A stretch of DNA of 64,000 nucleotides, from contig OZ251518.1 of assembly GCA_965242965.1 (NCBI GenBank), positions 3,712,001 through 3,776,000 of the forward strand. Reading direction: 5' to 3'. The DNA comes from Candidatus Poribacteria bacterium (lineage in GTDB: Bacteria; Poribacteria; WGA-4E; WGA-3G). Below the pieces are notes generated by a model. The model saw only the letters and a list, made by a program, of their open reading frames with translations. It had not been told where the DNA came from and ran no database searches. Of this stretch, positions 1 through 64,000 are shown piece by piece. Position 1 is the first letter of the stretch, and the number at the start of each line of letters is the position of its first letter. The position numbers and the translations under genes were made by a program.

Positions 1-2448
1 GTGACGTTTGCAGTGACAGAAGGAGATGGCACCGTGGAACCCGCAGAAACCGCGGCGTTGGACCCCACATATAACCTGCGCGACGAGGAGGAAGGAGAGG
101 CGCAGACTACCTTCACAGCGGGCGAATCCCTCGGGCAGCAGACCGTGGTGGCGACGGTGACACACGAAGACACAACGCTCCAAGCCACCTTCACCATCAA
201 CGTGCAACCCGGTGCCATCGCGGCACCGACAATAGCAACAGTTGACCCTCCTCTACCCACCACGCTGCCCGTAAGGTGGGCCGCGCCTTCGTATGCCGTG
301 CAAAGTTACGAAATACGCTATCGAGTCCAGGATAGCGAGGCGTGGACAGTTGCAGTCATCGAGGGAACAGAGACGCTCTTCACGCTCCCCGATTTAATCC
401 CGGGCACCACTTATGAGTGGCAGGTGCGGGCGGAGACGGAGGTGGGCTTCGCCCCCTGGTCTCCATCAGGTTTCGCCACCACGGGGATCGCGGCACCGAC
501 AATAGCAACAGTTGACCCTCCCCTACCCACCACGCTGCCCGTAAGGTGGGCCGCGCCTTCGTATGCCGTGCAAAGTTACGAAATACGCTATCGAGTCCAG
601 GATAGCGAGGTGTGGACAGTTGAAGTCCTTGAGGGAACAGAAACGCTCTTCACGCTCCCCGATTTAATCCCGGGCACCACTTATGAATGGCAGGTGCGGG
701 CGGAGACAGAGGTGGGCTTCACCCCCTGGTCTCCATCAGGTTTCGCCACCACGGGGCATGTATCTTTACAGCGTGAGTTGGCACCTGCGCCTGTCGCCTT
801 GGCTCGGCTCGTCCTCAACGAAATTCGGAATGCGCCGGCGGACCGCGATGATTGGGTGGAGTTAAAAAACATCAGCGGTTCAGAGCTCTCGCTTGCAGGT
901 TGGGAGCTCAGCATCGTTGCGCCGGCAGGCGATGCGGCGAATCAGGATGTGGATATCGTCACGTTCCCCGACTACACATTGCCGGCGGGGGAAGTGTTGC
1001 TCATCACGAACACCGACCCGGGCGAGACAGCCTTGGCGAGTGGGGTGAACATTGCGACAGGTGCGCGCAAAAAAGGCGCGACGCACCGCTATCTCGTCGC
1101 ATCGGGATTGAAATTGCCGGCGACGCGCTACCTGTTGCTGCTGCGCAGTGCTGTTGATAAAAATGGCACCTCGGCGGCATTGGAGGATGTGGCAGGGAAC
1201 TACTTCCGCGAGGCAGGAGATATCCTCTTTGAGGGGGGCACGCAAGTGTGGCCCCTGCAAGATACCGAGCATCCGGGCGATGCGCCGCCGTTGACAGAGG
1301 GAGAGGCATGGACCCGGGTTTCCACGGAGAAACGCGGTTATGTCGCCTCTGCTTGGAGTGCGAGTGGGTATCACGATGGGCTCGGGTATCGTCGCAATGC
1401 GGAAGCGGAGACGAGTCTCGGCACACCCGGGTATGACGCACCGGCTATCACCGCGGCCACGCCGACAGCGCAGCTGAGTGTGAGTGAATTGATGCTCACG
1501 ACAGGCGGCAGCCGTGGCGGACCGCAGTGGATAGAGCTCTACAATCCGTCCTTGACAGCACCGGTGAAGTTGGAAGGCTGGCGGTTGGAAGTGGAATATC
1601 TGGATGCGGAGAATGCGCGGCGGAATCGGTATGAGGGGATTTCTTTCTATCCGTTCACCGTGCTCCCGATTCAGACTATCCTCCTCACGACATGGCACGG
1701 TGAGAATTCGGGGCATTTTCCGGAGAGTCGGGTTTATCACCTTGGATTTCGTCATGGGCGGGCTTTTAACCAACGTGAGCGGCGAAGCGACATGTTGAAT
1801 CCGCTGGGTTTCTCGGTGAAGCTCTTGGATGCGGAGGGTGCTCTCGTTGACATTATCGGGAATTTAGATGGCGTGGCTCGGACGAAAGACGAACCGGCGT
1901 GGCAAGTGCCGCCTTTTGAGACAACTGATGGCGTGCGCGTCTCGCTGTTGCGCAAGTATGAAGATGGCGCGCCGCTGCCGGGGATGGAGGCGGCGAGCTG
2001 GAGAAGCGCGGCACAGGTGAAACTCGTCGGGACAACCTATTTCGGGCGCGAGACAGACCTCGGGACGCCTGGTTATCGGCGAGGTGGTGCGTTGCCGGTT
2101 GTCCTGTCGCATTTCCACGCGCTTCGGACGGAGGCGGGAGTTGTTATCCGTTGGACTACCGAGTCAGAGGTAGACATGGCTGGGTTCAACATCTTGCGTA
2201 GCGCGAGTCGTGCGGGGCCGTTTACGATTATCAATCCGGCACTGATACCGGGTGCTGGCACATCGGGTGAGAAGCATACTTACACGTTTACGGATACTGC
2301 ATCGAAGCCGGGGGTTGTTTCGTATTATCGGCTGGAGGAGGTATCTTTAGGTGGTGTGCGTTTACCTTTAGCGACGGCGCGTTTGAAGGGGCATATCGGT
2401 GCGCGCGGCAAACTCACGACGCGTTGGGGTGAATTGAAGGCGCGGTAG
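1..2448 (+). CDS. Large secreted/surface protein, 5'-truncated: two fibronectin type III repeats, two lamin-tail-like domains, an LPVxL..F domain and a C-terminal KLTTRWGELK motif
   Basis: ORF is open from base 1; duplicated FN3 (VRWAAP..YEIRYR..LIPGTTYEWQVRA); lamin-tail signatures LNEI..DWVELKN and VSELM..QWIELYN; ends GKLTTRWGELKAR. Confidence 0.8.
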   Translation: MTFAVTEGDGTVEPAETAALDPTYNLRDEEEGEAQTTFTAGESLGQQTVVATVTHEDTTLQATFTINVQPGAIAAPTIATVDPPLPTTLPVRWAAPSYAVQSYEIRYRVQDSEAWTVAVIEGTETLFTLPDLIPGTTYEWQVRAETEVGFAPWSPSGFATTGIAAPTIATVDPPLPTTLPVRWAAPSYAVQSYEIRYRVQDSEVWTVEVLEGTETLFTLPDLIPGTTYEWQVRAETEVGFTPWSPSGFATTGHVSLQRELAPAPVALARLVLNEIRNAPADRDDWVELKNISGSELSLAGWELSIVAPAGDAANQDVDIVTFPDYTLPAGEVLLITNTDPGETALASGVNIATGARKKGATHRYLVASGLKLPATRYLLLLRSAVDKNGTSAALEDVAGNYFREAGDILFEGGTQVWPLQDTEHPGDAPPLTEGEAWTRVSTEKRGYVASAWSASGYHDGLGYRRNAEAETSLGTPGYDAPAITAATPTAQLSVSELMLTTGGSRGGPQWIELYNPSLTAPVKLEGWRLEVEYLDAENARRNRYEGISFYPFTVLPIQTILLTTWHGENSGHFPESRVYHLGFRHGRAFNQRERRSDMLNPLGFSVKLLDAEGALVDIIGNLDGVARTKDEPAWQVPPFETTDGVRVSLLRKYEDGAPLPGMEAASWRSAAQVKLVGTTYFGRETDLGTPGYRRGGALPVVLSHFHALRTEAGVVIRWTTESEVDMAGFNILRSASRAGPFTIINPALIPGAGTSGEKHTYTFTDTASKPGVVSYYRLEEVSLGGVRLPLATARLKGHIGARGKLTTRWGELKAR
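217..756 (+). repeat. 270-bp tandem duplication encoding the two FN3 domains (217-486, 487-756)
   Basis: ATCGCGGCACCGACAATAGCAACA starts at both 217 and 487; the copies are nearly identical. Confidence 0.95.
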
Positions 2449-3146
2449 GAGAGACCTCCTGGTCTCGCTGCGCGCGTGCGTTTTCCCGGTCATGCGATAA
2501 CGCCGCGCCTTACCGTAGGGCTTGGGCCCTCGGATGCCACCCGCGCCTGCGAGCGGGTTTCCCTCGCCATGCGTTGATTGCGGGGCCCATCTCTGTAGTT
2601 CGGGAGCGCCTGCTCCCGATCGGGTCAAGAGCAGGTGCTCTTGCCCTACAGATGGTTGGGGTAAGCAGCGATCGCGGGGGACAGGCCCCCGCGCTACGGT
2701 AAAAAGGCATGTTCGCGGGGGACAGGCCCCCGCGCTACGGTGATGCGATAACGCCGTTTTTTTCGTAGGGCGAGGGCCTGTCCCTCGCCATGCGTCGATC
2801 GCGGGGCCGATCTCTGTAGTTCGGGAGCACCTGCTCCCGATCAGGTCAAGAGCAGGCGCTCTTGCCCTACAGATGGTTGGGGTAAGCAGCGATCGCGGGG
2901 GACAGGCCCCCGCGCTACGGTGCGGCGTTAACGCCGTTGTTTTGTAGGGCGAGGGCCTGTCCCTCGCCATGCAACGCGCATCCCAACGATCGCGGGGGAC
3001 AGGCCCCCGCGCTACGGTACGGTGGTAAGCCGTTTTTTTTTCGTAGGGCGAGGGCCTGTCCCTCGCCATGCCTCGCGCGCCCCAACGCTCGCGGGGGACA
3101 GGCCCCCGCGCTACGGTGCGTTGATAACGCCGTTGTTTTTTCGTAG
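2445..3146. repeat. Array of GTAG-type REP-like palindromes with a duplicated internal block
   Basis: Many copies of GTAGGGCGAGGGCCTGTCCCTCGCC, CGCGGGGGACAGGCCCCCGCGCTACGG and GTAGTTCGGGAGC.CCTGCTCCCGA; the block near 2589 recurs near 2810. Confidence 0.9.
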
Positions 3147-3148
3147 AC

Positions 3149-3700
3149 TCACCCTTCATCTTGCTGAAAGGGACCAAAGTCTCCAGCATCCTCCCCAGTT
3201 GGCACCTTGAAGACACTCGGGTCTTTGCCGAGGGAGATCAGATGCGCAATTGTCTCCTTCAATTCCTCATCTGTTTCCACCAGCCTTGAAATATAGGCAG
3301 CCTCTTCCCTATTCTTTCTCGCCAGCGTGAGTTGGATTTCATTGAGGCGCAGGAGATCTGGCAGGAGGACCGCGTTAGCCCCTGCAACTCGCTCAGCGAT
3401 GGTTACGTATTCTTCGAGGAAGGTTTCGTCGCCTTGCGCGAAGAGATGATACGCTTTTACGAGTTCTTCGCGGGCTGCTGCCGGCTCGTCCTCGCGGTGT
3501 TCAAGATATCTCTCTACCCGCTTGACAGCCTCTTTCTCCCGCATTTCAATCGGGACAGCAGCGTCGTTCTGAAGACGTGCCTCCTTTTCCTCTTCCGTGA
3601 GGAGTAAGCGAGAAGCGTCTTCCGTATTCAGTTCTTGTCCATCATCCGCACATCCGACAAGGATGCAGAGGATGGCAAGCATCGCACATAAGTAACGCAT
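3149..3700 (-). CDS. Hypothetical lipoprotein
   Basis: Hydrophobic N-terminus with lipobox LVGC; AGGAG SD upstream; acidic helical body. Confidence 0.7.
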   Translation of the reverse strand: MRYLCAMLAILCILVGCADDGQELNTEDASRLLLTEEEKEARLQNDAAVPIEMREKEAVKRVERYLEHREDEPAAAREELVKAYHLFAQGDETFLEEYVTIAERVAGANAVLLPDLLRLNEIQLTLARKNREEAAYISRLVETDEELKETIAHLISLGKDPSVFKVPTGEDAGDFGPFQQDEG

Positions 3701-3733
3701 GGGTAACTCCTTTCTACAAAAGAGAGATTCGCT

Positions 3734-4480
3734 CTACATCCCACCAAAACGGTAGGACTGCTGAAAGGGAATCTCAATGCCTTCATCAGCAGCAAGTTGC
3801 CGTAACTCTTTGAGATACGCAACCTGCTCAACCACCTCCTGAACATTTTCAGGAGGCACACTCGGTGGTATCAGCCTCAAAAAGGCTTCAGCGTTTGCAA
3901 TTGCATCGTCAATAGTGCCGGTGCCTTCATTACTGCGTTGAACCGTTTCAACAAGGATATCGACATCGGCAGAATCGCCGTATTGTTCCCGGAACGCATC
4001 ATCTAAGCGTTGATATGCGTAGGCGGGATGGGTGTCAAGATAGGCATTGTAATCGTCAAAGCCTGCCTTGACAATTTCTACGTCATAAGAGAGTCCATCG
4101 GAAGCCTCGGCAATGTCGCCTTCTTCTGGCAAGGTGTCACCATCGTTTTCTTCCACGAGTGGCTCAAAAAGTGCCAGTGGGGCATCGCCAGGGGATTCAG
4201 GAAAGTCTTCTACCGAATCAACCTTCGTATCCGCGATGCTATCCGATGTTGCATCCGATGGATGCGTTACAACAGGGATGGGTTCGGAGTCAGCGAGTTC
4301 CTCCGTGACACCTTTGGCGTTCGGGGTGTCTTGCGATGCCGTATCCATCGTTGGGACTTCCGGCAGCGATTCCTGAAACCGCTTTAAGTCCCATTGAGAA
4401 TAGAGAAAGATGCCGGCAGAGAGCAGGAGGACAACAACGGTGGCCCATCCGAGTGCCTGCAGGGAATTTCGGGATTTCAT
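3734..4480 (-). CDS. Hypothetical single-pass membrane protein with acidic periplasmic region
   Basis: Start reassigned to ATG 4480 (MKSRNSL) behind GGAGG; the longer ORF runs through repeat DNA; N-terminal TM helix. Confidence 0.7.
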   Translation of the reverse strand: MKSRNSLQALGWATVVVLLLSAGIFLYSQWDLKRFQESLPEVPTMDTASQDTPNAKGVTEELADSEPIPVVTHPSDATSDSIADTKVDSVEDFPESPGDAPLALFEPLVEENDGDTLPEEGDIAEASDGLSYDVEIVKAGFDDYNAYLDTHPAYAYQRLDDAFREQYGDSADVDILVETVQRSNEGTGTIDDAIANAEAFLRLIPPSVPPENVQEVVEQVAYLKELRQLAADEGIEIPFQQSYRFGGM

Positions 4481-4511
4481 TTTTTGCCTCCAATGGTATA
4501 TAACCGAGTTT

Positions 4512-5110
4512 ACCGTAGTGCGAGGGCCTGTCCCTCGCCATCGTTCATGCACGTGCACTCCAACGCTCGCGGGGGACAGGCCCCCGCGCTACGGTGAGGG
4601 GATAACGCCGTTGTTTCCCGTAGGGCGAGGGCCTGTCCCTCGCCATTGTTCATGCACGTGCACTCCAACGTTCGCGGGGGCCTGTCCCCTGCGCTACGGT
4701 GAAAAATGGGGACTTGCCGGTGGGCGGCCCCTTCCGATCTCAATGCCTTCCGGGTAGGAGAGACATCCCGGTCTCGATGCATCCCCGTAGCGCGGGGGCC
4801 TGTCCCCCGCGATCTCTGTCGTCAAGAGTGGCGTTTTAGGTCCTACGGACCTAAGAGAACAAGAGACGTTTTTTTCGCAGCGCGAGGCATGGCGAGGGAA
4901 ACCCGCTCGGATGCGCGTGTGGCATCCGAGGGCCCAAGCCCTACGATGAAGGGAGGCGGCCTTGACAACCGTAGCGCGGGGGCCTGTCCCCCGTGATCGT
5001 TGGATTCCACGAGCGATGGCGAGGGACAGGCCCTCGCCCTACGATGAAGGGCGGCGGCCTTGACAACCGTAGCGCGGGGGCCTGTCCCCCGCGAGCGTTG
5101 GATTCCGCGG
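4512..5110. repeat. REP-like palindrome array
   Basis: Same GTAG palindrome families, in alternating orientation. Confidence 0.9.
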
Positions 5111-5299
5111 ACGCTGGAAACCGAATCGTTCGCGGTATCACGAAACCATTTTGACAACAACGAGTTATGAAACAACCTCAACTCTACTTCCAATGTCGAC
5201 CAAAAAGCTGGAAGTGTCCACTCTTTTTTTACGACACGCGTATTTTCGTATGTTTTGCGTCGTGCGCCATGCCAAAGACAGGCGCATCGACGCGCTTTG

Positions 5300-6127
5300 T
5301 CAATGAAAACCTGGATCATCCTCCTGTTCCCTCATTTCCCTCGCGAGCTGCTTCAGTTTCTTCATTGCGGCAGACGAGGTCTCCGAGACCCAGGATTTGC
5401 CGTAGCCAACGACTTCTGCAATCTCGCGAACGCTCATTGGAGGGGTGCCACCGATGCCCCACTGAAGCCGAATTACCTCGGCTTCCTCGGGTTTAAGACG
5501 CGCGAGGAAGAAGTCTAATTCCTGCCGCGCTTCAACAGCCGCGATGTCGGCATCGTGGGTGCCGACGCACTCGGCGAGCGTTATGTCTTCTTCGTCAGCA
5601 TCTGTCCCCACCGAGGCATCAAGACTCTCTGTGCCCTGCGCCGAGCAGCGACGAATCTCTTGCACCTCTTTGAGAGAACAGTCCAACACGGATGCCATCA
5701 TTTCATCGGAGACAGAACCGCCGAGGCTATCAAGCATGCGGCGAAACCGGTTCACCTGCTGCCGCAGCGGTTTCGGCACGTGGACGAGCGTCCGGTGCTT
5801 GTCGATGTAATCCATGATTCTGCCACGGATACGGTAACTGGCATAAGTGGCGAGTCGGCCACGGGAGGGATTGAACTTATCAACGGCTTGGATGAGTGCC
5901 ACCTCTCCTTCCGAGAAGAGGTCATCGAGCTCTAGCCCACAGCCTGAAAATTGGAGGGCGATGGACTTGACAAGCCGCAGATTACAAAGGATGAGCTCCT
6001 CGCGCGCGGCTTCGGAACCGTCGCGCGCGAGGGAACGCTCTTCCTCGGCAGACAACAAGGGATAACTCGAAATGAGCCGCTCAATAGCAGGGCTCAGGTG
6101 TGGGATATCAAAATGTTCGGACATCAT
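5300..6127 (-). CDS. Alternative sigma-70 family RNA polymerase sigma factor
   Basis: Region 1.2 LLSAEEERSLA; region 2 NLRLVKSIA..DDLFSEG..AVDKFNP..ATYA; region 4 HTH MSVREIAEVVG; start at ATG 6127 or 6124 behind AAAAGGAG. Confidence 0.9.
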   Translation of the reverse strand: MMSEHFDIPHLSPAIERLISSYPLLSAEEERSLARDGSEAAREELILCNLRLVKSIALQFSGCGLELDDLFSEGEVALIQAVDKFNPSRGRLATYASYRIRGRIMDYIDKHRTLVHVPKPLRQQVNRFRRMLDSLGGSVSDEMMASVLDCSLKEVQEIRRCSAQGTESLDASVGTDADEEDITLAECVGTHDADIAAVEARQELDFFLARLKPEEAEVIRLQWGIGGTPPMSVREIAEVVGYGKSWVSETSSAAMKKLKQLAREMREQEDDPGFH

Positions 6128-6346
6128 GATCGCGCTCCTTTTGGGAATTAGCAAAGGCGCGCATCAGAGATGCACCGCCTCTACCTGCACTTCATGTTGA
6201 CATTCACCTGTTGAATCATTACGTTTGACTTCCTAAATTCGGTTTGGCATGCGTCGTTTCCGACGCGCGCCGGTTAATAGGTTGAGCGGCATCGCCAAGT
6301 ATGGATGCCATTTCAGGATTAAAGTGGACAATGTTCCTAACTAAAT

Positions 6347-6645
6347 GAGGGTGTTTCATAACTCGCTCAACGTTGCGGTGAAACCCGCTCGGATGCGCGT
6401 GTGGCATCCGAGGGCCCCCGCGCGACGATGAAAAAAACGCCTCCTCTTCACGTAGGGCGAGGGCCTGTCCCTCGCCATCGTTCATGCACCAGACCCCCCC
6501 CTCCCCTCTGTAGTTCAGGATCGCCTGATCCTGACCCGCTCGGGAGCGGGTGCTCCCGAACTACAGATGTGGGCCCGATGCCTGCCGGTATTCGCCCGCC
6601 CTCCAAGGCGGGATAAATACCGAAACGGAATTATGAAACACCCTC
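6347..6645. mobile_element. MITE-like cassette with GAGGGTGTTTCATA terminal inverted repeats and REP cargo
   Basis: TGAGGGTGTTTCATA at 6346-6360 and TATGAAACACCCTCA at 6632-6646; further REPs continue to about 7080. Confidence 0.7.
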
Positions 6646-7097
6646 AGTTTACCGTAGGGCGAGGGCCTGTCCCTCGCCATGCCTCGATCGCGGGGGACAG
6701 GCCCCCGCGCTACGGGTGGAGAAAAGCCTCCTTTCATCGTAGGGCGAGGGCCTGTCCCTCGCCATCGTTTTGGTGTCAGACCGCCTCACCCCTGTAGGTC
6801 AGGATCGCCTGATCCTGACCTGTTTGTGATCAGGCGATCACAAACTACAGAGAGGTGTGAACGAAAAGAAACGGTGCGCGTTCCTTTAGGTCCTAAAACG
6901 CCACCTCTTGATGATGGCCAACGCGGGGGACAGGCCCCCGCGCTACGGTAAAGAGGTGCAATGCTCGCGGGGGACAGGCCCCCGCGCTACGGTGAGGGGA
7001 TAACGCCGTGGTTTCCCGTAGGGCTTGGGCCCTCGCATGCCACACGCGCATGCGAGCGGGTTTCCCTCGCCGTGCCTCGCGCAATCTAACGCTAGCA

Positions 7098-7970
7098 TTA
7101 CCGCCGTTTGAGGTCTGCCCACGTCGTGGCGAGTTTGCGATGTGGATTGACATGCAAGTAGTTACCGGTATAGGTGAGGTGATGTCCGTTTCCAGAGGCA
7201 TCCCGCCACTTTGAACCCGGGTCTCCATCCCAATCAAAATGCCAAAGTGCCATCGTGTGTTCATCGGTTTCAAACCGTCCCTTCGGAATCTCAATAGTTT
7301 TCTCCCAGACCTCGTTCCATTTTTTGTCTGCTATCCCATCTGCAGGATATCGGACAACATTTGAGATGCGGACTTCGTCAATCAGTCCGCCGGTGAAGTC
7401 CACCCACACCGGTTTTCCGAGGAAGGGCCCGGGGGTAACCCCGAGTAAGGGCTTGCGGCCGCCGCCAATGCGGAGGGGGCCATCGGTATTATCAAATCTC
7501 AGCGGGCTACCGCGCGTCCCTCGGAGACGGTTGTTGACGCAGTGCTGCCGATACCGTTTTGCAAACGTGACAGCAATGTAGTGCCACTCCTTCAGCGGCA
7601 ACGTTGCCAGCAAACCGGGGAGGCCTCCTGCGTGGAATCCCTCTCGGAAGGTAAAGTTAAAACTCGGAGAGCCGGGTGGAAACATATCCCATCTGTAACT
7701 CTCGTCTTTGTAAAGAAGTGACCAGACTTCAAGGGGTTGTGCGATGGCATCGACACGTTCCTTCAAGGGCCGCTCCAGATACACCCACATCTCAATGGTG
7801 AATCCGTCCGTTTTCAAGGTAACGTCAAAGTCGTCGTGGTCTGGGACAGTGACGTAGTTGCCTTGTTCGTAGATGCGGAGATACTCGCCCCCGGCGGGGG
7901 ACGGTGGTGCAGTGTCCCCTGTGCGAAATAGGCACAGAGAGAGCAGTGCGGTGAAAACAAGCATTCGCAT
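7098..7970 (-). CDS. Secreted LamG-like jelly-roll domain protein with C-terminal KLATTWADLK motif
   Basis: Start ATG 7970 (MRMLVFTALL signal peptide, AGAAGGAG SD); FTIEMWV, WHYIAVT, GLIDEVRISNVVRY, TMALWHFD, DASGNGHHLT. Confidence 0.85.
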   Translation of the reverse strand: MRMLVFTALLSLCLFRTGDTAPPSPAGGEYLRIYEQGNYVTVPDHDDFDVTLKTDGFTIEMWVYLERPLKERVDAIAQPLEVWSLLYKDESYRWDMFPPGSPSFNFTFREGFHAGGLPGLLATLPLKEWHYIAVTFAKRYRQHCVNNRLRGTRGSPLRFDNTDGPLRIGGGRKPLLGVTPGPFLGKPVWVDFTGGLIDEVRISNVVRYPADGIADKKWNEVWEKTIEIPKGRFETDEHTMALWHFDWDGDPGSKWRDASGNGHHLTYTGNYLHVNPHRKLATTWADLKRR

Positions 7971-8029
7971 GGTTTGGCTCCTTCTCTTAGTTCCTAACGG
8001 ACCTAAAACGATGCGTCCGAAAAAACGGC

Positions 8030-8400
8030 GTGTTTTACCGTAGGGCGAGGGCCTGTCCCTCGCCGTGCCACGATCGCGGGGGACAGGCCCCCGCGCTACG
8101 GTGAAAAAAACGCCTCTCCTTCCCGTAGGGCGAGGGACAGGCCCTCGCCATGCTGTCTGCGCTGCAGCATTTCTGTAGTTCGGGAGCACCTGCTCCCGAT
8201 CGGGTCAAGATCAGGCGATCTTGACCTACAGGTGCTTGGGGTAAGCAGCGATTGCGGGGGACAGGCCCCCGCGCTACGGTGGGTCGGTAACGGCGTTGTT
8301 TCCCGTAGGGCGAGGGCCTGTCCCTCGCCATGTCACGATCACGGGGGACAGGCCCCCGCGCTACAGGAACATCGAGACCAGGAGGTCTCTCCTACGGGGA
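8030..8400. repeat. REP-like palindrome array
   Basis: Same GTAG palindrome families. Confidence 0.9.
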
Positions 8401-8556
8401 AACATCGCTCGCTATAAAAATGAACGTTTTTAAAAACGTAGACGTTATTTTTCGGCAAAAGGTACCACAAAAAATGCAGTTTTTTTCAAGAAAATCGATA
8501 TTCTTTCCATTTTTCTCCCAGATTGTCAAAAAATCTATCCATTATTCCGACTTTTA

Positions 8557-8565
8557 TGCTATAAT
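8557..8565 (+). promoter_or_regulatory. Extended -10 promoter (TGnTATAAT)
   Basis: TGCTATAAT in AT-rich DNA about 40 nt upstream of ATG 8602. Confidence 0.6.
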
Positions 8566-8601
8566 AACATATCCAAATCCGAAAAAAGGAACCGAAAATA
8601 A

Positions 8602-9612
8602 ATGGCAGATACTATCAGAGGTGCTGTGCTCGGTTACGGCGCAGCCTTTAATATGGGCAAGGCACACGCGAATATGATGGCGCGCACCGAGGGCATCCAC
8701 TGCGTCGCCGTGTGCGACATTGACGAATCACGCACCGATGCGGCGAAACAGGATTTCCCCGGCATCCGAACCTATAACACCGTAGAAGAACTCATCGCCG
8801 ATGACGCGGTCGATCTGGTTGCAAACGTCCTCCCGCACAGTCTGCACGGCGCACCGACGGTGGCGTGCCTCAACGCAGGCAAGCACGTTGTCGTCGAGAA
8901 ACCAATGTGCATCACGATTGCGGAAGCCACCGAGATGATTACCGCCGCCGAGGAAAACGGTGTCATGTTATCCGTGCATCACAACCGGCGTTGGGATGCA
9001 GATTTTTGGACGCTCCGCGAATTGGTGCATGCCGGTGTTATCGGCAAAGTTTTCAACGTCGAGATGTGGGGTGGTGGATACGGAAGACCGAATCCGAATT
9101 GGTGGCGTAGTGTGAAAGCCGTCTCTGGCGGGCAATTCTATGACTGGGGCGCGCACTACCTCGACTGGTTGCTCAACATCATCGAGGCACCGATGGTGAA
9201 CGTCACCGGGTTTTACCAGCCGAACCTCGTCTGGGACGACATTTCCAACGAAGACCACGTTCAAGCCATCATCCGCTTCGCTGACGGCTGCATGGCGAAC
9301 ATCCAGATGTCCAATATCGCGAGAATCAACGGACCGCGGTGGAAACTGCTCGGTTCTCACGGCGCGATTGTTTCAGGCGATGGACAATTCAAGGTGCTTT
9401 CTGAAGTGGAAGGACAACCGAAGGAGAAAATGGTAGGGTTCGCCGGCCGCCCCGGTCCCAGTTATTATGAGAACATCGTCGCGCATTTGAACGATGGCAC
9501 ACCGTTGTTGGTAACGCCAGAATCGGCGCGCCGCGTTATCGCTGTGATGGACTTGGCGGAGAAATCGTCTAAGACGCATCAGGCGGAGACTGTGCCGTAT
9601 GAATTTTCGTGA
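8602..9612 (+). CDS. Gfo/Idh/MocA family oxidoreductase
   Basis: Rossmann-like LGYG, AGKHVVVEKP, HNRRW and DWGAHYLD motifs. Confidence 0.92.
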   Translation: MADTIRGAVLGYGAAFNMGKAHANMMARTEGIHCVAVCDIDESRTDAAKQDFPGIRTYNTVEELIADDAVDLVANVLPHSLHGAPTVACLNAGKHVVVEKPMCITIAEATEMITAAEENGVMLSVHHNRRWDADFWTLRELVHAGVIGKVFNVEMWGGGYGRPNPNWWRSVKAVSGGQFYDWGAHYLDWLLNIIEAPMVNVTGFYQPNLVWDDISNEDHVQAIIRFADGCMANIQMSNIARINGPRWKLLGSHGAIVSGDGQFKVLSEVEGQPKEKMVGFAGRPGPSYYENIVAHLNDGTPLLVTPESARRVIAVMDLAEKSSKTHQAETVPYEFS

Positions 9613-9712
9613 TGTTTACGTTTCCGTGGGGGGATGCTCGCGGGGGACAGGCCCCCGCGCTACGGAGGTGGCCGGCGTTTGTGCCATGCCGTAGTTTCCA
9701 AGATATGAAAAT

Positions 9713-10765
9713 ATGAAAACCATCGTTTTTGAAAAAATCGGACAGCTGCGCATCCAAGAGAAGCCTATCCCCACACTTGACGCGGGCGATGTGCTCATCC
9801 AAATGGAATTGTGCGGCATCTGTGCATCCGATCTTGCCGCTCTCCGAGGCGATGTCTCCGACTACGCACCGCCTGTTGTTATGGGACATGAACTCGCCGG
9901 ATTCATCGTGGAGAGCCGACACCCCGATGTCAAAGTCGGCGAGAAGGTTACCGTTAACCCGATGCTCTCTTGCGGCGTTTGCACGCATTGCAAAAATGAC
10001 CGGGGTAAATACTGCGACACCATTGAAGGCATCGGGCATGACATTGACGGCGGCTATGCGGAATATATCCGCATGCCAAAGCACGGTGTGGATACCGGTA
10101 AACTCATTCGCGTGCCGGAAACTATGCCTGCAGCGGAGTTGCTGTTCTTGGAACCCCTCGGCTGTTGTATCAATGCGATGCAGGAGACTTTGGGGGATAG
10201 TCCTCGCGTGCAGACAGGCGCGCCTACGGGTGCAGTCGCAATCCTCGGCGCGGGGCCGATAGGCTTGATGTTAACGCAACTCGCCAAACGCCGCGGTTTA
10301 GCAACTTACGTGCTGGAACCGCTCGCGCACCGCAGAACCGTCGCCGAAGAAGTCGGTGCAGATGCGACGTTCAGCATTGCCGCTGACGATGTCGCGCACC
10401 TCCGGGACATCACTGATGGCGGCGTGGACACCGTCATCTCCGCGACGACGAACAACGCCGCCGCCATCGCGCTCGCTTTTGACGTGGCGCGGCGAGGCGG
10501 ATGCATCAACTTCTTCGGGCTCGCCCCGGAAGGACAGGAACTCCGCATTAACTTAGAACAATTCCATTACGATGGACATAAACTGATGGCATCGTGGGCA
10601 TTTTCACGCGCAAGCCTTGAGGCATCGCGGCAGTTGTTAATCGAGAAGGCGTTAAATTTCGCGCCGCTGTTAACTGCGCGGTTCCCGATTGAGAAAGGCT
10701 TAGAGGCGTTTGATACTGCAGCGGCACATCAGGGGGTGAAGACTGCGGTGCATGGATGCCCTTGA
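9713..10765 (+). CDS. Zinc-dependent alcohol/sugar-alcohol dehydrogenase (MDR family)
   Basis: CGICASD, GHE, structural zinc CGVCTHC..C, GAGPIG. Confidence 0.92.
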   Translation: MKTIVFEKIGQLRIQEKPIPTLDAGDVLIQMELCGICASDLAALRGDVSDYAPPVVMGHELAGFIVESRHPDVKVGEKVTVNPMLSCGVCTHCKNDRGKYCDTIEGIGHDIDGGYAEYIRMPKHGVDTGKLIRVPETMPAAELLFLEPLGCCINAMQETLGDSPRVQTGAPTGAVAILGAGPIGLMLTQLAKRRGLATYVLEPLAHRRTVAEEVGADATFSIAADDVAHLRDITDGGVDTVISATTNNAAAIALAFDVARRGGCINFFGLAPEGQELRINLEQFHYDGHKLMASWAFSRASLEASRQLLIEKALNFAPLLTARFPIEKGLEAFDTAAAHQGVKTAVHGCP

Positions 10766-10950
10766 TTTCTTCGCATTATTCGTGTATAATTGAGGGTGTT
10801 TGTCGAGACCGGGAGGTCTCTCCTACCGGGGTGCATCGAGACCGAGGTCTCTCCTACGTTAATCCGATGTCTATAAGGAGGTAAGAACTCACAGCGTGAG
10901 TTCTGCCTGGTCTGGGAACGCTATTCAATACCACCAGGCAAAACAAAACC

Positions 10951-11796
10951 ATGATTCTTGGCGCGCATGTATCAACAGCCGGCGGTTTACACAACGCCAT
11001 CAAAAACGGCGATAAACTCCGCTGTGACGTGATACAAATTTTTCTGCAAAATCCAAACCAGTGGAAGCCGAAACCCATCGGGACAGATGGCATCGAAAAG
11101 TTCAAGGCGGCGTGGTGTGAATCGCCGATTCGCGAAGTAGTGGCGCATGATATCCACTTGAGCAATCTCGCCTCGCCGAAACCTGACGTATTGACCAAAT
11201 CGCGCGAGCAATTTCGGGCACAGCTGGAATTAGCGGCGCAGCTCGGCATCAGCGGCATCGTCACACACCTCGGCGCGCACCTCGGTGAAGGCGAATCTGT
11301 CGGTTTGAAGCGGCTGACAGAAAGTTTTGACGAACTCTTTGAGACTTCCGATGCGCCGGCAGTCACTGTGCTACTTGAAACCACCGCTGGGCAAGGGACA
11401 AACCTCGGCTACCGGTTTGAGCACCTGCGCGATGTGATTGCGATGTCCCGGTATCCGGCGCGATTCGGTGTCTGCTTTGACACGTGTCACGTCTTCGCCG
11501 CCGGTTACGATATGCGCACGGAGGCGGATTGCGAGGCAGTCTTTGCGGAGTTTGACGCGGTTATCGGCTTGGAACGGTTGCAGGCGTTTCATCTCAACGA
11601 CGCGAAATCGGAATATGAGAGCCGCGTGGACAGGCATGCGCACATCGGCGAAGGCAACATCGGTTCGGAGGCGTTCGCGTTCATCGTCAACGATGCCCGT
11701 TTTGCTGAGGTGCCGCTCATCATTGAAACGCCGGAGCTGAAAACGATGCATGAGGTGAATCTTGCAACCTTGCGTAGGTTAGCAGGCGTTTCATGA
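10951..11796 (+). CDS. nfo: Endonuclease IV (AP endonuclease)
   Basis: LGAHVSTAGG, LLETTAGQG, DTCHVFAAGYD, HLND..DRHAHIGEG, IIETP. Confidence 0.95.
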   Translation: MILGAHVSTAGGLHNAIKNGDKLRCDVIQIFLQNPNQWKPKPIGTDGIEKFKAAWCESPIREVVAHDIHLSNLASPKPDVLTKSREQFRAQLELAAQLGISGIVTHLGAHLGEGESVGLKRLTESFDELFETSDAPAVTVLLETTAGQGTNLGYRFEHLRDVIAMSRYPARFGVCFDTCHVFAAGYDMRTEADCEAVFAEFDAVIGLERLQAFHLNDAKSEYESRVDRHAHIGEGNIGSEAFAFIVNDARFAEVPLIIETPELKTMHEVNLATLRRLAGVS

Positions 11797-11818
11797 CCCT
11801 GCACGATGTCTTCAAATG

Positions 11819-11955
11819 CACCGTAGGTTGAGGGCCTGTCCCTCAACATGCCGCAAATTAATAAAATGCACCGTAGGTTGAGGGCCTGTCCCTCAACAGG
11901 CCGCGATGAGTTAACATCCACCGTAGGTTGAGGGCCTGTCCCTCAACAGGCCGCA
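11819..11955 (+). repeat. Three head-to-tail REP variants with an exact 50-nt period
   Basis: CCGTAGGTTGAGGGCCTGTCCCTCAACA at 11821, 11871 and 11921. Confidence 0.95.
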
Positions 11956-12023
11956 ATCCAATCTAAGTGATAACGGTAAAATAAAAAAGGTTAAGGCACA
12001 TAAGCATCGTCGGAGAACAAAAG

Positions 12024-12209
12024 ATGCGTATCGGTTTTTGGGAAGTTGCATTCCTACTCATCCTCTTTTTCGGGATAATCCTTATCTCGCGCATCGTTAC
12101 CCATTTTCAAACGAAGCGCGTCTGTCCAAACTGCGGTTTGGCGATTCGGACAGCCGCGCGGCGGTGCCCTGAATGTGACCGTAAATTTCCCCAGAAGGTA
12201 TCAACATGA
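12024..12209 (+). CDS. Small membrane protein with C-terminal zinc ribbon
   Basis: TM helix followed by CPNC..CPEC; GGAG SD; ATGA overlap with the next gene. Confidence 0.7.
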   Translation: MRIGFWEVAFLLILFFGIILISRIVTHFQTKRVCPNCGLAIRTAARRCPECDRKFPQKVST

Positions 12210-12412
12210 CAAAGTTAAAACTCAAAATCAACGGCATGTCCTGTCAGCACTGCGTCAAAACGGTGACAGATGCCTTGACAGAAGTGGAAGGCGTTCAGCG
12301 CGTCAAAGTCAATCTGCGAAAAGGCGAAGCCACCTTGCGCTTTGACGAGACGCGCGCCACGACTGCACACCTCACAGCGGCAATAACGGATGCTGGTTTT
12401 GAGGTAGTATAG
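12206..12412 (+). CDS. copZ: Heavy-metal-associated (CopZ-like) copper chaperone
   Basis: GMSCQHC motif, 68 aa, ends AGFEVV. Confidence 0.88.
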   Translation: MTKLKLKINGMSCQHCVKTVTDALTEVEGVQRVKVNLRKGEATLRFDETRATTAHLTAAITDAGFEVV

Positions 12413-12584
12413 AAACGCTCACCGTTCTGATTTCTCTCGCGCAGCCCACCTCTGTAGTTCGGGAGCGCCTGCTCCCGATCGGGGCCGGATCAGGTAATCT
12501 TGCCCTACAGGTGTGATGCGATCTGCCAGCAAAACGCATGGCGAGGGCCTGTCCCCCGCTTTCTTTCTCGCAGAGCTAGACATC

Positions 12585-12603
12585 AACAACCGCTAGGAAC
12601 AAC
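12585..12603 (+). promoter_or_regulatory. 19-nt leader motif shared with dnaE
   Basis: AACAACCGCTAGGAACAAC, 5 nt before the obgE ATG. Confidence 0.6.
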
Positions 12604-12608
12604 CAAAA

Positions 12609-13910
12609 ATGGACACGGCTAAAATCGAAGTCAAAGCAGGCAACGGCGGCAACGGATGCATCAGTTTCCGTCGCGAAAAATATGTGCCGCGCGGTGGCCC
12701 CGATGGTGGCAACGGTGGCAACGGTGGCGATGTCATTTTCGTTGCAACCCTAGGCATGAGCACCCTCATCGATCTTCGGCATAACCCACGTCAAGTTGCC
12801 GGGAACGGCGCGCACGGCACCGGCAAACAGCGCGATGGCGCGGATGGCACAGATTGCATCGTCAAAGTCCCTGTCGGCACCATTGTGAGAACGGTGGACA
12901 CCGAGGCTGTCCTCGCCGATTTGACGGTGCCTGAACAGCGCGTTGTCGCTGCACGCGGCGGCATCGGTGGCAAAGGCAATGCTCGCTTTAAGAGCAGCAC
13001 GTTCCGAACCCCGCGCGTCGCCGAGAGAGGTGAGCCGGGGGAGGAGCGTGAGATAGGGCTTGAGGTGAAACTCATCGCCGATGTCGGGTTAGTTGGGTAT
13101 CCGAACGCCGGCAAGTCGACGTTATTGGCGCGGACTTCGGCTGCCACACCGAAAATTGCCGCGTATCCGTTCACCACGTTGCGTCCCAACTTAGGCGTTG
13201 TCCGCATCAATCGCGAGCAGAATTTTGTCCTCGCCGACATTCCGGGATTGATAGAGGGCGCGCATCAAGGCGCGGGGCTCGGACATCAATTTTTGCGCCA
13301 CATTGAACGGACAAAGATGCTGATTCACGTGCTTGACGTTAGCGCGACTGACGGCCGCGAACCGATTGCCGATTATGAACAACTGAACCTTGAGTTGGGA
13401 CGCTACACCCCATCGCATTCAGAAGAGCACGCCTTCCGGAAGTTATCAGAACTGCCGCAACTCATCGCCTTAAATAAAATAGATATGCCGGCATCGGCGG
13501 CGAATGTGGCACGTGTGCAGGCGTATTTCGGCAGGAGGCCGGTGTTTCCCATCTCTGCAATCACGGGTGAAGGCGTGAATCGCCTGATGCACCAAGCGTA
13601 TCGTTCGCTGCAGCATCTGGAGGAGCGTGCGCGCGCTGAAGCGGAAGCCACGATTGCGTTTGAACCAGAGGAGCCGCCAACACCTCGCGAGCGCTTTGAA
13701 CTCCTTCAAACAGGCGATAGGTTTGTTATCAAGGGTGCCGAACCGCGGCGCGCCGTGCTCATGACAGATATGGAGAACGAGCAAGCGTTGATTCTGCTCT
13801 ATCGGAAATTGAAAAAGATGGGTGTGATGAATGCCCTCCACCGCGCCGGCGCGGTGGAAGGAGACACCGTCCAAATTGATGAATTTGAGTTCACATACAC
13901 CCCCAAATAA
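12609..13910 (+). CDS. obgE: GTPase ObgE/CgtA with C-terminal DUF1967-type domain
   Basis: FRREKYVPRGGPDGG, GYPNAGKST, YPFTT, DIPGLIEGA, NKID. Confidence 0.97.
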   Translation: MDTAKIEVKAGNGGNGCISFRREKYVPRGGPDGGNGGNGGDVIFVATLGMSTLIDLRHNPRQVAGNGAHGTGKQRDGADGTDCIVKVPVGTIVRTVDTEAVLADLTVPEQRVVAARGGIGGKGNARFKSSTFRTPRVAERGEPGEEREIGLEVKLIADVGLVGYPNAGKSTLLARTSAATPKIAAYPFTTLRPNLGVVRINREQNFVLADIPGLIEGAHQGAGLGHQFLRHIERTKMLIHVLDVSATDGREPIADYEQLNLELGRYTPSHSEEHAFRKLSELPQLIALNKIDMPASAANVARVQAYFGRRPVFPISAITGEGVNRLMHQAYRSLQHLEERARAEAEATIAFEPEEPPTPRERFELLQTGDRFVIKGAEPRRAVLMTDMENEQALILLYRKLKKMGVMNALHRAGAVEGDTVQIDEFEFTYTPK

Positions 13911-13947
13911 GGTTTGCACCGTAAAAGTTTAGTCCAGGCGCGTCGTC

Positions 13948-13979
13948 ATTGACAGATTGACAGATTAACAGATTGACAG
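13948..13979 (+). repeat. (ATTGACAG)x4 short tandem repeat
   Basis: ATTGACAG ATTGACAG ATTAACAG ATTGACAG between obgE and proB. Confidence 0.85.
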
Positions 13980-14010
13980 CATCACTGATGGATTTGGGAA
14001 GGAGATAGGA

Positions 14011-15180
14011 TTGCACCAAGAACGTATACGAACGCTTGGCGATGTCCAAAAAATCGTGGTGAAGGTGGGCAGTAGCACGCTTTCAGATGGCGCGCACCTC
14101 AACGAAGCCGCCCTTGATGGGCTCGTCCACGACTTGGCGATTGTCAAACAAGATGGAGTGGAGGTAATCCTTGTCACATCGGGTGCGATTGCGGCGGGGT
14201 GGCCCCAACTCGGTTTTCGGCAACGTCCGCAAACGTTACCAGGGTTGCAAGCGGCTGCCGCTGTCGGACAGATTCGGCTGATGTCGGCATACGAGGAGCG
14301 GTTTCGTCATTATGGACAACGCGCCGCGCTGCTGCTGCTCACACAAGACGATTTCTCCGATAGGAAACGCTATATTCGCATGAGCGACACCCTCCGGACG
14401 CTGCTCCACCTCGGGGCAATTCCGATTATCAACGAGAACGATACCGTCGCCGTGGACGAAATCAAAGTCGGCGATAACGATACGTTGTCTGCCTACGTAA
14501 CGAACCTCGCCGAGGCGCAGCTCCTCGTCATTTTGTCAGACCAGGCGGGGTTTTATACCGCCGATCCGCGGGTGCATCCGGATACGAAACTGATTGATAC
14601 TGTCTCGGCGATATCGGCGGAGATGTGGACAGCCGCCGGGAGTGCAGGCACGAGTGTCGGCACAGGCGGCATGCTGACGAAACTGCGCGCCGCCGAGATT
14701 GTCACCGGTTCCGGTGAAATGATGGTGCTGGCTGATGGCAAGGAACCGCTCGCTGTGACACGCATCTTGAAAGGCGAACGCCTCGGCACGCTGTTTCTGC
14801 CGCAAGCCCGAATCACTAGCAAGAAACGGTGGATTGCCTATTCGCGCCCGCCGAAAGGTAGGCTATTCGTTGATAACGGCGCGCACGATGCACTCGTGCA
14901 AGGCGGAAAAAGTCTGCTGCCTGTCGGCATCCGCCGCGTTGAGGGGCATTTTGACTATGGCGACACCGTCTCCTGTTTCACCGATGATAATGCCTCTTCG
15001 CGCGTAGGAGAGCTCCCGCAATCTCGATGGGGACGCGAGTTCGCGCGCGGGCTGGTGAACTATAATTCAACACAAACGGCGCAACTCGCTGGCAAACAGA
15101 CGAAGGATATTGATAAAATCCTCGGCTACCGCGATTACGATGAGATTATCCACCGTGATAACCTTGTCTTATTGGATTGA
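14011..15180 (+). CDS. proB: Glutamate 5-kinase with PUA domain
   Basis: VVKVGSS, TSGAIAAG, PIINENDTV, GDND, GTGGMLTKL, IHRDNLV. Confidence 0.97.
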   Translation: MHQERIRTLGDVQKIVVKVGSSTLSDGAHLNEAALDGLVHDLAIVKQDGVEVILVTSGAIAAGWPQLGFRQRPQTLPGLQAAAAVGQIRLMSAYEERFRHYGQRAALLLLTQDDFSDRKRYIRMSDTLRTLLHLGAIPIINENDTVAVDEIKVGDNDTLSAYVTNLAEAQLLVILSDQAGFYTADPRVHPDTKLIDTVSAISAEMWTAAGSAGTSVGTGGMLTKLRAAEIVTGSGEMMVLADGKEPLAVTRILKGERLGTLFLPQARITSKKRWIAYSRPPKGRLFVDNGAHDALVQGGKSLLPVGIRRVEGHFDYGDTVSCFTDDNASSRVGELPQSRWGREFARGLVNYNSTQTAQLAGKQTKDIDKILGYRDYDEIIHRDNLVLLD

Positions 15181-15311
15181 TGCCAAATGCGGTGAGATGT
15201 GTTCGCGGGTAAAAATAAAAATCAGTTGCATGTTTCCTTGTTTTCGGGTAAAATATTGTAAAAGGAGCACTCCGAACTTCGTATTGGAGAGTTTCTGAAG
15301 GAGTTAGTTCA

Positions 15312-15755
15312 ATGCTGCAGAAACGTGGCATCTATCAGCAAATTGTGCGAGTCCTAGAGAGCCATGGTGGACTGATACTATCACACATCGCTATCTTTTT
15401 CTTCTATGGCTATCTGTTTCTCGCACACTGGAAACCCAACAGCGGGCTGGTGAAATTACTGCAAGCGCATGGCAGCACTGCACAAGTTGTCTCGATTGCA
15501 GCTATTTTGACAGGCGCATTGCTTATATGGTGGGGTGAAAAAGTGTTATTTCGTTTGAAGGAGCGTGAGGAGTTGGAGCACCTAAGACATCTCGTCGCCG
15601 AATTGAAACCGCTGACTGCAAGAGTCGCTCTTCTGGAACAACAGAACGCCGAGAAGGACGCGCGTCTTGCCGAGAAGGACGCGCGCATCGCCCAATTGGA
15701 GAACCAGAAGGCACCGTCGCAGCCGGCGCAGCAATCAGAAACGCTGCCAAGTTAA
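15312..15755 (+). CDS. Hypothetical membrane protein: two TM helices plus coiled-coil tail
   Basis: AAGGAG SD; two hydrophobic segments; AEKDAR heptads. Confidence 0.7.
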   Translation: MLQKRGIYQQIVRVLESHGGLILSHIAIFFFYGYLFLAHWKPNSGLVKLLQAHGSTAQVVSIAAILTGALLIWWGEKVLFRLKEREELEHLRHLVAELKPLTARVALLEQQNAEKDARLAEKDARIAQLENQKAPSQPAQQSETLPS

Positions 15756-16002
15756 ACGCACCGGCGGCTTATTTACCGCGGCGCGTAATAACGAAGGTGC
15801 AGTGCGCCTCTTCAGGTCCGTTAGGCACTTCATTGAACAGCGAACATGCAGATGTCAGGACCCATTAAGGTGCTAAAAGCCCTCGGGGTTCTCGGACGTC
15901 TGCCGTGCTCTAGTTATTGGGCTGGCGGACCCAAAGAGGCGTTTTGAGGCGCATTTCAAAACATCCTCAGTTAAAAGCGAGGGTGAAAAGGGAGGTGAAA
16001 AA

Positions 16003-16311
16003 GTGTTATTTCGTTTGAAGGAGCGTGAGGAGTTGGAGCACCTAAGACATCTCGTCGCCGAGTTGGAACGGCTGCCTGCAAAAGTCGCTCTTCTGGAACA
16101 ACATAACGCCGAGTTGGAACGGCTGGCTGCAAAAATCGCTCTTCTGGAACTACAGAATGCCGAGAAGGATGCGCGCATTGCCGAGAAGGATGCGCGCATC
16201 GCCGAGAAAGACGCGCGCATTGCCGAGAAGGATGCGCGCATCGCCCAATTGATAGCGCGCATCGCCCAATTGGAAAACCAGAAGGCACTGGCGCAGCCGA
16301 AGCAACAATAG
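16003..16311 (+). CDS. Truncated paralogue of the 15312 gene: coiled coil only, with expanded AEKDARI repeats
   Basis: Near-identical DNA to 15535-15720; GGAGGTG SD before GTG 16003. Confidence 0.55.
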   Translation: MLFRLKEREELEHLRHLVAELERLPAKVALLEQHNAELERLAAKIALLELQNAEKDARIAEKDARIAEKDARIAEKDARIAQLIARIAQLENQKALAQPKQQ

Positions 16312-16372
16312 GAACACCGGCGCGGTAAACGCTCAGGCATGTTTACCTTAGCGGATACTAACGGAGGCAGCC

Positions 16373-16942
16373 ATGGCAACTGCTGCAGCATACGCCTACC
16401 TGACACAGGAAGAATACCTTGCCTTTGAACGCGCGGCGGACATCAAACACGAATACTGCAACGGGCAGCTCTACGCGATGTCCGGTGCCAGCCGCGCCCA
16501 TAACCTAATCTCTGGCAATATATTTGGTGAACTCCGCGCGCAATTAAAAGGGCGGACGTGCGAAGTTTATATGAGCGAGATGCGGGTGCTCGTTGATGCG
16601 GCTCGCTCGTATCGGTATCCTGATGTGGTTGTCGCTTGTGATGTCCCCCGTTTTCAGGATGATGTCTTTGATACGCTGCTCAACCCAACCGTGATTGTCG
16701 AGGTGCTTTCTCAGTCTACGGAAGCACGCGACCGGGGTGAGAAATTCGCCGAGTATGCACAGTTAGTTTCGCTGCGCGAATACATCCTCGTTGCGCAAAA
16801 AGCGGTGCATGTCGAACATTATTTGCGTCAAGGCACGCAGTGGATATCGCGCGAATGCTGGGACTTGGACGCGGTGCTGCAGTTGGAGTCAATCAACTGC
16901 GCGCTGCCTTTACGCGACATTTACGAACGATTAAACTTGTAG
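16373..16942 (+). CDS. Uma2 family putative restriction endonuclease
   Basis: EEYL..KHEY..G..YAMSGAS..H, YPDVVV, VEVLSQSTEARDRGEKF. Confidence 0.92.
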   Translation: MATAAAYAYLTQEEYLAFERAADIKHEYCNGQLYAMSGASRAHNLISGNIFGELRAQLKGRTCEVYMSEMRVLVDAARSYRYPDVVVACDVPRFQDDVFDTLLNPTVIVEVLSQSTEARDRGEKFAEYAQLVSLREYILVAQKAVHVEHYLRQGTQWISRECWDLDAVLQLESINCALPLRDIYERLNL

Positions 16943-16976
16943 GCGAGACCTCCCAGTCTCAATTGTAGGAGAATCA

Positions 16977-18236
16977 ATGAGCGAAAACATTCAACAAACC
17001 ATCCAATCTAAAGCACAAAAGGCGAAAGCCGCGATGCGCGTCTTATCGCGCAGCTCCGCCGATGTGCGAAATAACGCACTGCTAGCGATGGCAGAAAATG
17101 TGAAAAACGCCACAGACGAAATTCAGATGGCAAACCGCATTGATTTGGAGAACGGTGAGAAAACAGGACTCGCCGCGCCACTCATGCAGCGGCTGCTGCT
17201 TGACGACAAGAAAATCGACCGGATGGTGGACAACCTGCGGCAAGTCGCCGCACTCCCAGATCCGATTGGTTCTATCATCAGCATGGGTGAACGGCCGAAT
17301 GGCCTCAACATCGGCACCATCCGTGTGCCTATCGGCGTAGTCGCGGTGGTGTATGAGTCGCGGCCCGATGTCACCGTGGAAGTCTCGGCACTTTGCATAA
17401 AATCTGGGAACGGCGTTATCCTGCGGGGCGGTTCGGAGGCGATTCATTCCAATACGACACTCGCGCGCATTCTCAGTGAGACTGCTGCCGCCGAAGGCAT
17501 CCCCGGTCCGATTCAGTTCGTGGAGACGACGGATAGACAGGCGGTGCATGAACTGATTCGCCTGCCGGCGTTCATCGATCTGGTTATTCCGCGCGGTAGC
17601 AACGAATTCGTCCAATTCCTGATGCGTAAATCGGATATCCCGGTGCTTGGCCATGCGGACGGCATCTGTCATATTTACGTTGACAAAGCCGCCGACCTGG
17701 GTATGGCCGCCGACATCACCATGAATGCGAAAGTCGGTTACAAAGTCGGTGTCTGCAATGCGGTAGAGACGCTGCTCGTCCACGAGGCAGTCGCCGAGGA
17801 ATTTCTGCCGGTTATCGGGAACCAGTTGCGCGATGCGAATGTTGAGGTGCGCGGATGCGAACGGACGCAGCAGCTCCTTCCGGATGCTATCCCCGCAACG
17901 GAAACCGATTGGCGCACCGAATACCTTGACTATATCCTCTCCGTGCGCGTTGTCGACAGCCTTGACACCGCGGTGGAGCACATCGAGACTTACGGTTCGC
18001 ATCATTCGGATGCCATCATCACCGAGAGTTATTCCGCCTCGCAACGCTTCCTGAAGGAGGTGGATTCCGCCGCTGTCTATGTCAACGCCAGCACCGTGTT
18101 CACAGATGGTTATGAATTCGGGCTCGGTGCCGAAGTGGGCATTAGCACCCAGAAACTCCACTCCCGCGGCCCGATGGGGCTTGAGGGTTTGACAAGTTAT
18201 AAGTATATTATTTACGGGGATGGACAGGTGCGGTAG
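16977..18236 (+). CDS. proA: Gamma-glutamyl phosphate reductase
   Basis: VYESRP, ILRGGSEA, VIPRG, VCNAVETLLVH, GAEVGISTQKLHSRGPMGL. Confidence 0.97.
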   Translation: MSENIQQTIQSKAQKAKAAMRVLSRSSADVRNNALLAMAENVKNATDEIQMANRIDLENGEKTGLAAPLMQRLLLDDKKIDRMVDNLRQVAALPDPIGSIISMGERPNGLNIGTIRVPIGVVAVVYESRPDVTVEVSALCIKSGNGVILRGGSEAIHSNTTLARILSETAAAEGIPGPIQFVETTDRQAVHELIRLPAFIDLVIPRGSNEFVQFLMRKSDIPVLGHADGICHIYVDKAADLGMAADITMNAKVGYKVGVCNAVETLLVHEAVAEEFLPVIGNQLRDANVEVRGCERTQQLLPDAIPATETDWRTEYLDYILSVRVVDSLDTAVEHIETYGSHHSDAIITESYSASQRFLKEVDSAAVYVNASTVFTDGYEFGLGAEVGISTQKLHSRGPMGLEGLTSYKYIIYGDGQVR

Positions 18237-18317
18237 TAGAAACGGGCGCGCCTATAAGTTGATGGGATACCGGATAACCTCATCGAAACCCGCGAAAAAC
18301 AACCACGGAGGACAGAC

Positions 18318-21281
18318 ATGCAAGCATTGACAACGTCAACGTCAACGTCAATGCGGCCTGCCAAATCAGAACAGCAGCCAAACAACGCATTGCGAAGACC
18401 GAAAAACCGCAGAAAAGGTATCAAGCTGCCCGCTTGGCGCGATGTCATTCGGCCCAATGAAGATGTCATCGCCGGCACCTTCCGAAAATCCGAATTCGCC
18501 GCGGACCTGCAGGAAGTCTACGAAGGCAGGGCGAAAACGGCTGAATACGGCGAAGCGGTGCTCTTCTTCAACCATACCTATATCACCCCGGGACTCCGCG
18601 GCTTAATCGTCAATACGTTGCGGCGGCTCAGCGGCAAAGGCGGCGAGCCTGTCATCCAGATGAAGACTGGGTTCGGCGGCGGTAAGACGCACAGCCTCAT
18701 TGCACTCTATCACCTCGTGACGAGTGCAGAACTTCTCACCACGCTGCCGGAAGATAAGTATGCCCGGCTGCGCGCCGAAATTCACGACATCATGCAGGAG
18801 GCGGACGTTGACGCGTCGCGATTACAAATCGCGTCTACCGGTATCGCAAACATTTCGGTGCTTGTCGGCACTTACCTCTCCACCACGGATGCCGATACGA
18901 CAGGACGCGGCGACCGGCTCCATACCCTTTGGGGCATGATGGCGAATCAACTCGGTGGACAGGACGCTTACGACATCATCGGTGAAGCGGCGCGGCAAGG
19001 CATCTCCCCCGGTGGAAAGCAGTTGGACAATCTTTTCAAAGCAGTCGGTCCCGCTGTCATTTTAGTCGATGAGCTCGTCGCGTATGTGCGCAACGTCCAG
19101 GGTGTCACGCAAGATAGCATCTATACCTTCCTTCAGACGCTCACGGAATCTGTGAGGCGCAGTGATAACATCGCGCTCGTTGTGACGCTGCCGGAAAGCC
19201 AGACGCAGGCAGGCGCAGCAGCCGGCAACGAAGCACTCCTGAAACTTGAGGAACTCCTTGAAAGTCATCAGGAAGAAGAGACAAGTGGCGAAGACGACGT
19301 TGTTGAGGAAATCTTTGAACGGATTGAGAACGTCTGGGCACCTCTGGAGATTAACGAGGCGTTTGAAGTCGTGCGCCGCCGGCTGTTCGGCAGCGAAATT
19401 GACGAGGAAGCTCGCGACTTGACGTGTGAGGCGTTCCACAAGCATTACCAGAACGCCCGCCGCGAATACCCGGACAACGTCACCGAGGCAAAATATCTCC
19501 AGCGGATGAAGGAATGCTACCCGATTCATCCCGAAGTCTTCGACAGGCTCCATTCGGATTGGGGTGCTGTGCCGGGGTTCCAGCGCACGCGCGGTGTCCT
19601 GCGCATCATGGCGAACTGTATTAGCCGACTCTATCAGCGGGAGAACCGTTCACCGTTGATAATGCCGGCAGACCTGGCACTGAGCGATTCGTCGCTTGCC
19701 GACGAGTTCACCGGGCTGCTGAGCCGACAAGGCGGACAGTGGCAGCCTGTCATCACCGAGGTGGATAACGATGGTGGGCTGACAGATCGGATTGACAGCG
19801 CGAGTCAATCATTCCTTGATATGGGTGGGGCTGCAAGGCGCATCGCACGCACTGTCTTCTTCGGCAGCGCGCCAAGTGGGGCAGTGAAAGGGATTAATAT
19901 CCGAAGCATCCATCTCGGCACCGTGTTGCCAGGGCAGAGCGTCTCCGTTTACAATGACGCTCTCCACCGCATGAGCAACGCGCTCTACTTCCTCTATCAT
20001 CTTGATGACAGGTATTATTTCCACGCCGAGGCGAACCTGAACAAAGTCGCCGGTGATCGTGCGAAGGAGTTTACCGATGACGATGTGCATGGACATATCA
20101 TCGGGATGCTCAATAACGCCGTTGGCAGAGAACCGGGGGTTCACGTCTGTCCGACATCACCGGGAGAGGTGCCGGATTCGGACGCGCTCCAGTTTGTGAT
20201 TTTGCCGCCGCATCAGGCTTTGCCGAGTCAGCAGAAAGATGCGGATACCGCAAGGCCGGCGGTGGAGCAGTTCCTCCGCTACCGAGGCACCGATGAGACA
20301 CAGCGCACCTATCGGAACACGCTCCTCTTCATCGGCGCGCGGCGCGGCAATATCCGAGAGTTGGAAAATATCGTCCGGCGGCACCTCGCGTGGGATTCTA
20401 TCCTCAACGGACACGAGCTCTACTCCGCTGTGTCGAACCTGAAAGATGCACGCCGAGATCAGACGATAGACAACGTTCAGGCAACTGACGATGCGGCGCG
20501 GGAACGGCTGTTCAAGGCGTTTCGACGCTTGCTAGTGCCGGCGCAAGAGAATCCGCGGCAGGATGAATACCACATCGCGGAGACAGAGATTAACGCCGAT
20601 GATGGCAGGATTGTCTCGCGCGCACGCCGACAATTTGAGCGCGACGAGACTATCATCGCCGATATGGCACCGGCGTTATTTGCGGACATGCTGAACCGAT
20701 ACATCTGGTCCAGCGAAAATTATCAGGAGCATATTGCGCTGGATACACTCTGGGCTCTGATGGCGCGCCACCTCTACATGCCGCGCCTGAAAAATAAGGA
20801 TGTCCTCATCCGATGCATCCGAAGCGGGGTGGAGGAAGGCTACTTCGGATATGCACGGGCGTATGAAGCGGGAAACTACGTGAACCCTCGGTTGCGCAAA
20901 CCGGTGTCCGGCGCAATCAGCATCGGCGCGGGAAGTGCCGCTGTCCTGATTAGTCCCGAAATGATGAAACTGTTGCTAGAGGAGCCGGTGCAGGAACCGG
21001 TGCCGAAAGCACCACGGGTAAGCGTGTCTACTGAGCGCGACCTGGCAAGCCAACAAGGGCCGACGCACCTTACCGTAACCAAAACATTGCAATTGGAGAT
21101 GGATTTCTCGGAAGATATCGATTTCCTACAGAACGAGATTGTTCGCACCTTGCACGACGATGGCGGCGAGGTGACGGTGCAGGTTATCGTTACGGCGAAG
21201 AAGACGGAGGGGTTTTCGGAGAACGCTGCGCGTTCTGTAAAAAATAACAGTGCGGAACTCGGTGCCGAATTCCGCACATGA
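18318..21281 (+). CDS. DUF499 family AAA+ ATPase (restriction-like/BREX-related defence)
   Basis: WRDVIRP, EFAADL, Walker A GFGGGKTHS, Walker B ILVDE, YPIHPE, FQRTRGVLR. Confidence 0.88.
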   Translation: MQALTTSTSTSMRPAKSEQQPNNALRRPKNRRKGIKLPAWRDVIRPNEDVIAGTFRKSEFAADLQEVYEGRAKTAEYGEAVLFFNHTYITPGLRGLIVNTLRRLSGKGGEPVIQMKTGFGGGKTHSLIALYHLVTSAELLTTLPEDKYARLRAEIHDIMQEADVDASRLQIASTGIANISVLVGTYLSTTDADTTGRGDRLHTLWGMMANQLGGQDAYDIIGEAARQGISPGGKQLDNLFKAVGPAVILVDELVAYVRNVQGVTQDSIYTFLQTLTESVRRSDNIALVVTLPESQTQAGAAAGNEALLKLEELLESHQEEETSGEDDVVEEIFERIENVWAPLEINEAFEVVRRRLFGSEIDEEARDLTCEAFHKHYQNARREYPDNVTEAKYLQRMKECYPIHPEVFDRLHSDWGAVPGFQRTRGVLRIMANCISRLYQRENRSPLIMPADLALSDSSLADEFTGLLSRQGGQWQPVITEVDNDGGLTDRIDSASQSFLDMGGAARRIARTVFFGSAPSGAVKGINIRSIHLGTVLPGQSVSVYNDALHRMSNALYFLYHLDDRYYFHAEANLNKVAGDRAKEFTDDDVHGHIIGMLNNAVGREPGVHVCPTSPGEVPDSDALQFVILPPHQALPSQQKDADTARPAVEQFLRYRGTDETQRTYRNTLLFIGARRGNIRELENIVRRHLAWDSILNGHELYSAVSNLKDARRDQTIDNVQATDDAARERLFKAFRRLLVPAQENPRQDEYHIAETEINADDGRIVSRARRQFERDETIIADMAPALFADMLNRYIWSSENYQEHIALDTLWALMARHLYMPRLKNKDVLIRCIRSGVEEGYFGYARAYEAGNYVNPRLRKPVSGAISIGAGSAAVLISPEMMKLLLEEPVQEPVPKAPRVSVSTERDLASQQGPTHLTVTKTLQLEMDFSEDIDFLQNEIVRTLHDDGGEVTVQVIVTAKKTEGFSENAARSVKNNSAELGAEFRT

Positions 21282-21302
21282 GCGCGAAAGCCAAACGTTC
21301 AA

Positions 21303-21950
21303 CGTAGGGCGAGTGCCTGTCCCTCGCCCCACGCCAAACGTCTTAACTGAGGGTGTTTCATAACTCCCTTATGGATGCCTCTTTAGGTGCTTTAGCACCT
21401 ACATGTCTATAGAAAAACGTGTCGGTTCATGTCAAGGTCCTTTAGGTCCTTAATAAAAAAACGCGCCGCATGTCAAAACACATTAAGGACCTAAAGGACC
21501 TTAGTGTTCTTCGCGAGGGCGCGTGCTATAGACATTCAGGTCCTACAGACCTGAAAGACCTTGTTTTTCGGAGCGCGAGGGCCTGTCCCCCGCGAGCGTT
21601 GGATTGCACGGACGCTGGCGAGGGACAGGCCCTCGCCCTACGGTGAAGGCGGGCGTTTTTTTCACCGTAGCGCGGGGGCCTGTCCCCCGCGATCTCCATC
21701 GTCACGATGTGTGTTTCCTCCCACTGTAGTTTGTGATCGCCTGATCACAAACGGGTCAGGAGCAGGCGAGCCTGACCTACAGGGCCTAGCGCGCGAACGC
21801 AGGCGAGGGAAACCCGCTCGGATGCGCGTATGGCATCCGAGGGCCCTCGCCCGACGGTGAAGGGGGGCTTTCTGCTCACCCTATTGCATCGAGACCAGGA
21901 GGTCTCTCCTACCGGGGATGCATCGAGACCGGGAGGTCTCTCCTACGGGG
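21303..21950. repeat. Repeat array: single TIR (21348-21362), ~170-bp nested palindrome (21384-21554) and REPs
   Basis: Direct match to the other copies in the window. Confidence 0.88.
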
Positions 21951-21965
21951 GAAAAGGCTTCGGCG

Positions 21966-22553
21966 TTAGGCACTCGGCATCCGTTCTTGTTTAAGGGTTT
22001 TTAATTCCTCTTCCATGGCATCCATTCGCTGTTGTTGTGTTTCAAGCATTTGTTGTTGTGCGGCGAGTTGCTGTTGTTGCGCCTCGATTTGTTGCTGTTG
22101 TATTGCAATTTTCTCTTCTTGCGCGCGTTCCTTTTTCTTATCCTGCAGATAGGGCAGGCCGAGGGCCACGCCAATCAGACCTAACAGTGCCACCAGCAGC
22201 GTCAAGTTGAGACTCAGGCGGGTATTCACGCCATTAAAGCGACTATTCGTATCGTCAAAACGACCATTTGTATCGTCAAGGCGACTATTCGTATCGTCAA
22301 TCCGAGTGTTGATGGCTTGCAGTTCGGCGGCTACGCGGCGGTCGCGTTCGTCCATCCTCACCACGAGTTTTGCGATTTCTTGGGTGACGAATGCCCGCGT
22401 CCGCTTTTCCGATGCGGCGATTTCTTCTTTCACAATCGCGCGGGTGTCTTCTCGAATCAGGGCCCGGAGCGTTTCAAAGTCCGTCGCGTTCTGTCCAAAC
22501 GCGAACGCGTTGAAGAACGCGATGCCGAGAACGAAAAATAGGCAAACTTTCAT
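21966..22553 (-). CDS. Hypothetical coiled-coil membrane protein with DDTNxR(L/F) heptads and Gln-rich tail
   Basis: Signal peptide, 21-nt internal repeats, TM helix, AGGAGG SD. Confidence 0.75.
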   Translation of the reverse strand: MKVCLFFVLGIAFFNAFAFGQNATDFETLRALIREDTRAIVKEEIAASEKRTRAFVTQEIAKLVVRMDERDRRVAAELQAINTRIDDTNSRLDDTNGRFDDTNSRFNGVNTRLSLNLTLLVALLGLIGVALGLPYLQDKKKERAQEEKIAIQQQQIEAQQQQLAAQQQMLETQQQRMDAMEEELKTLKQERMPSA

Positions 22554-22627
22554 CGATTATGCCTCCTTCTTAAAGATTTTATGTTATTATACCTGAATTG
22601 CATAGGAATGTCAAGTTTTTTCAATTC

Positions 22628-22657
22628 TTGACTTTTTATTCGGAAATATGGTATAAA
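22628..22657 (+). promoter_or_regulatory. Sigma-70 type promoter of the methylase gene
   Basis: TTGACT-N18-TATAAA in an AT-rich divergent region. Confidence 0.5.
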
Positions 22658-22692
22658 TTATCCAAATAACCTAAAAAGAAAGGCACGCATAT

Positions 22693-25536
22693 ATGCCAAA
22701 ACCCCGAAAGAAACTCATTGAGGTGAGTCTACCGTTGGAGGTCATCAACCGAGAAGCAACAAAAGATGCCTCCCTGACGCACGGGCACCCCTCAACGCTA
22801 CATCGATATTGGGCGCGGCGCCCTCTCGCGGCATGCCGTGCTGTGATTTTTGCCAGCATGGTAGATGATCCTGTCTCTTGTGAGGACGAATTCCCTACCG
22901 AAGGAGATCAGAACGTTGAACGCAGCCGGCTCCACGGCCTCCTTCGCAGACTCGTCGTTTGGCAAAATAGCAACGACGAAAAACTCTTGGAGGCAGCACG
23001 CCTAGAAATTGCAGTTTCCTCCGCGCGGAACCGCGGCGAAAACGCGAAAGCCTTTCGGAAAAGGTTTGAAAACAACCCGGATGCAGTCCTGCACTATCTC
23101 GGTGAACATTGCCCCGCCATTTACGATCCCTTTTGTGGTGGCGGTTCCATCTCGTTAGAGGCACAGCGACTGGGCTTACGCGCCCGCGGTTCTGACCTGA
23201 ATCCTCTCCCCGTTCTCCTTAATAAGGCGATGATCGAGTTGCCGCCGCAGTTCCACAACCAGAAACCGGTGAATCCAGACGCGGACCCGCTCGGCATGTT
23301 CACCGGCACTGGCAAACATCGGACGCGTGTTTTGTGGAAAGGCACCTCCGGTCTGGCGGACGATATCCGTTACTACGGCGCGTGGATGCGAGAGGAAGCG
23401 CGTCAACGCATCGGGCACCTCTACCCAGAGGTGCAACTGCCTGATGGAAAAACTGCGCCCGTGGTTGCGTGGTTATGGGCGCGCACCGTTCCGTGTATTA
23501 ACCCTGCCTGCGGCCTTCACATGCCCCTGATGAAAACTTTTTACCTTTGTAAAAAGAAAGGGAATGAGCATTGGCTCAAACCAATTGTTAATCGCGACTT
23601 GAATACCATCTCGTGGGTAGTGGAAAGTGCCGATACCCTCCTTCACCCCCTTTCACAAAACTTAAGTTATATTGCGCCTAGCGATGATGGAATGCGCAAA
23701 CCTACCGTCAACCGCACCGGTGCGCACTGTATCGCCTGCGGTAGTGCTGTCAAATTGGGTGATGTCCGCGCACAGGCGAGTGCCGGCAAAATGGGAGAAA
23801 CGATGGTGGCGATAGTCGCCGAGGGGAAACCCAAGTTGTTCCTCGCTCCGACAGCCGAACATATCCACGTGGCGATGTCCGCTAAATCCCCGCGCAGACC
23901 GCGGCAAGCGATGCCGAATAACCCGACTTTGGTGAGCGGGCGCGGCTATGGCATCACGCATTGGCATCAACTTTTCACCGAAAGGCAACTCATCGCTTTG
24001 AATACCTTCGGCGATTTGCTGTCAGAAGTTCACACCTGTCTCACACAAGATGGCGCAGAGAGCCACTACGCAGATTCCGTTTGCACCTATCTCGCTCTGG
24101 CAATCGGAAGAATCACTGAAACTAATTGTCGTTTCTCGTATTGGGATGTCGTTGATAGATTCATCTCTAAGGCCTTTACACGCCAGGCACTTCAAATGAC
24201 ATGGAATTTTTCTGAATCAAATCCGTTCTCCAATTCGACCCAGAATTGGATGGCGCAGGTGGAATGGATTGCGAAGGTCGTTGAGAAACTACCTGCTCCT
24301 GCACATCAAGGCGAAGTGTATCAAGCCGATGCTACCACTACCCGGCATGCGGCTGATAGGCCCGTCTTTGTCACCGATCCGCCCTACTACGACAATATCG
24401 ACTACGCCGATCTTTCGGATTTCTTCTATATCTGGATCCGGCCCTTACTCCGCGACATCTATCCGGATTTGCTCTCTGGGATGCTAACTCCTAAAGATGA
24501 GGAAATCGTTGCTATTCCGTCTCGGTTTGATGATCCGTCAAATCGGTTTGAGAGGTTGCTTGGCGAAACATTACTGCAGATGCGACAAAACTGCACCGAC
24601 GCGTTCCCTTCCTCTATCTTTTACGCTTACAGACAGCAGGAAGAGGAACGCGGTGGCAGAACCTCCACCGGCTGGGAGACAATGCTCATGGCAATCGTCA
24701 ATGCCGGCTTTCAGATAGTCGGCACGTGGTCCATGCGGACTGAGCGGCCTACAGGTGTCAAAACCAAGAAAAACGTACTCGCATCGTCTGTTCTTTTAGT
24801 TTGCCGGCCGCGCCCGGAAGACGCACCGTTCATCACCCTCCGCAACTTTCAGGCGGAACTCAAAAAGGCGATGCCGCCTGCACTGCGCAGACTCACCCGC
24901 ACTGCTAGAATCGATCCCGTAGATCTCGCGCAAGCCGCCATCGGCCCCGGCATGGAGGTATATTCTCGTTATAGCAAGGTGATGCGCATCAGCGGCGAGA
25001 GTGTCCCCATCCGAGAGGTGCTGAAATATATCAACGACGAAATCACCGCCTATCACGAAGAGGAGAGCGGCGCGTTGGATAAGACGACGCAGTTCTGTTT
25101 GACATGGTTTAAGCAGCATGGGTATCAGGCGGGCGATTTCGGCACGGCGCAGCTGCTGGCGACAGCGACAGGCGTAGACGTTGCGCAGCTGCACGAAAAG
25201 GTGTTGACAGCGGCGCGAGGCAAGGTGAAACTTTTCCGTCGCGAGGACTATTATGAACGTGAATTGAGCGATGAGGTATCAGCGTGGGAGGGGTGCCAGC
25301 GGATGGTATTCCACTTGACAGATACCGCGGTCGGCGGCGGGATTCAGGCGTGTGCGGCGGTTGTGCGTGCGATGGGTGCGGCGGATGAGTCTGCGGAGCG
25401 GCTGGCGCGCGTCTTGTATAGTTATTACGAGGCGTTAGACGATGCCTCAAGTGCGCTGGCATATAACACGTTGGTTCAAAATTGGACAGAGATTTGGGAT
25501 GCCAGTCGCGAGGCGCGGCAGAGCAGTTTCTACTAG
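22693..25536 (+). CDS. DUF1156 family adenine-specific DNA methyltransferase
   Basis: KKLIEVSLPL, HGHPSTLHRYWARRPL, DPFCGGGSI, TDPPYYDNI. Confidence 0.9.
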   Translation: MPKPRKKLIEVSLPLEVINREATKDASLTHGHPSTLHRYWARRPLAACRAVIFASMVDDPVSCEDEFPTEGDQNVERSRLHGLLRRLVVWQNSNDEKLLEAARLEIAVSSARNRGENAKAFRKRFENNPDAVLHYLGEHCPAIYDPFCGGGSISLEAQRLGLRARGSDLNPLPVLLNKAMIELPPQFHNQKPVNPDADPLGMFTGTGKHRTRVLWKGTSGLADDIRYYGAWMREEARQRIGHLYPEVQLPDGKTAPVVAWLWARTVPCINPACGLHMPLMKTFYLCKKKGNEHWLKPIVNRDLNTISWVVESADTLLHPLSQNLSYIAPSDDGMRKPTVNRTGAHCIACGSAVKLGDVRAQASAGKMGETMVAIVAEGKPKLFLAPTAEHIHVAMSAKSPRRPRQAMPNNPTLVSGRGYGITHWHQLFTERQLIALNTFGDLLSEVHTCLTQDGAESHYADSVCTYLALAIGRITETNCRFSYWDVVDRFISKAFTRQALQMTWNFSESNPFSNSTQNWMAQVEWIAKVVEKLPAPAHQGEVYQADATTTRHAADRPVFVTDPPYYDNIDYADLSDFFYIWIRPLLRDIYPDLLSGMLTPKDEEIVAIPSRFDDPSNRFERLLGETLLQMRQNCTDAFPSSIFYAYRQQEEERGGRTSTGWETMLMAIVNAGFQIVGTWSMRTERPTGVKTKKNVLASSVLLVCRPRPEDAPFITLRNFQAELKKAMPPALRRLTRTARIDPVDLAQAAIGPGMEVYSRYSKVMRISGESVPIREVLKYINDEITAYHEEESGALDKTTQFCLTWFKQHGYQAGDFGTAQLLATATGVDVAQLHEKVLTAARGKVKLFRREDYYERELSDEVSAWEGCQRMVFHLTDTAVGGGIQACAAVVRAMGAADESAERLARVLYSYYEALDDASSALAYNTLVQNWTEIWDASREARQSSFY

Positions 25537-25549
25537 GGAGACTTTTGTC

Positions 25550-25921
25550 ATGCGAGAGGAATCGAACGCTTATTTAGCGGCACATAATTTGCGGCGCGAG
25601 TTGCGTCCATATACCCGCGCCGAGGTTTCGCGGTTACCGAATGACCGGCGTGGTGTGTATGCGCTCTGGCGGCCGCGCTCGGGGAGTGAGCGGCTGGAGT
25701 GCCTCTATGTTGGGGAGTCTCGGACGTGCGTGCGTCGTCGGTTGCTGGAGCATTTCTCCTCAAAGGAGCCAAATGAGGCATTGCGCAATCAGTTGCAGTT
25801 GTATCGGACGGTTGTCGTCTTTTCGGTGGAGTTCACGGAGGATGCGGCGGAGACGTTGTTAATGGAAACGGAGTTGATTCGTGCGTGGCAGCCGAAGACG
25901 AATGAGAAGGGTTTGGGATAG
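25550..25921 (+). CDS. Small GIY-YIG nuclease family protein
   Basis: ATG 25550 behind GGAG, 13 nt after the methylase stop; GVYAL..LYVGES..RRRLLEH..ETELI..PKTN. Confidence 0.75.
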   Translation: MREESNAYLAAHNLRRELRPYTRAEVSRLPNDRRGVYALWRPRSGSERLECLYVGESRTCVRRRLLEHFSSKEPNEALRNQLQLYRTVVVFSVEFTEDAAETLLMETELIRAWQPKTNEKGLG

Positions 25922-25949
25922 GGGTTTCAGGAGCAGGTGCGCACGCTAG

Positions 25950-26185
25950 TCCTGTAGTTCGGGAGCGCCTGCTCCCGAACGGGTCAGGATCAGGCGATCC
26001 TGACCTACAGGAGTGATGCGGTCTGACAGCAAAACGCCTGGCGAGGGGAACCCTCTCGGATGCGCGTGTGGCATGCGAGGGCCCTCGCCCTACGTGAGGG
26101 GCGGCGTTTTTTCACCGTAGGGCGAGGGCCTGTCCCTCGCCGTGCCTCCGGGAGGAATGCATCAAGACCAGGAGGTCTCTCCTAC
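25950..26185. repeat. REP-like palindrome array
   Basis: Same GTAG families; overlaps the lgt stop codon. Confidence 0.88.
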
Positions 26186-27009
26186 CGCCGTTTTTTACGT
26201 CTCCGCGCACGCGGTTGACTCGGTTTAGACACATCACTCACCGGCGCTGCAACGTCAGGCACCGCAGGCGGAACCTGCGGGCGATGCCACATCCAAAAGA
26301 TAAAGCCGCTCCCGAAGAAGACCAGGAAAATGCTGAAGAGTTGCGCCGCTGACAACCCGACATAGATACGCGGATTCGTCCGCCAAAACTCTACGATAAA
26401 CCGTTCTACGCCGAGTAGGATAAGACTCGCGCCGAATAAGATACCCGGTGTCGCCTCAAGCCGCCGGCGTTGTGTCCATAAGATACCGAAAAAGGCGAAC
26501 GAAATCAACGTTTCATAGATGGGTGTCGGATGCACGGGCACATCTGTCGGCACGGTGCCGTTCGGGAATGCCATCGCCCACGGTAAATCTGAGGGCGGGC
26601 CATAGTCACCGTCGCCGGCGAGGAAGCACCCGATGCGTCCAATGCCGTAACCGAGTAGCAACGTCGGCCCGATGATATCGATCGTCGCTAAATAAGGATT
26701 CGGCGAACGGAGAATATAGAGGCTCGCGGCGAGACTGCCCCCGATTAAGCCGCCATACCAGACGAGCCCACTCGTTGAGAAGAGTTCGTCGAAGTGGAGG
26801 TGGCCGTCTTGGAGCGCGGAATAGAGTTTCGCGCCGACAACGCCGCCTATCCCCGCCGCCATGACGATGGACGCTGCCACTTCCGCGACAAAACCGCGCC
26901 GCTTCAATTCTCGTTGCAATACGAATACGACGGTGATAAACGCGCACGCCAGCATCAGCCCGTAACTGTGGATGCCAAATGGTCCAAAATCGATCAGCGT
27001 TGGATACAT
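26182..27009 (-). CDS. lgt: Prolipoprotein diacylglyceryl transferase
   Basis: SYGLM, GLVWYGG, GRIGCFL, HPTPIYE, RFIVEFWR. Confidence 0.93.
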   Translation of the reverse strand: MYPTLIDFGPFGIHSYGLMLACAFITVVFVLQRELKRRGFVAEVAASIVMAAGIGGVVGAKLYSALQDGHLHFDELFSTSGLVWYGGLIGGSLAASLYILRSPNPYLATIDIIGPTLLLGYGIGRIGCFLAGDGDYGPPSDLPWAMAFPNGTVPTDVPVHPTPIYETLISFAFFGILWTQRRRLEATPGILFGASLILLGVERFIVEFWRTNPRIYVGLSAAQLFSIFLVFFGSGFIFWMWHRPQVPPAVPDVAAPVSDVSKPSQPRARRRKKRR

Positions 27010-27017
27010 CTTCTGTC

Positions 27018-27722
27018 TTACTCCCCCAGATAGGCTTGCCGCACGCGTTCATCGGCTAATAATTCGGTGGAGGAGCCCGCAATGGGAATCTCACCGGTTT
27101 CCATGACGTAGCCGCGGTGCGTAACTTCTAGCGCGATGTGCGCGTTCTGTTCCACCAGCAAAATTGTCGTGCCTTCGGCATTAATCTGCTGGAGGATTTC
27201 AAAGATCTGTTTCACAATAAGCGGCGCGAGCCCGAGCGAGGGTTCGTCTAAGAGGAGCAATCGCGGTTGTGACATTAACGCGCGCCCGATGGCGAGCATC
27301 TGCTGCTCACCGCCGCTGAGACTGCCGCCGCGCTGTCGCTGCCGCGCCGCTAGCACCGGAAACAACGCGAAGATTTTGTCTAAATCCGCACTAACCCCCG
27401 GTTTATCGGTTCGGAGGTACGCGCCGAGTTCTAGGTTTTCCAAGATGGACATGTCCGGGAAGATGAGTCGTCCCTCCGGCACCTGCGAGATACCGAGTGC
27501 GACGCGTTGCTCCGCCGAAGTGTCCGTAATATCCTCGCCTTCAAAGTGGATACTTCCCTGCGCGGGCGGATGCACGCCGGAGATAGTCATCAGCGTCGTC
27601 GATTTGCCGGCACCATTCGCGCCGATGAGACACACCATTTCACCCTGATTCACCGCTATTGAGATGCCCCGGACCGCGCGGATATTGCCGTAGGCAGTGT
27701 GAATGTTCCTGAGTTCAAGCAT
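27018..27722 (-). CDS. livF: Branched-chain amino acid ABC transporter ATP-binding subunit
   Basis: GANGAGKST, VPEGR, LSGGEQQMLA, LLDEPSLGLAP, LVEQN. Confidence 0.95.
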   Translation of the reverse strand: MLELRNIHTAYGNIRAVRGISIAVNQGEMVCLIGANGAGKSTTLMTISGVHPPAQGSIHFEGEDITDTSAEQRVALGISQVPEGRLIFPDMSILENLELGAYLRTDKPGVSADLDKIFALFPVLAARQRQRGGSLSGGEQQMLAIGRALMSQPRLLLLDEPSLGLAPLIVKQIFEILQQINAEGTTILLVEQNAHIALEVTHRGYVMETGEIPIAGSSTELLADERVRQAYLGE

Positions 27723-28497
27723 CGTCAGTTGTTCCTAAATACGCCGTGATGACGCGTTCATCGTTTTGCACGTCTGCCGGTTTCCCATCGCTGATTTTCT
27801 GACCGTGGTCTAACACCGTGACCCAGTCGGAAATCTGCATCACCAGTTTGACATCGTGTTCGATGAGCAGCACGGCGATGCCTTGTTCGCGGATAGTGTA
27901 GATAAGCGCGATGAGCTCCTGTGTTTCTTGCGGGTTCATGCCGGCGGCGGGTTCGTCCAACAGGAGGAGCTGCGGCTCAGTAGCGAGGGCCCTGGCGATT
28001 TCAACACGCCGCTGATCTCCGTAAGAGAGGTTTCCTGCTATCTGCTCCACCACGTCAACAAGCCCTACAAACTTGAGCGTTTCCAGTGCGCGTTCGGTGA
28101 TGTCCGCCTCTTCCTGTCGCTGCTTCTTCGTGCGTAGCACCGAACCGATTAAGGCACTTGACGTGCGCGGATGCCTGCCGATTTTGACGTTGTCCAGCAC
28201 CGTCAAATCCGAGAAAAGTCGGATATTCTGAAACGTTCTGGCGATGCCGCGCTCCGTAACCTGGTCTGGCCGAAGCCCGGTAATCTGTCTGCCTAAAAAG
28301 TTGACAGTGCCGGCTGTCGGTTTATCTAATCCTGTGACGCAGTTAAACAGCGTCGTCTTGCCGGCACCGTTCGGTCCGATGAGACTGAAGATTTCAGATG
28401 GGCGCACGTGCATCGTGACATCGTCTAGTGCGATGACACCACCGTAATGCCGGCTGAGCTGTTTTGTGTCCAAGATGTGTTGGATGTTTTCTGCCAT
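27715..28497 (-). CDS. livG: Branched-chain amino acid ABC transporter ATP-binding subunit
   Basis: GPNGAGKTT, RTFQNIRLF, LSYGDQR, LDEPAAGMN, IEHD. Confidence 0.95.
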   Translation of the reverse strand: MAENIQHILDTKQLSRHYGGVIALDDVTMHVRPSEIFSLIGPNGAGKTTLFNCVTGLDKPTAGTVNFLGRQITGLRPDQVTERGIARTFQNIRLFSDLTVLDNVKIGRHPRTSSALIGSVLRTKKQRQEEADITERALETLKFVGLVDVVEQIAGNLSYGDQRRVEIARALATEPQLLLLDEPAAGMNPQETQELIALIYTIREQGIAVLLIEHDVKLVMQISDWVTVLDHGQKISDGKPADVQNDERVITAYLGTTDDA

Positions 28498-28663
28498 GTT
28501 TATTCCTTAAGTGGGATGCATCGAGACCGGGAGGGCTCGCCTACCCAGTTTGTTCATAATAGTATACCTTAAGTTGGGTTTACGTGTCAAATCGGGTTGA
28601 TTTTCATTACAATTTGTGATATTATAGTCGCAGTTCTCCGCGCCACCGTTGCGCACATTACGT

Positions 28664-29321
28664 GAGGGTGTTTCATATATCAATGCCTTCCCGGTAGGAG
28701 AGCCCTCCTGGTCTTGATGTTCCCGTAGCGCGGGGGCCTGTCCCCCGCGTTGTCCAGCGTCAAGCGGTGGCGTTTTAGGTCCTTTAGGACCTTAATGTCT
28801 ATAGAAAAACGTGTCGGCCCATTTTCAAGGTCCTTTAGGTCCTTAATAAAAAACACGCGGCCCTGTCAAAACCTATTAAGGACCTAAAGGACCTTAGCAT
28901 TCTTCGCGGGTGCGCGTGCTATAGACATTAAGGTCCTACGGACCTAAGAGACGTTTTTTCATCGTAGCGCGGACGATGGCGAGGGACAGGCCCTCGCCCT
29001 ACGGTGAAAGGGAGGGCTTTCCTCTTACCGTAGCGCGGGGGCCTGTCCCCCGCGAGCGTTGGATTGCGCGAGCGATGGCGAGGGACAGGCCCTCGCCCTA
29101 CGATGAAGGGGGGCTTTCTGCCGCCGCTGCCCCGGGGGTGCCGCCCTATTGCATCGAGACCAGGAGGTCTCTCCTACGGGAACATCGCTTGCATCGAGAT
29201 CTGGATGGCGCGCCGACAGGAAAAAATTGAGACCGGGAGGGCTCTCCTATCCAAGAGGGCGCGGGAGTCGCCCGCTCCCCAAAGGGGAATAAATACCGAA
29301 ACGGATTTATGAAACACCCTC
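28664..29321. mobile_element. MITE-like cassette (TIR GAGGGTGTTTCATA) carrying REPs and a ~170-bp palindrome
   Basis: TIRs at 28663-28677 and 29308-29322; flanks ACATTACGT and ATCTTACGT (7/9 direct repeat). Confidence 0.75.
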
Positions 29322-29446
29322 ATCTTACGTAGTGCGAGGGCCTGTCCCTCGCTCTGTTCACCGATAACGCTAACCCATTCCGTTGCGTTCGTGACGTAGT
29401 GCGAGGGCCTGTCCCTCGCCTTTAAATAAAAATGAGGGAAACGCTG

Positions 29447-30079
29447 ATGGCATTTAGTGATTTCAAAACCGCGGCTGAAGTCCAAGAGAAATTCGGGATT
29501 GCTTCCGTTGAAGAAAACTTCATAGAGAGTGAAAGGGAAGAACCGCCGGCGCATTTCCTGCGAGACTTTGAGTTTGCGCAGCAGCATATTGATGTTCTGG
29601 CATCGGAGTCGGCGCGGTGTCATGCGCTCATCTATCCGATTTTATGGGAGTGCTATAAGGCGTACGCCGAGGACTACGCGCTCTGGATTGGCAAATCCAT
29701 CACCTACAATGAGACATTGACAGGCACGCCGGATTACTTCGTCTCCACAAAGTCGCCGTTAGGTAAAAACGTCGTTGGAAGTCCCTTAATCATGATGGTT
29801 GCGGCGAAGCGGAACGATTTTGACCAGGGATGGGGACAATGTCTTGCGGAGATGGTGGCCGCGCAGAAAATCAATGGCGATGTGGTTTGCCCGGTGTATG
29901 GCATTGTTAGCGATGGGCAATCGTGGGAATTTGGTCGGCTTGTCGGTGAGACTTTCATCTGGAGACGTAGCCGTATTAACACGGATGATTTGCCGGGAGT
30001 CTTTGGGGCAGTTAAGGCGGTTTTCAGGCACGCGAAGCAGCATACTGGGCCTTGCAACTTAAACGAGCGTGTTTCCTAA
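29447..30079 (+). CDS. PD-(D/E)XK-fold protein resembling the HsdR N-terminal family
   Basis: GTPDYF..AAK..GWGQCLAEMVAAQ..VYGIVSDG..W.F; start ATG 29447 (alternative 29432). Confidence 0.7.
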   Translation: MAFSDFKTAAEVQEKFGIASVEENFIESEREEPPAHFLRDFEFAQQHIDVLASESARCHALIYPILWECYKAYAEDYALWIGKSITYNETLTGTPDYFVSTKSPLGKNVVGSPLIMMVAAKRNDFDQGWGQCLAEMVAAQKINGDVVCPVYGIVSDGQSWEFGRLVGETFIWRRSRINTDDLPGVFGAVKAVFRHAKQHTGPCNLNERVS

Positions 30080-30582
30080 ATCGCTCAACGTCGCGGTGAC
30101 AGTCTCGATGCGAGCGGTGTCCCCGTAGGAGAGCCCTCCCGGTCTCGATGCACATTCTGTAGTTCGGGCTCGCCTGCTCCCGACCGGGTCAGATCAGGCA
30201 GCGAGGGCCTGTCCCTCGCCCTCCGTGAAGGGGCGGCATTTTTTCACCGTAGCGCGGGGGCCCTCGGATGCCACACGCGCATCCGAGCGGGTTTCCCTCG
30301 CGAACGTTCGGGGTGCCGAGACATGGCGAGGGACAGGCCCTCGCCCTACGGTGAGGGGGGGCGTTTTGTGAAGAAGATGTCCCGTTACCGTAGTGCGGGG
30401 CCCCTCGGATGCCATCCGCGCATGCGAGCGGGTTTCCCTCGCAATCGTTCGGGGTGCCGAGACATGGCGAGGGACAGGCCCTCGCCCTACGGTAATCGAG
30501 ACCAGGAGGTCTCTCCTACCAGAGCTAATCGAGACTGGGAGGTCTCTCCTACCGGGAAGACATCGAGATATGAAACACCCTC
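30065..30582. mobile_element. MITE-like cassette with degenerate left TIR
   Basis: GAGCGTGTTTCCTA plus the subterminal TCGCTCAAC..CGCGGTGA also seen after the TIRs at 6346 and 42047; right TIR 30569-30583. Confidence 0.65.
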
Positions 30583-30673
30583 AATAAAAAACTTGACAAA
30601 TAGTCAAAAAATAGATAACATAATGCATAAACGTGGAATCTTGCTAAAAATGTTTTAAATGGAGGTAGGTATC

Positions 30674-32239
30674 ATGAAATCGCGTCGTATATCTTTGGCA
30701 TTGACGCTCTCGCTAGTGGCGCACGTGTGCATCGCGGTAGCCGTGGCGTATGTTGCGCTCACTGCCCAAAATCAGACACCGAGAGATACCATTGATGTCA
30801 GTTTTTTCATCCTCACGCCGCCGAAGGCGCAACCACGGGATTTGATAACGCCCGAGCTGCTCGTCGCGCCGGCACCGAATCCGGATTGGCAAGTCGTCCA
30901 GCAAACTGAGCCGACGACACGCCGTGCGGCTATTGCGAGACAGACGACAACGCCGATGAACACCGCACTGCCCGCTGCAGCCAGACCGGATGCACCGAAG
31001 CGGGGACAGGTGAACGTTTCTAGCACGCCTTCCGTTCGCACGGATATTGCGCCGCCGCTCACAACGGCGGCAGACCTGGCGATAGAATCGGAATCGCCGC
31101 TCGCCGCAGGTTTGCGTAGCGGGAATGCTCTCACCGCAGGGCTCAGTAACGGCGATGGCGATGGCGATGGTGAAAATGCTGGCACTGGACGCGGTGCCTT
31201 CGGCTCCGCAGGGGCAATGACTCAAGAACGCGGGAGAGGTTATGCCGGCCTAGACACCCTCGTCGGTGGTGCAGGCGTTGCGAATATGAACGCCGCTCTG
31301 GCAGACGTTACGGAGAACATTGTGCTTGGCAACAATGTGCCTCCCCTCCCGAAAGGCTCACCGGGTGCTATCATCCAAGGCCGCGGCAAGGAGATACTGG
31401 GTAGGCTCAACCTTGTCCGCTTGGATGATCCGTTGCATCCGAACCTTGATATATGAGGCAGCGGCATCGGACATCTCCGATTTGGGGCAGGTCTGCCCTA
31501 TTTAGTCAAGGCGTTGAACACGCAAACTGGTGTTCTCACTCAACTTGTTGACGCAGTTCAAATTACCGATGCGGCGTTCTTTGAATCGCCGATTATCTTC
31601 ATGGAGCCCGTCTCTAGTTCGGTCCTTCAGAGCAACACGCTTGGGCTCAGCGATGCTATCTGGGATACGCAGAGTTCGCGCGCTACGAAAGGCTACACTG
31701 ACCGGGAGGCGCAGCGCATCCGTGAATACGTTATCAACCGTGGTGGGTTTATCTATATGCCGACACACGGCAATACCGAGGAGGCGATGCGTCCGGCGCG
31801 GCGCGTCTTACGGCAAATTCTGCCGGAATATCACCTCTCCGTTATTCCCCGAGACCACGCGCTCTACAAGAGTTTTTATGAGTTGAACGGGCCGCTCCGT
31901 TTTCCTGTGCGGAAGATCGGACGCACCATTCTCCATCATGGGCCGTATAGCCAATTGCAAGGCGTTTTCATTGATGGACGACTAGCGGTTCTCGTGGATA
32001 CGGAGGCGATGATTCACGTGATGGATGGCGCGGTGCAGAAACCTTTCTTCGGGCATTACCAAGATAGGAATAAGATCTTAGACGAATTCGCACCCGCTGC
32101 CGCGCGGCAACTCATCAACATTGTCGTTTACGCCGTAACGCACGGCGGTATCTCGGATTACAGCAACTATGTCCCAGCGGCGGCACTCTCGGATGATGCA
32201 GAACGCATCCCGGAAGCCGCACCGAAGACTCGGTTGTGA
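30674..32239 (+). CDS. Membrane-anchored DUF4159-domain protein with one in-frame TGA (31454-31456); candidate selenoprotein, alternatively a nonsense pseudogene
   Basis: ORFs 30659-31456 and 31514-32239 share a frame with open codons between them; DUF4159-like IREYVINRGGFIY, HALYKSFYEL, LQGVFIDGRLAV, INIVVYAVTH; SECIS-like hairpin downstream of the TGA. Confidence 0.7.
31483..31500 (+). promoter_or_regulatory. Putative bacterial SECIS element
   Basis: TGGGGCA-GGTC-TGCCCTA stem-loop containing GCAGGTCTGC; loop starts 34 nt after the TGA. Confidence 0.6.
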
Positions 32240-32327
32240 GGAAGATATTTTTGTAGACGAGACATCCTGCGGCATTGAGCCAGGGATGTCTCGCCTCCCG
32301 GAGAAAAAGCCAATACGCATCCGATGG

Positions 32328-32356
32328 TTGACAAACTGCAGTGAGCAAGGTATAAT
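32328..32356 (+). promoter_or_regulatory. Consensus sigma-70 promoter
   Basis: TTGACA-N17-TATAAT. Confidence 0.85.
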
Positions 32357-32361
32357 ATAGG

Positions 32362-32926
32362 GAGAGTGTTTCAGAACCGGTAGGAGAGACCTCCTGGTCT
32401 CGATGGCTTCGGGTAGGAGAGACCTCCTGGTCTCGATGTTCCCGTAGCGCGGGGCCCCGCGTTGTCTATCGTCAAGCGGTGGCGTTTTAGGTCCGTAGGA
32501 CCTTAATGTCTATAGCCCGCGCGCCCGCGAAGAACCCTAAGGTCCTTTAGGTCCTTAATAGATTTTGCCAGGGCCGCGTGTGTTTTTTATTAAGGACCTA
32601 AAGGACCTTGACAACGGAACGACACATGCTGCTATAGACATGTAGGTCCTAAAGGACCTAAGAACCGTTTTTTTTCGTATGCGGGGGCCTGTCCCCCGCG
32701 AGCATTGGATTGCGCGGACGATGGCGAGGGAAACCCTCTCGGATGCGCGTGTGGCATCCGAGGGCCCAAGCCCTACGATGAAGGGGGGCTTTCTGCCGTC
32801 GCGGCCCCGGTAGGCGCGCCGACAGGAAGGCATCGAGACCGGGAGGTCTCTCCTACGGGGACATCGCTTGCTCGGTATTCGCCCCCAACCGGGATAACTA
32901 CCGAAACGGATTTATGAAACACCCTG
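32362..32926. mobile_element. MITE-like cassette inserted just downstream of the -10 box
   Basis: Ends GAGAGTGTTTCAGA and TATGAAACACCCTG; flanks AATATAGG and AATATAGT. Confidence 0.75.
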
Positions 32927-32960
32927 AATATAGTAACAACAAAGGAGACTTAAAACAGCA

Positions 32961-33809
32961 ATGGCAAATTACGCAAACCCCGATGTCTTGGTAAGCACGG
33001 AATGGGTAGCGCAACACGGCGGCGATGCTGGCATCCGACTGCTTGAAGTGGACGTAGATACGTCCGCTTATGGCGACGGACACATCGCCGGTGCGGTTGG
33101 ACTCAACTGGCAGACGCAGCTCTGTGACCAGGTGCGGCGCGACATTCTCACCAAAGAACAGTTTGAGGCACTCTGCAACGACAGCGGCATCGACAACGAT
33201 ACCACCGTCGTTTTCTACGGCGACAATAATAATTGGTTCGCAACTTACGCATTGTGGCAGTTCCGTTACTATGGGCACGACGAAAGTTTGCTCAAGGTGA
33301 TGAACGGCGGCCGCCAAAAATGGATGGACGAAGGCAGAGCACTCGTCACCGAAGTCCCTGACTATGCAAGCACCGGGTATCGGGCGAAATTTCCTGATGA
33401 CAACGTGCGCGCGACGAAGGACAACATCCTGCCAACGTTGGAACAGGGTGTGATTCACCTCGTAGATGTCCGTTCGCCGGCAGAATTTTCAGGCGAAGTC
33501 ATCGCGCCACCCGGCATGAACGAGACGGCGCAACGCGGCGGACATATCCCCGGCGCGGCGAATATCCCGTGGGCAACCGCTGTCGCCGATGACGGCACCT
33601 TTAAATCCCACGACGAACTGCAGGCAATCTACGGCGGCGCAGGCGTTGACGCGGATAAGGAGACTATCGCATACTGCCGCATCGGCGAACGTTCATCGCA
33701 TACGTGGTTTGTGCTGAAGTATCTGCTCGGTTATGAGAAGGTGCGCAACTACGATGGGAGTTGGACGGAGTGGGGCAATCTTGTCGGCGCGCCCATCGCC
33801 CGCGACTAA
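32961..33809 (+). CDS. Thiosulfate sulfurtransferase (tandem rhodanese, SseA/CysA-like)
   Basis: LVSTEWV, GHIAGAV, QRGGHIPGA, YCRIGERSS, YDGSWTEWG. Confidence 0.95.
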   Translation: MANYANPDVLVSTEWVAQHGGDAGIRLLEVDVDTSAYGDGHIAGAVGLNWQTQLCDQVRRDILTKEQFEALCNDSGIDNDTTVVFYGDNNNWFATYALWQFRYYGHDESLLKVMNGGRQKWMDEGRALVTEVPDYASTGYRAKFPDDNVRATKDNILPTLEQGVIHLVDVRSPAEFSGEVIAPPGMNETAQRGGHIPGAANIPWATAVADDGTFKSHDELQAIYGGAGVDADKETIAYCRIGERSSHTWFVLKYLLGYEKVRNYDGSWTEWGNLVGAPIARD

Positions 33810-33880
33810 ACTTGGAATTGTAAGGGCGGCCATGGCTGCGAGCGGCTATATCCGCCCACCAACACGCGACACATTGAATT

Positions 33881-34165
33881 ATGCCGAAATTCCTCACGAC
33901 ACACGCCATCGCTTGCATGACGCGCCAAGATGTCGCGCGCTTGCTAAAACGTTTCCGCGAAGCGGAAACCACCGAAGTCAGGAACATCCGAATGCTTTGC
34001 GATACACTCTCCGGACGGCTCGTCTGCGAGTGGGAAGCCCGCGACCGGACAACCCTGATAGCGTGGTTGAAAACGTGCAACGTGCAACTGCGCGGCACCG
34101 GCGAATGGCTCATGACGGTGCAATATGAATCGGTTGGCGATGAACTGAAAGCACCCAGAACGTAG
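33881..34165 (+). CDS. Small ferredoxin-like-fold protein resembling DUF4242
   Basis: MPKFLTTH..GRLVCEWEA.D pattern; lies inside an operon-like run. Confidence 0.6.
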   Translation: MPKFLTTHAIACMTRQDVARLLKRFREAETTEVRNIRMLCDTLSGRLVCEWEARDRTTLIAWLKTCNVQLRGTGEWLMTVQYESVGDELKAPRT

Positions 34166-34233
34166 TTCGTCAACGAAGATGACAGCTGCATTGCAAGGCA
34201 ACCTTTATTGAACGCCTTGCGCCAATACAAAAA

Positions 34234-35061
34234 ATGTATTACTTAACCCGGCAGACTGCTTTTGAAGCCTCGCACTACAACCGCATTCCCGAACTGAGCG
34301 ACGCTGAGAATTACGCGCTATTCGGGGCCGCCGCGAATCCGAATAGCCACGGACACAACTACGTGCTTGAGGTGATGCTGAAAGGCGAACTTGAAGCGGA
34401 CAACGGGATGGTTATCAATTTGGTGACGTTAGACGCGTTGTTGAAGGAAGAGGTGCTCGCACACTATGATCATCGGCATTTGAACCTTCAACACCCGGTG
34501 TTCTCACGCAACCCGCAGTTGCAACCGACAGACGAAAACATCGCCATGGAGATTTGGGGGCGGCTGGTTCCGTCTCTCCCAGACGGCTTGCTGCATCGGG
34601 TGCGCCTGTATTCACAGACAACGCAATTCGCTGACTATTATGGAGAAGGACTGATGGTTTACCTCACCAAAGTCTACGAGTTTAGTGCCGCGCATCGCCT
34701 GCACAGCCACGTCCTCAGCGATGCCGAAAACCGCGACATCTTCGGGAAGTGCAACAATCCGGCGGGGCACGGCCATAACTACGTCATGGAAGTCACCGTT
34801 AAGGGCGACGTAGATGCGAAAACGGGGCTCGTCGCGAGGCTGAATCTGCTTGACGAAGCGGTGGAAACCCAGGTCTACGCGCGGTTTGACTACAAGCATC
34901 TCAATCTGGATACGCCAGAATTTGAGACGCTCAACCCTACTTCGGAGAACTTCGTGAAAGTGTTGTGGGATGCGCTGGAACCCGCGGTGGCACCAGTCTC
35001 CTTACACCGCATCCGTTTGCGCGAAACTCCGAAAAATCATTTTGACTATTACGGTGAATAG
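34234..35061 (+). CDS. Tandem two-domain 6-pyruvoyl-tetrahydropterin synthase (PTPS/QueD family)
   Basis: Two T-fold repeats: FEASH..HGHNY..DHRHLN and FSAAH..CNNPAGHGHNY..ETPKN. Confidence 0.9.
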   Translation: MYYLTRQTAFEASHYNRIPELSDAENYALFGAAANPNSHGHNYVLEVMLKGELEADNGMVINLVTLDALLKEEVLAHYDHRHLNLQHPVFSRNPQLQPTDENIAMEIWGRLVPSLPDGLLHRVRLYSQTTQFADYYGEGLMVYLTKVYEFSAAHRLHSHVLSDAENRDIFGKCNNPAGHGHNYVMEVTVKGDVDAKTGLVARLNLLDEAVETQVYARFDYKHLNLDTPEFETLNPTSENFVKVLWDALEPAVAPVSLHRIRLRETPKNHFDYYGE

Positions 35062-35124
35062 AGATGGAGACGCATTTTGCTTGCGTAGCGCGAGTGCCGG
35101 TGTGCCGGGGCTGCGCCGATAGCT

Positions 35125-35706
35125 ATGAAAAATAAACAGCATAACGAGACAGCAGAATTAGAGGGGCTCTTCACGCGGATTCTCGAAAATCTGGGTGAAG
35201 ACCCGGGCCGCCAAGGCTTAGTGAACACGCCGCTGCGCGCCGCGAAAGCGATGCAATTTTTGACGAGCGGCTACCACCAAGACATTGACATACTCTTGAA
35301 CAACGCGGTATTTGACGAGGACTACGACGAAATGGTGATTGTCAAAGACATCGAATTTTACAGTCTTTGCGAGCACCACATCCTCCCGTTTTGGGGGAGA
35401 TGTCACGTCGGTTATATTCCGCGGAAACGGATTATCGGGTTGAGCAAAATTCCGCGCATCGTGGATATGTTTTCACGACGGCTGCAAGTGCAGGAACGGC
35501 TCACCCGCGAGATTGCCGAGGCGTTGGAAAACACCTTGGACCCGCAGGGTGTCGCCGTCGTCATGGAGGGGCAACACCTGTGCATGATGGCACGCGGCGT
35601 GGAGAAGCAGGCACCGAAGATGACGACGAATGTCATGCGCGGTATTTTTCGGGCGAATGATTCTACCCGTTCCGAATTTCTGAAATGCATCCAAAGTGGG
35701 ACGTAG
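35125..35706 (+). CDS. folE: GTP cyclohydrolase I
   Basis: [36 protein letters not shown]. Confidence 0.97.
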
Positions 35707-35745
35707 CGCGAGGCACCTGAGCACCGCGTGAGGAAAGGCAAAACC

Positions 35746-36486
35746 ATGAAGAACCCGGCTATAGAACTCGAACCGCTTGAGGGAAAGGTGGCAGTCATTA
35801 CCGGTGCGTCGCGAGGCATCGGCAGGGCGACAGCGCGCGCTTTCGCTGCGGCAGGCGCGAAGTTGGTGCTCGCCGCACGCACGCCGGACGATGTTGAGAA
35901 CGTCGCCGCGCAACTCCGACAGGAAGGCGTTACGGTGCTAGCCGTTCCTACCGATGTCACGCAAGTAGACGCTGTGGCGAGGCTTTTCCAACGGACGCTG
36001 GATGCGTATCAACGGGTGGATATTTTGGTGAACAACGCCGGAAGCGGCCGCTTCGGCCCCGTGGTGGATTTCACGCCAAGCGATTGGGACAGCGTTCTCG
36101 ATTCCAACTTGAAAGGCGTTTTTCTCTGTGCGAAACTTGCGCTACCGGCAATGTTCGCGCAAGGCAGTGGGCACATTGTCAACGTGCTTTCCATTGCGGC
36201 GCGGGAGCCTTTTGCAGCATCTAGCGCGTATTGCGCGGCGAAGGCGGGCGCGCTCGCTTTCACAAAGGTGTTAGCTGCGGAAGTGCGGCAACATCACATT
36301 CGAGTTACGGCAGTGCTTCCCGGTTCAGTGCATACCTCGTTTTGGGATGAGAATTCGGAGCATCCCGACTTTGAGGCGATGCTGAAACCGGAGCATGTTG
36401 CTGCGGCGATTGTCTCTGTCTGTCAACAACCGCTGCAGATGGTTACCGATGAGATTGTGGTGATGCCGCCACTCGGCATCTTGTGA
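35746..36486 (+). CDS. Short-chain dehydrogenase/reductase (possible sepiapterin reductase)
   Basis: TGASRGIG, NNAG, YCAAK; start 35746 or 35728. Confidence 0.9.
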   Translation: MKNPAIELEPLEGKVAVITGASRGIGRATARAFAAAGAKLVLAARTPDDVENVAAQLRQEGVTVLAVPTDVTQVDAVARLFQRTLDAYQRVDILVNNAGSGRFGPVVDFTPSDWDSVLDSNLKGVFLCAKLALPAMFAQGSGHIVNVLSIAAREPFAASSAYCAAKAGALAFTKVLAAEVRQHHIRVTAVLPGSVHTSFWDENSEHPDFEAMLKPEHVAAAIVSVCQQPLQMVTDEIVVMPPLGIL

Positions 36487-36495
36487 ATCAAACCG

Positions 36496-37815
36496 CTATG
36501 AAAACCGTCCCAACCGCCGCCGAATACGAATTTCTCTGATGGCGCGCGCATCCGCATCGGTAATGGTGATGACAGCATCGCCCAACTCCAAGGCTGTCCC
36601 CGTTTTGGGAATCGTGCCAGTCCGTTCGAGGATATAGCCAGCGACTGTTTCATAATCACCTTCGGGAATAGACAACTCGTAGTGCTCTCTCAAGATAGCC
36701 ACCTCGGCTCTGCCATCACATTCAAGGGTTCGTGTGTTAAGAACGCGGATGAAATCGGGTCCGTCGCGTTCATCGGCGAACTCGCCGACGATTTCTTCAA
36801 CCAGGTCCTCCACAGTCGCGAGCCCGACGATGCCGCCGTATTCGTCCACGGCGAATACCATCGTGTGTCGGCTCTCTTGAATTTCTTGGAGGAGCGCGTT
36901 GATGTTTTTCGATTCCGGCACGAAGTGCAAGTCGGTGCGGATAAACGGTGCTATTGTCGCCGGTTGGTTATCGGCATAGATAACATCAAGGAGGTGGACG
37001 ATGCCGATGAAGTTATGGCTCTGTTCTTCGTAAACCGGAATGCGCGAGAAGCCGGCATCTGCCGCGGTTTGTAAAAAATCTGCGTAGGTTGTGTTTTTTT
37101 CTATTGCGATGATGTCCACGAGAGGCACCATCACTTGGGCAACTGTGCGATGCTGCAGGTCCAACAGACTGTGGATCATCCGTCGCTGGTGGGTTAGGAG
37201 ATTACCCGATTTTTCGCCCATAGTCGCTAACAGCCGCAGTTCTTCGCGCTGTGCATCGGGGCTCGGCGCGCTTGCATGTCTGTCACCGATTTTGACGATG
37301 AGGCGCGATACCGTTTGCACAACGGAGATAATCGGGGCTAAAATCAGTTCGGAGAACCGCAACGGATAGGCATAACGGATAGCCAAACTATCGGCCTTGA
37401 CACGAAAGATGGTTTTAGGTAAAATCTCACCAAAGATCAGGAGGAGGATGGTAATGCCAACCGTAGCGATGAGCCCTTGAAGGCTTTCCGTGAGGTTCGG
37501 CAGTGCGCCAGCCGTCAGCCTCTCCCCGAATTGGGCGATGAGGACATTCGCAAGGTTTGTGCCGACGAGCGTGAGTGCCAGCATCCTTTCGGGCGATTCA
37601 ATCAGCCGGTGGATAATTTTGGCTTTCGCGTCACCGGTGTCAACACGTTGGTGCATCCGAATTTTGTTGACAGAGACGAGTGCCGTTTCTGAGCCGGAGT
37701 AAAACGCCGATAGCGCGAGGCAAATCAGTATCGCGATGGACAACGAAACGAACACTGCTAGTTGTGCTGAACCGTCTGCGCCTATGAGAAAAAGGGATAG
37801 GAGAAGAATTTTCAA
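36496..37815 (-). CDS. HlyC/CorC family CNNM + CBS + CorC transporter-associated protein
   Basis: SGSETAL, FGEILPK, GFSRIPVY, DEYGG..EDLVEEIVGE. Confidence 0.93.
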   Translation of the reverse strand: MKILLLSLFLIGADGSAQLAVFVSLSIAILICLALSAFYSGSETALVSVNKIRMHQRVDTGDAKAKIIHRLIESPERMLALTLVGTNLANVLIAQFGERLTAGALPNLTESLQGLIATVGITILLLIFGEILPKTIFRVKADSLAIRYAYPLRFSELILAPIISVVQTVSRLIVKIGDRHASAPSPDAQREELRLLATMGEKSGNLLTHQRRMIHSLLDLQHRTVAQVMVPLVDIIAIEKNTTYADFLQTAADAGFSRIPVYEEQSHNFIGIVHLLDVIYADNQPATIAPFIRTDLHFVPESKNINALLQEIQESRHTMVFAVDEYGGIVGLATVEDLVEEIVGEFADERDGPDFIRVLNTRTLECDGRAEVAILREHYELSIPEGDYETVAGYILERTGTIPKTGTALELGDAVITITDADARAIREIRIRRRLGRFS

Positions 37816-37824
37816 GTTTTTCCT

Positions 37825-39156
37825 CTACGACTGCGAACCTTTGGCACGAATAAACAGCCGCGTGATGAAGTTCCCGTCAATGTCCGTGATTTCAAATTCA
37901 AGTCCGTTATCGTCAACGGACGATTCACCGACGGCGGGGATGCGTCCGAAGAGCCCGAAGGCGTAACCGCCGATGGTATCGGCACCTTCTTCGCTCAGTT
38001 TGAGTCCAAACTGTTGGTTGAGTTCACGGACGCTCACGCGTCCGGAAGTCTCTAACGACAGCGGTTCTTCGGTGTGTTGGATATAGAGAAATTCAGCGGG
38101 CATGTCGTGTTCATCGACGATGTCGCCGACAACCTGCTCGATGATATCCTCAGTAGTGACGATGCCGGAAACGCCGCCGTATTCATCAAGGAGAATCGCC
38201 ATTTTGGTTTTTTCGCGAGCCAGTTGCGGCAGCACCATGCCGATTTTTCGGGTTTCAGGCACCCGAATCGGTTCACGGATGAGCGGTGCGCTGAGTGCCT
38301 GCGGTTGCGCCTCCCGCATTGCGAGGAACGCTTCAAGCGTCAGCGACTCCAACTCCAAATGTGGCCACTGCGCCAGGTCCTTCACGTAGAAGATGCCGCA
38401 GATATTGTCAATCTGTTCTTGATAGACAGGGATGCGTGAGAACCCGGATTCCTTCGCGCGACTCAAAGTGGCGTGAAGTGTCTCGGAAGTCGGTACGGCG
38501 ATGACAGCGGTTCGTGGCACCATAATTTCTTTCGCTTCAATGTCGCGCAATTGCAGGATATTCATGACAATTTCGCGTTCATCAGGCGGGAGTGCTTCTT
38601 CGTGATAGGTATCAACGATGTTTTGAAAATCCGTTGCAGTCAGCTGTTCACTGGGTGCGAAGTTGCCGCCGAATATGGGCGCGAGGATGTCAATAATCTT
38701 GCGCAAAACGGCGCGCACCGGCGTAATCACAACGGAGAAGCCCCACAGCGGGGGTGCTGTCCATGATGCAAAGGGTTCGGCGTATTTAATCGCGAATGTC
38801 TTCGGTGCCAGTTCGCCGAAAATGAGCATCAGGAGCACGCTGAACGTCGTCGCCGCGGCCAGTTGGATGACTTCGGTGTATGCCGGGTGCGGTAGCACGC
38901 GTCGGATTACCCACAGCATGAGGATGGCGAACGCGACGTTGACGAGGTTATTACCGAGCAACACGGTAATAAACAACCGACGCGGGTTGTCAACGAAGTT
39001 CACAATCGCTGTTGAACCGCGCTTTTTGAGACGAAGCCGCTCGATTTGCACCCGAGTCAACGCGCACAACGCCGTTTCGGAACCGGAGAAAAATCCGGAC
39101 AGCATGAGTAGCCCGACTAAACTGAGCAGATAGGGGAGTAGTGGAACAACTTCCAT
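37825..39156 (-). CDS. HlyC/CorC family CNNM + CBS + CorC protein (second paralogue)
   Basis: FFSGSETAL, FGELAPK, MVPRT, DEYGG; start at ATG 39156. Confidence 0.93.
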   Translation of the reverse strand: MEVVPLLPYLLSLVGLLMLSGFFSGSETALCALTRVQIERLRLKKRGSTAIVNFVDNPRRLFITVLLGNNLVNVAFAILMLWVIRRVLPHPAYTEVIQLAAATTFSVLLMLIFGELAPKTFAIKYAEPFASWTAPPLWGFSVVITPVRAVLRKIIDILAPIFGGNFAPSEQLTATDFQNIVDTYHEEALPPDEREIVMNILQLRDIEAKEIMVPRTAVIAVPTSETLHATLSRAKESGFSRIPVYQEQIDNICGIFYVKDLAQWPHLELESLTLEAFLAMREAQPQALSAPLIREPIRVPETRKIGMVLPQLAREKTKMAILLDEYGGVSGIVTTEDIIEQVVGDIVDEHDMPAEFLYIQHTEEPLSLETSGRVSVRELNQQFGLKLSEEGADTIGGYAFGLFGRIPAVGESSVDDNGLEFEITDIDGNFITRLFIRAKGSQS

Positions 39157-39305
39157 GTTTTTTGAACCTACGGGAGACTTATGAGGGTTGCTGCGGCTGC
39201 CCAAGCCTTTTTGGCGACAATGAGTTGACAGTGACGCGCAACCGTCCGTTAGGATAACTATCTTTTTAAATCATAACATATTCGCAAACGGATTGCAAGA
39301 AAAAA

Positions 39306-39950
39306 ATGATGACAAAATTAGAACAGATGCAGTGCATCGAGGCGTGCGGCATTATTGCCATCATTCGTGCCAATAGCGCGAACGAACTCATGAAAGCCGC
39401 CGAGGCGATTCACGCCGGTGGTGTTAACGTTATTGAAGTGACGATGACAACGCCGAATGCGTTACAAGTTATCGGCGATGTTGCCGCGGCACACGGCGAT
39501 GCTATCCTTGTCGGTGCCGGTTCCGTGCTTGATGCTGCAACGGCGCGCGCCGTGATACTCGCCGGCGCGGAGTTCATCGTCAGTCCTGTCACCAAACCGG
39601 ATGTGATTGACGTGTGCAACCGGTACGGCAAAGTCGTTATGCCAGGCGCGTTTACGCCGACAGAGATTTTGGCGGCGTGGGAGAACGGCGCAGATTACGT
39701 CAAGGTGTTTCCCGCAGGGGCAGTCGGTGCCGCCTACATCAAAGATGTGAAGGCACCGCTGCCGCAGATTCCCCTCGTGCCGACAGGCGGCATCAACGCC
39801 GAGAACGCCGCCGAGTTCCTCGCCGCGGGTGCCACTGCATTAGGTGTCGGAAGTGCGCTGGTGGAGAATCGCCTCATTGAAGCCGGCGCATTCAACGTGC
39901 TTACCGAACGCGCACAAAAATTGGTAGCCGCTGTGCAATCCGCGCGGTAA
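39306..39950 (+). CDS. eda: KDPG/KHG aldolase
   Basis: IEVTM, GAGSVL, TPTEI, VKVFPA, PTGGI. Confidence 0.93.
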   Translation: MMTKLEQMQCIEACGIIAIIRANSANELMKAAEAIHAGGVNVIEVTMTTPNALQVIGDVAAAHGDAILVGAGSVLDAATARAVILAGAEFIVSPVTKPDVIDVCNRYGKVVMPGAFTPTEILAAWENGADYVKVFPAGAVGAAYIKDVKAPLPQIPLVPTGGINAENAAEFLAAGATALGVGSALVENRLIEAGAFNVLTERAQKLVAAVQSAR

Positions 39951-39972
39951 ACGGCGGCAATCGTGAATTTTC

Positions 39973-40001
39973 TTGACAATTCATCGCGTTTTTGCTAATG
40001 T
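39973..40001 (+). promoter_or_regulatory. Probable sigma-70 promoter of the kinase gene
   Basis: TTGACA-N17-TAATGT with a preceding TG. Confidence 0.5.
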
Positions 40002-40069
40002 TAACGCAACGGGTAGCAAGTCTGGTTACGAAAGAACACTTCCCTCAATCTTTAATCTAGCGAGTCACC

Positions 40070-42049
40070 ATGAAGGTTAACGAACAAATCTTAGGCAAAT
40101 ACAAGATAGTGGAGGTTCTGGGTAGCGGGAGTTTTTCTACCGTCTATCGCGCAGACGAGGAGATGACCGGACGTGCTGTCGCAATCAAGGCCCTAGATGA
40201 AGCCCCTTATTTAGAGGGACGCATGAAGTATCTCCACAACGAGATTCGCGCAATGTCAAAGATTTGGGGACACCCCAACATCGTCTCGATTCATACCGTT
40301 GAGCCCCGCCACGATAAGTATATAGCGTTGATTGTCATGGAATATGTTGAGGGGAAAAGCCTGCACGAGTTGATGCAGAACGGCGCGCTGAACATGAAGG
40401 AGGCACTCAATATCGGCCTTGATATCTGTTGCGGGTTAAAAATGGCGCATTCCGAAAAGATTCTGCACCGCGACCTGAAACCGGAGAACATACTGCTCAC
40501 TGCGGAGAACCAGGCGAAAGTCGCTGATTTCGGCATCGCGCGCACGCTCAGCGATGCCACCGCATTCGCGGGGACGGTGACGGGCACCCGACGGTATATG
40601 GCCCCCGAGCAGAGCTTCGGTGAGTATGACTTTCGCGTAGATCTTTATGCTACCGGTTTAATCATCTATCAGGCAGTAACCGGTCGCTTTCCGTTTTCTG
40701 CGGAGAAGGAGGATATGGATAAGCAGAAAGCCGGCGGCGAGATTGAAGATTTGGAGGTGTGTCCTGAACCGTTGCAAGATTTTTTCCAGAAGGCCCTCCA
40801 TCACGAGCCGGATGCGCGTTACCAGACAGCCGATGAGATGTATGATGCGTTGAGCGGGATTCAGCAGAGTGAATACATCAAGTATGCCACGTCACTCATT
40901 AACGAGGCAACCAGCGGGCGGCGGAAAACGTCGCTTGCGGGTGCCCTTGAGCGTGGTAGAAAAACCTTCCGCCTCTCGCGTGAGGAGGCGGAGCGGATTA
41001 ACCAAAATCTCTTTTACAAACACCAGCGCGGAGAATTAAACCACAAAAGAGAGAAGTTGGTAGCGCAGCTCACCCAATTTTACGATGAGGCGGCTCAGCG
41101 TGCGCATGCGTATGAATATCGGCGCGTTATTTCGGAAGTCCACAAGGCAAATCGTCTCTGTCTGAAGGAATATGTCCCGCAAAACGACGATGCCGACGGT
41201 GACGCTACGCTCCTTGAAAAGGTGGATGACGTTTTCCATCACCTCAGTGCCTGGGAGAACCTGTCAAACGCGAACGCACCGACGGTGGATAGCGTTATTG
41301 AACTCATCCATAAATTGCCGACGAACGAAGAGGCACTCCTCAAGGCATGGTTGGAGGGTGAAGACGCGCCTATGACAGCGGCACCTGTCCCGCCACCGCC
41401 AATTCAACCCGTTGAAAGGGCTGCCAGCAGTTACCGTCTATTGATGGAGGATGCTTCGCCGGAGTTTCTGTTGGATAAAATCCACGGCGATATCCAATAT
41501 CCGCATGAGCGCGAGGCACTTCGCATCTACCAGAAAGCCATCATTTGTATGCAACAGGAACGGGAGCGGCAGGCACGTGCGCACTATCGGAAACTCGGCG
41601 CGTTTTATCAGAAACAGGCGCACATTTTCGGGAAAGAGAACGACGCTATGGAGCTCGTCGCCAACTGTTATACGCGGGCACGGTTCGCTTACACCGCGGC
41701 AAATAAACAGCGCACCGCCAAAAGGAATGCCAGAAATGGCGGTGTCTACTACTCGCGCCTCGCACGGCGGCTTGAACTGCAGCGGGCTTGGGTGGAAGCA
41801 GGGAAATCTTATGTCCTCTCGGCGGACAATTATTCCTACGCCAAGCAGGACGCGCAAGTGGAAGAATGCTGCGCCGCCGCAACCGTCTGTTATTTCAACG
41901 CAGCGGATAGTGCCTACCTCCAAGGCGATTTGCAAACCGCCTACGACTTTTGCATGTTGATTTTGGCCATCGGCGAGAAATTGCAAACACCCACGAAAGC
42001 CGTGATTGAGACGGAGAAACTCCTCGCCGAAATCCCAGTACGGGATTGA
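40070..42049 (+). CDS. Hanks-type Ser/Thr protein kinase with C-terminal helical-repeat (TPR/SNAP-like) region
   Basis: GSGSFSTVY, VAIK, HRDLKPEN, DFG, YMAPE; no TM segment. Confidence 0.92.
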   Translation: MKVNEQILGKYKIVEVLGSGSFSTVYRADEEMTGRAVAIKALDEAPYLEGRMKYLHNEIRAMSKIWGHPNIVSIHTVEPRHDKYIALIVMEYVEGKSLHELMQNGALNMKEALNIGLDICCGLKMAHSEKILHRDLKPENILLTAENQAKVADFGIARTLSDATAFAGTVTGTRRYMAPEQSFGEYDFRVDLYATGLIIYQAVTGRFPFSAEKEDMDKQKAGGEIEDLEVCPEPLQDFFQKALHHEPDARYQTADEMYDALSGIQQSEYIKYATSLINEATSGRRKTSLAGALERGRKTFRLSREEAERINQNLFYKHQRGELNHKREKLVAQLTQFYDEAAQRAHAYEYRRVISEVHKANRLCLKEYVPQNDDADGDATLLEKVDDVFHHLSAWENLSNANAPTVDSVIELIHKLPTNEEALLKAWLEGEDAPMTAAPVPPPPIQPVERAASSYRLLMEDASPEFLLDKIHGDIQYPHEREALRIYQKAIICMQQERERQARAHYRKLGAFYQKQAHIFGKENDAMELVANCYTRARFAYTAANKQRTAKRNARNGGVYYSRLARRLELQRAWVEAGKSYVLSADNYSYAKQDAQVEECCAAATVCYFNAADSAYLQGDLQTAYDFCMLILAIGEKLQTPTKAVIETEKLLAEIPVRD

Positions 42050-42214
42050 GGGTGTTTCATAACTCGCTCAACATCGCGGTGACGGGCCCCGCGATAGAGA
42101 AAAAAAGGGACGTGTCGGTAGGCGCGCCGGGTCTTGATGCCTTCGGGTAGGCGAGACCTCCTGGTCTCGATTCCCTCTGGGTAGGCGAGACCTCCTGGTC
42201 TCGATTTTGCTGAA

Positions 42215-43225
42215 GTGATAAAAATGTATGATATTCTTACCATCGGACGTAGTTCCTTGGATCTCTATGCGAATGACATCGGTGCCGCGTTTGCCGATAT
42301 TCGGAGTTTCGGCGCGTTCGTCGGGGGCTGCCCTACGAATATCAGCGTCGGCATCCAACGCCTCGGGCTCCGAGCCGCGCTCCTCACCGCTGTCGGCGAA
42401 GACCCGGTTGGCGAATTCCTGCTCAAGTTTTTGAGAAACGAAGGCGTGGAGACGCAGTTCATCGTGCACAAGCCGGGACACCGAACGAGTGCTGTCGTCC
42501 TCGGTATTGAACCGCCGGACCGGTTTCCGCTCATCTTTTATCGCGACAATTGCGCCGATATTGAGCTCACCATTGACGATGTCCTCGCCGCGCCGATTGC
42601 CGAAAGTCGAGCCGTGCTGATTAGCGGCACCGGGCTGAGCAAGGAGCCGAGTCGGAGTGCCACACTTTATGCCGCCGAAAAGGCGAAATCGGACGGAGCC
42701 GTGGTTTTCTTGGATCTGGATTTTCGGGCGGACCAGTGGCATGACCCGAGGGCGTTCGGCGTTGTCATTCGTTCTGTGTTGCCGCAGATTGACATCGCTA
42801 TCGGCACCGAAGAGGAAATCAAGGCGGCAACCTTGACGCATCTCTCGCAGCTCACGATTGCGCACTCCCAAATCTCGAATCCAGATATTAGGGGAGATAT
42901 TGCTGCGGCGATTGATACGCTTTTAAATGGCGGATTAAAGGCGTTAATAGTGAAGCGTGGTATTGAAGGCGCGGACATCCATTTAGCGAACGGGGAGAGG
43001 ATGCACGCCGCCCCTTTTCCCGTTGAGGTTTACAATACCCTCGGTGCCGGTGATGCGTTCGCCAGCGGCTTTATCTATGGTAACCTGAACGGGTGGAGTT
43101 GGGAGAAATCGGCGCGGTTTGGCAACGCAACCGGTGCGATTGTCGTTACTCGTCACGGCTGCGCCAATTTTATGCCGACGCTTCCCGAAGTGGAGGCATT
43201 TGTCGCCGAACGCGGCGGCCTGTGA
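42215..43225 (+). CDS. iolC: 5-dehydro-2-deoxygluconokinase
   Basis: IGRSSLDLY, GGCPTNI, FYRDNCAD, DLDFR, GAGDAF; adjacent to iolD. Confidence 0.93.
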   Translation: MIKMYDILTIGRSSLDLYANDIGAAFADIRSFGAFVGGCPTNISVGIQRLGLRAALLTAVGEDPVGEFLLKFLRNEGVETQFIVHKPGHRTSAVVLGIEPPDRFPLIFYRDNCADIELTIDDVLAAPIAESRAVLISGTGLSKEPSRSATLYAAEKAKSDGAVVFLDLDFRADQWHDPRAFGVVIRSVLPQIDIAIGTEEEIKAATLTHLSQLTIAHSQISNPDIRGDIAAAIDTLLNGGLKALIVKRGIEGADIHLANGERMHAAPFPVEVYNTLGAGDAFASGFIYGNLNGWSWEKSARFGNATGAIVVTRHGCANFMPTLPEVEAFVAERGGL

Positions 43226-43228
43226 AGC

Positions 43229-43271
43229 AAAGAGAAGGGAAGAGAAGAGAAGGAAAGGGAAGAGAAGAGAA
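43229..43271 (+). repeat. 43-nt purine-only tract of AGAGA/AGGGA pentamers
   Basis: Read directly; ends at the iolD SD. Confidence 0.85.
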
Positions 43272-43279
43272 TAGGAGGT

Positions 43280-45151
43280 ATGTATATGAAAACACGAAAA
43301 CTCACAATGGGACAAGCCGTTGTCAAATTTCTGGAACAACAGTTCGTTGAGCGCGATGGCAACGAAATCCAATTCTTCGCTGGGATGTTTGGCATCTTCG
43401 GGCACGGCAACGTCGCCGGCATTGGACAGGCGTTGCATCAATACGCCGACTCGTTCCGTTTTTACCAGACGCGGAATGAGCAGTCAATGGTGCACACCGC
43501 CGCTGCGTTTGCCAAGATGAACAACCGGTTGCGCGCGCTTGCTTGCACTACGTCCATCGGGCCCGGCGCGACGAACATGCTTACCGGTGCTGCCGGCGCG
43601 ACGATTAACCGATTGCCGGTGCTTCTCCTGCCGGGTGATATTTTCTCAACCCGTCTCGTTGCACCGGTGTTGCAGCAGCTTGAATCGCCGAGTTCACAAG
43701 ACTTTTCGGTGAACGATTGCTTTAAACCGATTTCGCGCTATTGGGATAGAATCAATAGGCCGGAGCAGATTATCACCGCGATGCCGGAGGCGATGCGCGT
43801 GCTTACTTCACCGGCAGAAACCGGCGCAGTCACGCTCGCACTGCCGCAAGACGTGCAAGCGGAGGCTTATGACTATCCCGTTGAACTCTTTGAAAAGCGG
43901 GTTTATCCTATCCCGCGTCAGCGCGCCGATGTGAACGCGCTCAACCGCGCAGCCGCGTGGATTCGGGAGAGCAAACGGCCGCTCATCATCGCTGGCGGCG
44001 GTGTGATTTACAGCGAAGCGACAGCGCAGCTTGCCCGATTTGCAGAACAGACAGGGATACCTGTCGGCGAGACGTTTGCAGGAAAAGGTTCACTGCACTA
44101 TAATCATCCGCAGAACCTCGGTGCAATTGGGGCGACAGGGACACCGGGCGCGAACATCACTGCCCGCGAAGCAGACCTGGTTATTGCCCTCGGCACGCGC
44201 CTGAGCGATTTTACCACCGCCTCCAAAACGGCGTTCCAGAACCCGGATGTCCGTTTCATCGGTATCAACGTTGCGGCGTTTGATGCATTCAAACATGCCG
44301 CCTTGCCGCTCGTCGCCGACGCGCGCGTCACGCTGGAAGAGCTCGCTGTCGCTGTCGGAAACTATCGGGTGGATGCGGCTTACGCGGCGCGCATTACGAA
44401 CTATCGAGACGCATGGGAAGAAGAGGTGGAGCGGCTCTATCACCTTGGCCACGCGCCGTTGCCGAGTCAGAGCGAAGTCATCGGGATTGTGAACGAGGTG
44501 TCGCGTCCGGAAGATGTGATGGTATGCGCGGCTGGCAGTCTGCCGGGCGATTTGCATAAATTGTGGCGCGCGCGCAACCCCAAGCAGTTCCATCTGGAAT
44601 ACGGCTACTCGTGCATGGGCTACGAAATCGCAGGCGGACTCGGCATCAAAATGGCAGACCCGGGGCGCGATGTCTATGTCATGGTAGGCGACGGTTCCTA
44701 TCTGATGCTCGCGCAGGAAATCATCACCTCCATTCAGGAAGGTTACAAACTGATTGTGGTGTTGGTAAACAACGATGGGCATAGTAGCATCGGCGGTTTG
44801 TCGCGCGCGACCGGGGTGCAGGGGTTTGCCACCCGTTTTCGCTATCGCGAAGAGGCGAACGGGCAGCTGGAAGGCGAATTCTTGCCGGTAGATCTTGCCG
44901 CAAACGCCGCCAGCCTCGGCGCGAACGTCATTGAAGCGAAGACGTTGCAGCAGCTCAAATCGGCATTGCACGACGCGCGCGAAGCATCGCATACCACCGT
45001 GGTGAAGATTGACGTGGACTATTACGAGCAGGTCCCGCGGTATGAATCGTGGTGGGATGTGCCTATCGCGCAAGTCTCCGAAGTTGACTCCGCGCAGGCG
45101 GCGTATGAAGAATACGAAGTTGACAAACAGAAGGAACGGTATTTTCTGTAA
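43280..45151 (+). CDS. iolD: 3D-(3,5/4)-trihydroxycyclohexane-1,2-dione acylhydrolase
   Basis: IFGHGNV, RNEQSM, SIGPGATNM, EYGYSCMGYE, VGDGSYLM, WWDVP. Confidence 0.96.
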   Translation: MYMKTRKLTMGQAVVKFLEQQFVERDGNEIQFFAGMFGIFGHGNVAGIGQALHQYADSFRFYQTRNEQSMVHTAAAFAKMNNRLRALACTTSIGPGATNMLTGAAGATINRLPVLLLPGDIFSTRLVAPVLQQLESPSSQDFSVNDCFKPISRYWDRINRPEQIITAMPEAMRVLTSPAETGAVTLALPQDVQAEAYDYPVELFEKRVYPIPRQRADVNALNRAAAWIRESKRPLIIAGGGVIYSEATAQLARFAEQTGIPVGETFAGKGSLHYNHPQNLGAIGATGTPGANITAREADLVIALGTRLSDFTTASKTAFQNPDVRFIGINVAAFDAFKHAALPLVADARVTLEELAVAVGNYRVDAAYAARITNYRDAWEEEVERLYHLGHAPLPSQSEVIGIVNEVSRPEDVMVCAAGSLPGDLHKLWRARNPKQFHLEYGYSCMGYEIAGGLGIKMADPGRDVYVMVGDGSYLMLAQEIITSIQEGYKLIVVLVNNDGHSSIGGLSRATGVQGFATRFRYREEANGQLEGEFLPVDLAANAASLGANVIEAKTLQQLKSALHDAREASHTTVVKIDVDYYEQVPRYESWWDVPIAQVSEVDSAQAAYEEYEVDKQKERYFL

Positions 45152-45201
45152 ACACCGGCACTGCCGGTAGGCGCGGTTTCAAACCGCGTCTATCGGGTTT
45201 T

Positions 45202-45456
45202 ATGAAAAGGAAAACGATGAAAGCATCAGAACTTTTAGCAAAAGTCAAAGCGGGGGAAGCCATTCCGTGCGGTAATTGCGATGGAACAATCCCCGCAGAC
45301 CAGGTTTTAGGGTTTGTCTTTAAACGCGGTGAACTGGCACCGCGCATGGAGAACGCCAACGTCGGCGACATTACATGCGTGCCGTGCCAAACCGCTGATG
45401 AGGATATTAAAATTACGCCTCGGGGCCCGGATATTAAGTTCATCCGTGGACATTAG
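45202..45456 (+). CDS. Small hypothetical protein with two CxxC pairs
   Basis: CGNC..CVPC; start 45202 or 45217. Confidence 0.6.
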   Translation: MKRKTMKASELLAKVKAGEAIPCGNCDGTIPADQVLGFVFKRGELAPRMENANVGDITCVPCQTADEDIKITPRGPDIKFIRGH

Positions 45457-45746
45457 AGGTTTCCGCTTCGTTCGTAGCGCGGGGGCCTGTCCCCCGCATT
45501 CGTTGCAAGGCGAGGGAGATCCGTAGGCATCAGGTGGTTTCCCTTTTGTTCGTAGCGCGGGGGCCTGTCCCCCGCGTTCGTTGGACGAACCTGAGTAGGA
45601 GAGACCTCCTGGTCTCGATTCCCCGCGTTCGTTTCCCGGCGAGGAACTCTAGGGGTTTCTTCGTTCGTAGCGCGGGGGCCTGTCCCCCGCGAATGTCGGG
45701 GTGCGCGGACGATGGCGAGGGACAGGCCCTCGCCCTACAGTAATGT

Positions 45747-46144
45747 GAGGGTGTTTCATATATCAATGTCTTCCCGGTAGGAGAGACCTCCCGGTCTCGA
45801 TGCATGCCGGTAGGAGAGACTTCTAGTCTCGATGTTCCCGTAGCGCGGGGGCCCTCGGATGCCATACGCGCATCCGAGAGGGTTTCCCCCGCGAGCTCCA
45901 TCGTCAAGTTATGTTTTTAGGTCCGTTAGGACCTACATGTCTATAGCAACACGTGTCGTTCCGTTGTCAAGGTCCTTTAGGACCTTAATAAAACACGCGG
46001 CCTGTCAAAAGTTATTAAGGACCTAAAGGACCTTAGGGTTCATCGCGGGCGCGTGCTATAGACATTCAGGTCCTACAGACCTGAAGAGAACAAGAGACGT
46101 TTTTTCCGTGAAGGCTCTCTTACACAGGTTTATGAAACACCCTC
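45747..46144. mobile_element. MITE-like cassette with a perfect 8-bp target-site duplication
   Basis: TIRs 45746-45760 and 46131-46145; AGTAATGT at 45739-45746 and 46145-46152. Confidence 0.85.
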
Positions 46145-46156
46145 AGTAATGTGGCT

Positions 46157-46897
46157 ATGGCAGAACAGATCGTTGGCAGGAACCCAGTCATAGAACTCTT
46201 GCGGCGTGGGACGCGCGAGATAGAGAACATCTGGATTGCCGAGGGGCACAACCACCCGCGCATCCGTCAAATTATCAGCATGGCGGAACGAAACGGCGTT
46301 CGCTATCAACGGTGTCCGCAGCAGCACTTGAACGTGCTGGAGCCCAATGTGCCGCACCAAGGCGTTATTGCCACGGTAAGCCGCACACGCTATTCGGAAC
46401 TGCCGATGCTTCTGAAGAAGGTGCAGCGTCGCAACAAGCCGGCATTGTTCGTCATGCTGGATTGCGTTCAAGACCCGAGGAACCTCGGCGCGATTCTCCG
46501 AACCGCGGCGGCGACAGATGTAGACGCGGTGCTGATTCCGAAAAACAACGCCGTGGGTGTCACCCCGGCTGTCCACAAAGCATCAGCCGGTGCGTCTGAC
46601 GCTGTGCCGATTGCCAAAGTGACTAACGTTGCGCGCACGCTTGAGACGCTCAAGGCCGCGGGCGTGTGGGTTGTCGGCTCCGCTGAGGATGCCGAACTTG
46701 CATATACCGATGCCGATTTGACGGTGCCGTTATGCCTCGTCTTAGGCGGTGAAGCGGATGGCATCCGGCGGCTCGTCAAGCAGAAATGCGACTACCTCGT
46801 CCGGCTCCCGACGTTAGGACAAATTGCGTCGCTCAACGTCTCGGTAGCGGCAGGCGTGCTGCTTTACGAGGCGTTACGGCAGCGCGAGGTGATATAG
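46157..46897 (+). CDS. rlmB: 23S rRNA Gm2251 2'-O-methyltransferase
   Basis: GRNPVIE, HQGVIA, DPRNLGAILR, KASAGA, SLNVSVA. Confidence 0.95.
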   Translation: MAEQIVGRNPVIELLRRGTREIENIWIAEGHNHPRIRQIISMAERNGVRYQRCPQQHLNVLEPNVPHQGVIATVSRTRYSELPMLLKKVQRRNKPALFVMLDCVQDPRNLGAILRTAAATDVDAVLIPKNNAVGVTPAVHKASAGASDAVPIAKVTNVARTLETLKAAGVWVVGSAEDAELAYTDADLTVPLCLVLGGEADGIRRLVKQKCDYLVRLPTLGQIASLNVSVAAGVLLYEALRQREVI

Positions 46898-46911
46898 GCG
46901 TGTGTGCGCGC

Positions 46912-47419
46912 TGTAGGAGAGACCTCCCGGTCTCGATGCAATAGGGCTGCGCGCCTCCCGGGGCCTCGGCGGCAGAAAGCCCCCTTCATCGTAGGCGTGG
47001 GCCCTCGCAGGTTTCCACACGCGCCTGCGAGCGGGTTTTCCTCGCCATTGTCCGCGCAATCCAACGCGCGCGGGGGACAGGCCCCCACACTACGAAAAAA
47101 ACGTCTCTTAGGTCCGTAGGACCTTAATGTCTATAGCACGCTCGCCTGCGAAGAATGCTAAGGTCCTTTAGGTCCTTAATAGGTTTTGCCATGTGGCGCG
47201 TGTTTTTATTAAGGACCTAAAGGACCTTGAAAACGGCACGACCTGTGTTTCTATAGACATGTAGGTCCTAAAGGACCTAAAACGCCACCTCTTGACAATG
47301 GAGATTGCGGGGGACAGGCCCCCGCGCTACGGGCACATCGAGACCAGGAGGTCTCTCCTACCGGAAATCGAGCCCCGAGGTCTCTCCTACCGAACACATC
47401 GAAATATGAAACACCCTCA
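46912..47419. repeat. REP array with ~170-bp palindrome (47109-47279), ending in a TIR
   Basis: TATGAAACACCCTCA at 47405-47419 overlaps the radC stop. Confidence 0.88.
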
Positions 47420-48151
47420 AATAAATCCTTCCTCCTTCAGACTGACGAAGACACCGTCGCCGATGATGACGTGATCCAGCACCTTAATGCCGATGTGATT
47501 TCCCGCTTCGATGAGTTGTTTCGTCGCACGGATGTCCTCTTGACTCGGCTGCGCATCGCCTGAGGGATGGTTATGCGCGAGGACGATGGAATTCGCCGAT
47601 TCCTCAATCGCGAAGCGGAAGATTTCGCGCGGATGAAAGACGCTAGCGTTGAGCGTGCCTTCAAAAATCGTGGTTTCTGCAAGTTTCTTGCCCCAGCCGA
47701 CATCGCCAGCGACACCTTTCGTTGTGACACCGCCTTTTGTGTCAAGGCAGAGCACACAGACGATTTCTTTTTTCAGGTAGCGCATTTTGGACATCAGCAG
47801 GTCAGCCACATCGCTTGGGGCGGTAATTTTCTCGCGTTCGCCGTGGAAGCGTGCCAGCCGTTTGCCGAGTTCCAGCGCGGCGACGATTTCCGCGGCTTTC
47901 GCTTTGCCGACACCTTTGATTTTCTCGAACCGCTGCGCGCGGGTATCCGCCATCTCCTTCAGATCGCCCTGATAAGCGACGAGTATCTGTTCGCCGAGTT
48001 CAAGAGCGGTAGTGCCTTTAAAACCGCTTTTGAGCAAGATCGCGAGGAGTTCGGAGTCTTTCAGGGTTTCGGGTCCGTGTTTCAGTAGCCGCTCGCGCGG
48101 ACGTTCGTCTGCCGGCAGGTCCTTCATGCGTGGACGAGTTGCGTTATACAT
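47417..48151 (-). CDS. radC: RadC family JAB/MPN protein
   Basis: RPRERL, ELLAILL, KGVG.AKA, HPREIF, HNHPSGD..PSQED, LDHVIIG. Confidence 0.95.
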   Translation of the reverse strand: MYNATRPRMKDLPADERPRERLLKHGPETLKDSELLAILLKSGFKGTTALELGEQILVAYQGDLKEMADTRAQRFEKIKGVGKAKAAEIVAALELGKRLARFHGEREKITAPSDVADLLMSKMRYLKKEIVCVLCLDTKGGVTTKGVAGDVGWGKKLAETTIFEGTLNASVFHPREIFRFAIEESANSIVLAHNHPSGDAQPSQEDIRATKQLIEAGNHIGIKVLDHVIIGDGVFVSLKEEGFI

Positions 48152-48387
48152 TGCATTCCTTTCAGTTAATAGAAAATGTTAAGGATAGTATACCTATTTT
48201 TCGAGATAAATGCAAACGGTTTTTTTCCCTTGACATTTTCTGCAGGGAGATGTTATCATTGCAAGCGCGCTTGTGAAGCGTTACGTCCGCGAATCAGGGA
48301 GCGAGCTTGTCAACTTCCTTTTCGCGAACGTCCCTTTGAAACATACAGAGAAGAACGTCATTGCACCGACAACCGTTAGTGAACGCC

Positions 48388-51300
48388 ATGCGAACAACAA
48401 AAACACTCAACATAAAACCGCACCACAAAGCGATAACCGTCTATTACGATGCGCTTGAGCGGTATCACCAGCACGGAGTCACCCACGAAACTGCCGGGCG
48501 CGCTGCTTTTCAAGCACTCCTTGAAGCCTGCGCGCGACAGAAGAATTGGACGCTCGTCTGTGAATACACGCTCCGACTTCCGGTGGGTTCGCGGGGGACA
48601 GACCCACGCGCTGCGGGGAAACACAGCACCCTCATCCGTCTTGACGGTGTCCTGCTTGACGCGTATAACCTCCCCTGCGGTACCTGGGAGGCGAAAGGCA
48701 TTCAAGGCAATCTGGCTACCGAAGCCCGGCGGAAGTTTGATGCCGGCTACCCCCAGGATAACATCCTCTTTCAAACCCCGGAACGTGCGATGTTGTATCA
48801 GCACGGAGCCCTCGTGCTTGACGAGGACATCACGAACCGGGAGAACCTCGTCGCTGTCCTCAAACGCTTTTTTGCCTACGAACGCGAACATGCCGCCGAG
48901 TGGGAAGCCGCTGTCACCGAATTTCGGGACATTGTCCCGGCCCTGAAGCGCGAGGCGGCGGAACTCATCCAAGCCCAACATCGCACGAGTGCCCGGTTCC
49001 AAACAGCCTTCGCCAATTTCCATCGGCTCTGCCAAGCAGCGATTAACCCGAACCTCTCCGAAGCAGCGGTGAAGGAGATGCTCATCCAGCACCTTTTAAC
49101 GGAACGAACGTTTCGCACCGTTTTTGGGAATCCGGACTTTACGCAGCGCAATATTATTGCACGCGAAATTGAGAAGGTTATCAGAGCACTCACCGAGGAT
49201 GCGTTCAGCCGGGACGAATTCCTCAAAAATCTGAACCCTTTCTACCAAGCGATTGAACGAGAAGCTGTCACCCTCGTCGATTTCTCGCAAAAACAGCACT
49301 TCCTGAATACCGTCTACGAACAGTTTTTTCAGGGCGATTCTGCTGAAATCGCCGATACGCACGGTATCGTCTATACCCCGCAGCCTATCGTCGATTTCAT
49401 GGTGAAGAGCGTGGACTATCTGCTCCAAACCAAATTCGAGCGTTCTCTGTCCGAGGCGGGCGTGCACATCATCGACCCGTTTGTGGGCACCGGCAATTTC
49501 ATCGTTCGGCTGATGCACGAGATAGACAGGTTCCAGTTAGAGGCAAAATACCGTTCGGAACTCTGGTGCAACGAGGTGTTGCTGCTGCCGTATTACATCG
49601 CGAGTATCAACATTGAGCACGAATTTTACGCCGCCATCGGAAAGTATCTCCCGTTTGAAGGCATCTCCCTTGTGGATACGTTTGATTTGGCGGAAGCCCG
49701 GCAGTTGTCGCTCTTAACGCAGGAGAATACCGCGCGCGTGGAGAGACAGAAAGCATCGCCGATGTTTGTCATCATCGGTAATCCGCCCTATAACATCGGG
49801 CAGAAAAACGAGAACGATAACAACAAAAACCGCAAGTATCCGACGATGGATAAGCGGGTGCGTGAAACCTACTCGCGCGACTCGGCTGCGGCCAGTAAAA
49901 AAGCCTTGGGGGATCTGTATGTCAAAGCGATTCGCTGGGCATCGGATAGAATCGGCGAAGCGGGGATTATCGCGTTCGTGACGAACCACAGTTTTCTTGA
50001 AGGCATCTCCTTTGATGGCATGCGGAAACATCTCGCGGCAGATTTTGACGCGCTCTATGTGGTAGACCTCGGGGGGAATGTCCGGCAAGGGCAACCGGGA
50101 GATGCGAATGTGTTTGGAATTCAGTGTGGTGTGTGCATTACCCTTTTTGTGAAAAGAAAACAGGCAACCCCCAAGTCGCCTCGCATCCTTTACAACGGGG
50201 AGACGCGACTCCAGAACAAATCGCAGACTTTTGAATTTTTGGAGAAATGCCAGCATGTAGGCAATGTGACGTGGCAGCAGATTCAACCTGATGCCAGACA
50301 TACATGGATTACCAGCGGCCTTCACTCGGAATTTGGCACGTTCGTTCCAATCGGCATCAAAAAAGCGAGGAAAGAAACCGATGCATCTGTCCCTGCGATT
50401 TTTCACAAATTCGGGCTCGGATTGCAAACGGCTCGGGACGCTTGGCTTTACAATTTTAACCACGACACCCTCATCCAAAACGTCAAGGCTACTATTGATA
50501 CCTACAACGCTCAGGTATTTGGTTGGGAGCGGCGAACAAATCCGGACATATCTGTTGATGATTTTGTCTTGGACGATGGAACAAAAATCAAGTGGAGCTC
50601 GGGGTTGAAAAGGAAACTGATGAGCGGACAAACCGCGGCATTTGCCGACGAGAAAATCCGGGAGGCAATCTACCGACCCTTCACGAAAACGAATCTGTTT
50701 TTTGACAGAACGCTCAATCATATCGTGTCCGTGTTTCCGAGCACTTTTCCGACACCAGCGACAGAGACAGAAAACCAGGTCATCTGGCTCAAAACCGGCA
50801 GGACCTGGCCGATGTTCGCGCTCATGGTAAACAAAATTCCCGACATACTTCCGCAAGGTGCCTCACAGTGCTTCCCCTTCTACGTCTACGATGAAGATGG
50901 CACTAACCGCCGCGAAAACATTACCGATTGGGCGTTGCAAAACTTCCGCGCGCATTACGGCGACGATGCCATCACCAAGTGGGACATCTTCAACTATACG
51001 TATGGCATCCTGCACCATCCTGGGTATCGCCAACGTTACGCGGCAGACCTGGGGCGCGATTTGCCGCATATCCCCTACGCCGAGGATTTCTGGGCATTTG
51101 CGAATGCCGGGGCGCAGTTAGCGGAGATTCACGTGAATTACGAGGCGCAGCCGCAATATCCGCTCACGTTCATCACGAAACCGGACGCACCACTCAATTT
51201 GCGCGTGGAAAAAATGCAATTGTCCAAAGACCGGACGCAACTGAAATACAACGAGTTTCTCACGTTGGCGGGAATTCCGGCGGCAGCGTTTGCGTATCGG

Positions 51301-51498
51301 TTAGGGAATCGTTCGGCGTTGGACTGGCTCATCGAGGGGTATCAGGTGAAGACAGATGATCGGAGTCAACTTGTCAACGATGCGAACAACGCGGCGAAGC
51401 CACGGTATATCGTGGAACTCATCGGTTCTGTCATCACGGTGAGTCTGAAGACGCAGGAGATTGTTGCAGGGTTACCTGAAATGTTCCGTGGTCCGTAG
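48388..51498 (+). CDS. N6-adenine DNA methyltransferase with type ISP-like C-terminal specificity domain (type IIG/ISP-like RM enzyme lacking a helicase)
   Basis: DG..WEAK nuclease-like N-terminus, GIVYTP, DPFVGTGNF, GNPPY, YRPF, YRLGNRSALDWLI; start ATG 48388. Confidence 0.88.
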   Translation: MRTTKTLNIKPHHKAITVYYDALERYHQHGVTHETAGRAAFQALLEACARQKNWTLVCEYTLRLPVGSRGTDPRAAGKHSTLIRLDGVLLDAYNLPCGTWEAKGIQGNLATEARRKFDAGYPQDNILFQTPERAMLYQHGALVLDEDITNRENLVAVLKRFFAYEREHAAEWEAAVTEFRDIVPALKREAAELIQAQHRTSARFQTAFANFHRLCQAAINPNLSEAAVKEMLIQHLLTERTFRTVFGNPDFTQRNIIAREIEKVIRALTEDAFSRDEFLKNLNPFYQAIEREAVTLVDFSQKQHFLNTVYEQFFQGDSAEIADTHGIVYTPQPIVDFMVKSVDYLLQTKFERSLSEAGVHIIDPFVGTGNFIVRLMHEIDRFQLEAKYRSELWCNEVLLLPYYIASINIEHEFYAAIGKYLPFEGISLVDTFDLAEARQLSLLTQENTARVERQKASPMFVIIGNPPYNIGQKNENDNNKNRKYPTMDKRVRETYSRDSAAASKKALGDLYVKAIRWASDRIGEAGIIAFVTNHSFLEGISFDGMRKHLAADFDALYVVDLGGNVRQGQPGDANVFGIQCGVCITLFVKRKQATPKSPRILYNGETRLQNKSQTFEFLEKCQHVGNVTWQQIQPDARHTWITSGLHSEFGTFVPIGIKKARKETDASVPAIFHKFGLGLQTARDAWLYNFNHDTLIQNVKATIDTYNAQVFGWERRTNPDISVDDFVLDDGTKIKWSSGLKRKLMSGQTAAFADEKIREAIYRPFTKTNLFFDRTLNHIVSVFPSTFPTPATETENQVIWLKTGRTWPMFALMVNKIPDILPQGASQCFPFYVYDEDGTNRRENITDWALQNFRAHYGDDAITKWDIFNYTYGILHHPGYRQRYAADLGRDLPHIPYAEDFWAFANAGAQLAEIHVNYEAQPQYPLTFITKPDAPLNLRVEKMQLSKDRTQLKYNEFLTLAGIPAAAFAYRLGNRSALDWLIEGYQVKTDDRSQLVNDANNAAKPRYIVELIGSVITVSLKTQEIVAGLPEMFRGP

Positions 51499-51551
51499 TC
51501 CCGACGCGTGCTGGAGCCTGTTCCCGGCACGATATCTGAGGAGGAAAAAAC

Positions 51552-51941
51552 ATGCAATTAACCAAACCCATACTAACCATCGCATTGATACTTTTATCGC
51601 TCAGCATCGGATGCGATAGGACGGACACAATCAACACCCTCATCACGCCCGGCGAGGAGAACACGGAGATTCTTATCATCGGGCCCTATACCGAAACCTG
51701 CCAAGGTCTCATCGAGCAAACCTGCTTCCTTGAATTCAACGAGGAGGCGCAAGAATGGCATCTTTTCTATGAAAACATTCAAGGGTTTGACTACGAGCCG
51801 GGGTTCATCTGGACGCTCAAGGTGAGGCTGGAAGACCGGGGAACCGAGATTCAGGATGTCGGACGCTACGCCTATCATCTCGTGGAGGTGTTGAGCAAGA
51901 AGGCGGCATCATCGGATGAGATGCCGCCGCCGATTCCGTAA
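51552..51941 (+). CDS. DUF4377-domain lipoprotein
   Basis: Lipobox SIGC; C..C..FYENIQGFDYEPGF..Y.LVEVLSK. Confidence 0.8.
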   Translation: MQLTKPILTIALILLSLSIGCDRTDTINTLITPGEENTEILIIGPYTETCQGLIEQTCFLEFNEEAQEWHLFYENIQGFDYEPGFIWTLKVRLEDRGTEIQDVGRYAYHLVEVLSKKAASSDEMPPPIP

Positions 51942-51948
51942 GTAATCT

Positions 51949-52262
51949 GAGGGTGTTTCATAAATCTGTGTAGAGTCCCCTTCACCGTAGGGCGAGGGCC
52001 TGTCCCTCGCCATGCCCGGACCCTATAAAAGACCGTAGTTCGGGAGCGCCCGCTCCCGAACGGGTCAAGATCAGGCGATCTTGACCTACAGAATGGGCCC
52101 AACGCTCGCGGGGGACAGGCCCCCGCGCTACGGGTACATCGAGACTAGAGGGCTCTCCTACAAGAACATCGCTGGCATCGAGACCAGGAGGTCTCTCCTA
52201 CCGGGGATACATCGAGCCCCGAGGTCTCTCCTACCGAACGCATCGATTTATGAAACACCCTC
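51949..52262. mobile_element. MITE-like cassette with REP cargo
   Basis: TIRs 51948-51962 and 52249-52263; flanks AAGTAATCT and AAATAATCT (8/9). Confidence 0.8.
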
Positions 52263-52298
52263 AAATAATCTCCGAAAAATCGCGCGTTGTAACCGCGC

Positions 52299-53120
52299 CT
52301 ACCGGCCGTGGATTGCCTGCAGATTGAGCCGCGCGGCGACATCGTCAGAGACAGCGTTCGTCCAATCGACATCCGCAACGCTTTGCAGGCTCATCAGCGC
52401 GACATCTACCAACGGGTTCGATAGGGAATAGTTCAACAGGAAACTATCCACGTCAACGGCTGCCATCTCGGTGGGAAAGCAGTGGCGCGTGAGATTTTGG
52501 AAGGCGTTGCTCGTTGTGGAACGCATCAGCACGATGCCCATTTCCTGCGCTTCGGCATCGGGGATAACGCCGCGCTTTCCGAACGCATCGCAGGTGCTTT
52601 GATACATCAGGTTGTAGTGGATTTGCATCATATCCAATTCGCCGGTGGCGATGAGTTGCTCCACACCACCCGAAGGCCCATCTGCAGAGAACCCAATAAA
52701 GCGAACCTTCCCTTCTTTTTTCAACTTCAGATACGCCGCTAATCCGCCGCCGTTCAAAATATGTTCGGTGTGTTCGGCATAGAACCATCCGCCGTGGAAT
52801 TGCAGGACATCGATGTAGTCGGTGCCGAGGCGTTGGAGGCTCCCTTCCACGTCGGCGGCGATGCCATTCGGCTCAAACGCCTCTGTCTTGGTAGCGACGA
52901 TGCATGCATCACGCCTGCCCGCAATCGCCTTGCCGATGACAATTTCGCTGTAACCGCCACCGTAGGTAGGCGCGGTGTCGAGATAGTTGATGCCGATGTC
53001 AAAGGCATAGTGGAGCATCTTAACGAGTTGCGTCTCATCGTGCTCGGGACGGACTCTGCCGCCGCCGTATCCAATTTCTGAGACGTTGATGCCTGTCTTG
53101 CCGAGGGTGCGGTATTGCAT
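52299..53120 (-). CDS. Aldo/keto reductase
   Basis: MQYRTLGKTG, DTAPTYG, SLQRLGTDYID, GKVRFIGFS; start ATG 53120 behind GGAGG. Confidence 0.92.
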   Translation of the reverse strand: MQYRTLGKTGINVSEIGYGGGRVRPEHDETQLVKMLHYAFDIGINYLDTAPTYGGGYSEIVIGKAIAGRRDACIVATKTEAFEPNGIAADVEGSLQRLGTDYIDVLQFHGGWFYAEHTEHILNGGGLAAYLKLKKEGKVRFIGFSADGPSGGVEQLIATGELDMMQIHYNLMYQSTCDAFGKRGVIPDAEAQEMGIVLMRSTTSNAFQNLTRHCFPTEMAAVDVDSFLLNYSLSNPLVDVALMSLQSVADVDWTNAVSDDVAARLNLQAIHGR

Positions 53121-53181
53121 CAGTAATCCTCCTATAGACGAGAGAGATGATATAGGCGCGGTTTGCAACCGCGCCTACTCC

Positions 53182-56100
53182 CTAAACGTAATCCATCTGC
53201 GAAGAAGCGCGGCTCTTATTTTGGCGGATAGTGCGGTTGCTCGGCTTGACACAATTCGCGCCGAATAACGCTTCCACCTTCTTAATAACCGGCGGTTCAT
53301 AATCGATGCCGTAGTCGGCACCGCACTGCACGATGACTTTGCCGAACTTCCGGCTCAGGAGGTGGAGAATCAGGCAATGCTCACCCTTGCTGTCTCGCGC
53401 AATCTTCTGGAGATTTTCCAATTTCTGGACGTTGTCAATGTCGGCTTCGGGGATAATTACCTCAACTGCCGAGGTCTGCTCGGCGATGACAGTTTTAATG
53501 TCGGAGAGCTGCTCGGCGAGGATTTGCCGTTCTTCCTGCGCCTCATTGTCACCGGAGCGGCCACCGTTTCGTCTGTTTTGCCCGACTGTGCCACGGAGCC
53601 ACACCACGTTCCCTTCTGCTAAAAGGTCAGATGCGGATTTATATGCATCCGGAAAAACGACGACTTCTACTGCCCCCTCGAGGTCTTCAAAACCGAGGGC
53701 TGCCATCGAATCCCCCTTTTTCGTGGTGAGGAGTTTCACCTCCGTTATCATCCCGGCGATGTAGATTTCGCTGCCGAGTGGATGTTCAACGAGGTTCTCC
53801 GTAGTCGCGTTGGTGAAGTTGTCGATAACGTCACTGTATTCTTCCAACGGGTGGCCAGAGACGTAAAAGCCGAGCTGCTCTTTCTCCTTCATGAGGCGTT
53901 CAAGCGGCTTCCATTCTTCGGTATCCGTGAAGGTGAAGGTGATGGCGGGTTTCTCCTCGATGTCGCCGAAGATACTCATTTGTCCGCGTTCTCGTTCTGC
54001 CTGAGCCGTCTGCGCTGCCTTCATGGCGCGTTCTACGTTTTCAAAGAGTTGCGCTCGGTGTCCTTCAAGCAGATCGAAGGCACCACTCATAATGAGGCTT
54101 TCAATGGCGCGCTTGTTTACCAATTTGGTATTGACGCGTTCGCAGAAATCCTGTAGGGATGTGAACGAACCTTCCTTCTCCCGGACTGCCACAAGTTCGT
54201 CTATCGCCGCGTCCCCGACACTCTTGATAGCGAGGAGTCCGAAAAGGATGTCATTGCCATCCACCGTGAAATCTTTCCGGCTGCTGTTGATGTCCGGCGG
54301 CAGTAGATTGATTTCAACATCGAGAAAATCGGCGAGTCTGGCGCATTCGGCGCGGTATCGCGTCATTTTCGGCGTGCTGCTTGCCTCCCCTGTCATCATG
54401 GCTGCCATGAATTCGTGCGGGTAGTGCGTCTTGAGGTACGCCATGCGGTAAGCCAACATAGCGTATGCAACCGAGTGCGATTTGTTGAAGGCGTAGCCGG
54501 CGAAGGGTTCAAGGAGATCGAACACCTCTTCTGCTTCCTTCCTCGCGATGCCGTTTTCTGTCGCGCCTTCCACAAATTTATCGCGCTGTGCGGCAAGCAG
54601 TTCCTCGTTCTTTTTCCCCATCGCCGAACGGAGGATGTCCGCCTCACCGAGTGTGAACCCCGCCATATCGCGCGCAATCTGCATTACCTGCTCCTGATAC
54701 ACACAGACACCATAGGTGTTCTGGAGCGCGTTCTCCAGCGATGGATGCATGTAAGTCACGGGTTCCAAGCCGTTCTTCCTATTGATGAACTGCTGCATCG
54801 TGCCGCTTTCAAGCGGACCGGGGCGGTAAAGTGCCGGAATCGCCGTGAACTCCTCAAACGTATCGGGTTTCAACTGCGTGACAACGCTATACATGCCCGG
54901 TGAATTTTCCAATTGGAATAAACCAGCAATCAACCCGCTGCTGATGAGCGAGTAAGTCGGTTTATCGTCAAACGGGATTTCTTCCAATTTGATGTCTTCG
55001 CCATGATTCTCGCGGATGAGGTTAAGACAGTCGTAAGTCTCGGTAAGGCTCCGCACGCCGAGGGAATCGAACTTGACGATGCCGACATCCTCAACCGTTT
55101 TGCCTTCAAACTGCGTGGCGACTTGCCCATGTTTATCCTTGAAGAGTGGCACGTGGTCTGCAAGGCGGCCGTTTGAAACGACAATAGCAGAGGCGTGGCA
55201 CGACACATGCCGTTTCATGCCTTCAACAGATCTGCTGAGTTCGATCAGCTCCCGATTTTCAGGTTTGTTGGCGAGTGTCTGGAATTCAGGAACCTGTTCC
55301 AACACATCGTCCAGCGTGATTTTGGGAATCTCCGGGATCAGCCGCGTCAGTTTTTTCACCTCGCTCATGTCCATCTCTAACGCGCGGCCGACATCCTGAA
55401 TCGCTGATCTCACGCCGAGCGTCGCAAACGTCGCAACCTTTCCGACAGAGTCTTCGCCATATTTTTGGACGAGATACTTGATGACATGCTCCCGCGCCCG
55501 GTCGGCGAAGTCGATATCAATGTCGGGTGGACTGATGCGTTCGAGGTTGAGGAACCGCTCGAACAGGCAGTCGTAATCCATCGGGTTAAAGGTGATTACG
55601 CCGAGGGCATACAGCACGAGACTGCCGGCGGCGGAGCCGCGCGCCGAGAGCGGGTATCCCTGTTGGTTTGCGTAGTTGACGTAATCCCACACGATGAGGA
55701 AATAGCCGGAATAGCCGGTCTGCTTGATAATATCCAGTTCGTAGTCTAGCCGATTGCGTATCTCTTCGGAGAGGTGTCCGCCATATTTTTTTCGGAGCCC
55801 TTCATAGCAGAGTTCCTTGAGATAGGTGTCGTTTGTATGTCCTTCCGGTACCTCATACGTCGGCATCAGGCTTTGCCCGTAGTCAAGTTTGAGGTTGCAC
55901 CGATTCGCGATTTCCAGCGTGTTGCTGATAGCCTCCGGTGGGAAATCCTTCAGCACCTCGCGCATCTCGTCAATGTTTTTGAAGTAGAAGTGGTTGTCAA
56001 ACTGCAGCCGTCCCTCGTCGTTGACGGTTTTCTTAGTCTGGATGCAGAGGAGGACATCGTGCATACGATGGTCTGTTTTCCGGAGGTAGTGGCAGTCATT

Positions 56101-56712
56101 CGTGCCGACAAGCGGCAGATTGTATTCCTGCGCCAACTGCACCATTACCGGGTAGGCGGCTTTTTCCTTGTCAATGTAGTGGTTTTGCACCTCAACGTAG
56201 AGGTTGCGTTCACCCATAATCTCCTTCAATTCCCGGAAGTTCTTAACCGCTTCGTCACGCTTGTTTGAAGAGAGGAGTTGCGGCACCTGTCCTTGGATGC
56301 ATCCGGTGAACGCGATGATGCCGCCGTGGTATTCCCGCAAGATTTCCATGTCGATACGCGGTTTGCTGTAGAACCCTTCGGTGTATCCGAGCGACACCAA
56401 CTGGAGGAGGTTCTGATAGCCGGTTGCGTCCTCGGCGAGCAGCGTCAAATGATAGGGCCCGCCTTGGCCTTTCCCGCGTATTGTTCTGTTTCCGGGTGCG
56501 ACATACACTTCGCATCCGACGATGGGATTGACACCGGCAGCTGTCGCTTTCGTGTAAAGTTCCCATGCGCCGAACATGTTACCGTGGTCGGTCAGTGCGA
56601 CAGCGGGCGCGCTGTTCTCCACCGCCCACTGCACCATATCCGAGATGCGGCACGCGCCGTCTAGCATGCTATATTCGCTATGATTATGTAAATGGACAAA
56701 TTCTGAAGACAT
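53182..56712 (-). CDS. dnaE: DNA polymerase III alpha subunit
   Basis: HLHNHSEYSMLDG, TDHGN, RGSAAGS, FERFLN.ERISPPDIDID, YAFNKSH. Confidence 0.98.
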   Translation of the reverse strand: MSSEFVHLHNHSEYSMLDGACRISDMVQWAVENSAPAVALTDHGNMFGAWELYTKATAAGVNPIVGCEVYVAPGNRTIRGKGQGGPYHLTLLAEDATGYQNLLQLVSLGYTEGFYSKPRIDMEILREYHGGIIAFTGCIQGQVPQLLSSNKRDEAVKNFRELKEIMGERNLYVEVQNHYIDKEKAAYPVMVQLAQEYNLPLVGTNDCHYLRKTDHRMHDVLLCIQTKKTVNDEGRLQFDNHFYFKNIDEMREVLKDFPPEAISNTLEIANRCNLKLDYGQSLMPTYEVPEGHTNDTYLKELCYEGLRKKYGGHLSEEIRNRLDYELDIIKQTGYSGYFLIVWDYVNYANQQGYPLSARGSAAGSLVLYALGVITFNPMDYDCLFERFLNLERISPPDIDIDFADRAREHVIKYLVQKYGEDSVGKVATFATLGVRSAIQDVGRALEMDMSEVKKLTRLIPEIPKITLDDVLEQVPEFQTLANKPENRELIELSRSVEGMKRHVSCHASAIVVSNGRLADHVPLFKDKHGQVATQFEGKTVEDVGIVKFDSLGVRSLTETYDCLNLIRENHGEDIKLEEIPFDDKPTYSLISSGLIAGLFQLENSPGMYSVVTQLKPDTFEEFTAIPALYRPGPLESGTMQQFINRKNGLEPVTYMHPSLENALQNTYGVCVYQEQVMQIARDMAGFTLGEADILRSAMGKKNEELLAAQRDKFVEGATENGIARKEAEEVFDLLEPFAGYAFNKSHSVAYAMLAYRMAYLKTHYPHEFMAAMMTGEASSTPKMTRYRAECARLADFLDVEINLLPPDINSSRKDFTVDGNDILFGLLAIKSVGDAAIDELVAVREKEGSFTSLQDFCERVNTKLVNKRAIESLIMSGAFDLLEGHRAQLFENVERAMKAAQTAQAERERGQMSIFGDIEEKPAITFTFTDTEEWKPLERLMKEKEQLGFYVSGHPLEEYSDVIDNFTNATTENLVEHPLGSEIYIAGMITEVKLLTTKKGDSMAALGFEDLEGAVEVVVFPDAYKSASDLLAEGNVVWLRGTVGQNRRNGGRSGDNEAQEERQILAEQLSDIKTVIAEQTSAVEVIIPEADIDNVQKLENLQKIARDSKGEHCLILHLLSRKFGKVIVQCGADYGIDYEPPVIKKVEALFGANCVKPSNRTIRQNKSRASSQMDYV

Positions 56713-56715
56713 TTT

Positions 56716-56734
56716 GTTGTTCCTAGCGGTTGTT
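56716..56734 (-). promoter_or_regulatory. 19-nt leader motif shared with obgE
   Basis: Reverse complement reads AACAACCGCTAGGAACAAC, 3 nt before the dnaE ATG. Confidence 0.6.
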
Positions 56735-56989
56735 CAGCTCCTTCTGTGCTGATATGATGGATTGACTTACCAGACTGCATCGCCGTTGGGCGCGGCTTGC
56801 CTCTCATCACGTGAGGTGAGGGACAAGTCCTCGCGCGCCGTTAGCAGAGACATTATGCCTGTTGTGAGATGTTTGCACGTTTCATGTTATGATAGCAAAA
56901 ATCGGATAAAATTTCCATAACATTTTTGTTTTCGATAAGGTTCGCGAGGGACAAGATTGCGCGCTGCGTCTCAGGATGTTCCCCTTCAC

Positions 56990-57572
56990 TGTAGTGCGAG
57001 GGCCTGTCCCTCGCCATGCTTCGGGTTACCCAACGATCGCGGGGGCCTGTCCCCCGCGCTACGGTATCGGGCGTGTTTCTTGGCAGCAGCCCGGCCCCCT
57101 TCATCGTAGTGCGAGGGCCTGTCCCTCGCCATGCTTCGGGTTACCCAACGATCGCGGGGGCCTGTCCCCCGCGCTACGGTATCGGGCGTGTTTCTTGGCA
57201 GCAGCCCGGCCCCTTCCCCGTAGTGCGAGGGCCTGTCCCTCGCCATGCTGCGGTCTACCGGAAGTTCGCGGGGGAAACCCGCTCGGATGCGCGTGTGGCA
57301 TCCGAGGGCCCCCGCGCTACGGTACTGGGCGGGTTTCTTCACGATCGCGGGGGACAGGCCCCCGCGCTACGGTATCGGGCGGGTTTCTTGGCAGCAGCAC
57401 GGCCCCCTTCCTCGTAGGGCGAGGGCCTGTCCCTCGCCATGCTGCGATCTACCGGAAGTTCGCAGGGGACAGGCTCTTTTAGGTTCGTAGGACTTTAATA
57501 ATGTTTATAGTGTAGCATCGAGACTAGGAGGTCTTTCCTACCGGGAAGGCATTGATATATGAAACCCCTCGT
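56990..57572. repeat. Tandem REP doublets (BIME/REPIN-like, ~115-nt unit) ending in a degenerate TIR
   Basis: The unit starting GTAGTGCGAGGGCCTGTCCCTCGCCATGC recurs at 56991, 57106 and 57220. Confidence 0.9.
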
Positions 57573-57580
57573 TTTTTAAC

Positions 57581-57609
57581 TTGACACATCGCGTCAGACT
57601 TGCTATAAT
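57581..57609 (+). promoter_or_regulatory. Consensus sigma-70 promoter with extended -10
   Basis: TTGACA-N17-TATAAT, with TG at 57601-57602. Confidence 0.85.
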
Positions 57610-57683
57610 AATTACATCATTTACTGACGCTTTGCACCACTCCGAAAAAACACAAAAAAAACACTTCGTGCCACGACAACATA

Positions 57684-58916
57684 ATGGAAAAACCGAGACT
57701 GCTGCTGTTATTTTTAACCCTATTTTTTGTGATGCTTGGGTTTGGCATCATCATTCCCAACCTCGCCTATTACGCCGAAGATATCGGGGCAACGCCCACC
57801 GAAATCGCCGTATTGATGTCCATCTATTCCGGGATGCAACTGCTGTTTGCGCCGCTGTGGGGCAGATTATCCGACAAGCACGGCCGCAAGCCTGCGATTC
57901 TGCTCGGTTTGCTCGGTAACGCTGTCGCGTTAGTTGGCTTCGGACTGGCGAAAAGTTACGTCTGGCTCTTCATTGCGCGGAGTGCAGCCGGTGTCGCGTC
58001 AGCGGCGGTGCTACCGACTGTAATGGCTTATGTCGCCGATGTGACGACAGAAGAAGAGCGCGGCAGCGGCATGGGCTTAATGGGCGCGGCGATGGGGCTC
58101 GGCTTCATCCTAGGTCCCGCGCTTGGCGGTATCATGGGCCGGCACGATGTGCCTTTCTTTGTCGCCGGTGGTTTATCGCTGCTGACGTTTCTCTTTGCGA
58201 TGTTCCTGTTACCGGAGTCCCTCCCTCTCAATAAGCGCGGTTTCAAACCGCACTTACCGGGGCCGGAGGCGCATGACGAATCCGGTCAAGGGAGCGCGAG
58301 GGACAGACTCTCGCACTACGGTTACAAGGAATTCTGGACAGGCCTGAAATCGCCGCTCAATTCGCTGTTTCTCGTCGCGTTTTTTACTACCTTCAGTTTC
58401 GCGGGCTTAGAAGCGACGTTCCCACTTTTCATTGAAAAAGGGTGGAACTACGGACAAAGAGAGATGGGGTGGATGTTCGCGATCATCGGCGTGATTGTCG
58501 TCCCGTTGCAAGGCGGTTTACTCGGACGGTTGATTAACAGGTTCGGCGAACGACGGCTTATCCTTATCGGGATGGTGCTGAATGCGGTAGGGATGGCACT
58601 TTTGTCCGGTCCTTCTTGGTTCGCGCCAACGTCGTTCCTGATGCTCACAAGTTATCTGACGCTCGCCGGCATCGGCAATCAACTCATCCGTCCGACGAAT
58701 ACGTCGTGGATTTCTAAACAGACGCATATTGGGCAAGGCACGGCTATCGGCATCATGGACGCGTTTTTAAGCCTGGGGCGTATCCTTGGCCCGCTTCTCG
58801 GCGGTTGGCTTTATGAGCAGGATGCGTATCCTTATCCTGTGTTGGCTGGCATTTTGCTGGTTGCGACGGTTTGTCTGTATGTCCCGTTGCGGCGCATTCG
58901 TCTCTTTCAGGATTAA
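57684..58916 (+). CDS. MFS transporter (TetA/DHA1-like)
   Basis: WGRLSDKHGRKP motif A, GFILGPALGG motif C, multiple TM helices. Confidence 0.92.
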   Translation: MEKPRLLLLFLTLFFVMLGFGIIIPNLAYYAEDIGATPTEIAVLMSIYSGMQLLFAPLWGRLSDKHGRKPAILLGLLGNAVALVGFGLAKSYVWLFIARSAAGVASAAVLPTVMAYVADVTTEEERGSGMGLMGAAMGLGFILGPALGGIMGRHDVPFFVAGGLSLLTFLFAMFLLPESLPLNKRGFKPHLPGPEAHDESGQGSARDRLSHYGYKEFWTGLKSPLNSLFLVAFFTTFSFAGLEATFPLFIEKGWNYGQREMGWMFAIIGVIVVPLQGGLLGRLINRFGERRLILIGMVLNAVGMALLSGPSWFAPTSFLMLTSYLTLAGIGNQLIRPTNTSWISKQTHIGQGTAIGIMDAFLSLGRILGPLLGGWLYEQDAYPYPVLAGILLVATVCLYVPLRRIRLFQD

Positions 58917-58920
58917 TACC

Positions 58921-59230
58921 AAATTAGGAGCAGGATTATCACGATTAGGAGCAGGATTATCACGATTAGGAGCAGGATTTCCACGATTAGGAGCAGGATT
59001 TCCACGATTTCCATGATTTCACAGGATTAGGTTTCTGACGCGCCGGCACCGTTTTGGCATGCCACGAGGTATTCGACCTATCATCTTGCGAAATCTTGTG
59101 AATCTTGTAAATCCTGCTCCGGATTTGCACGATTAGGAGCAGGATTATCACGATTTCCAGGATTTACCAGGATTAGGTCTCTGGTGCGCCGGACACCGTT
59201 TTGGCACACCACGGCGTATTCGATCCATCA
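58921..59230 (+). repeat. 21-nt tandem repeats (ACGATTAGGAGCAGGATTAT/TC) plus a duplicated ~100-nt block
   Basis: Four tandem units at 58921-59003, another near 59129, inverted AATCCTGCTCC at 59110. Confidence 0.9.
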
Positions 59231-59280
59231 GACTTGGGGCATCTTTAGGTCTGTAGGACCTTAATGTCTATAGAATGTGC

Positions 59281-59538
59281 TTAATAGATGCTACTCCGAT
59301 GCCCGATTTGGTAAACGGTCAGGTTTCGGGTGCGCCGGTCAAAGGAATAGAGCACGCGATAATGATGGGCGACCTTTAAACGGAACTTCCCAGAATGTTC
59401 ACCCTTCAGTGCATGGTGCCGACGTTCGTCGCACTCTCTACACAAATCTTCCAGTTTCTGGAGAGCCCGTCTTCGGATCGGAGCACTTAAACGCTGCAAA
59501 CCGGTTCTGGCCCGCGGTTCAAGAGTTAGCGTGTACAT
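59281..59538 (-). CDS. RelE/ParE family toxin
   Basis: 85 aa and basic; LKG..FRLKV..YRVLY..V.QIGHRSSIY; overlaps the upstream gene by 20 nt. Confidence 0.88.
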   Translation of the reverse strand: MYTLTLEPRARTGLQRLSAPIRRRALQKLEDLCRECDERRHHALKGEHSGKFRLKVAHHYRVLYSFDRRTRNLTVYQIGHRSSIY

Positions 59539-60286
59539 CTAACTCTACCCCAAATTCTTTCGCGAGTTCTGCAAGTGAGATTAGTTCCGCTGTGCCTGCT
59601 TCAACCGCCGCGATATCGCTATCAATCTCCTCCAAGAGATCCTGCCTCACCTCTAGTCCATCGTCCGAATCGTAATCATAAACCTCTAGGAATTGCTCCA
59701 TCTCCAAGTAGGAGACGAAGAATTCAAGGAACGCATATCGTAAACAGTTTTGCGCAGAAGTTTCTGGAAACCGAGCTGCCTCCTGCAGTGAAAACTGACC
59801 CGGGTTTACGGTGTCCGATGTTGTTGTGAGCAGTTTGGTAATCTGCATCCCCAGGTCAAAAATCGGCCAGTTGGCGAGTATCTCCAGCAGCGCGCGGAAA
59901 TCAGCGTCTGCTAATTCTGTCACCTTTATGTTCGGTGGCGGTTCGCCGAGAACGCCGAGTCCCATCCGTTTCGCGACGCGTCCCTCCTGCGATGTCTGCC
60001 GCTGCGCCTCAACGACTTTCACTCGGTGTTTTAGAAACGCCGCATCGTTATCACACGTCCCAAGAAGCGCGAGAAGAGAAACTTCCGCTTCTTCCAGATC
60101 GAAAGCAATCCCGAGGTATTCTTCAAAAAACTCACGGAATTCTTCTTCCAGTGCCACCCTGTCGGCATCCTCGGCGAGCAATACAACCAGCCGGTCGCGG
60201 GCAGTAAAAAGCGAGTCCTTCACAACCGAACCTACCCACTCGCGGAATTGCTTGGGGGTTAGCGTTGTAACATCTTTGACTATCAT
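59519..60286 (-). CDS. Putative antitoxin, unusually long (255 aa) and acidic
   Basis: ATG 60286 behind AAAAGGAG; C-terminus D.GLEVR..ISLAELAKEFG resembles small RelE partners. Confidence 0.65.
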   Translation of the reverse strand: MIVKDVTTLTPKQFREWVGSVVKDSLFTARDRLVVLLAEDADRVALEEEFREFFEEYLGIAFDLEEAEVSLLALLGTCDNDAAFLKHRVKVVEAQRQTSQEGRVAKRMGLGVLGEPPPNIKVTELADADFRALLEILANWPIFDLGMQITKLLTTTSDTVNPGQFSLQEAARFPETSAQNCLRYAFLEFFVSYLEMEQFLEVYDYDSDDGLEVRQDLLEEIDSDIAAVEAGTAELISLAELAKEFGVELDVHANS

Positions 60287-60329
60287 TAGAAACTCCTTTT
60301 CTCTTTCAAAACACAGTCTCGATTTCTTC

Positions 60330-60655
60330 CCGTAGGAGAGACCTCCTGGTCTCGATTCCCCGCGGTAAGAGAGACCTCCTGGTCTTGATGCAATAGGGCG
60401 GCGCGCCTTCCCGGGCCGCGGCGGCAGAAACCCCCCCTTCATCGTAGGACGGTGGGAAAACCTGTCCCTCGCCAGCGTAGGTCAGGATCGCCTGATCCTG
60501 ACCTGTTTGTGATCAGGCGATCACAAACTACAGAATGGGAAACGCACATCGGAACGATGGCGATCGCGGGGGACAGGCCCCCGCGCTACGGGATGCATCG
60601 AGACCAGGAGGTCTCTCCTACGGGGATGTATCGGGACAAGGATGTCCCTCCTACC
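60330..60655. repeat. REP-like palindrome array
   Basis: Same GTAG families. Confidence 0.88.
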
Positions 60656-60663
60656 GAAGAAAG

Positions 60664-63600
60664 TTAATCGTCAAATTCAGTCAACGGTGGCAACCGATGC
60701 GTCACTCGGCGCGTATTGTATTCAAGCCGATACCGCCGATGCGCCGCATCATCTGGATAATGCTCCGTATCGGGATAAGGGTAGGCGGACATCCCGTGAA
60801 ACGGCAACGGTTCAACTGTCTGCGAGGTAAGTGTGTTGATATCGCCGTCTTTGTCCCATCCGTCGCTATAGAGGATGAAGTCGCGCACCCATCCCGGCTT
60901 TAATTTCTGCAGGCGCGCCGCGTCAAATTCCACCGTGATTTCGTCACCGGCGTTGAGGATGACATACATATCGTCTACCGCCTGCAGCAACGGGTTCACA
61001 TCGCCGTAGCGAGTGTAGTGTCCCGCGAGATCTCGCCATTGCGCCGCTGGCGTCACCTTTTCGTAATCAAACAGATGCGGCGCGTGCGGTGTCGGACGAT
61101 ACATCTCCGAAAAACCACGATAGTGCAAGTCCGCGCTATCCGGTGTCAACTCCGTTATCTCCATCGGCACATCTTGCTCGCCGACGGTGAAAAATGCCGC
61201 GTCCCAATAAATCTGCAAATCGGTGTCAATCCGAACCTGTCTGTCGTCGGACAGGAACTTGCCAGTCATATCTACGGTAATCGTCTTGTTTTTGCCCGCG
61301 GGCAGGCCAATCATCTCAATAACCGTTTCCCATTCGCCTGCCTCGTTTTTCACTGAAACCGAAGGGAACTTCGGGCTGATTGCCGGATTTTGATAGAGCG
61401 CGACGTTGATGCTGGTATCTGTCGGGAAGATCCAGCCGCTGAGATAGAGCGTCACGGGCGTATCGCTGTCCGTAGCAGCCTGGGCATCGCTAGGGACAGG
61501 CCCTCTCCCTACGGGATGAGAAGTAGCACTGCCTTCTACGGCGAGATTGAGGATAATCGCGTGTGGTTCAACAACGCCTTGATGAGGCCCCGGGGCATGT
61601 TCTACGGCGTAACGGTAATCCACTGCGCGCAACGCATCCGAAACATCCTCGCCACGATGATTGAAAGCAGTGCTCGGATGCAGTTTTTCCGCAACGCCAT
61701 ACACCTTGAATTCGGCGAACGGCGGCGGTGTGTATTGCTCATTCGTGAAGATATCCGTGCCTTCCGGATGATCTACCGTGATGAGTTTCACCACGTCAAA
61801 ATAGGCAGTTTCCCACAATTCCTCCGTAATCTGAACGGAATATCTGCCCGATTTCGGTTGGATGTGAGATGCCGGAATTTTGACAAAATCTTTCGTTTCA
61901 TCGGGCGCGACGAACCCCATGGACGTAACGAGCCCCAACGGCGCACGCCACAACAAATCCGTGACAAACCGATACCGCTCACCGTCGTAGACATATAAAA
62001 ACGGACAAGAGCCCTTCAGAACCTGTTTTTCCAAGATGCGCTGTCTTGCCTTGGGCGCGATGACGTTTTGCGGCACCCCGTTTGTCCAGACTACGCGCAC
62101 CACATCAGCCGCCTCAAACGCGCCTAACCCGAAATGTGAAACCTGTTGCGAGACATACTGCACCTGATACAGGTCACCGACTTTCACCTCTAATTTTGAA
62201 CCGAGCCCATCACGATTGATTTTGTTATTGCCCGCCGTAATGCCCTCCAGTTTCACTTGAATCCAGTTGTTTTCGTTACCGCCGCGGTTTTGCAGCACGC
62301 GCAAGCTTCCCTCGTTGTCAATCACAACGAGATCCAGCGCACCATCATTATCTACATCGCCGACTGCACCCGTGATGCCAATGATATCCGGTGGTAGCAC
62401 ATCTTGCACCTCCGTGAACCTTCCCGTTCCATCGTTCCGAAGGAGTGCCATGCCGAGTTCGCCGATCATCCAGACATCAACAAACCCATCATTATCGTAG
62501 TCGAGATTGCGAACGGTAGTGACACGCGCGCCTGCTTGGAGTGGATATGGAAATCCACTGCTACGTTCTTGAACAAAATTGGCATCGCTTCCGTTAAGAT
62601 AGAGGTGATAACCCTTCTCCGCGGTCAAGAAGATATCGATGTCGCCATCGTTATCATAATCGCCAACCGTTGCGGCAGCGTAGTGTGCATCCTGAGCGAT
62701 GCCGATATCATCAGTTCGCGCGCGGAGTCTACCTTGGCGGAGGTTATCCCACAACGTGCTACCCGTTTCCTCGTGCGTCACGAAGATGTCAATGTCGCCA
62801 TCGTCATCGAAATCCGCAGCCAGTGCCGCCGTCGCGACTGAAGCATCGCGAGTGCCTGTCCCTTCCCCCACCGTGTCCTGCAGGAATGTCTGTTCCGAGA
62901 CATCCGTGAAAGTGCCATCGCCGTTATTGCGATACATTTGGAGCTCGCCGCCAGAAACCAAGTCCAAATCTCCATCGTGTTCTGCATCAATGGGCAATAA
63001 GAGAGGAACATGCCCTCGTCCTACCGTATCTGCATTGCTGAGGATTTCTGTCTGTTCAGCGAACGACGCTTCTTGCAAACGCGCCAGCACGATTCCCTCG
63101 CTAGTTGACAAGAGAAGTTCCTGCGTGCCATCCTTATCAATATCAGCGAACGCCGCCGAGTGCTCCCCCAACGCCGGAAATTGATAGGCGCGGATAAACT
63201 TTTCTCCCTCGTTCCGAAATAGCGTGCCTATCGGCGCGACATACATATCCAACTTGCCATCGCCATCATAGTCAGCAAGAGAGACAGAAGCCACCCCCGT
63301 GTCCGTAGACACTCGGAGATTGCCCAATCCGAGTTCCGATGTCACATCCACAAATTGCACCCGAATCGGTTCCGTATGTTTCGCAGTAAGCCGCGCTTTA
63401 AACCCTGGACTGAACCTTTCGATCGGATGCCCCAAAATGTCTGTCACCAACTCGCCGATGCCCTGCTGATACCGTGGTGTCGCGCGATGCAAATTTTCAA
63501 AGATGCGGAAGTTTCGCGATGCCGTTTTCACGTCACCCTGCTCAATCAGAGCCATTCCCTCTGTCAGATATTTCAGTTTCTCCGCGTCCGTATCCCATAA

Positions 63601-63999
63601 CAGCGCGTGCAATTCTGCACCCAGTTCCATCGCCTGTTCCCCTTCCGCTTGCCCTAGGCGCGCCTGAGCCAGTTTCATCAGCACGACAACGTTCGCCGGC
63701 GAGATGTCGTGTAGTGCTTGGAGATGCGTCACCGCCTCCCGCAGTGCCTCCTGATTGTTCCGCTGTCCGAGGTAGTGGCGCGCCAGTTTATAGCGAAATT
63801 CAAGGTTATCCGGGGCGAGGCGTACCGCCTCCGTCATCGCCTCAACCGCCAGTGCCGTTTTCCTCTGCAACTGATAAACCTCCGATAAAATGAAGTGGAG
63901 TTCGCTATCCATCGGTGCCACCTGAATGCCCTGTTTTACCGTCGTCTCAGCCGCATCCGCCTGCTGCAACCGTAAATGCGCGACAGCCAGATTACCATA
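60664..63999 (-). CDS. TPR + FG-GAP repeat + ASPIC/UnbV (CRTAC1-like) protein, 5'-truncated
   Basis: Repeated DYDxDGxxD motifs, HFGLG..VRVVWTNG, GSCPFLY, GWDKDGD; frame open to the window end. Confidence 0.9.
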   Translation of the reverse strand, partial: YGNLAVAHLRLQQADAAETTVKQGIQVAPMDSELHFILSEVYQLQRKTALAVEAMTEAVRLAPDNLEFRYKLARHYLGQRNNQEALREAVTHLQALHDISPANVVVLMKLAQARLGQAEGEQAMELGAELHALLWDTDAEKLKYLTEGMALIEQGDVKTASRNFRIFENLHRATPRYQQGIGELVTDILGHPIERFSPGFKARLTAKHTEPIRVQFVDVTSELGLGNLRVSTDTGVASVSLADYDGDGKLDMYVAPIGTLFRNEGEKFIRAYQFPALGEHSAAFADIDKDGTQELLLSTSEGIVLARLQEASFAEQTEILSNADTVGRGHVPLLLPIDAEHDGDLDLVSGGELQMYRNNGDGTFTDVSEQTFLQDTVGEGTGTRDASVATAALAADFDDDGDIDIFVTHEETGSTLWDNLRQGRLRARTDDIGIAQDAHYAAATVGDYDNDGDIDIFLTAEKGYHLYLNGSDANFVQERSSGFPYPLQAGARVTTVRNLDYDNDGFVDVWMIGELGMALLRNDGTGRFTEVQDVLPPDIIGITGAVGDVDNDGALDLVVIDNEGSLRVLQNRGGNENNWIQVKLEGITAGNNKINRDGLGSKLEVKVGDLYQVQYVSQQVSHFGLGAFEAADVVRVVWTNGVPQNVIAPKARQRILEKQVLKGSCPFLYVYDGERYRFVTDLLWRAPLGLVTSMGFVAPDETKDFVKIPASHIQPKSGRYSVQITEELWETAYFDVVKLITVDHPEGTDIFTNEQYTPPPFAEFKVYGVAEKLHPSTAFNHRGEDVSDALRAVDYRYAVEHAPGPHQGVVEPHAIILNLAVEGSATSHPVGRGPVPSDAQAATDSDTPVTLYLSGWIFPTDTSINVALYQNPAISPKFPSVSVKNEAGEWETVIEMIGLPAGKNKTITVDMTGKFLSDDRQVRIDTDLQIYWDAAFFTVGEQDVPMEITELTPDSADLHYRGFSEMYRPTPHAPHLFDYEKVTPAAQWRDLAGHYTRYGDVNPLLQAVDDMYVILNAGDEITVEFDAARLQKLKPGWVRDFILYSDGWDKDGDINTLTSQTVEPLPFHGMSAYPYPDTEHYPDDAAHRRYRLEYNTRRVTHRLPPLTEFDD

Positions 64000-64000
64000 G

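Follow-up and report, generated by a model that had tools for sequence, protein, structure and literature searches.

In-frame copies of GTAG-tagged REP palindromes inside intact protein-coding genes of a Candidatus Poribacteria genome

The window analysed here, a stretch of 64,000 nucleotides from contig OZ251518.1, belongs to the 5.7-Mb genome of a Candidatus Poribacteria sponge symbiont (G000). Nine sites with repeat-like segments lie in six of its genes: a Zn-dependent alcohol dehydrogenase (ADH; 9713..10765, plus strand; Pfam ADH_N, ADH_zinc_N), the glutamate 5-kinase ProB (14011..15180, plus; AA_kinase, PUA), a DUF499 ATPase (18318..21281, plus; PF04465), an ISP-like DNA methyltransferase (48361..51498, plus; Type_ISP_C, ISP_coupler, N6_Mtase, Eco57I), an MFS transporter (57684..58916, plus; MFS_1) and a TPR/FG-GAP/ASPIC protein (60664..63969, minus; FG-GAP_3, TPR, UnbV_ASPIC). 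These Pfam matches agree with the names given to all six genes in a first-pass annotation of the sequence, the UnbV_ASPIC match being slightly below its cut-off (22.0 against 23.4 bits). The open frame of the ASPIC gene passes the window end, with the ORF call reaching window position 64374. All six genes are intact, free of stops and conserved on both flanks of the segments, and their dN/dS values of 0.11-0.16 relative to the sister species G002 (ADH 0.117, ProB 0.124, DUF499 0.158, methylase 0.156, MFS 0.154, ASPIC 0.113) indicate purifying selection. Their products are domain-bearing proteins of 350-1,101 residues; intragenic REPs are recognised by lying in frame in real proteins of more than 120 residues, as is the case here.

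The genome contains about 13,285 units of short repeats, which make up 7.6% of its sequence. We collected 45 GTAG-anchored 12-mer seeds with at least 25 copies each, covering 9,662 sites, and every resulting consensus was palindromic directly after the tag. Family consensus sequences are 25-36 nt long and form imperfect palindromes with GC-rich stems of 6-8 bp, able to fold into a stem-loop. Being short, palindromic, tagged with GTAG at one end, present in high copy and located mainly between genes, these repeats are GTAG-tagged REPs. Their density is 11.5 per kb outside our ORF-based gene calls, as opposed to 0.052 per kb for the strictly defined in-gene units described below.

One gene for a REP-associated tyrosine transposase (RAYT) was found (NCBIfam NF047646, 117 bits; cut-off 80), with REPs flanking it on both sides, and a PF01797 search yielded no second one. 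The flanking REPs belong to a single family, which is different from the families at the window's sites. In its one detected RAYT with REPs of a single family at its flanks, its large REP populations and its inverted REP pairs the genome resembles the REPIN/RAYT systems, reportedly described by Nunvar et al. in 2010 and by Bertels and Rainey in 2011, but it differs from them in having many coexisting REP families with only one detected RAYT. Pseudomonas REPINs are described as essentially extragenic. The units found in genes here are single hairpins; MITEs, for comparison, are elements of 70-300 bp with terminal inverted repeats and short target-site duplications. The RAYT is the putative mobiliser of the REPs in this genome, and its role for families other than the one at its flanks is likewise putative.

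The first-pass annotation had proposed that decayed copies of the intergenic REPs sit at eight of these sites and possibly at the ninth, in ADH. To score REP-likeness, we built 246 repeat-family HMMs from the genome's own repeats and compared each site with the highest score that any part of its gene attained in each of 100 codon-shuffled versions; the wider set was needed because the 56 HMMs used in the genome-wide search had found only five of the nine sites at E <= 10. Six sites outscored 99-100 of the 100 shuffled copies: 48589 in the methylase (21.9 bits), 58231 and 58296 in the MFS transporter (27.2 and 23.3 bits) and 61489 in the ASPIC protein (28.9 bits), none of which was reached by any shuffle, and 62848 and 63001 in the ASPIC protein (14.4 and 13.2 bits), each reached by one. 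The ProB site, 15004, was marginal (10.2 bits, a value that 7 of the 100 shuffles also attained), and neither 10205 in ADH (4.0 bits) nor 18817 in DUF499 (4.5 bits) stood above the shuffled controls. Scores thus uphold the proposal at six sites; of the other three, ProB holds a clean insertion, ADH is REP-like only in the G002 copy, and DUF499 has a real indel that is a candidate at most.

The REP unit in the methylase (48583..48633, plus strand) is of the commonest family and adds 13 in-frame residues (79-91). At this site G002 carries two units, together 25 residues; no extra residues occur in 14 other sequences. The gene belongs to a large paralogue family with 29 matches in its own genome. 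In the loop concerned, 3 of the other 20 paralogues bear REP insertions that differ from this one, and across the 21 copies two sites are REP-bearing, one in 4 copies and the other in 7. Both MFS units lie in the central cytoplasmic loop and are common to G000 and G002. The one at 58296..58322 (plus), again of the commonest family, accounts for about 11 extra residues, is absent from all 18 other orthologues and is spanned by contigs from other samples. The one at 58231..58257 (plus), of a fourth family, sits where loop length varies among genera and brings small or no net gain.

In the ASPIC protein, 21 extra residues (61465..61539, minus strand) surround a REP unit with its core at 61485-61516. 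At this position G002 has 12 extra residues, corresponding to the right half only, the third genome of the genus, G001, has 3, and the extra residues are lacking in 17 others. The insertion is covered without gaps by a contig from another study. The unit at 62843..62863 (minus) is a decayed REP whose loop is flipped. It is genus-specific and better preserved in G002, and in G001 a second unit adjoins it. The third unit, at 63003..63027 (minus), is also decayed and lies in a variable region, where it brings no clear net gain in length; REP-type peptides occur nearby in G001 and G002, at other alignment columns. By the alignments, 58231 and 63001 replace variable-loop sequence rather than clearly add length.

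The ADH insertion comprises 10 residues (164-173; 10202..10231, plus) just before the Rossmann GxGxxG strand. G000 and G002 share it, and none of 14 orthologues of other genera has it. In the G002 gene the best REP match coincides exactly with the insertion (10.7 bits, a score reached by 5 of 100 shuffles). The insertion is genus-specific, and its REP look survives only in the G002 copy. In ProB, 14 residues (327-340; 14989..15030, plus) are inserted within the PUA domain, with a marginal match to the second-commonest REP family in decayed form. G002 has 4 extra residues at this place and all 18 orthologues of other genera have none. Alignment to the PDB structure 4q1t leaves a clean 14-residue gap at the insertion, and the PUA Pfam match takes 89 residues to span 74 model positions. 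We saw no target-site duplication at ProB by eye in the codon alignment. In DUF499, a small palindrome with a REP-like tail lies in an indel (18804..18845, plus) specific to this genome: 12 residues stand in place of 6 in G002 and 1 is lost just downstream, a net gain of 5. Neither G002 nor any of 12 other sequences has this indel. By this comparison the indel is real but not demonstrably REP-derived, a candidate at most for such an origin.

We modelled ADH and ProB with AlphaFold2, using 16 and 20 aligned close orthologues, and set the models aside on account of their mean pLDDT (45.8 and 62.6); values were below 50 in the PUA domain of ProB and in the ADH insertion region. In these poor models, on which we do not rely, both insertions are coil segments that separate secondary-structure elements.

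Lineage restriction is the rule at these loci. Every window insertion with a net gain in length is absent from all aligned orthologues of other genera. The earlier claim of lineage-specific, in-frame, REP-derived loop gain is supported, apart from 58231 and 63001, where length is not clearly added, and DUF499 18817, which is not demonstrably REP-derived. The same REP HMMs give 0.66-2.53 matches per kb in the loci of the genus's three genomes and 0-0.09 matches per kb in those of 23 other genomes. Within the genus the elements turn over: unit numbers at the same sites differ among G000, G001 and G002, and in the loop of an NTP-transferase G000 and G002 bear different REP families. The insertion in this loop is flanked by a duplication of about 26 bases, which transposition of the IS200/IS605 type is not expected to leave. 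The insertions also occur in contigs of other samples and studies; no empty-site allele was seen among the contig matches listed, at the six sites these cover, bearing in mind that contigs drop rare variants. Outside the genus, genome G004 of genus g3 has insertions in three comparable loops. The one in the MFS loop is a high-copy repeat of G004, with 57 other matches, whereas that in the GT9 loop has only 4 weak matches and that in the ABC loop matches only itself. Since high copy number was found for the MFS-loop insertion alone, parallel insertion is shown in one of the three loops.

Genome-wide, in-gene REPs are abundant, as the first-pass annotation had surmised from the window. A strict scan, which requires coding signal on both flanks and recovers only three of the nine window sites, found 241 in-frame units in 119 genes, compared with 5-10 in the codon-shuffled control; these counts build on crude ORF-based gene calls. 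At a threshold of at least 14 bits, the called ORFs contain 1,126 matches, 489 of them interior. In codon-shuffled coding sequence, the control named in the first-pass annotation, the matches drop to 10 (5 interior), and synonymous shuffling leaves 113 (46 interior). Among the 200 of the 241 units that were grouped by peptide, the element is read in both orientations and in five frames out of six, and the stop-containing REP frame does not occur; the other 41 are ungrouped. The peptides singled out earlier (SRGTDPRA, ARDRLSHYG, VGRGPVP) indeed correspond to stop-free frames of the REP consensus. In 20 genes drawn at random from the strict set, Pfam domains lie on both sides of the REP or span it in 10, on one side only in 7 and are lacking in 3; none of the 20 was contradicted. 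All four drawn genes that we checked against orthologues had genus-restricted REP segments. The hosts include TPR, WD40, LRR and BNR proteins and a UvrD-like helicase, and the longest in-gene arrays reach about 120 residues.

Could the resemblance be fortuitous, ordinary variable loops of a GC-rich genome merely happening to look like the repeats? The scores at 10205 and 18817, and the marginal one at 15004, are what such a view would lead one to expect, as are 58231 and 63001, which lie in loops of variable length in all genera. It is refuted by the shuffled controls at the six high-scoring sites, and it does not account for the excess of interior matches genome-wide (489 against 5), for a five-frame peptide pattern that agrees with the REP DNA consensus or for the position of the best REP match in the G002 ADH gene, on the insertion itself. 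We therefore consider chance resemblance very improbable. Hardly more credible is that the REPs are extragenic after all and the ORFs artefacts of annotation, that is pseudogenes, fused neighbours or N-terminal over-extensions. REPs do inflate the 5' ends of ORFs, and three ORFs of the window (3734-4558, 7098-8189 and 59519-60442) have REPs at most 118 bases from their putative start; further, half of the 20 sampled candidates lacked two-sided domain support. Yet homologous, conserved protein sequence continues on both sides of all nine window sites in 12-19 relatives, and the low dN/dS values and the position of the ProB insertion inside a domain refute an artefact for the window's genes.

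A different question is whether the peptides are retained because they are useful, as flexible linkers or variable surface loops, beyond being tolerated; restriction-modification enzymes and the eukaryote-like repeat proteins of a sponge symbiont would be the hosts to look to. The repeated use of the same loops in the ISP-like paralogues, the different families in the NTP-transferase loop of sister genomes, the use of the same MFS loop by another genus with its own high-copy REP, the length of the arrays and the repeat proteins among the hosts could all be read in this way. But recurrence is equally expected where few loops tolerate insertions, and the window copies are decayed and partly deleted, as neutral sequence would be, so that adaptive recruitment appears unlikely to us.

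The explanation that we favour, with high confidence, is that the segments are copies of the genome's own RAYT-tied GTAG REPs which became fixed inside protein-coding genes. We infer the manner of insertion, the translation of the segments and their neutrality as follows. REP units would arise chiefly between genes, and the rare copies within genes would be lost unless their length is a multiple of three, their reading frame is among the five without a stop and they fall into a surface loop or inter-domain linker that tolerates them. Those that survive would be translated as short peptides rich in Arg, Gly, Pro and Asp and would then decay, through point mutations and the deletion of parts. 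Further units may be drawn to a REP that a gene already contains, whether duplicated locally or brought in through recombination with other copies, and arrays would thus build up at a few permissive sites. More tentatively, and with considerable doubt on our part, REP insertion might be a major, ongoing and recurrent source of coding sequence across Poribacteria, in which different families colonise the same loops independently in sister species and genera, arrays grow in place to about 120 residues, and restriction-modification and eukaryote-like repeat proteins are remodelled, possibly adaptively.

The first-pass annotation had likened these insertions to the Rickettsia palindromic elements (RPE), reportedly described by Ogata et al. 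in 2000 (in Science 290:347). The analogy holds in that both are selfish palindromic repeats residing in frame in intact genes that probably encode functional proteins. The RPE host is an obligate intracellular alphaproteobacterium, unlike the Poribacteria host here. RPE also measure about 105-146 bp, by the lengths given in PMC3184786, compared with 25-36 nt for the present units, which are specific to one Poribacteria genus and so are RPE-like in their working without being members of that group.

In-frame REPs in genes are already known from other bacteria and are unusually frequent here. The closest precedents include, besides the RPE, a group that the analogy had passed over, the intragenic GTAG-tagged REPs catalogued in several bacteria and most numerous in Opitutus terrae (Di Nocera, De Gregorio and Rocco 2013, BMC Genomics 14:522, PMC3733652). 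Both sets consist of palindromes that measure 20-40 bp and carry a terminal GTAG. Most copies lie between genes; a minority fall wholly within ORFs of known proteins, singly, as dimers or in clusters, and code for 8-30 or more residues. In both, the hosts include DNA repair and helicase genes, here a UvrD-like helicase, as well as modular proteins. The phylum and the REP sequences differ. So does the scale: 'terrae' occurs 70 times in Additional file 3 of PMC3733652, and the strict scan here gives a minimum of 241 units in 119 genes, the two counts having been obtained by different methods. The same catalogue equates its intragenic repeats of R. conorii, listed there under the CGTC-tagged class, with RPE-4 and RPE-6. 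Among the matches listed, full-text literature searches showed no report of REPs in Poribacteria: one was an unrelated review, and the others were, by title, about CRISPR or general sponge genomics.

With at least 119 genes in one genome and presence/absence differences between sister genomes, these insertions offer a large natural record of the passage from selfish DNA to protein sequence. It lends itself to questions about the tolerance of individual loops for insertions, the rate of decay of the inserted peptides and the possible growth of arrays in place. In practice, the REPs inflate and distort gene calls and break short-read assemblies at gene-internal sites, and their low-complexity peptide repeats could pass for functional motifs in the proteins of sponge symbionts.

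The source genome (G000; 5.70 Mb in two contigs, 54% G+C) carries a very large population of small GTAG-tagged palindromic repeats (REPs), with which the window is saturated. Tag-anchored seeds yielded 45 classes with at least 25 copies each, 9,662 sites in total, and the consensus of every class is a GC-rich hairpin immediately following the four-base tag. Families were then taken from 12-mer counts and HMMs made from these; a search of the genome with 56 such HMMs returned 13,285 non-overlapping units at ≥14 bits, which occupy 431 kb (7.6% of the genome), 180 of them within the window. Beside the tagged hairpins, the genome has several other short high-copy families of hundreds of copies apiece, including AT-richer units and units resembling the ends of miniature transposons. 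The ProB of G000 finds its nearest public relatives exclusively in Candidatus Poribacteria; many of these genomes are MAGs obtained from sponges.

The first-pass annotation had placed REP copies within intact genes at nine sites of the window, tentatively in a Zn-dependent dehydrogenase (ADH, 10205), and in ProB (15004), a DUF499 ATPase (18817), an ISP-like methylase (48589), an MFS transporter (58231 and 58296) and a TPR/FG-GAP/ASPIC protein (61489, 62848 and 63001). Each of the six proteins was searched for in 30 relatives of 13 genera, and the best-matching loci, among them those of the sister species (G002) and of a further congener (G001), were aligned. ProB has 14 additional residues within its PUA domain, where G002 has four and none of the 18 orthologues outside the genus has any; aligned to the solved kinase structure 4q1t, the segment shows up as a clean 14-residue gap. 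The ADH segment, 10 residues directly ahead of the GxGxxG strand, is common to G002 and missing from all 14 others. The ISP-like methylase has gained 13 residues (25 in G002, as two units; none in 14 other sequences) and the MFS transporter about 11 at 58296, again common to G002 and missing from 18 of 18 others. The loop that holds 58296 also holds site 58231; as this loop differs in length among genera, the net gain at 58231 is small. At ASPIC 61489, G000 has 21 residues, G002 12, G001 three and 17 others none; a codon alignment shows that G002 retains the right half of the unit alone, and the partial deletion therefore came later. The segment at ASPIC 62848 is genus-specific and is adjoined by a second unit in G001, and the same protein has a further insertion that is present in G001 and G002 but missing from G000. 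In the DUF499 ATPase, 12 residues stand in place of six in G002 and one more is lost just downstream, a net gain of five seen only in G000 among the aligned sequences. The region around ASPIC 63001 is variable; the stretch there resembles a REP but brings no net gain.

To score the sites as REPs, we ran 246 family HMMs on each host gene and took as null the top score anywhere among 100 codon-shuffled versions of the same gene. No shuffle reached the scores of ISP 48589 (21.9 bits), MFS 58231 (27.2), MFS 58296 (23.3) or ASPIC 61489 (28.9); one in 100 reached those of ASPIC 62848 (14.4) and 63001 (13.2), and seven that of ProB 15004 (10.2). DUF499 18817 (4.5 bits) and the G000 copy of ADH 10205 (4.0 bits) were not significant against codon shuffles with these HMMs. 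In the ADH of G002, the top REP match in the entire gene coincides exactly with the insertion (10.7 bits; five of 100 shuffles score at least as high). The presence of REP copies within intact genes is thus confirmed for seven to eight of the nine sites.

By the test set in the first-pass annotation, orthologues of REP-free relatives sharing the segments would have refuted it. REP HMM matches amounted to 0.66–2.53 units per kb in the loci of the three genomes of the genus and to 0–0.09 per kb in those of 23 genomes from other genera; given these rates and the orthologue alignments, neither the repeats nor the segments occur in the relatives outside the genus. The peptides could have been spread as protein motifs, but the reading frames speak against this. 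Six-frame translation of the REP family consensus yields the in-gene peptides: for the commonest family, the frames TVARGPVPRD, RSAGACPPRS, RSRGTGPRATV and TIAGDRPPRYG (or MARDRPSPYG) are each found in genes, as are PVGETSRSR, GRRDLPVS, HRDREVSPT, ASRPGGLSY and IETGRSLLP for the second. Grouping by peptide was possible for 200 of the 241 in-gene units, and none of these uses the frame that turns the tag into a stop codon; the remaining 41 are ungrouped. Since one DNA element is read in five frames and in both orientations, the segments originated at the DNA level.

The matches in coding sequence also exceed chance. In 3,935 ORF genes called with a simple codon-usage model (81.6% of the G000 genome), we found 1,126 REP matches at ≥14 bits, 489 of them interior, compared to 10 (5 interior) in a codon-shuffled copy and 113 (46 interior) in a synonymous-codon-shuffled copy. 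Many of the real-gene matches are REPs swallowed by ORF starts that were called too long, and we therefore demanded coding signal on both flanks. The resulting strict set comprises 241 REP units in 119 genes, in support of the high density that had been claimed, and the filter is conservative, recovering three of the nine window sites. Among 20 genes drawn at random from the 117 strict-set genes outside the window, Pfam domains flank the REP on both sides or span it in 10 (including an ABC ATPase, a GT9 glycosyltransferase, a UvrD-RNaseT helicase, restriction-modification methylases and TPR, BNR and LRR proteins), lie on a single side in seven and are absent in three; none was contradicted by this check. 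Four of the drawn genes were compared to five relatives each, and in all four the REP-derived sequence is restricted to the genus, with 18 and 22 residues gained relative to G002 in the NTP-transferase and UvrD, respectively.

The host genes are intact. Each of the six shows the Pfam domains expected of it and is free of internal stops, the sequence is conserved on either side of every segment, and dN/dS against G002 is 0.11–0.16 (dS 0.34–0.80). The insertions are not an artefact of the G000 assembly, as contigs of other samples, from three further studies, bridge the ISP, MFS and ASPIC 61489 sites and contain the insertion; other contigs end exactly at the repeat. Together, these results support the interpretation that this lineage gains protein loops from selfish palindromes.

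A search of the whole G000 genome for PF01797 found two places. One is a decayed IS605-type tnpA, its Y1 transposase reading frame interrupted by stops, adjoining a TnpB-like gene (OrfB_IS605 and Cas12f1-like TNB; locus L189, G000:C1:3123891-3127127). The other, the single gene for a REP-associated tyrosine transposase (RAYT; locus L190, G000:C1:3147583-3147918), precedes the window by about 565 kb and matches the NCBIfam RAYT equivalog NF047646 with 117 bits (cut-off 80). Clusters of a single REP family lie to either side of it, and this family differs from the families at the nine window sites. REP units artificially lengthen the ORF upstream of this gene.

Several loops have received REPs repeatedly. 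The ISP-like methylase family is very large (29 matches in G000, 20 in G002 and 25 in G004, a genome of another genus). Its window member (48361-51498) has about 1,040 residues with coupler, N6 methylase and Type ISP specificity domain; a helicase or nuclease part was not detected. Among 21 full-length G000 paralogues, the residue-76 loop contains REP insertions in four, from different families and in different reading frames; seven have a REP array of 10 to about 120 residues in the linker ahead of the specificity domain, and 13 have a REP at neither place. The NTP-transferase loop holds two units of one family in G000 (L197, G000:C1:3406777-3407766) and a unit of a different family in G002 (L221); these are independent insertions in sister species. 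At the G000 site, a direct duplication of about 26 bases, 12 of which are unique gene sequence, flanks the new material. At the UvrD site, a REP that is intact in G002 is split in G000 by a unit of the commonest family together with a second left arm of the resident unit. As far as can be judged from sequence, this suggests growth by local duplication or by recombination between REP copies over simple cut-and-paste. The central MFS loop of G004 has its own in-frame palindromic insertion (L023:2080-2151), the 30-base core of which recurs in at least 57 other places of that genome at 93–100% identity; the same check gave four weak matches for one of two other G004 loop insertions and none for the other.

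REP insertion into genes is an already known kind of event. Di Nocera et al. 2013 (PMC3733652) define the GTAG- and CGTC-tagged REP superfamilies and report, in several species, REPs wholly inside ORFs of known proteins, frequently as dimers or clusters coding 20–30 residues and frequently within genes for repair proteins and helicases. Intragenic GTAG REPs are there most numerous in Opitutus terrae ('terrae' occurs 70 times in Additional file 3), and the intragenic repeats of R. conorii are equated with the RPEs of Ogata et al. 2000. Delihas 2011 (PMC3184786) also reviews how small repeats become fused in frame with genes. Within the full-text collection searched, no paper was found to link Poribacteria and REPs. 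Notable here are the density, the turnover within the genus and the fact that the same loops are used recurrently.

The repeats also affect annotation and assembly. The ORFs at window 3734-4558(-), 7098-8189(-) and 59519-60442(-) have 5' ends that cross intergenic REP units, 9–118 bases from the putative start. Their longest-ORF starts are probably set too far upstream, and gene callers are likely to over-extend genes of this kind. Contig depth from public runs is at least 100-fold higher over the intergenic REP clusters at window 51968-52491, 57208-57731 and 60352-60875. Short-read contigs stop at REPs, the in-gene unit at 61492-61514 included, and short-read MAGs of this group will therefore be fragmented at such sites.

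What the first reader, a model, noticed from the sequence alone, without database searches (positions are those of the whole stretch)
30674..32239. Candidate new selenoprotein: DUF4159 protein with in-frame UGA and an fdhF-like SECIS
Seen: two annotated ORFs share one frame and are separated only by TGA 31454-31456. Readthrough gives ..DDPLHPNLDI-U-GSGIGHLRFGAGLPYLVKALNTQTG.. and a 521-aa protein: TM anchor, Pro/Ala-rich linker, DUF4159-like domain. The downstream ORF has only a TTG start with no clear SD and would lack the start of the domain. Downstream of the UGA are the hairpins ATCGGA-CATC-TCCGAT (31466-31481) and TGGGGCA-GGTC-TGCCCTA (31483-31500). Known: GCAGGTCTGC is the SelB-binding apical core of the E. 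coli fdhF SECIS, and bacterial SECIS loops lie shortly downstream of the UGA with a G at the start of the loop. Inference: Sec insertion in a family I do not know as a selenoprotein family. The hairpin is further from the UGA than in fdhF.
Basis: partly seen in the sequence, partly recalled or inferred. Interest (0 to 1): 0.85.

Follow-up and report, generated by a model that had tools for sequence, protein, structure and literature searches.

The report
New selenoprotein family in sponge bacteria
A membrane-anchored protein of unknown function in sponge-symbiont Poribacteria almost certainly carries selenocysteine at an in-frame UGA, which adds a selenoprotein family that current catalogues do not list and marks the likely functional site of the domain.

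Summary

- **The codon.** TGA 31454-31456 joins two ORFs into one 521-aa protein: TM anchor, Ala/Thr/Gly/Pro-rich linker and a DUF4159-like domain.
- **The organism.** It is a Candidatus Poribacteria bacterium with selA, selB, selD and tRNA-Sec. At least five other genes carry an in-frame TGA. TGA is otherwise an ordinary stop.
- **Conservation.** All 67 distinct orthologous coding sequences collected have TGA in the same column. Every full-length subfamily relative without TGA has Cys there.
- **The hairpin.** GGGGCA-GGUC-UGYCCU is invariant in 67 of 67 Sec forms but intact in only 3 of 15 Cys forms. It lies in the strongest trough of synonymous variation in the gene and meets the published bacterial SECIS model.
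- **Its limits.** Its 10-nt apex is identical to E. coli fdhF, but it sits 15 nt further from the UGA and has no bulge. No compensatory covariation was found. There is no RNA, protein or selenium evidence.
- **Novelty.** PF13709 is absent from a 2026 catalogue of 119 selenoprotein families, and no NCBIfam model hits the protein.
- **The site.** Sec sits in a subfamily-specific 10-residue insertion. The two conserved Cys of canonical relatives are His here. One sister form is fused to an ECF sigma factor.
- **Function.** It remains inferred; no structure prediction could be run.

The parts
30593..30621 (+). Promoter-like site TTGACA-17-TAACAT upstream of the gene
   Evidence: 10 of 12 consensus matches. 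This is a consensus match only, and 2 sites were found against 1.5 expected from shuffles.
30661..30665 (+). Shine-Dalgarno-like GGAGG, 8 nt before ATG 30674
   Evidence: Read from the sequence. It favours ATG 30674 over ATG 30659 as the start.
30674..32239 (+). Whole selenoprotein gene: 521 codons with Sec at codon 261, and terminal TGA at 32237-32239
   Evidence: Full-length Cys homologues of 529-541 aa cover 97-99% of it.
30686..30772 (+). N-terminal transmembrane anchor (residues 5-33), preceded by MKSRR
   Evidence: the only window with Kyte-Doolittle hydropathy of 1.6 or more. The N-in/C-out topology is inferred from the positive-inside rule, which I recalled.
30773..31273 (+). Low-complexity linker rich in Ala, Thr, Gly and Pro (about residues 34-200)
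   Evidence: for composition. One search gives a weak TonB-like match (19.5 bits, cut-off 315) and one search gives TonB chain 9ddo_F at E 0.011.
31391..32173 (+). DUF4159-like domain (about residues 240-500; the Pfam match proper is 341-487, nt 31694-32134)
   Evidence: One search aligns the profile to PDB 4i66_A from chain residue 13. Searches place DUF4159 in Pfam clan Glutaminase I.
31454..31456 (+). Sec codon UGA (U261), inside a 10-residue insertion specific to the subfamily
   Evidence: TGA in 67 of 67 distinct orthologues. Cys in the relatives that carry the insertion (17 of 17 rows with the insertion in A2); the other 33 of 50 rows lack the insertion.
31466..31481 (+). Hairpin 1, AUCGGA-CAUC-UCCGAU, with no G at the start of the loop
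   Evidence: It is equally stable in Sec and Cys forms (mean -5.5 and -5.7 kcal/mol), so it is not Sec-specific.
31483..31500 (+). Hairpin 2, the proposed SECIS apex: (U)GGGGCA-GGUC-UGCCC(UA), loop at 31490-31493
   Evidence: the 12-nt core is intact in 67 of 67 Sec forms and 3 of 15 Cys forms.: -9.6 kcal/mol; the 15-mer is unique in the genome; the apex is identical to E. coli fdhF.
31436..31438 (+). His255 codon, specific to the subfamily (canonical relatives have Ser or Ala)
   Evidence: H in 16 of 17 subfamily rows.
31766..31768 (+). His365 codon in THGN, where canonical relatives have Cys in DDCG
   Evidence: H in 17 of 17 subfamily rows, C in 25 of 33 canonical rows.
32015..32017 (+). 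His448 codon, where canonical relatives have Cys
   Evidence: H in 17 of 17 subfamily rows, C in 26 of 33 canonical rows.

Best explanation
Window 30674-32239 is one gene for a 521-aa selenoprotein.

**Decoding (inferred).** UGA 31454-31456 is decoded as selenocysteine by Sec-tRNA(Sec) delivered by SelB. SelB is recruited by the downstream hairpin GGGGCA-GGUC-UGCCCU, whose loop starts 33 nt after the UGA. Hairpin 1 lies between the UGA and this apex.

**The protein (inferred).** It is tethered by one N-terminal TM helix and a long TonB-like linker. Its DUF4159-like domain, a class-I glutamine-amidotransferase-like fold, most likely faces the periplasm. Sec261 is the only Cys or Sec outside the membrane helix. 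It sits in a 10-residue insertion that defines a Poribacteria-restricted subfamily.

**The site.** In this subfamily the two conserved Cys of canonical relatives are replaced by His365 and His448, and His255 is gained.

**What is shown:** the conserved UGA paired with Cys in relatives, selection on the hairpin, the Sec machinery, and the residue switch.

**What is inferred:** SelB binding to hairpin 2, the topology, and the idea that Sec plus the His residues form one redox-active or metal-binding site. That site might serve envelope sensing, because sister forms are fused to an ECF sigma factor.
For: **Sec/Cys pair.**
- 21 of 23 database homologues have Cys at U261.
- In A2, all 17 of 50 rows that carry the insertion have Cys there.

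**Conserved UGA.**
- 93 motif instances in 83 of 109 loci were 78 TGA, 14 TGT and 1 TGC.
- After removing duplicates, 67 of 67 Sec-form coding sequences have TGA in one column.
- The phylum search gave 85 rows with '1 TGA' out of 101 rows, in 77 of 176 genomes.
- L079 at 49% identity and L130-L133 from metagenomes also have TGA.

**Selection on RNA.**
- Codons +8 and +10 to +13 are invariant in 67 of 67.
- The 12 windows of 16 codons with the lowest synonymous diversity, out of 271, all start at -4 to +8. The gene mean is 0.452 over 258 columns.
- The core GGGGCAGGTCTG is intact in 67 of 67 Sec forms and 3 of 15 Cys forms. Eight of the 15 Cys forms have a GGTT loop.
- L079 has a different peptide context around U but the identical hairpin 2.

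**Fit to the SECIS model.** The 4-nt loop starts with GG, the stem has 6-7 bp, the spacing is 33 nt and the energy is -9.6 kcal/mol. The published model asks for a 3-9 nt loop, a 4-16 bp stem, G in the first two loop positions, 16-37 nt spacing and -7.5 kcal/mol or lower (PMC13188914, section 5).

**Machinery and code.**
- selB scores 331 bits, selA 577 and selD 358, all over their cut-offs; selD itself carries an in-frame TGA. tRNA-Sec lies next to selB.
- FdhA, MoeB, a UGSC-family gene and two Prx/ResA-like genes also carry an in-frame TGA.
- TGA ends 659 of 2561 long ORFs, so it is an ordinary stop in this genome.

**Other support.**
- Public gene calls are split exactly at the site.
- The sigma-fused Cys clade is nested within Sec forms with 99% support, which fits decay of a relic SECIS.
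Against: - **No covariation.** 0 of 13 pairs show a change on both sides, and shuffles equal the observed values. Support rests on conservation alone.
- **Weak fold statistics.** The z-score is -1.20 for 76 nt and -1.74 for 49 nt.
- **Atypical spacing.** The loop lies 32-33 nt after the UGA. In the other in-frame-TGA genes of this genome it lies 16-20 nt after it: five, and selD read by eye. In E. coli fdhF it is 18 nt.
- **No bulge.** Hairpin 2 lacks the bulge that the fdhF fold shows.
- **Cys forms keep much of the sequence.** They score 65-83 bits with the covariance model against 78-87 for Sec forms. Coding constraint and shared ancestry therefore explain part of the conservation.
- **No Rfam match.** Rfam gave no SECIS match.
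- **No direct evidence.** There is no transcript, peptide or selenium evidence, and no structure model. The Sec-His site and the topology are therefore untested.
Confidence: 0.92

Rival explanations
1. Sec is inserted, but hairpin 2 is not the SelB-binding element, or not on its own. The functional SECIS would be hairpin 1, the tandem pair acting as one unit, or a non-canonical element. On this reading the invariance of hairpin 2 comes largely from coding constraint on R-F-G-A-G-L.
For: - The spacing of 32-33 nt is outside the 16-20 nt seen in the other selenoprotein genes of this genome.
- The loop of hairpin 1 lies at +16 to +19, which is the usual distance.
- Cys forms keep most of the sequence.
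- There is no covariation.
- The review notes that some bacterial SECIS elements do not fit the model.
Against: - The loop of hairpin 1 (CAUC or AAUU) has no G in its first two positions, and hairpin 1 is as stable in Cys forms as in Sec forms.
- Only hairpin 2 separates Sec forms (67 of 67 intact) from Cys forms (3 of 15 intact), mostly through synonymous or loop changes.
- Its apex is identical to the E. coli fdhF apex.
Confidence: 0.1
2. The UGA is read through without selenocysteine, by near-cognate insertion of Trp, Cys or Arg, or by a local recoding signal. The full-length protein is then made but is not a selenoprotein.
For: No direct evidence for selenium in the protein. The hairpin is at an atypical distance.
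Against: - The full Sec machinery and other selenoprotein genes are in the genome.
- selA is present in 163 of 176 genomes of the phylum.
- The only sense codons ever seen at the site are Cys codons.
- ARAGORN found no tRNA with a UCA anticodon other than tRNA-Sec among the 48 tRNAs.
- The apex matches a known SelB-binding loop.
Confidence: 0.04
3. The TGA is a true stop. Either there are two separate genes (a membrane stub and a truncated DUF4159 protein), or this is a pseudogene or a sequencing error.
For: Public gene callers split the gene at the TGA. One relative, L134, is degraded: it has a 4-nt deletion of the loop and frameshifts.
Against: - The TGA and the frame are kept in 67 of 67 distinct orthologues from 48% to 87% identity.
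- The 19 codons between the TGA and the TTG are among the best conserved in the protein, with synonymous variation at +1, +3, +9, +16 and +17.
- Cys relatives are continuous across the site.
- Contigs of four studies show no listed difference between 31382 and 31623 (56 differences were not listed).
Confidence: 0.02

Closest known systems
E. coli fdhF SECIS (formate dehydrogenase H, codon 140)
   Same: The apical 10 nt GCAGGUCUGC are identical, including the GGUC loop. In both genes this stretch encodes Ala-Gly-Leu, lies in the coding region downstream of the UGA, and sits in a genome with selABCD.
   Different: The loop starts 33 nt after the UGA instead of 18. The stem has no bulge. A second hairpin of 16 nt lies between the UGA and the apex. 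That SelB binds the fdhF apex and needs the bulged U is recalled, not tested here.
DUF4159 (PF13709; solved member PDB 4i66, Hoch_4089, function unknown)
   Same: The Pfam match is over the cut-off. The profile matches 4i66_A at E 1e-9. Motifs are shared, including E345, R350, Y352, H395, Y402 and Y486. DUF4159 belongs to Pfam clan Glutaminase I.
   Different: The N-terminal third of the domain has diverged. A 10-residue insertion carrying Sec or Cys replaces the S-D-W-W motif. The two conserved Cys are His here. The domain follows a TM anchor and a long linker.
[quoted passage not shown]
   Same: It is the one selenoprotein listed by name as a glutamine amidotransferase. DUF4159's own place in that fold clan comes from Pfam.
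   Different: NCBIfam gives no hit to it. The motif here is D-I-U-G-S-G. Sec lies in an N-terminal insertion and not at the elbow position, which holds His365 here. The position of the nucleophile elbow is recalled.
ECF sigma factors with a C-terminal transmembrane extension (such as ECF52, SCO4117)
   Same: Sister forms of this protein carry Sigma70_r2 and r4 in front of the TM helix and the DUF4159-like domain. One of them, L104, has the in-frame TGA.
   Different: The window's gene has no sigma domain, only five residues before the TM helix. For PMC5826349 I saw only the search listing and the start of the abstract.
TonB
   Same: Both have an N-terminal anchor followed by a long linker; the likeness in overall layout is recalled, and the only tool evidence is two weak matches.
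   Different: The score is 19.5 bits against a cut-off of 315. There is no TonB C-terminal domain.

Membership tests
Bacterial selenoprotein gene (Sec-UGA plus bSECIS) | In-frame UGA with the reading frame and homology continuing across it | tested here: met
Bacterial selenoprotein gene (Sec-UGA plus bSECIS) | Homologues with Cys aligned to the UGA | tested here: met
   21 of 23 homologues. 15 distinct Cys coding sequences. No other sense codon was found at the site.
Bacterial selenoprotein gene (Sec-UGA plus bSECIS) | UGA conserved among orthologues | tested here: met
   67 of 67 distinct coding sequences. 85 of 101 rows in the phylum search.
Bacterial selenoprotein gene (Sec-UGA plus bSECIS) | Downstream stem-loop that fits the bSECIS model: loop of 3-9 nt, stem of 4-16 bp, G in the first two loop positions, 16-37 nt from the UGA, and -7.5 kcal/mol or lower | tested here: met
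   Loop GGUC, 6-7 bp, 33 nt, -9.6 kcal/mol. The model is from PMC13188914. The spacing is near the upper limit.
Bacterial selenoprotein gene (Sec-UGA plus bSECIS) | selA, selB, selC and selD in the same genome | tested here: met
Bacterial selenoprotein gene (Sec-UGA plus bSECIS) | Base-pair covariation that supports the SECIS stem | tested here: not met
   0 of 13 pairs have changes on both sides. The stem hardly varies, so this says little either way.
Bacterial selenoprotein gene (Sec-UGA plus bSECIS) | Selenium shown in the protein | not testable with these tools
   It needs 75Se labelling or mass spectrometry.
DUF4159 (PF13709) | Pfam score over the gathering cut-off | tested here: met
   67.1 bits against 25.9, but only profile positions 65-201 of 202 are covered.
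DUF4159 (PF13709) | Conserved Cys at the DDCG and YMC positions of the canonical relatives collected here | tested here: not met
   His365 and His448 take their place. These positions are conserved among the relatives collected here, not a published definition of the family.
E. coli fdhF-type SECIS | GGUC loop on a GCA/UGC stem | tested here: met
E. coli fdhF-type SECIS | Bulge in the upper stem, and a loop about 18 nt after the UGA | tested here: not met
   There is no bulge and the loop lies 33 nt after the UGA.
ECF sigma factor fusion | Sigma70_r2 and r4 domains in the same polypeptide | tested here: not met
   They are absent from the window's protein and present in paralogues.
Catalogued selenoprotein families (119 in PMC13188914; NCBIfam models) | A match to a listed domain accession or to an NCBIfam selenoprotein model | tested here: not met
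   PF13709 occurs 0 times in the review. I read Table 1 in full. NCBIfam gives only a weak TonB hit.

The most novel reading that the evidence does not exclude
Sec261, His255, His365 and His448 form a selenium-histidine redox or metal centre. This centre replaced the two-cysteine site of canonical DUF4159 domains. It sits in the periplasm of Poribacteria and works as an envelope sensor. In the sigma-fused forms with the TGA (L104, G069) it would control an ECF sigma factor directly. That would be a sigma-factor polypeptide containing selenocysteine, decoded through a SECIS placed unusually far from its UGA.
Probability: 0.2. Interest if true: 0.75.

Novelty: new member of a known kind. Interest (0 to 1): 0.55.

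Why it matters
- **A new family with an unusual Sec context.** It adds a selenoprotein family to the 119 catalogued. The Sec is not in a thioredoxin-like UxxC or CxxU motif. It is a lone Sec in a DUF4159 domain, which Pfam places in the Glutaminase I fold clan and whose function is unknown.
- **It marks a candidate functional site.** The Sec position, together with the paired Cys-to-His switch, points to a likely functional site in a widespread domain that nobody has characterised. That makes the domain's function testable.
- **It corrects annotation.** Current gene calls split this gene in two in dozens of Poribacteria genomes.
- **It is a natural SECIS spacing test.** The apex is identical to E. 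coli fdhF but lies 15 nt further downstream, so it shows how far a SECIS may sit from its UGA.
- **A sigma factor variant.** The sigma-fused form with the TGA would put selenocysteine into a sigma factor polypeptide, which the catalogue does not list.

Tried and rejected
**Structure and look-alike tools**
It was first 'being made ready' and then switched off for all sessions. No model and no fold search were possible, so the clustering of Sec with the His residues is untested.
It does not hold P0003 (residues 215-529) or P0006.

**RNA tools**
- Rfam at E up to 10 gave only two chance-level matches and no SECIS family.
- The covariance model R1 finds only this site in the own genome. It does not separate Sec from Cys paralogues well: 78-87 bits against 65-83.

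**Reads**
- No RNA holder was listed among 23 runs.
- Only contigs could be laid, and 56 differences were not listed.

**Gene neighbourhood**
- It gave no function.
- A rhodanese gene lies downstream in 34 of 59 loci, and the upstream side is not conserved.
- In the other lineage, PD40 and CarboxypepD_reg genes flank the gene in 24 of 27 loci, against 0 and 1 of 36 in the window's lineage.
- I take this as lineage-specific synteny that hints at the cell envelope, nothing more.

**Other candidates and rejected readings**
- Four further ORFs with an in-frame TGA in the genome (L125, L126, L127, L129) matched no NCBIfam family. I dropped them as unproven.
- A pairing of GGCAG (+1 to +5) with CUGCC (+38 to +42) was considered. 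I rejected it because +1 to +5 varies among orthologues.
- A genome-wide reassignment of TGA was rejected.
- L105 could not be read at the site because it holds 58 N.

**Limits of the literature check**
Supplements of the review or of its cited surveys may list candidate families that I could not see.
- 'Not in print' rests and on reading Table 1.
- The library leaves out most subscription journals.
Full report
**The observation.** The window holds ORF 30659/30674..31456 and, in the same frame, a TTG-ORF 31514..32239. Only TGA 31454-31456 separates them. Reading TGA as U gives 521 residues with U261 in DDPLHPNLDI-U-GSGIGHLRFGAGLPY. GGAGG at 30661-30665 favours ATG 30674 as the start. A promoter-like site lies at 30593-30621. 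Pfam DUF4159 matches residues 341-487, covering profile positions 65-201 of 202, at 67.1 bits against a cut-off of 25.9. There is one hydrophobic segment (residues 5-33), followed by a linker rich in Ala, Thr, Gly and Pro. U261 is the only Cys or Sec outside the membrane helix. Both hairpins are at the stated coordinates, at -5.7 and -9.6 kcal/mol.

**The organism and its Sec machinery.** Record titles of related loci name Candidatus Poribacteria, which are sponge-associated bacteria. The 5.70-Mb genome has the following:
- selB at 331 bits against a cut-off of 242, selA at 577 against 268, and selD at 358 against 125. The selD gene itself has an in-frame TGA.
- tRNA-Sec (anticodon tca) immediately downstream of selB.
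- Other genes with an in-frame TGA: FdhA (TIGR01591, 746 bits), MoeB (NF006444, 536 bits) and a UGSC family gene (NF041046, 150 bits). Two Prx/ResA-like UxxC genes also qualify, although both score below the family cut-offs.

TGA ends 659 of 2561 ORFs of 300 codons or more, so it is a normal stop here. selA is over its cut-off in 163 of 176 genomes of the phylum.

**Homologues.** A search of 5.8 billion proteins gave 23 hits. Twenty-one are full length at 43-51% identity and have Cys at the aligned position. The other two are canonical DUF4159-like proteins. In a wider alignment of 50 sequences, the Sec/Cys residue lies in a 10-residue insertion. Seventeen rows carry the insertion, all with Cys. 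The 33 canonical rows lack it and have R-x-x-H-x-L-S-D-W-W there. An exhaustive representative search returned many half-length gene calls. Some end at about residue 260 (P0026, P0032, P0034-36, P0046) and others start at about 280 (P0028, P0030). Public annotation therefore splits the gene at the TGA.

**Conservation of the TGA.**
- Among 41 related genomes, 17 rows at 48-100% identity have exactly one TGA inside the match.
- Across the phylum, 77 of 176 genomes have a match at E 1e-90 or better. Of the 101 rows, 85 carry one TGA and 16 carry none. Fifteen of those 16 are full-length Cys forms, all in one family-level lineage, and one is a fragment that does not reach the site.
- A motif scan of 109 loci found 93 instances in 83 loci: 78 TGA, 14 TGT and 1 TGC.
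- After removing duplicates there are 67 Sec and 15 Cys coding sequences. All 67 have TGA in the same column.
- Of the loci missed by the strict motif, L079 (49% identity) has TGA in a different peptide context (..RTAS-U-STRIGE..), L105 is masked by N, and the rest are canonical relatives.
- Metagenome contigs L130-L133 also carry TGA. L134 carries it too, but has lost the 4-nt loop and is frameshifted.
- Contigs from four studies laid on the gene show no listed difference between 31382 and 31623, although 56 differences were not listed.

**The RNA element.** In the 67 Sec forms, codons +8 (CGA), +10 (GGG), +11 (GCA), +12 (GGT) and +13 (CTG) are invariant, while flanking codons vary synonymously. 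Mean synonymous codon diversity over 258 usable columns is 0.452. The 12 lowest of 271 windows of 16 codons all start between -4 and +8.

The 12-nt core GGGGCAGGTCTG is intact in 67 of 67 Sec forms but in only 3 of 15 Cys forms. Eight Cys forms have GGTT in the loop, and others have stem changes. Mean stability of hairpin 2 is -8.6 kcal/mol in Sec forms and -6.4 in Cys forms. Hairpin 1 is equally stable in both.

RNAalifold predicts the same two hairpins on its own. There is no compensatory covariation: 0 of 13 pairs, with 95.2% of cells paired against 31-51% when the partners are slid. The only stem change is G-C to G-U, in 20 of 50 rows. The evidence is therefore conservation at synonymous sites plus the Sec/Cys contrast, not covariation.

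The 15-mer is unique in the genome, and the covariance model finds only this site there. The model does not separate Sec sites from Cys sites cleanly (78-87 against 65-83 bits). Part of the conservation therefore comes from coding constraint and shared ancestry.

**Comparison with known SECIS elements.** Hairpin 2 meets every constraint of the published bacterial model (PMC13188914, section 5). Its spacing of 33 nt is near the upper limit of 37. In E. coli K-12 fdhF the same 10-mer GCAGGTCTGC starts at +16, against +31 here. The fdhF fold also shows a bulge that hairpin 2 lacks. The best model-compliant hairpins of five other in-frame-TGA genes in this genome lie 16-20 nt after their UGA, and that of selD about 17 nt by eye. 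The extra 15 nt is close to the 16-nt length of hairpin 1. How SelB reaches the ribosome from that distance is open. I recall, but did not test, that in E. coli the spacing is critical.

**Evolution.** On a tree with the site masked, the Sec/Cys subfamily forms one clade (support 100) apart from the canonical relatives. At least three Sec/Cys changes are needed. The 14 sigma-fused Cys forms are nested inside Sec forms, with the sigma-fused Sec form L104 as sister (support 99). That fits a Sec-to-Cys replacement followed by decay of a relic SECIS. This was a quick tree, and the basal branching is unresolved.

**The protein and its possible function.** DUF4159 belongs to Pfam clan Glutaminase I on structural grounds. 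Its one solved member, 4i66, is uncharacterised. Compared with 33 canonical relatives, the 17 subfamily rows differ as follows:

| Position | Subfamily (17 rows) | Canonical relatives (33 rows) |
|---|---|---|
| 365 | His, 17 of 17 | Cys, 25 of 33 |
| 448 | His, 17 of 17 | Cys, 26 of 33 |
| 255 | His, 16 of 17 | mostly Ser or Ala |
| 261 | Sec or Cys, in the insertion | no insertion |

His395 is shared by both groups.

I infer that the active or binding site was rebuilt from a two-Cys site into a Sec/Cys-plus-His site. I infer that it is redox-active or metal-binding. This is untested because no structure prediction was available.

The anchor, the linker and a weak TonB-like match suggest a periplasmic domain. 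In the second lineage, Sec forms sit in tandem behind a sigma-fused Cys form and ahead of a CarboxypepD_reg/PD40 beta-propeller gene. This layout is found in 24 of 27 loci of that lineage, with an HtrA-like protease nearby. That also points to the cell envelope. L104 encodes a 739-residue protein with Sigma70_r2 and r4_2, a TM helix and a DUF4159-like domain carrying the TGA at the same site. A row for G069 looks the same.

**Novelty.** DUF4159 and PF13709 each occur in only one paper of the library, the Pfam paper. 'Poribacteria' with 'selenocysteine' gave three papers. From their titles and the starts of their abstracts, none is about this protein. 'Selenoproteome' with 'sponge' and 'symbiont' gave none. 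The 2026 review lists 119 families, and I read Table 1 in full. PF13709 is not in it. The one entry it names as a glutamine amidotransferase is a CTP-synthase-related selenoprotein with a GxUxG motif, which is a different family. NCBIfam of June 2026 has no model that hits the protein beyond a weak TonB match. Supplements were closed and subscription journals are not covered.

**Verdict.** This is a real feature and a new selenoprotein family of the ordinary bacterial kind. The SECIS is well supported but unusually distant from its UGA. The biochemical role is unknown.

Noticed in passing
window 30100-30560 and 32270-32870: Dense palindromic intergenic repeats lie on both sides of the gene in inverted orientation. 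Their units resemble ATCGAGACCGGGAGGTCTCTCCTAC and GCGAGGGCCTGTCCCTCGC. One pair of arms is 30243-30310 with 32715-32782 (68 nt, 88% complementary). They look like REP-type elements. Whether they mobilise or regulate the gene is unknown.
   Followed up: partly
window 32328-32356: A perfect sigma-70 consensus, TTGACA-17-TATAAT, lies in the repeat zone downstream of the gene. It is about 600 nt before the rhodanese gene at 32961.
   Followed up: no
window 32961-33809: A two-domain rhodanese gene follows the selenoprotein gene. It is found within 3 kb in 34 of 59 orthologous loci, and a PTPS gene (window 34234-35061) in 33 of 59. A sulfur or selenium transferase next to a selenoprotein is suggestive, but this may be plain synteny.
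   Followed up: partly
G000 C1: 58884, 1196790, 1013254, 1927131, 4938231, 5502399: The same genome holds other genes with an in-frame TGA: SelD, two Prx/ResA-like UxxC proteins, a UGSC family protein, MoeB and FdhA. Their best hairpins lie 16-20 nt after the UGA.
   Followed up: yes
L104:2380-4599: An ECF sigma factor (Sigma70_r2 and r4_2) is fused to a TM helix and a DUF4159-like domain that has the in-frame TGA at the same site. This predicts a sigma-factor polypeptide containing selenocysteine. G069:C50:194083-195651 looks the same.
   Followed up: partly
L163 and L164 (G038:C1:4144500-4172500): Two convergent Sec paralogues lie about 20 kb apart. Each has a PD40 gene upstream and is followed by a CarboxypepD_reg plus PD40 beta-propeller gene. 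An HtrA-like protease, an amidohydrolase, a PhyH gene and an epimerase lie between them. Similar pairs appear in several genomes.
   Followed up: partly
L134:1000-1080: A divergent relative (42% identity) keeps the TGA but lacks the four loop bases GGTC and is frameshifted. It is either a decaying copy or an assembly error on a short contig.
   Followed up: partly
window 22693-25536: A 947-residue ORF has a DUF1156 domain and a weak D12 adenine methyltransferase match. It may be a restriction or defence methylase.
   Followed up: no
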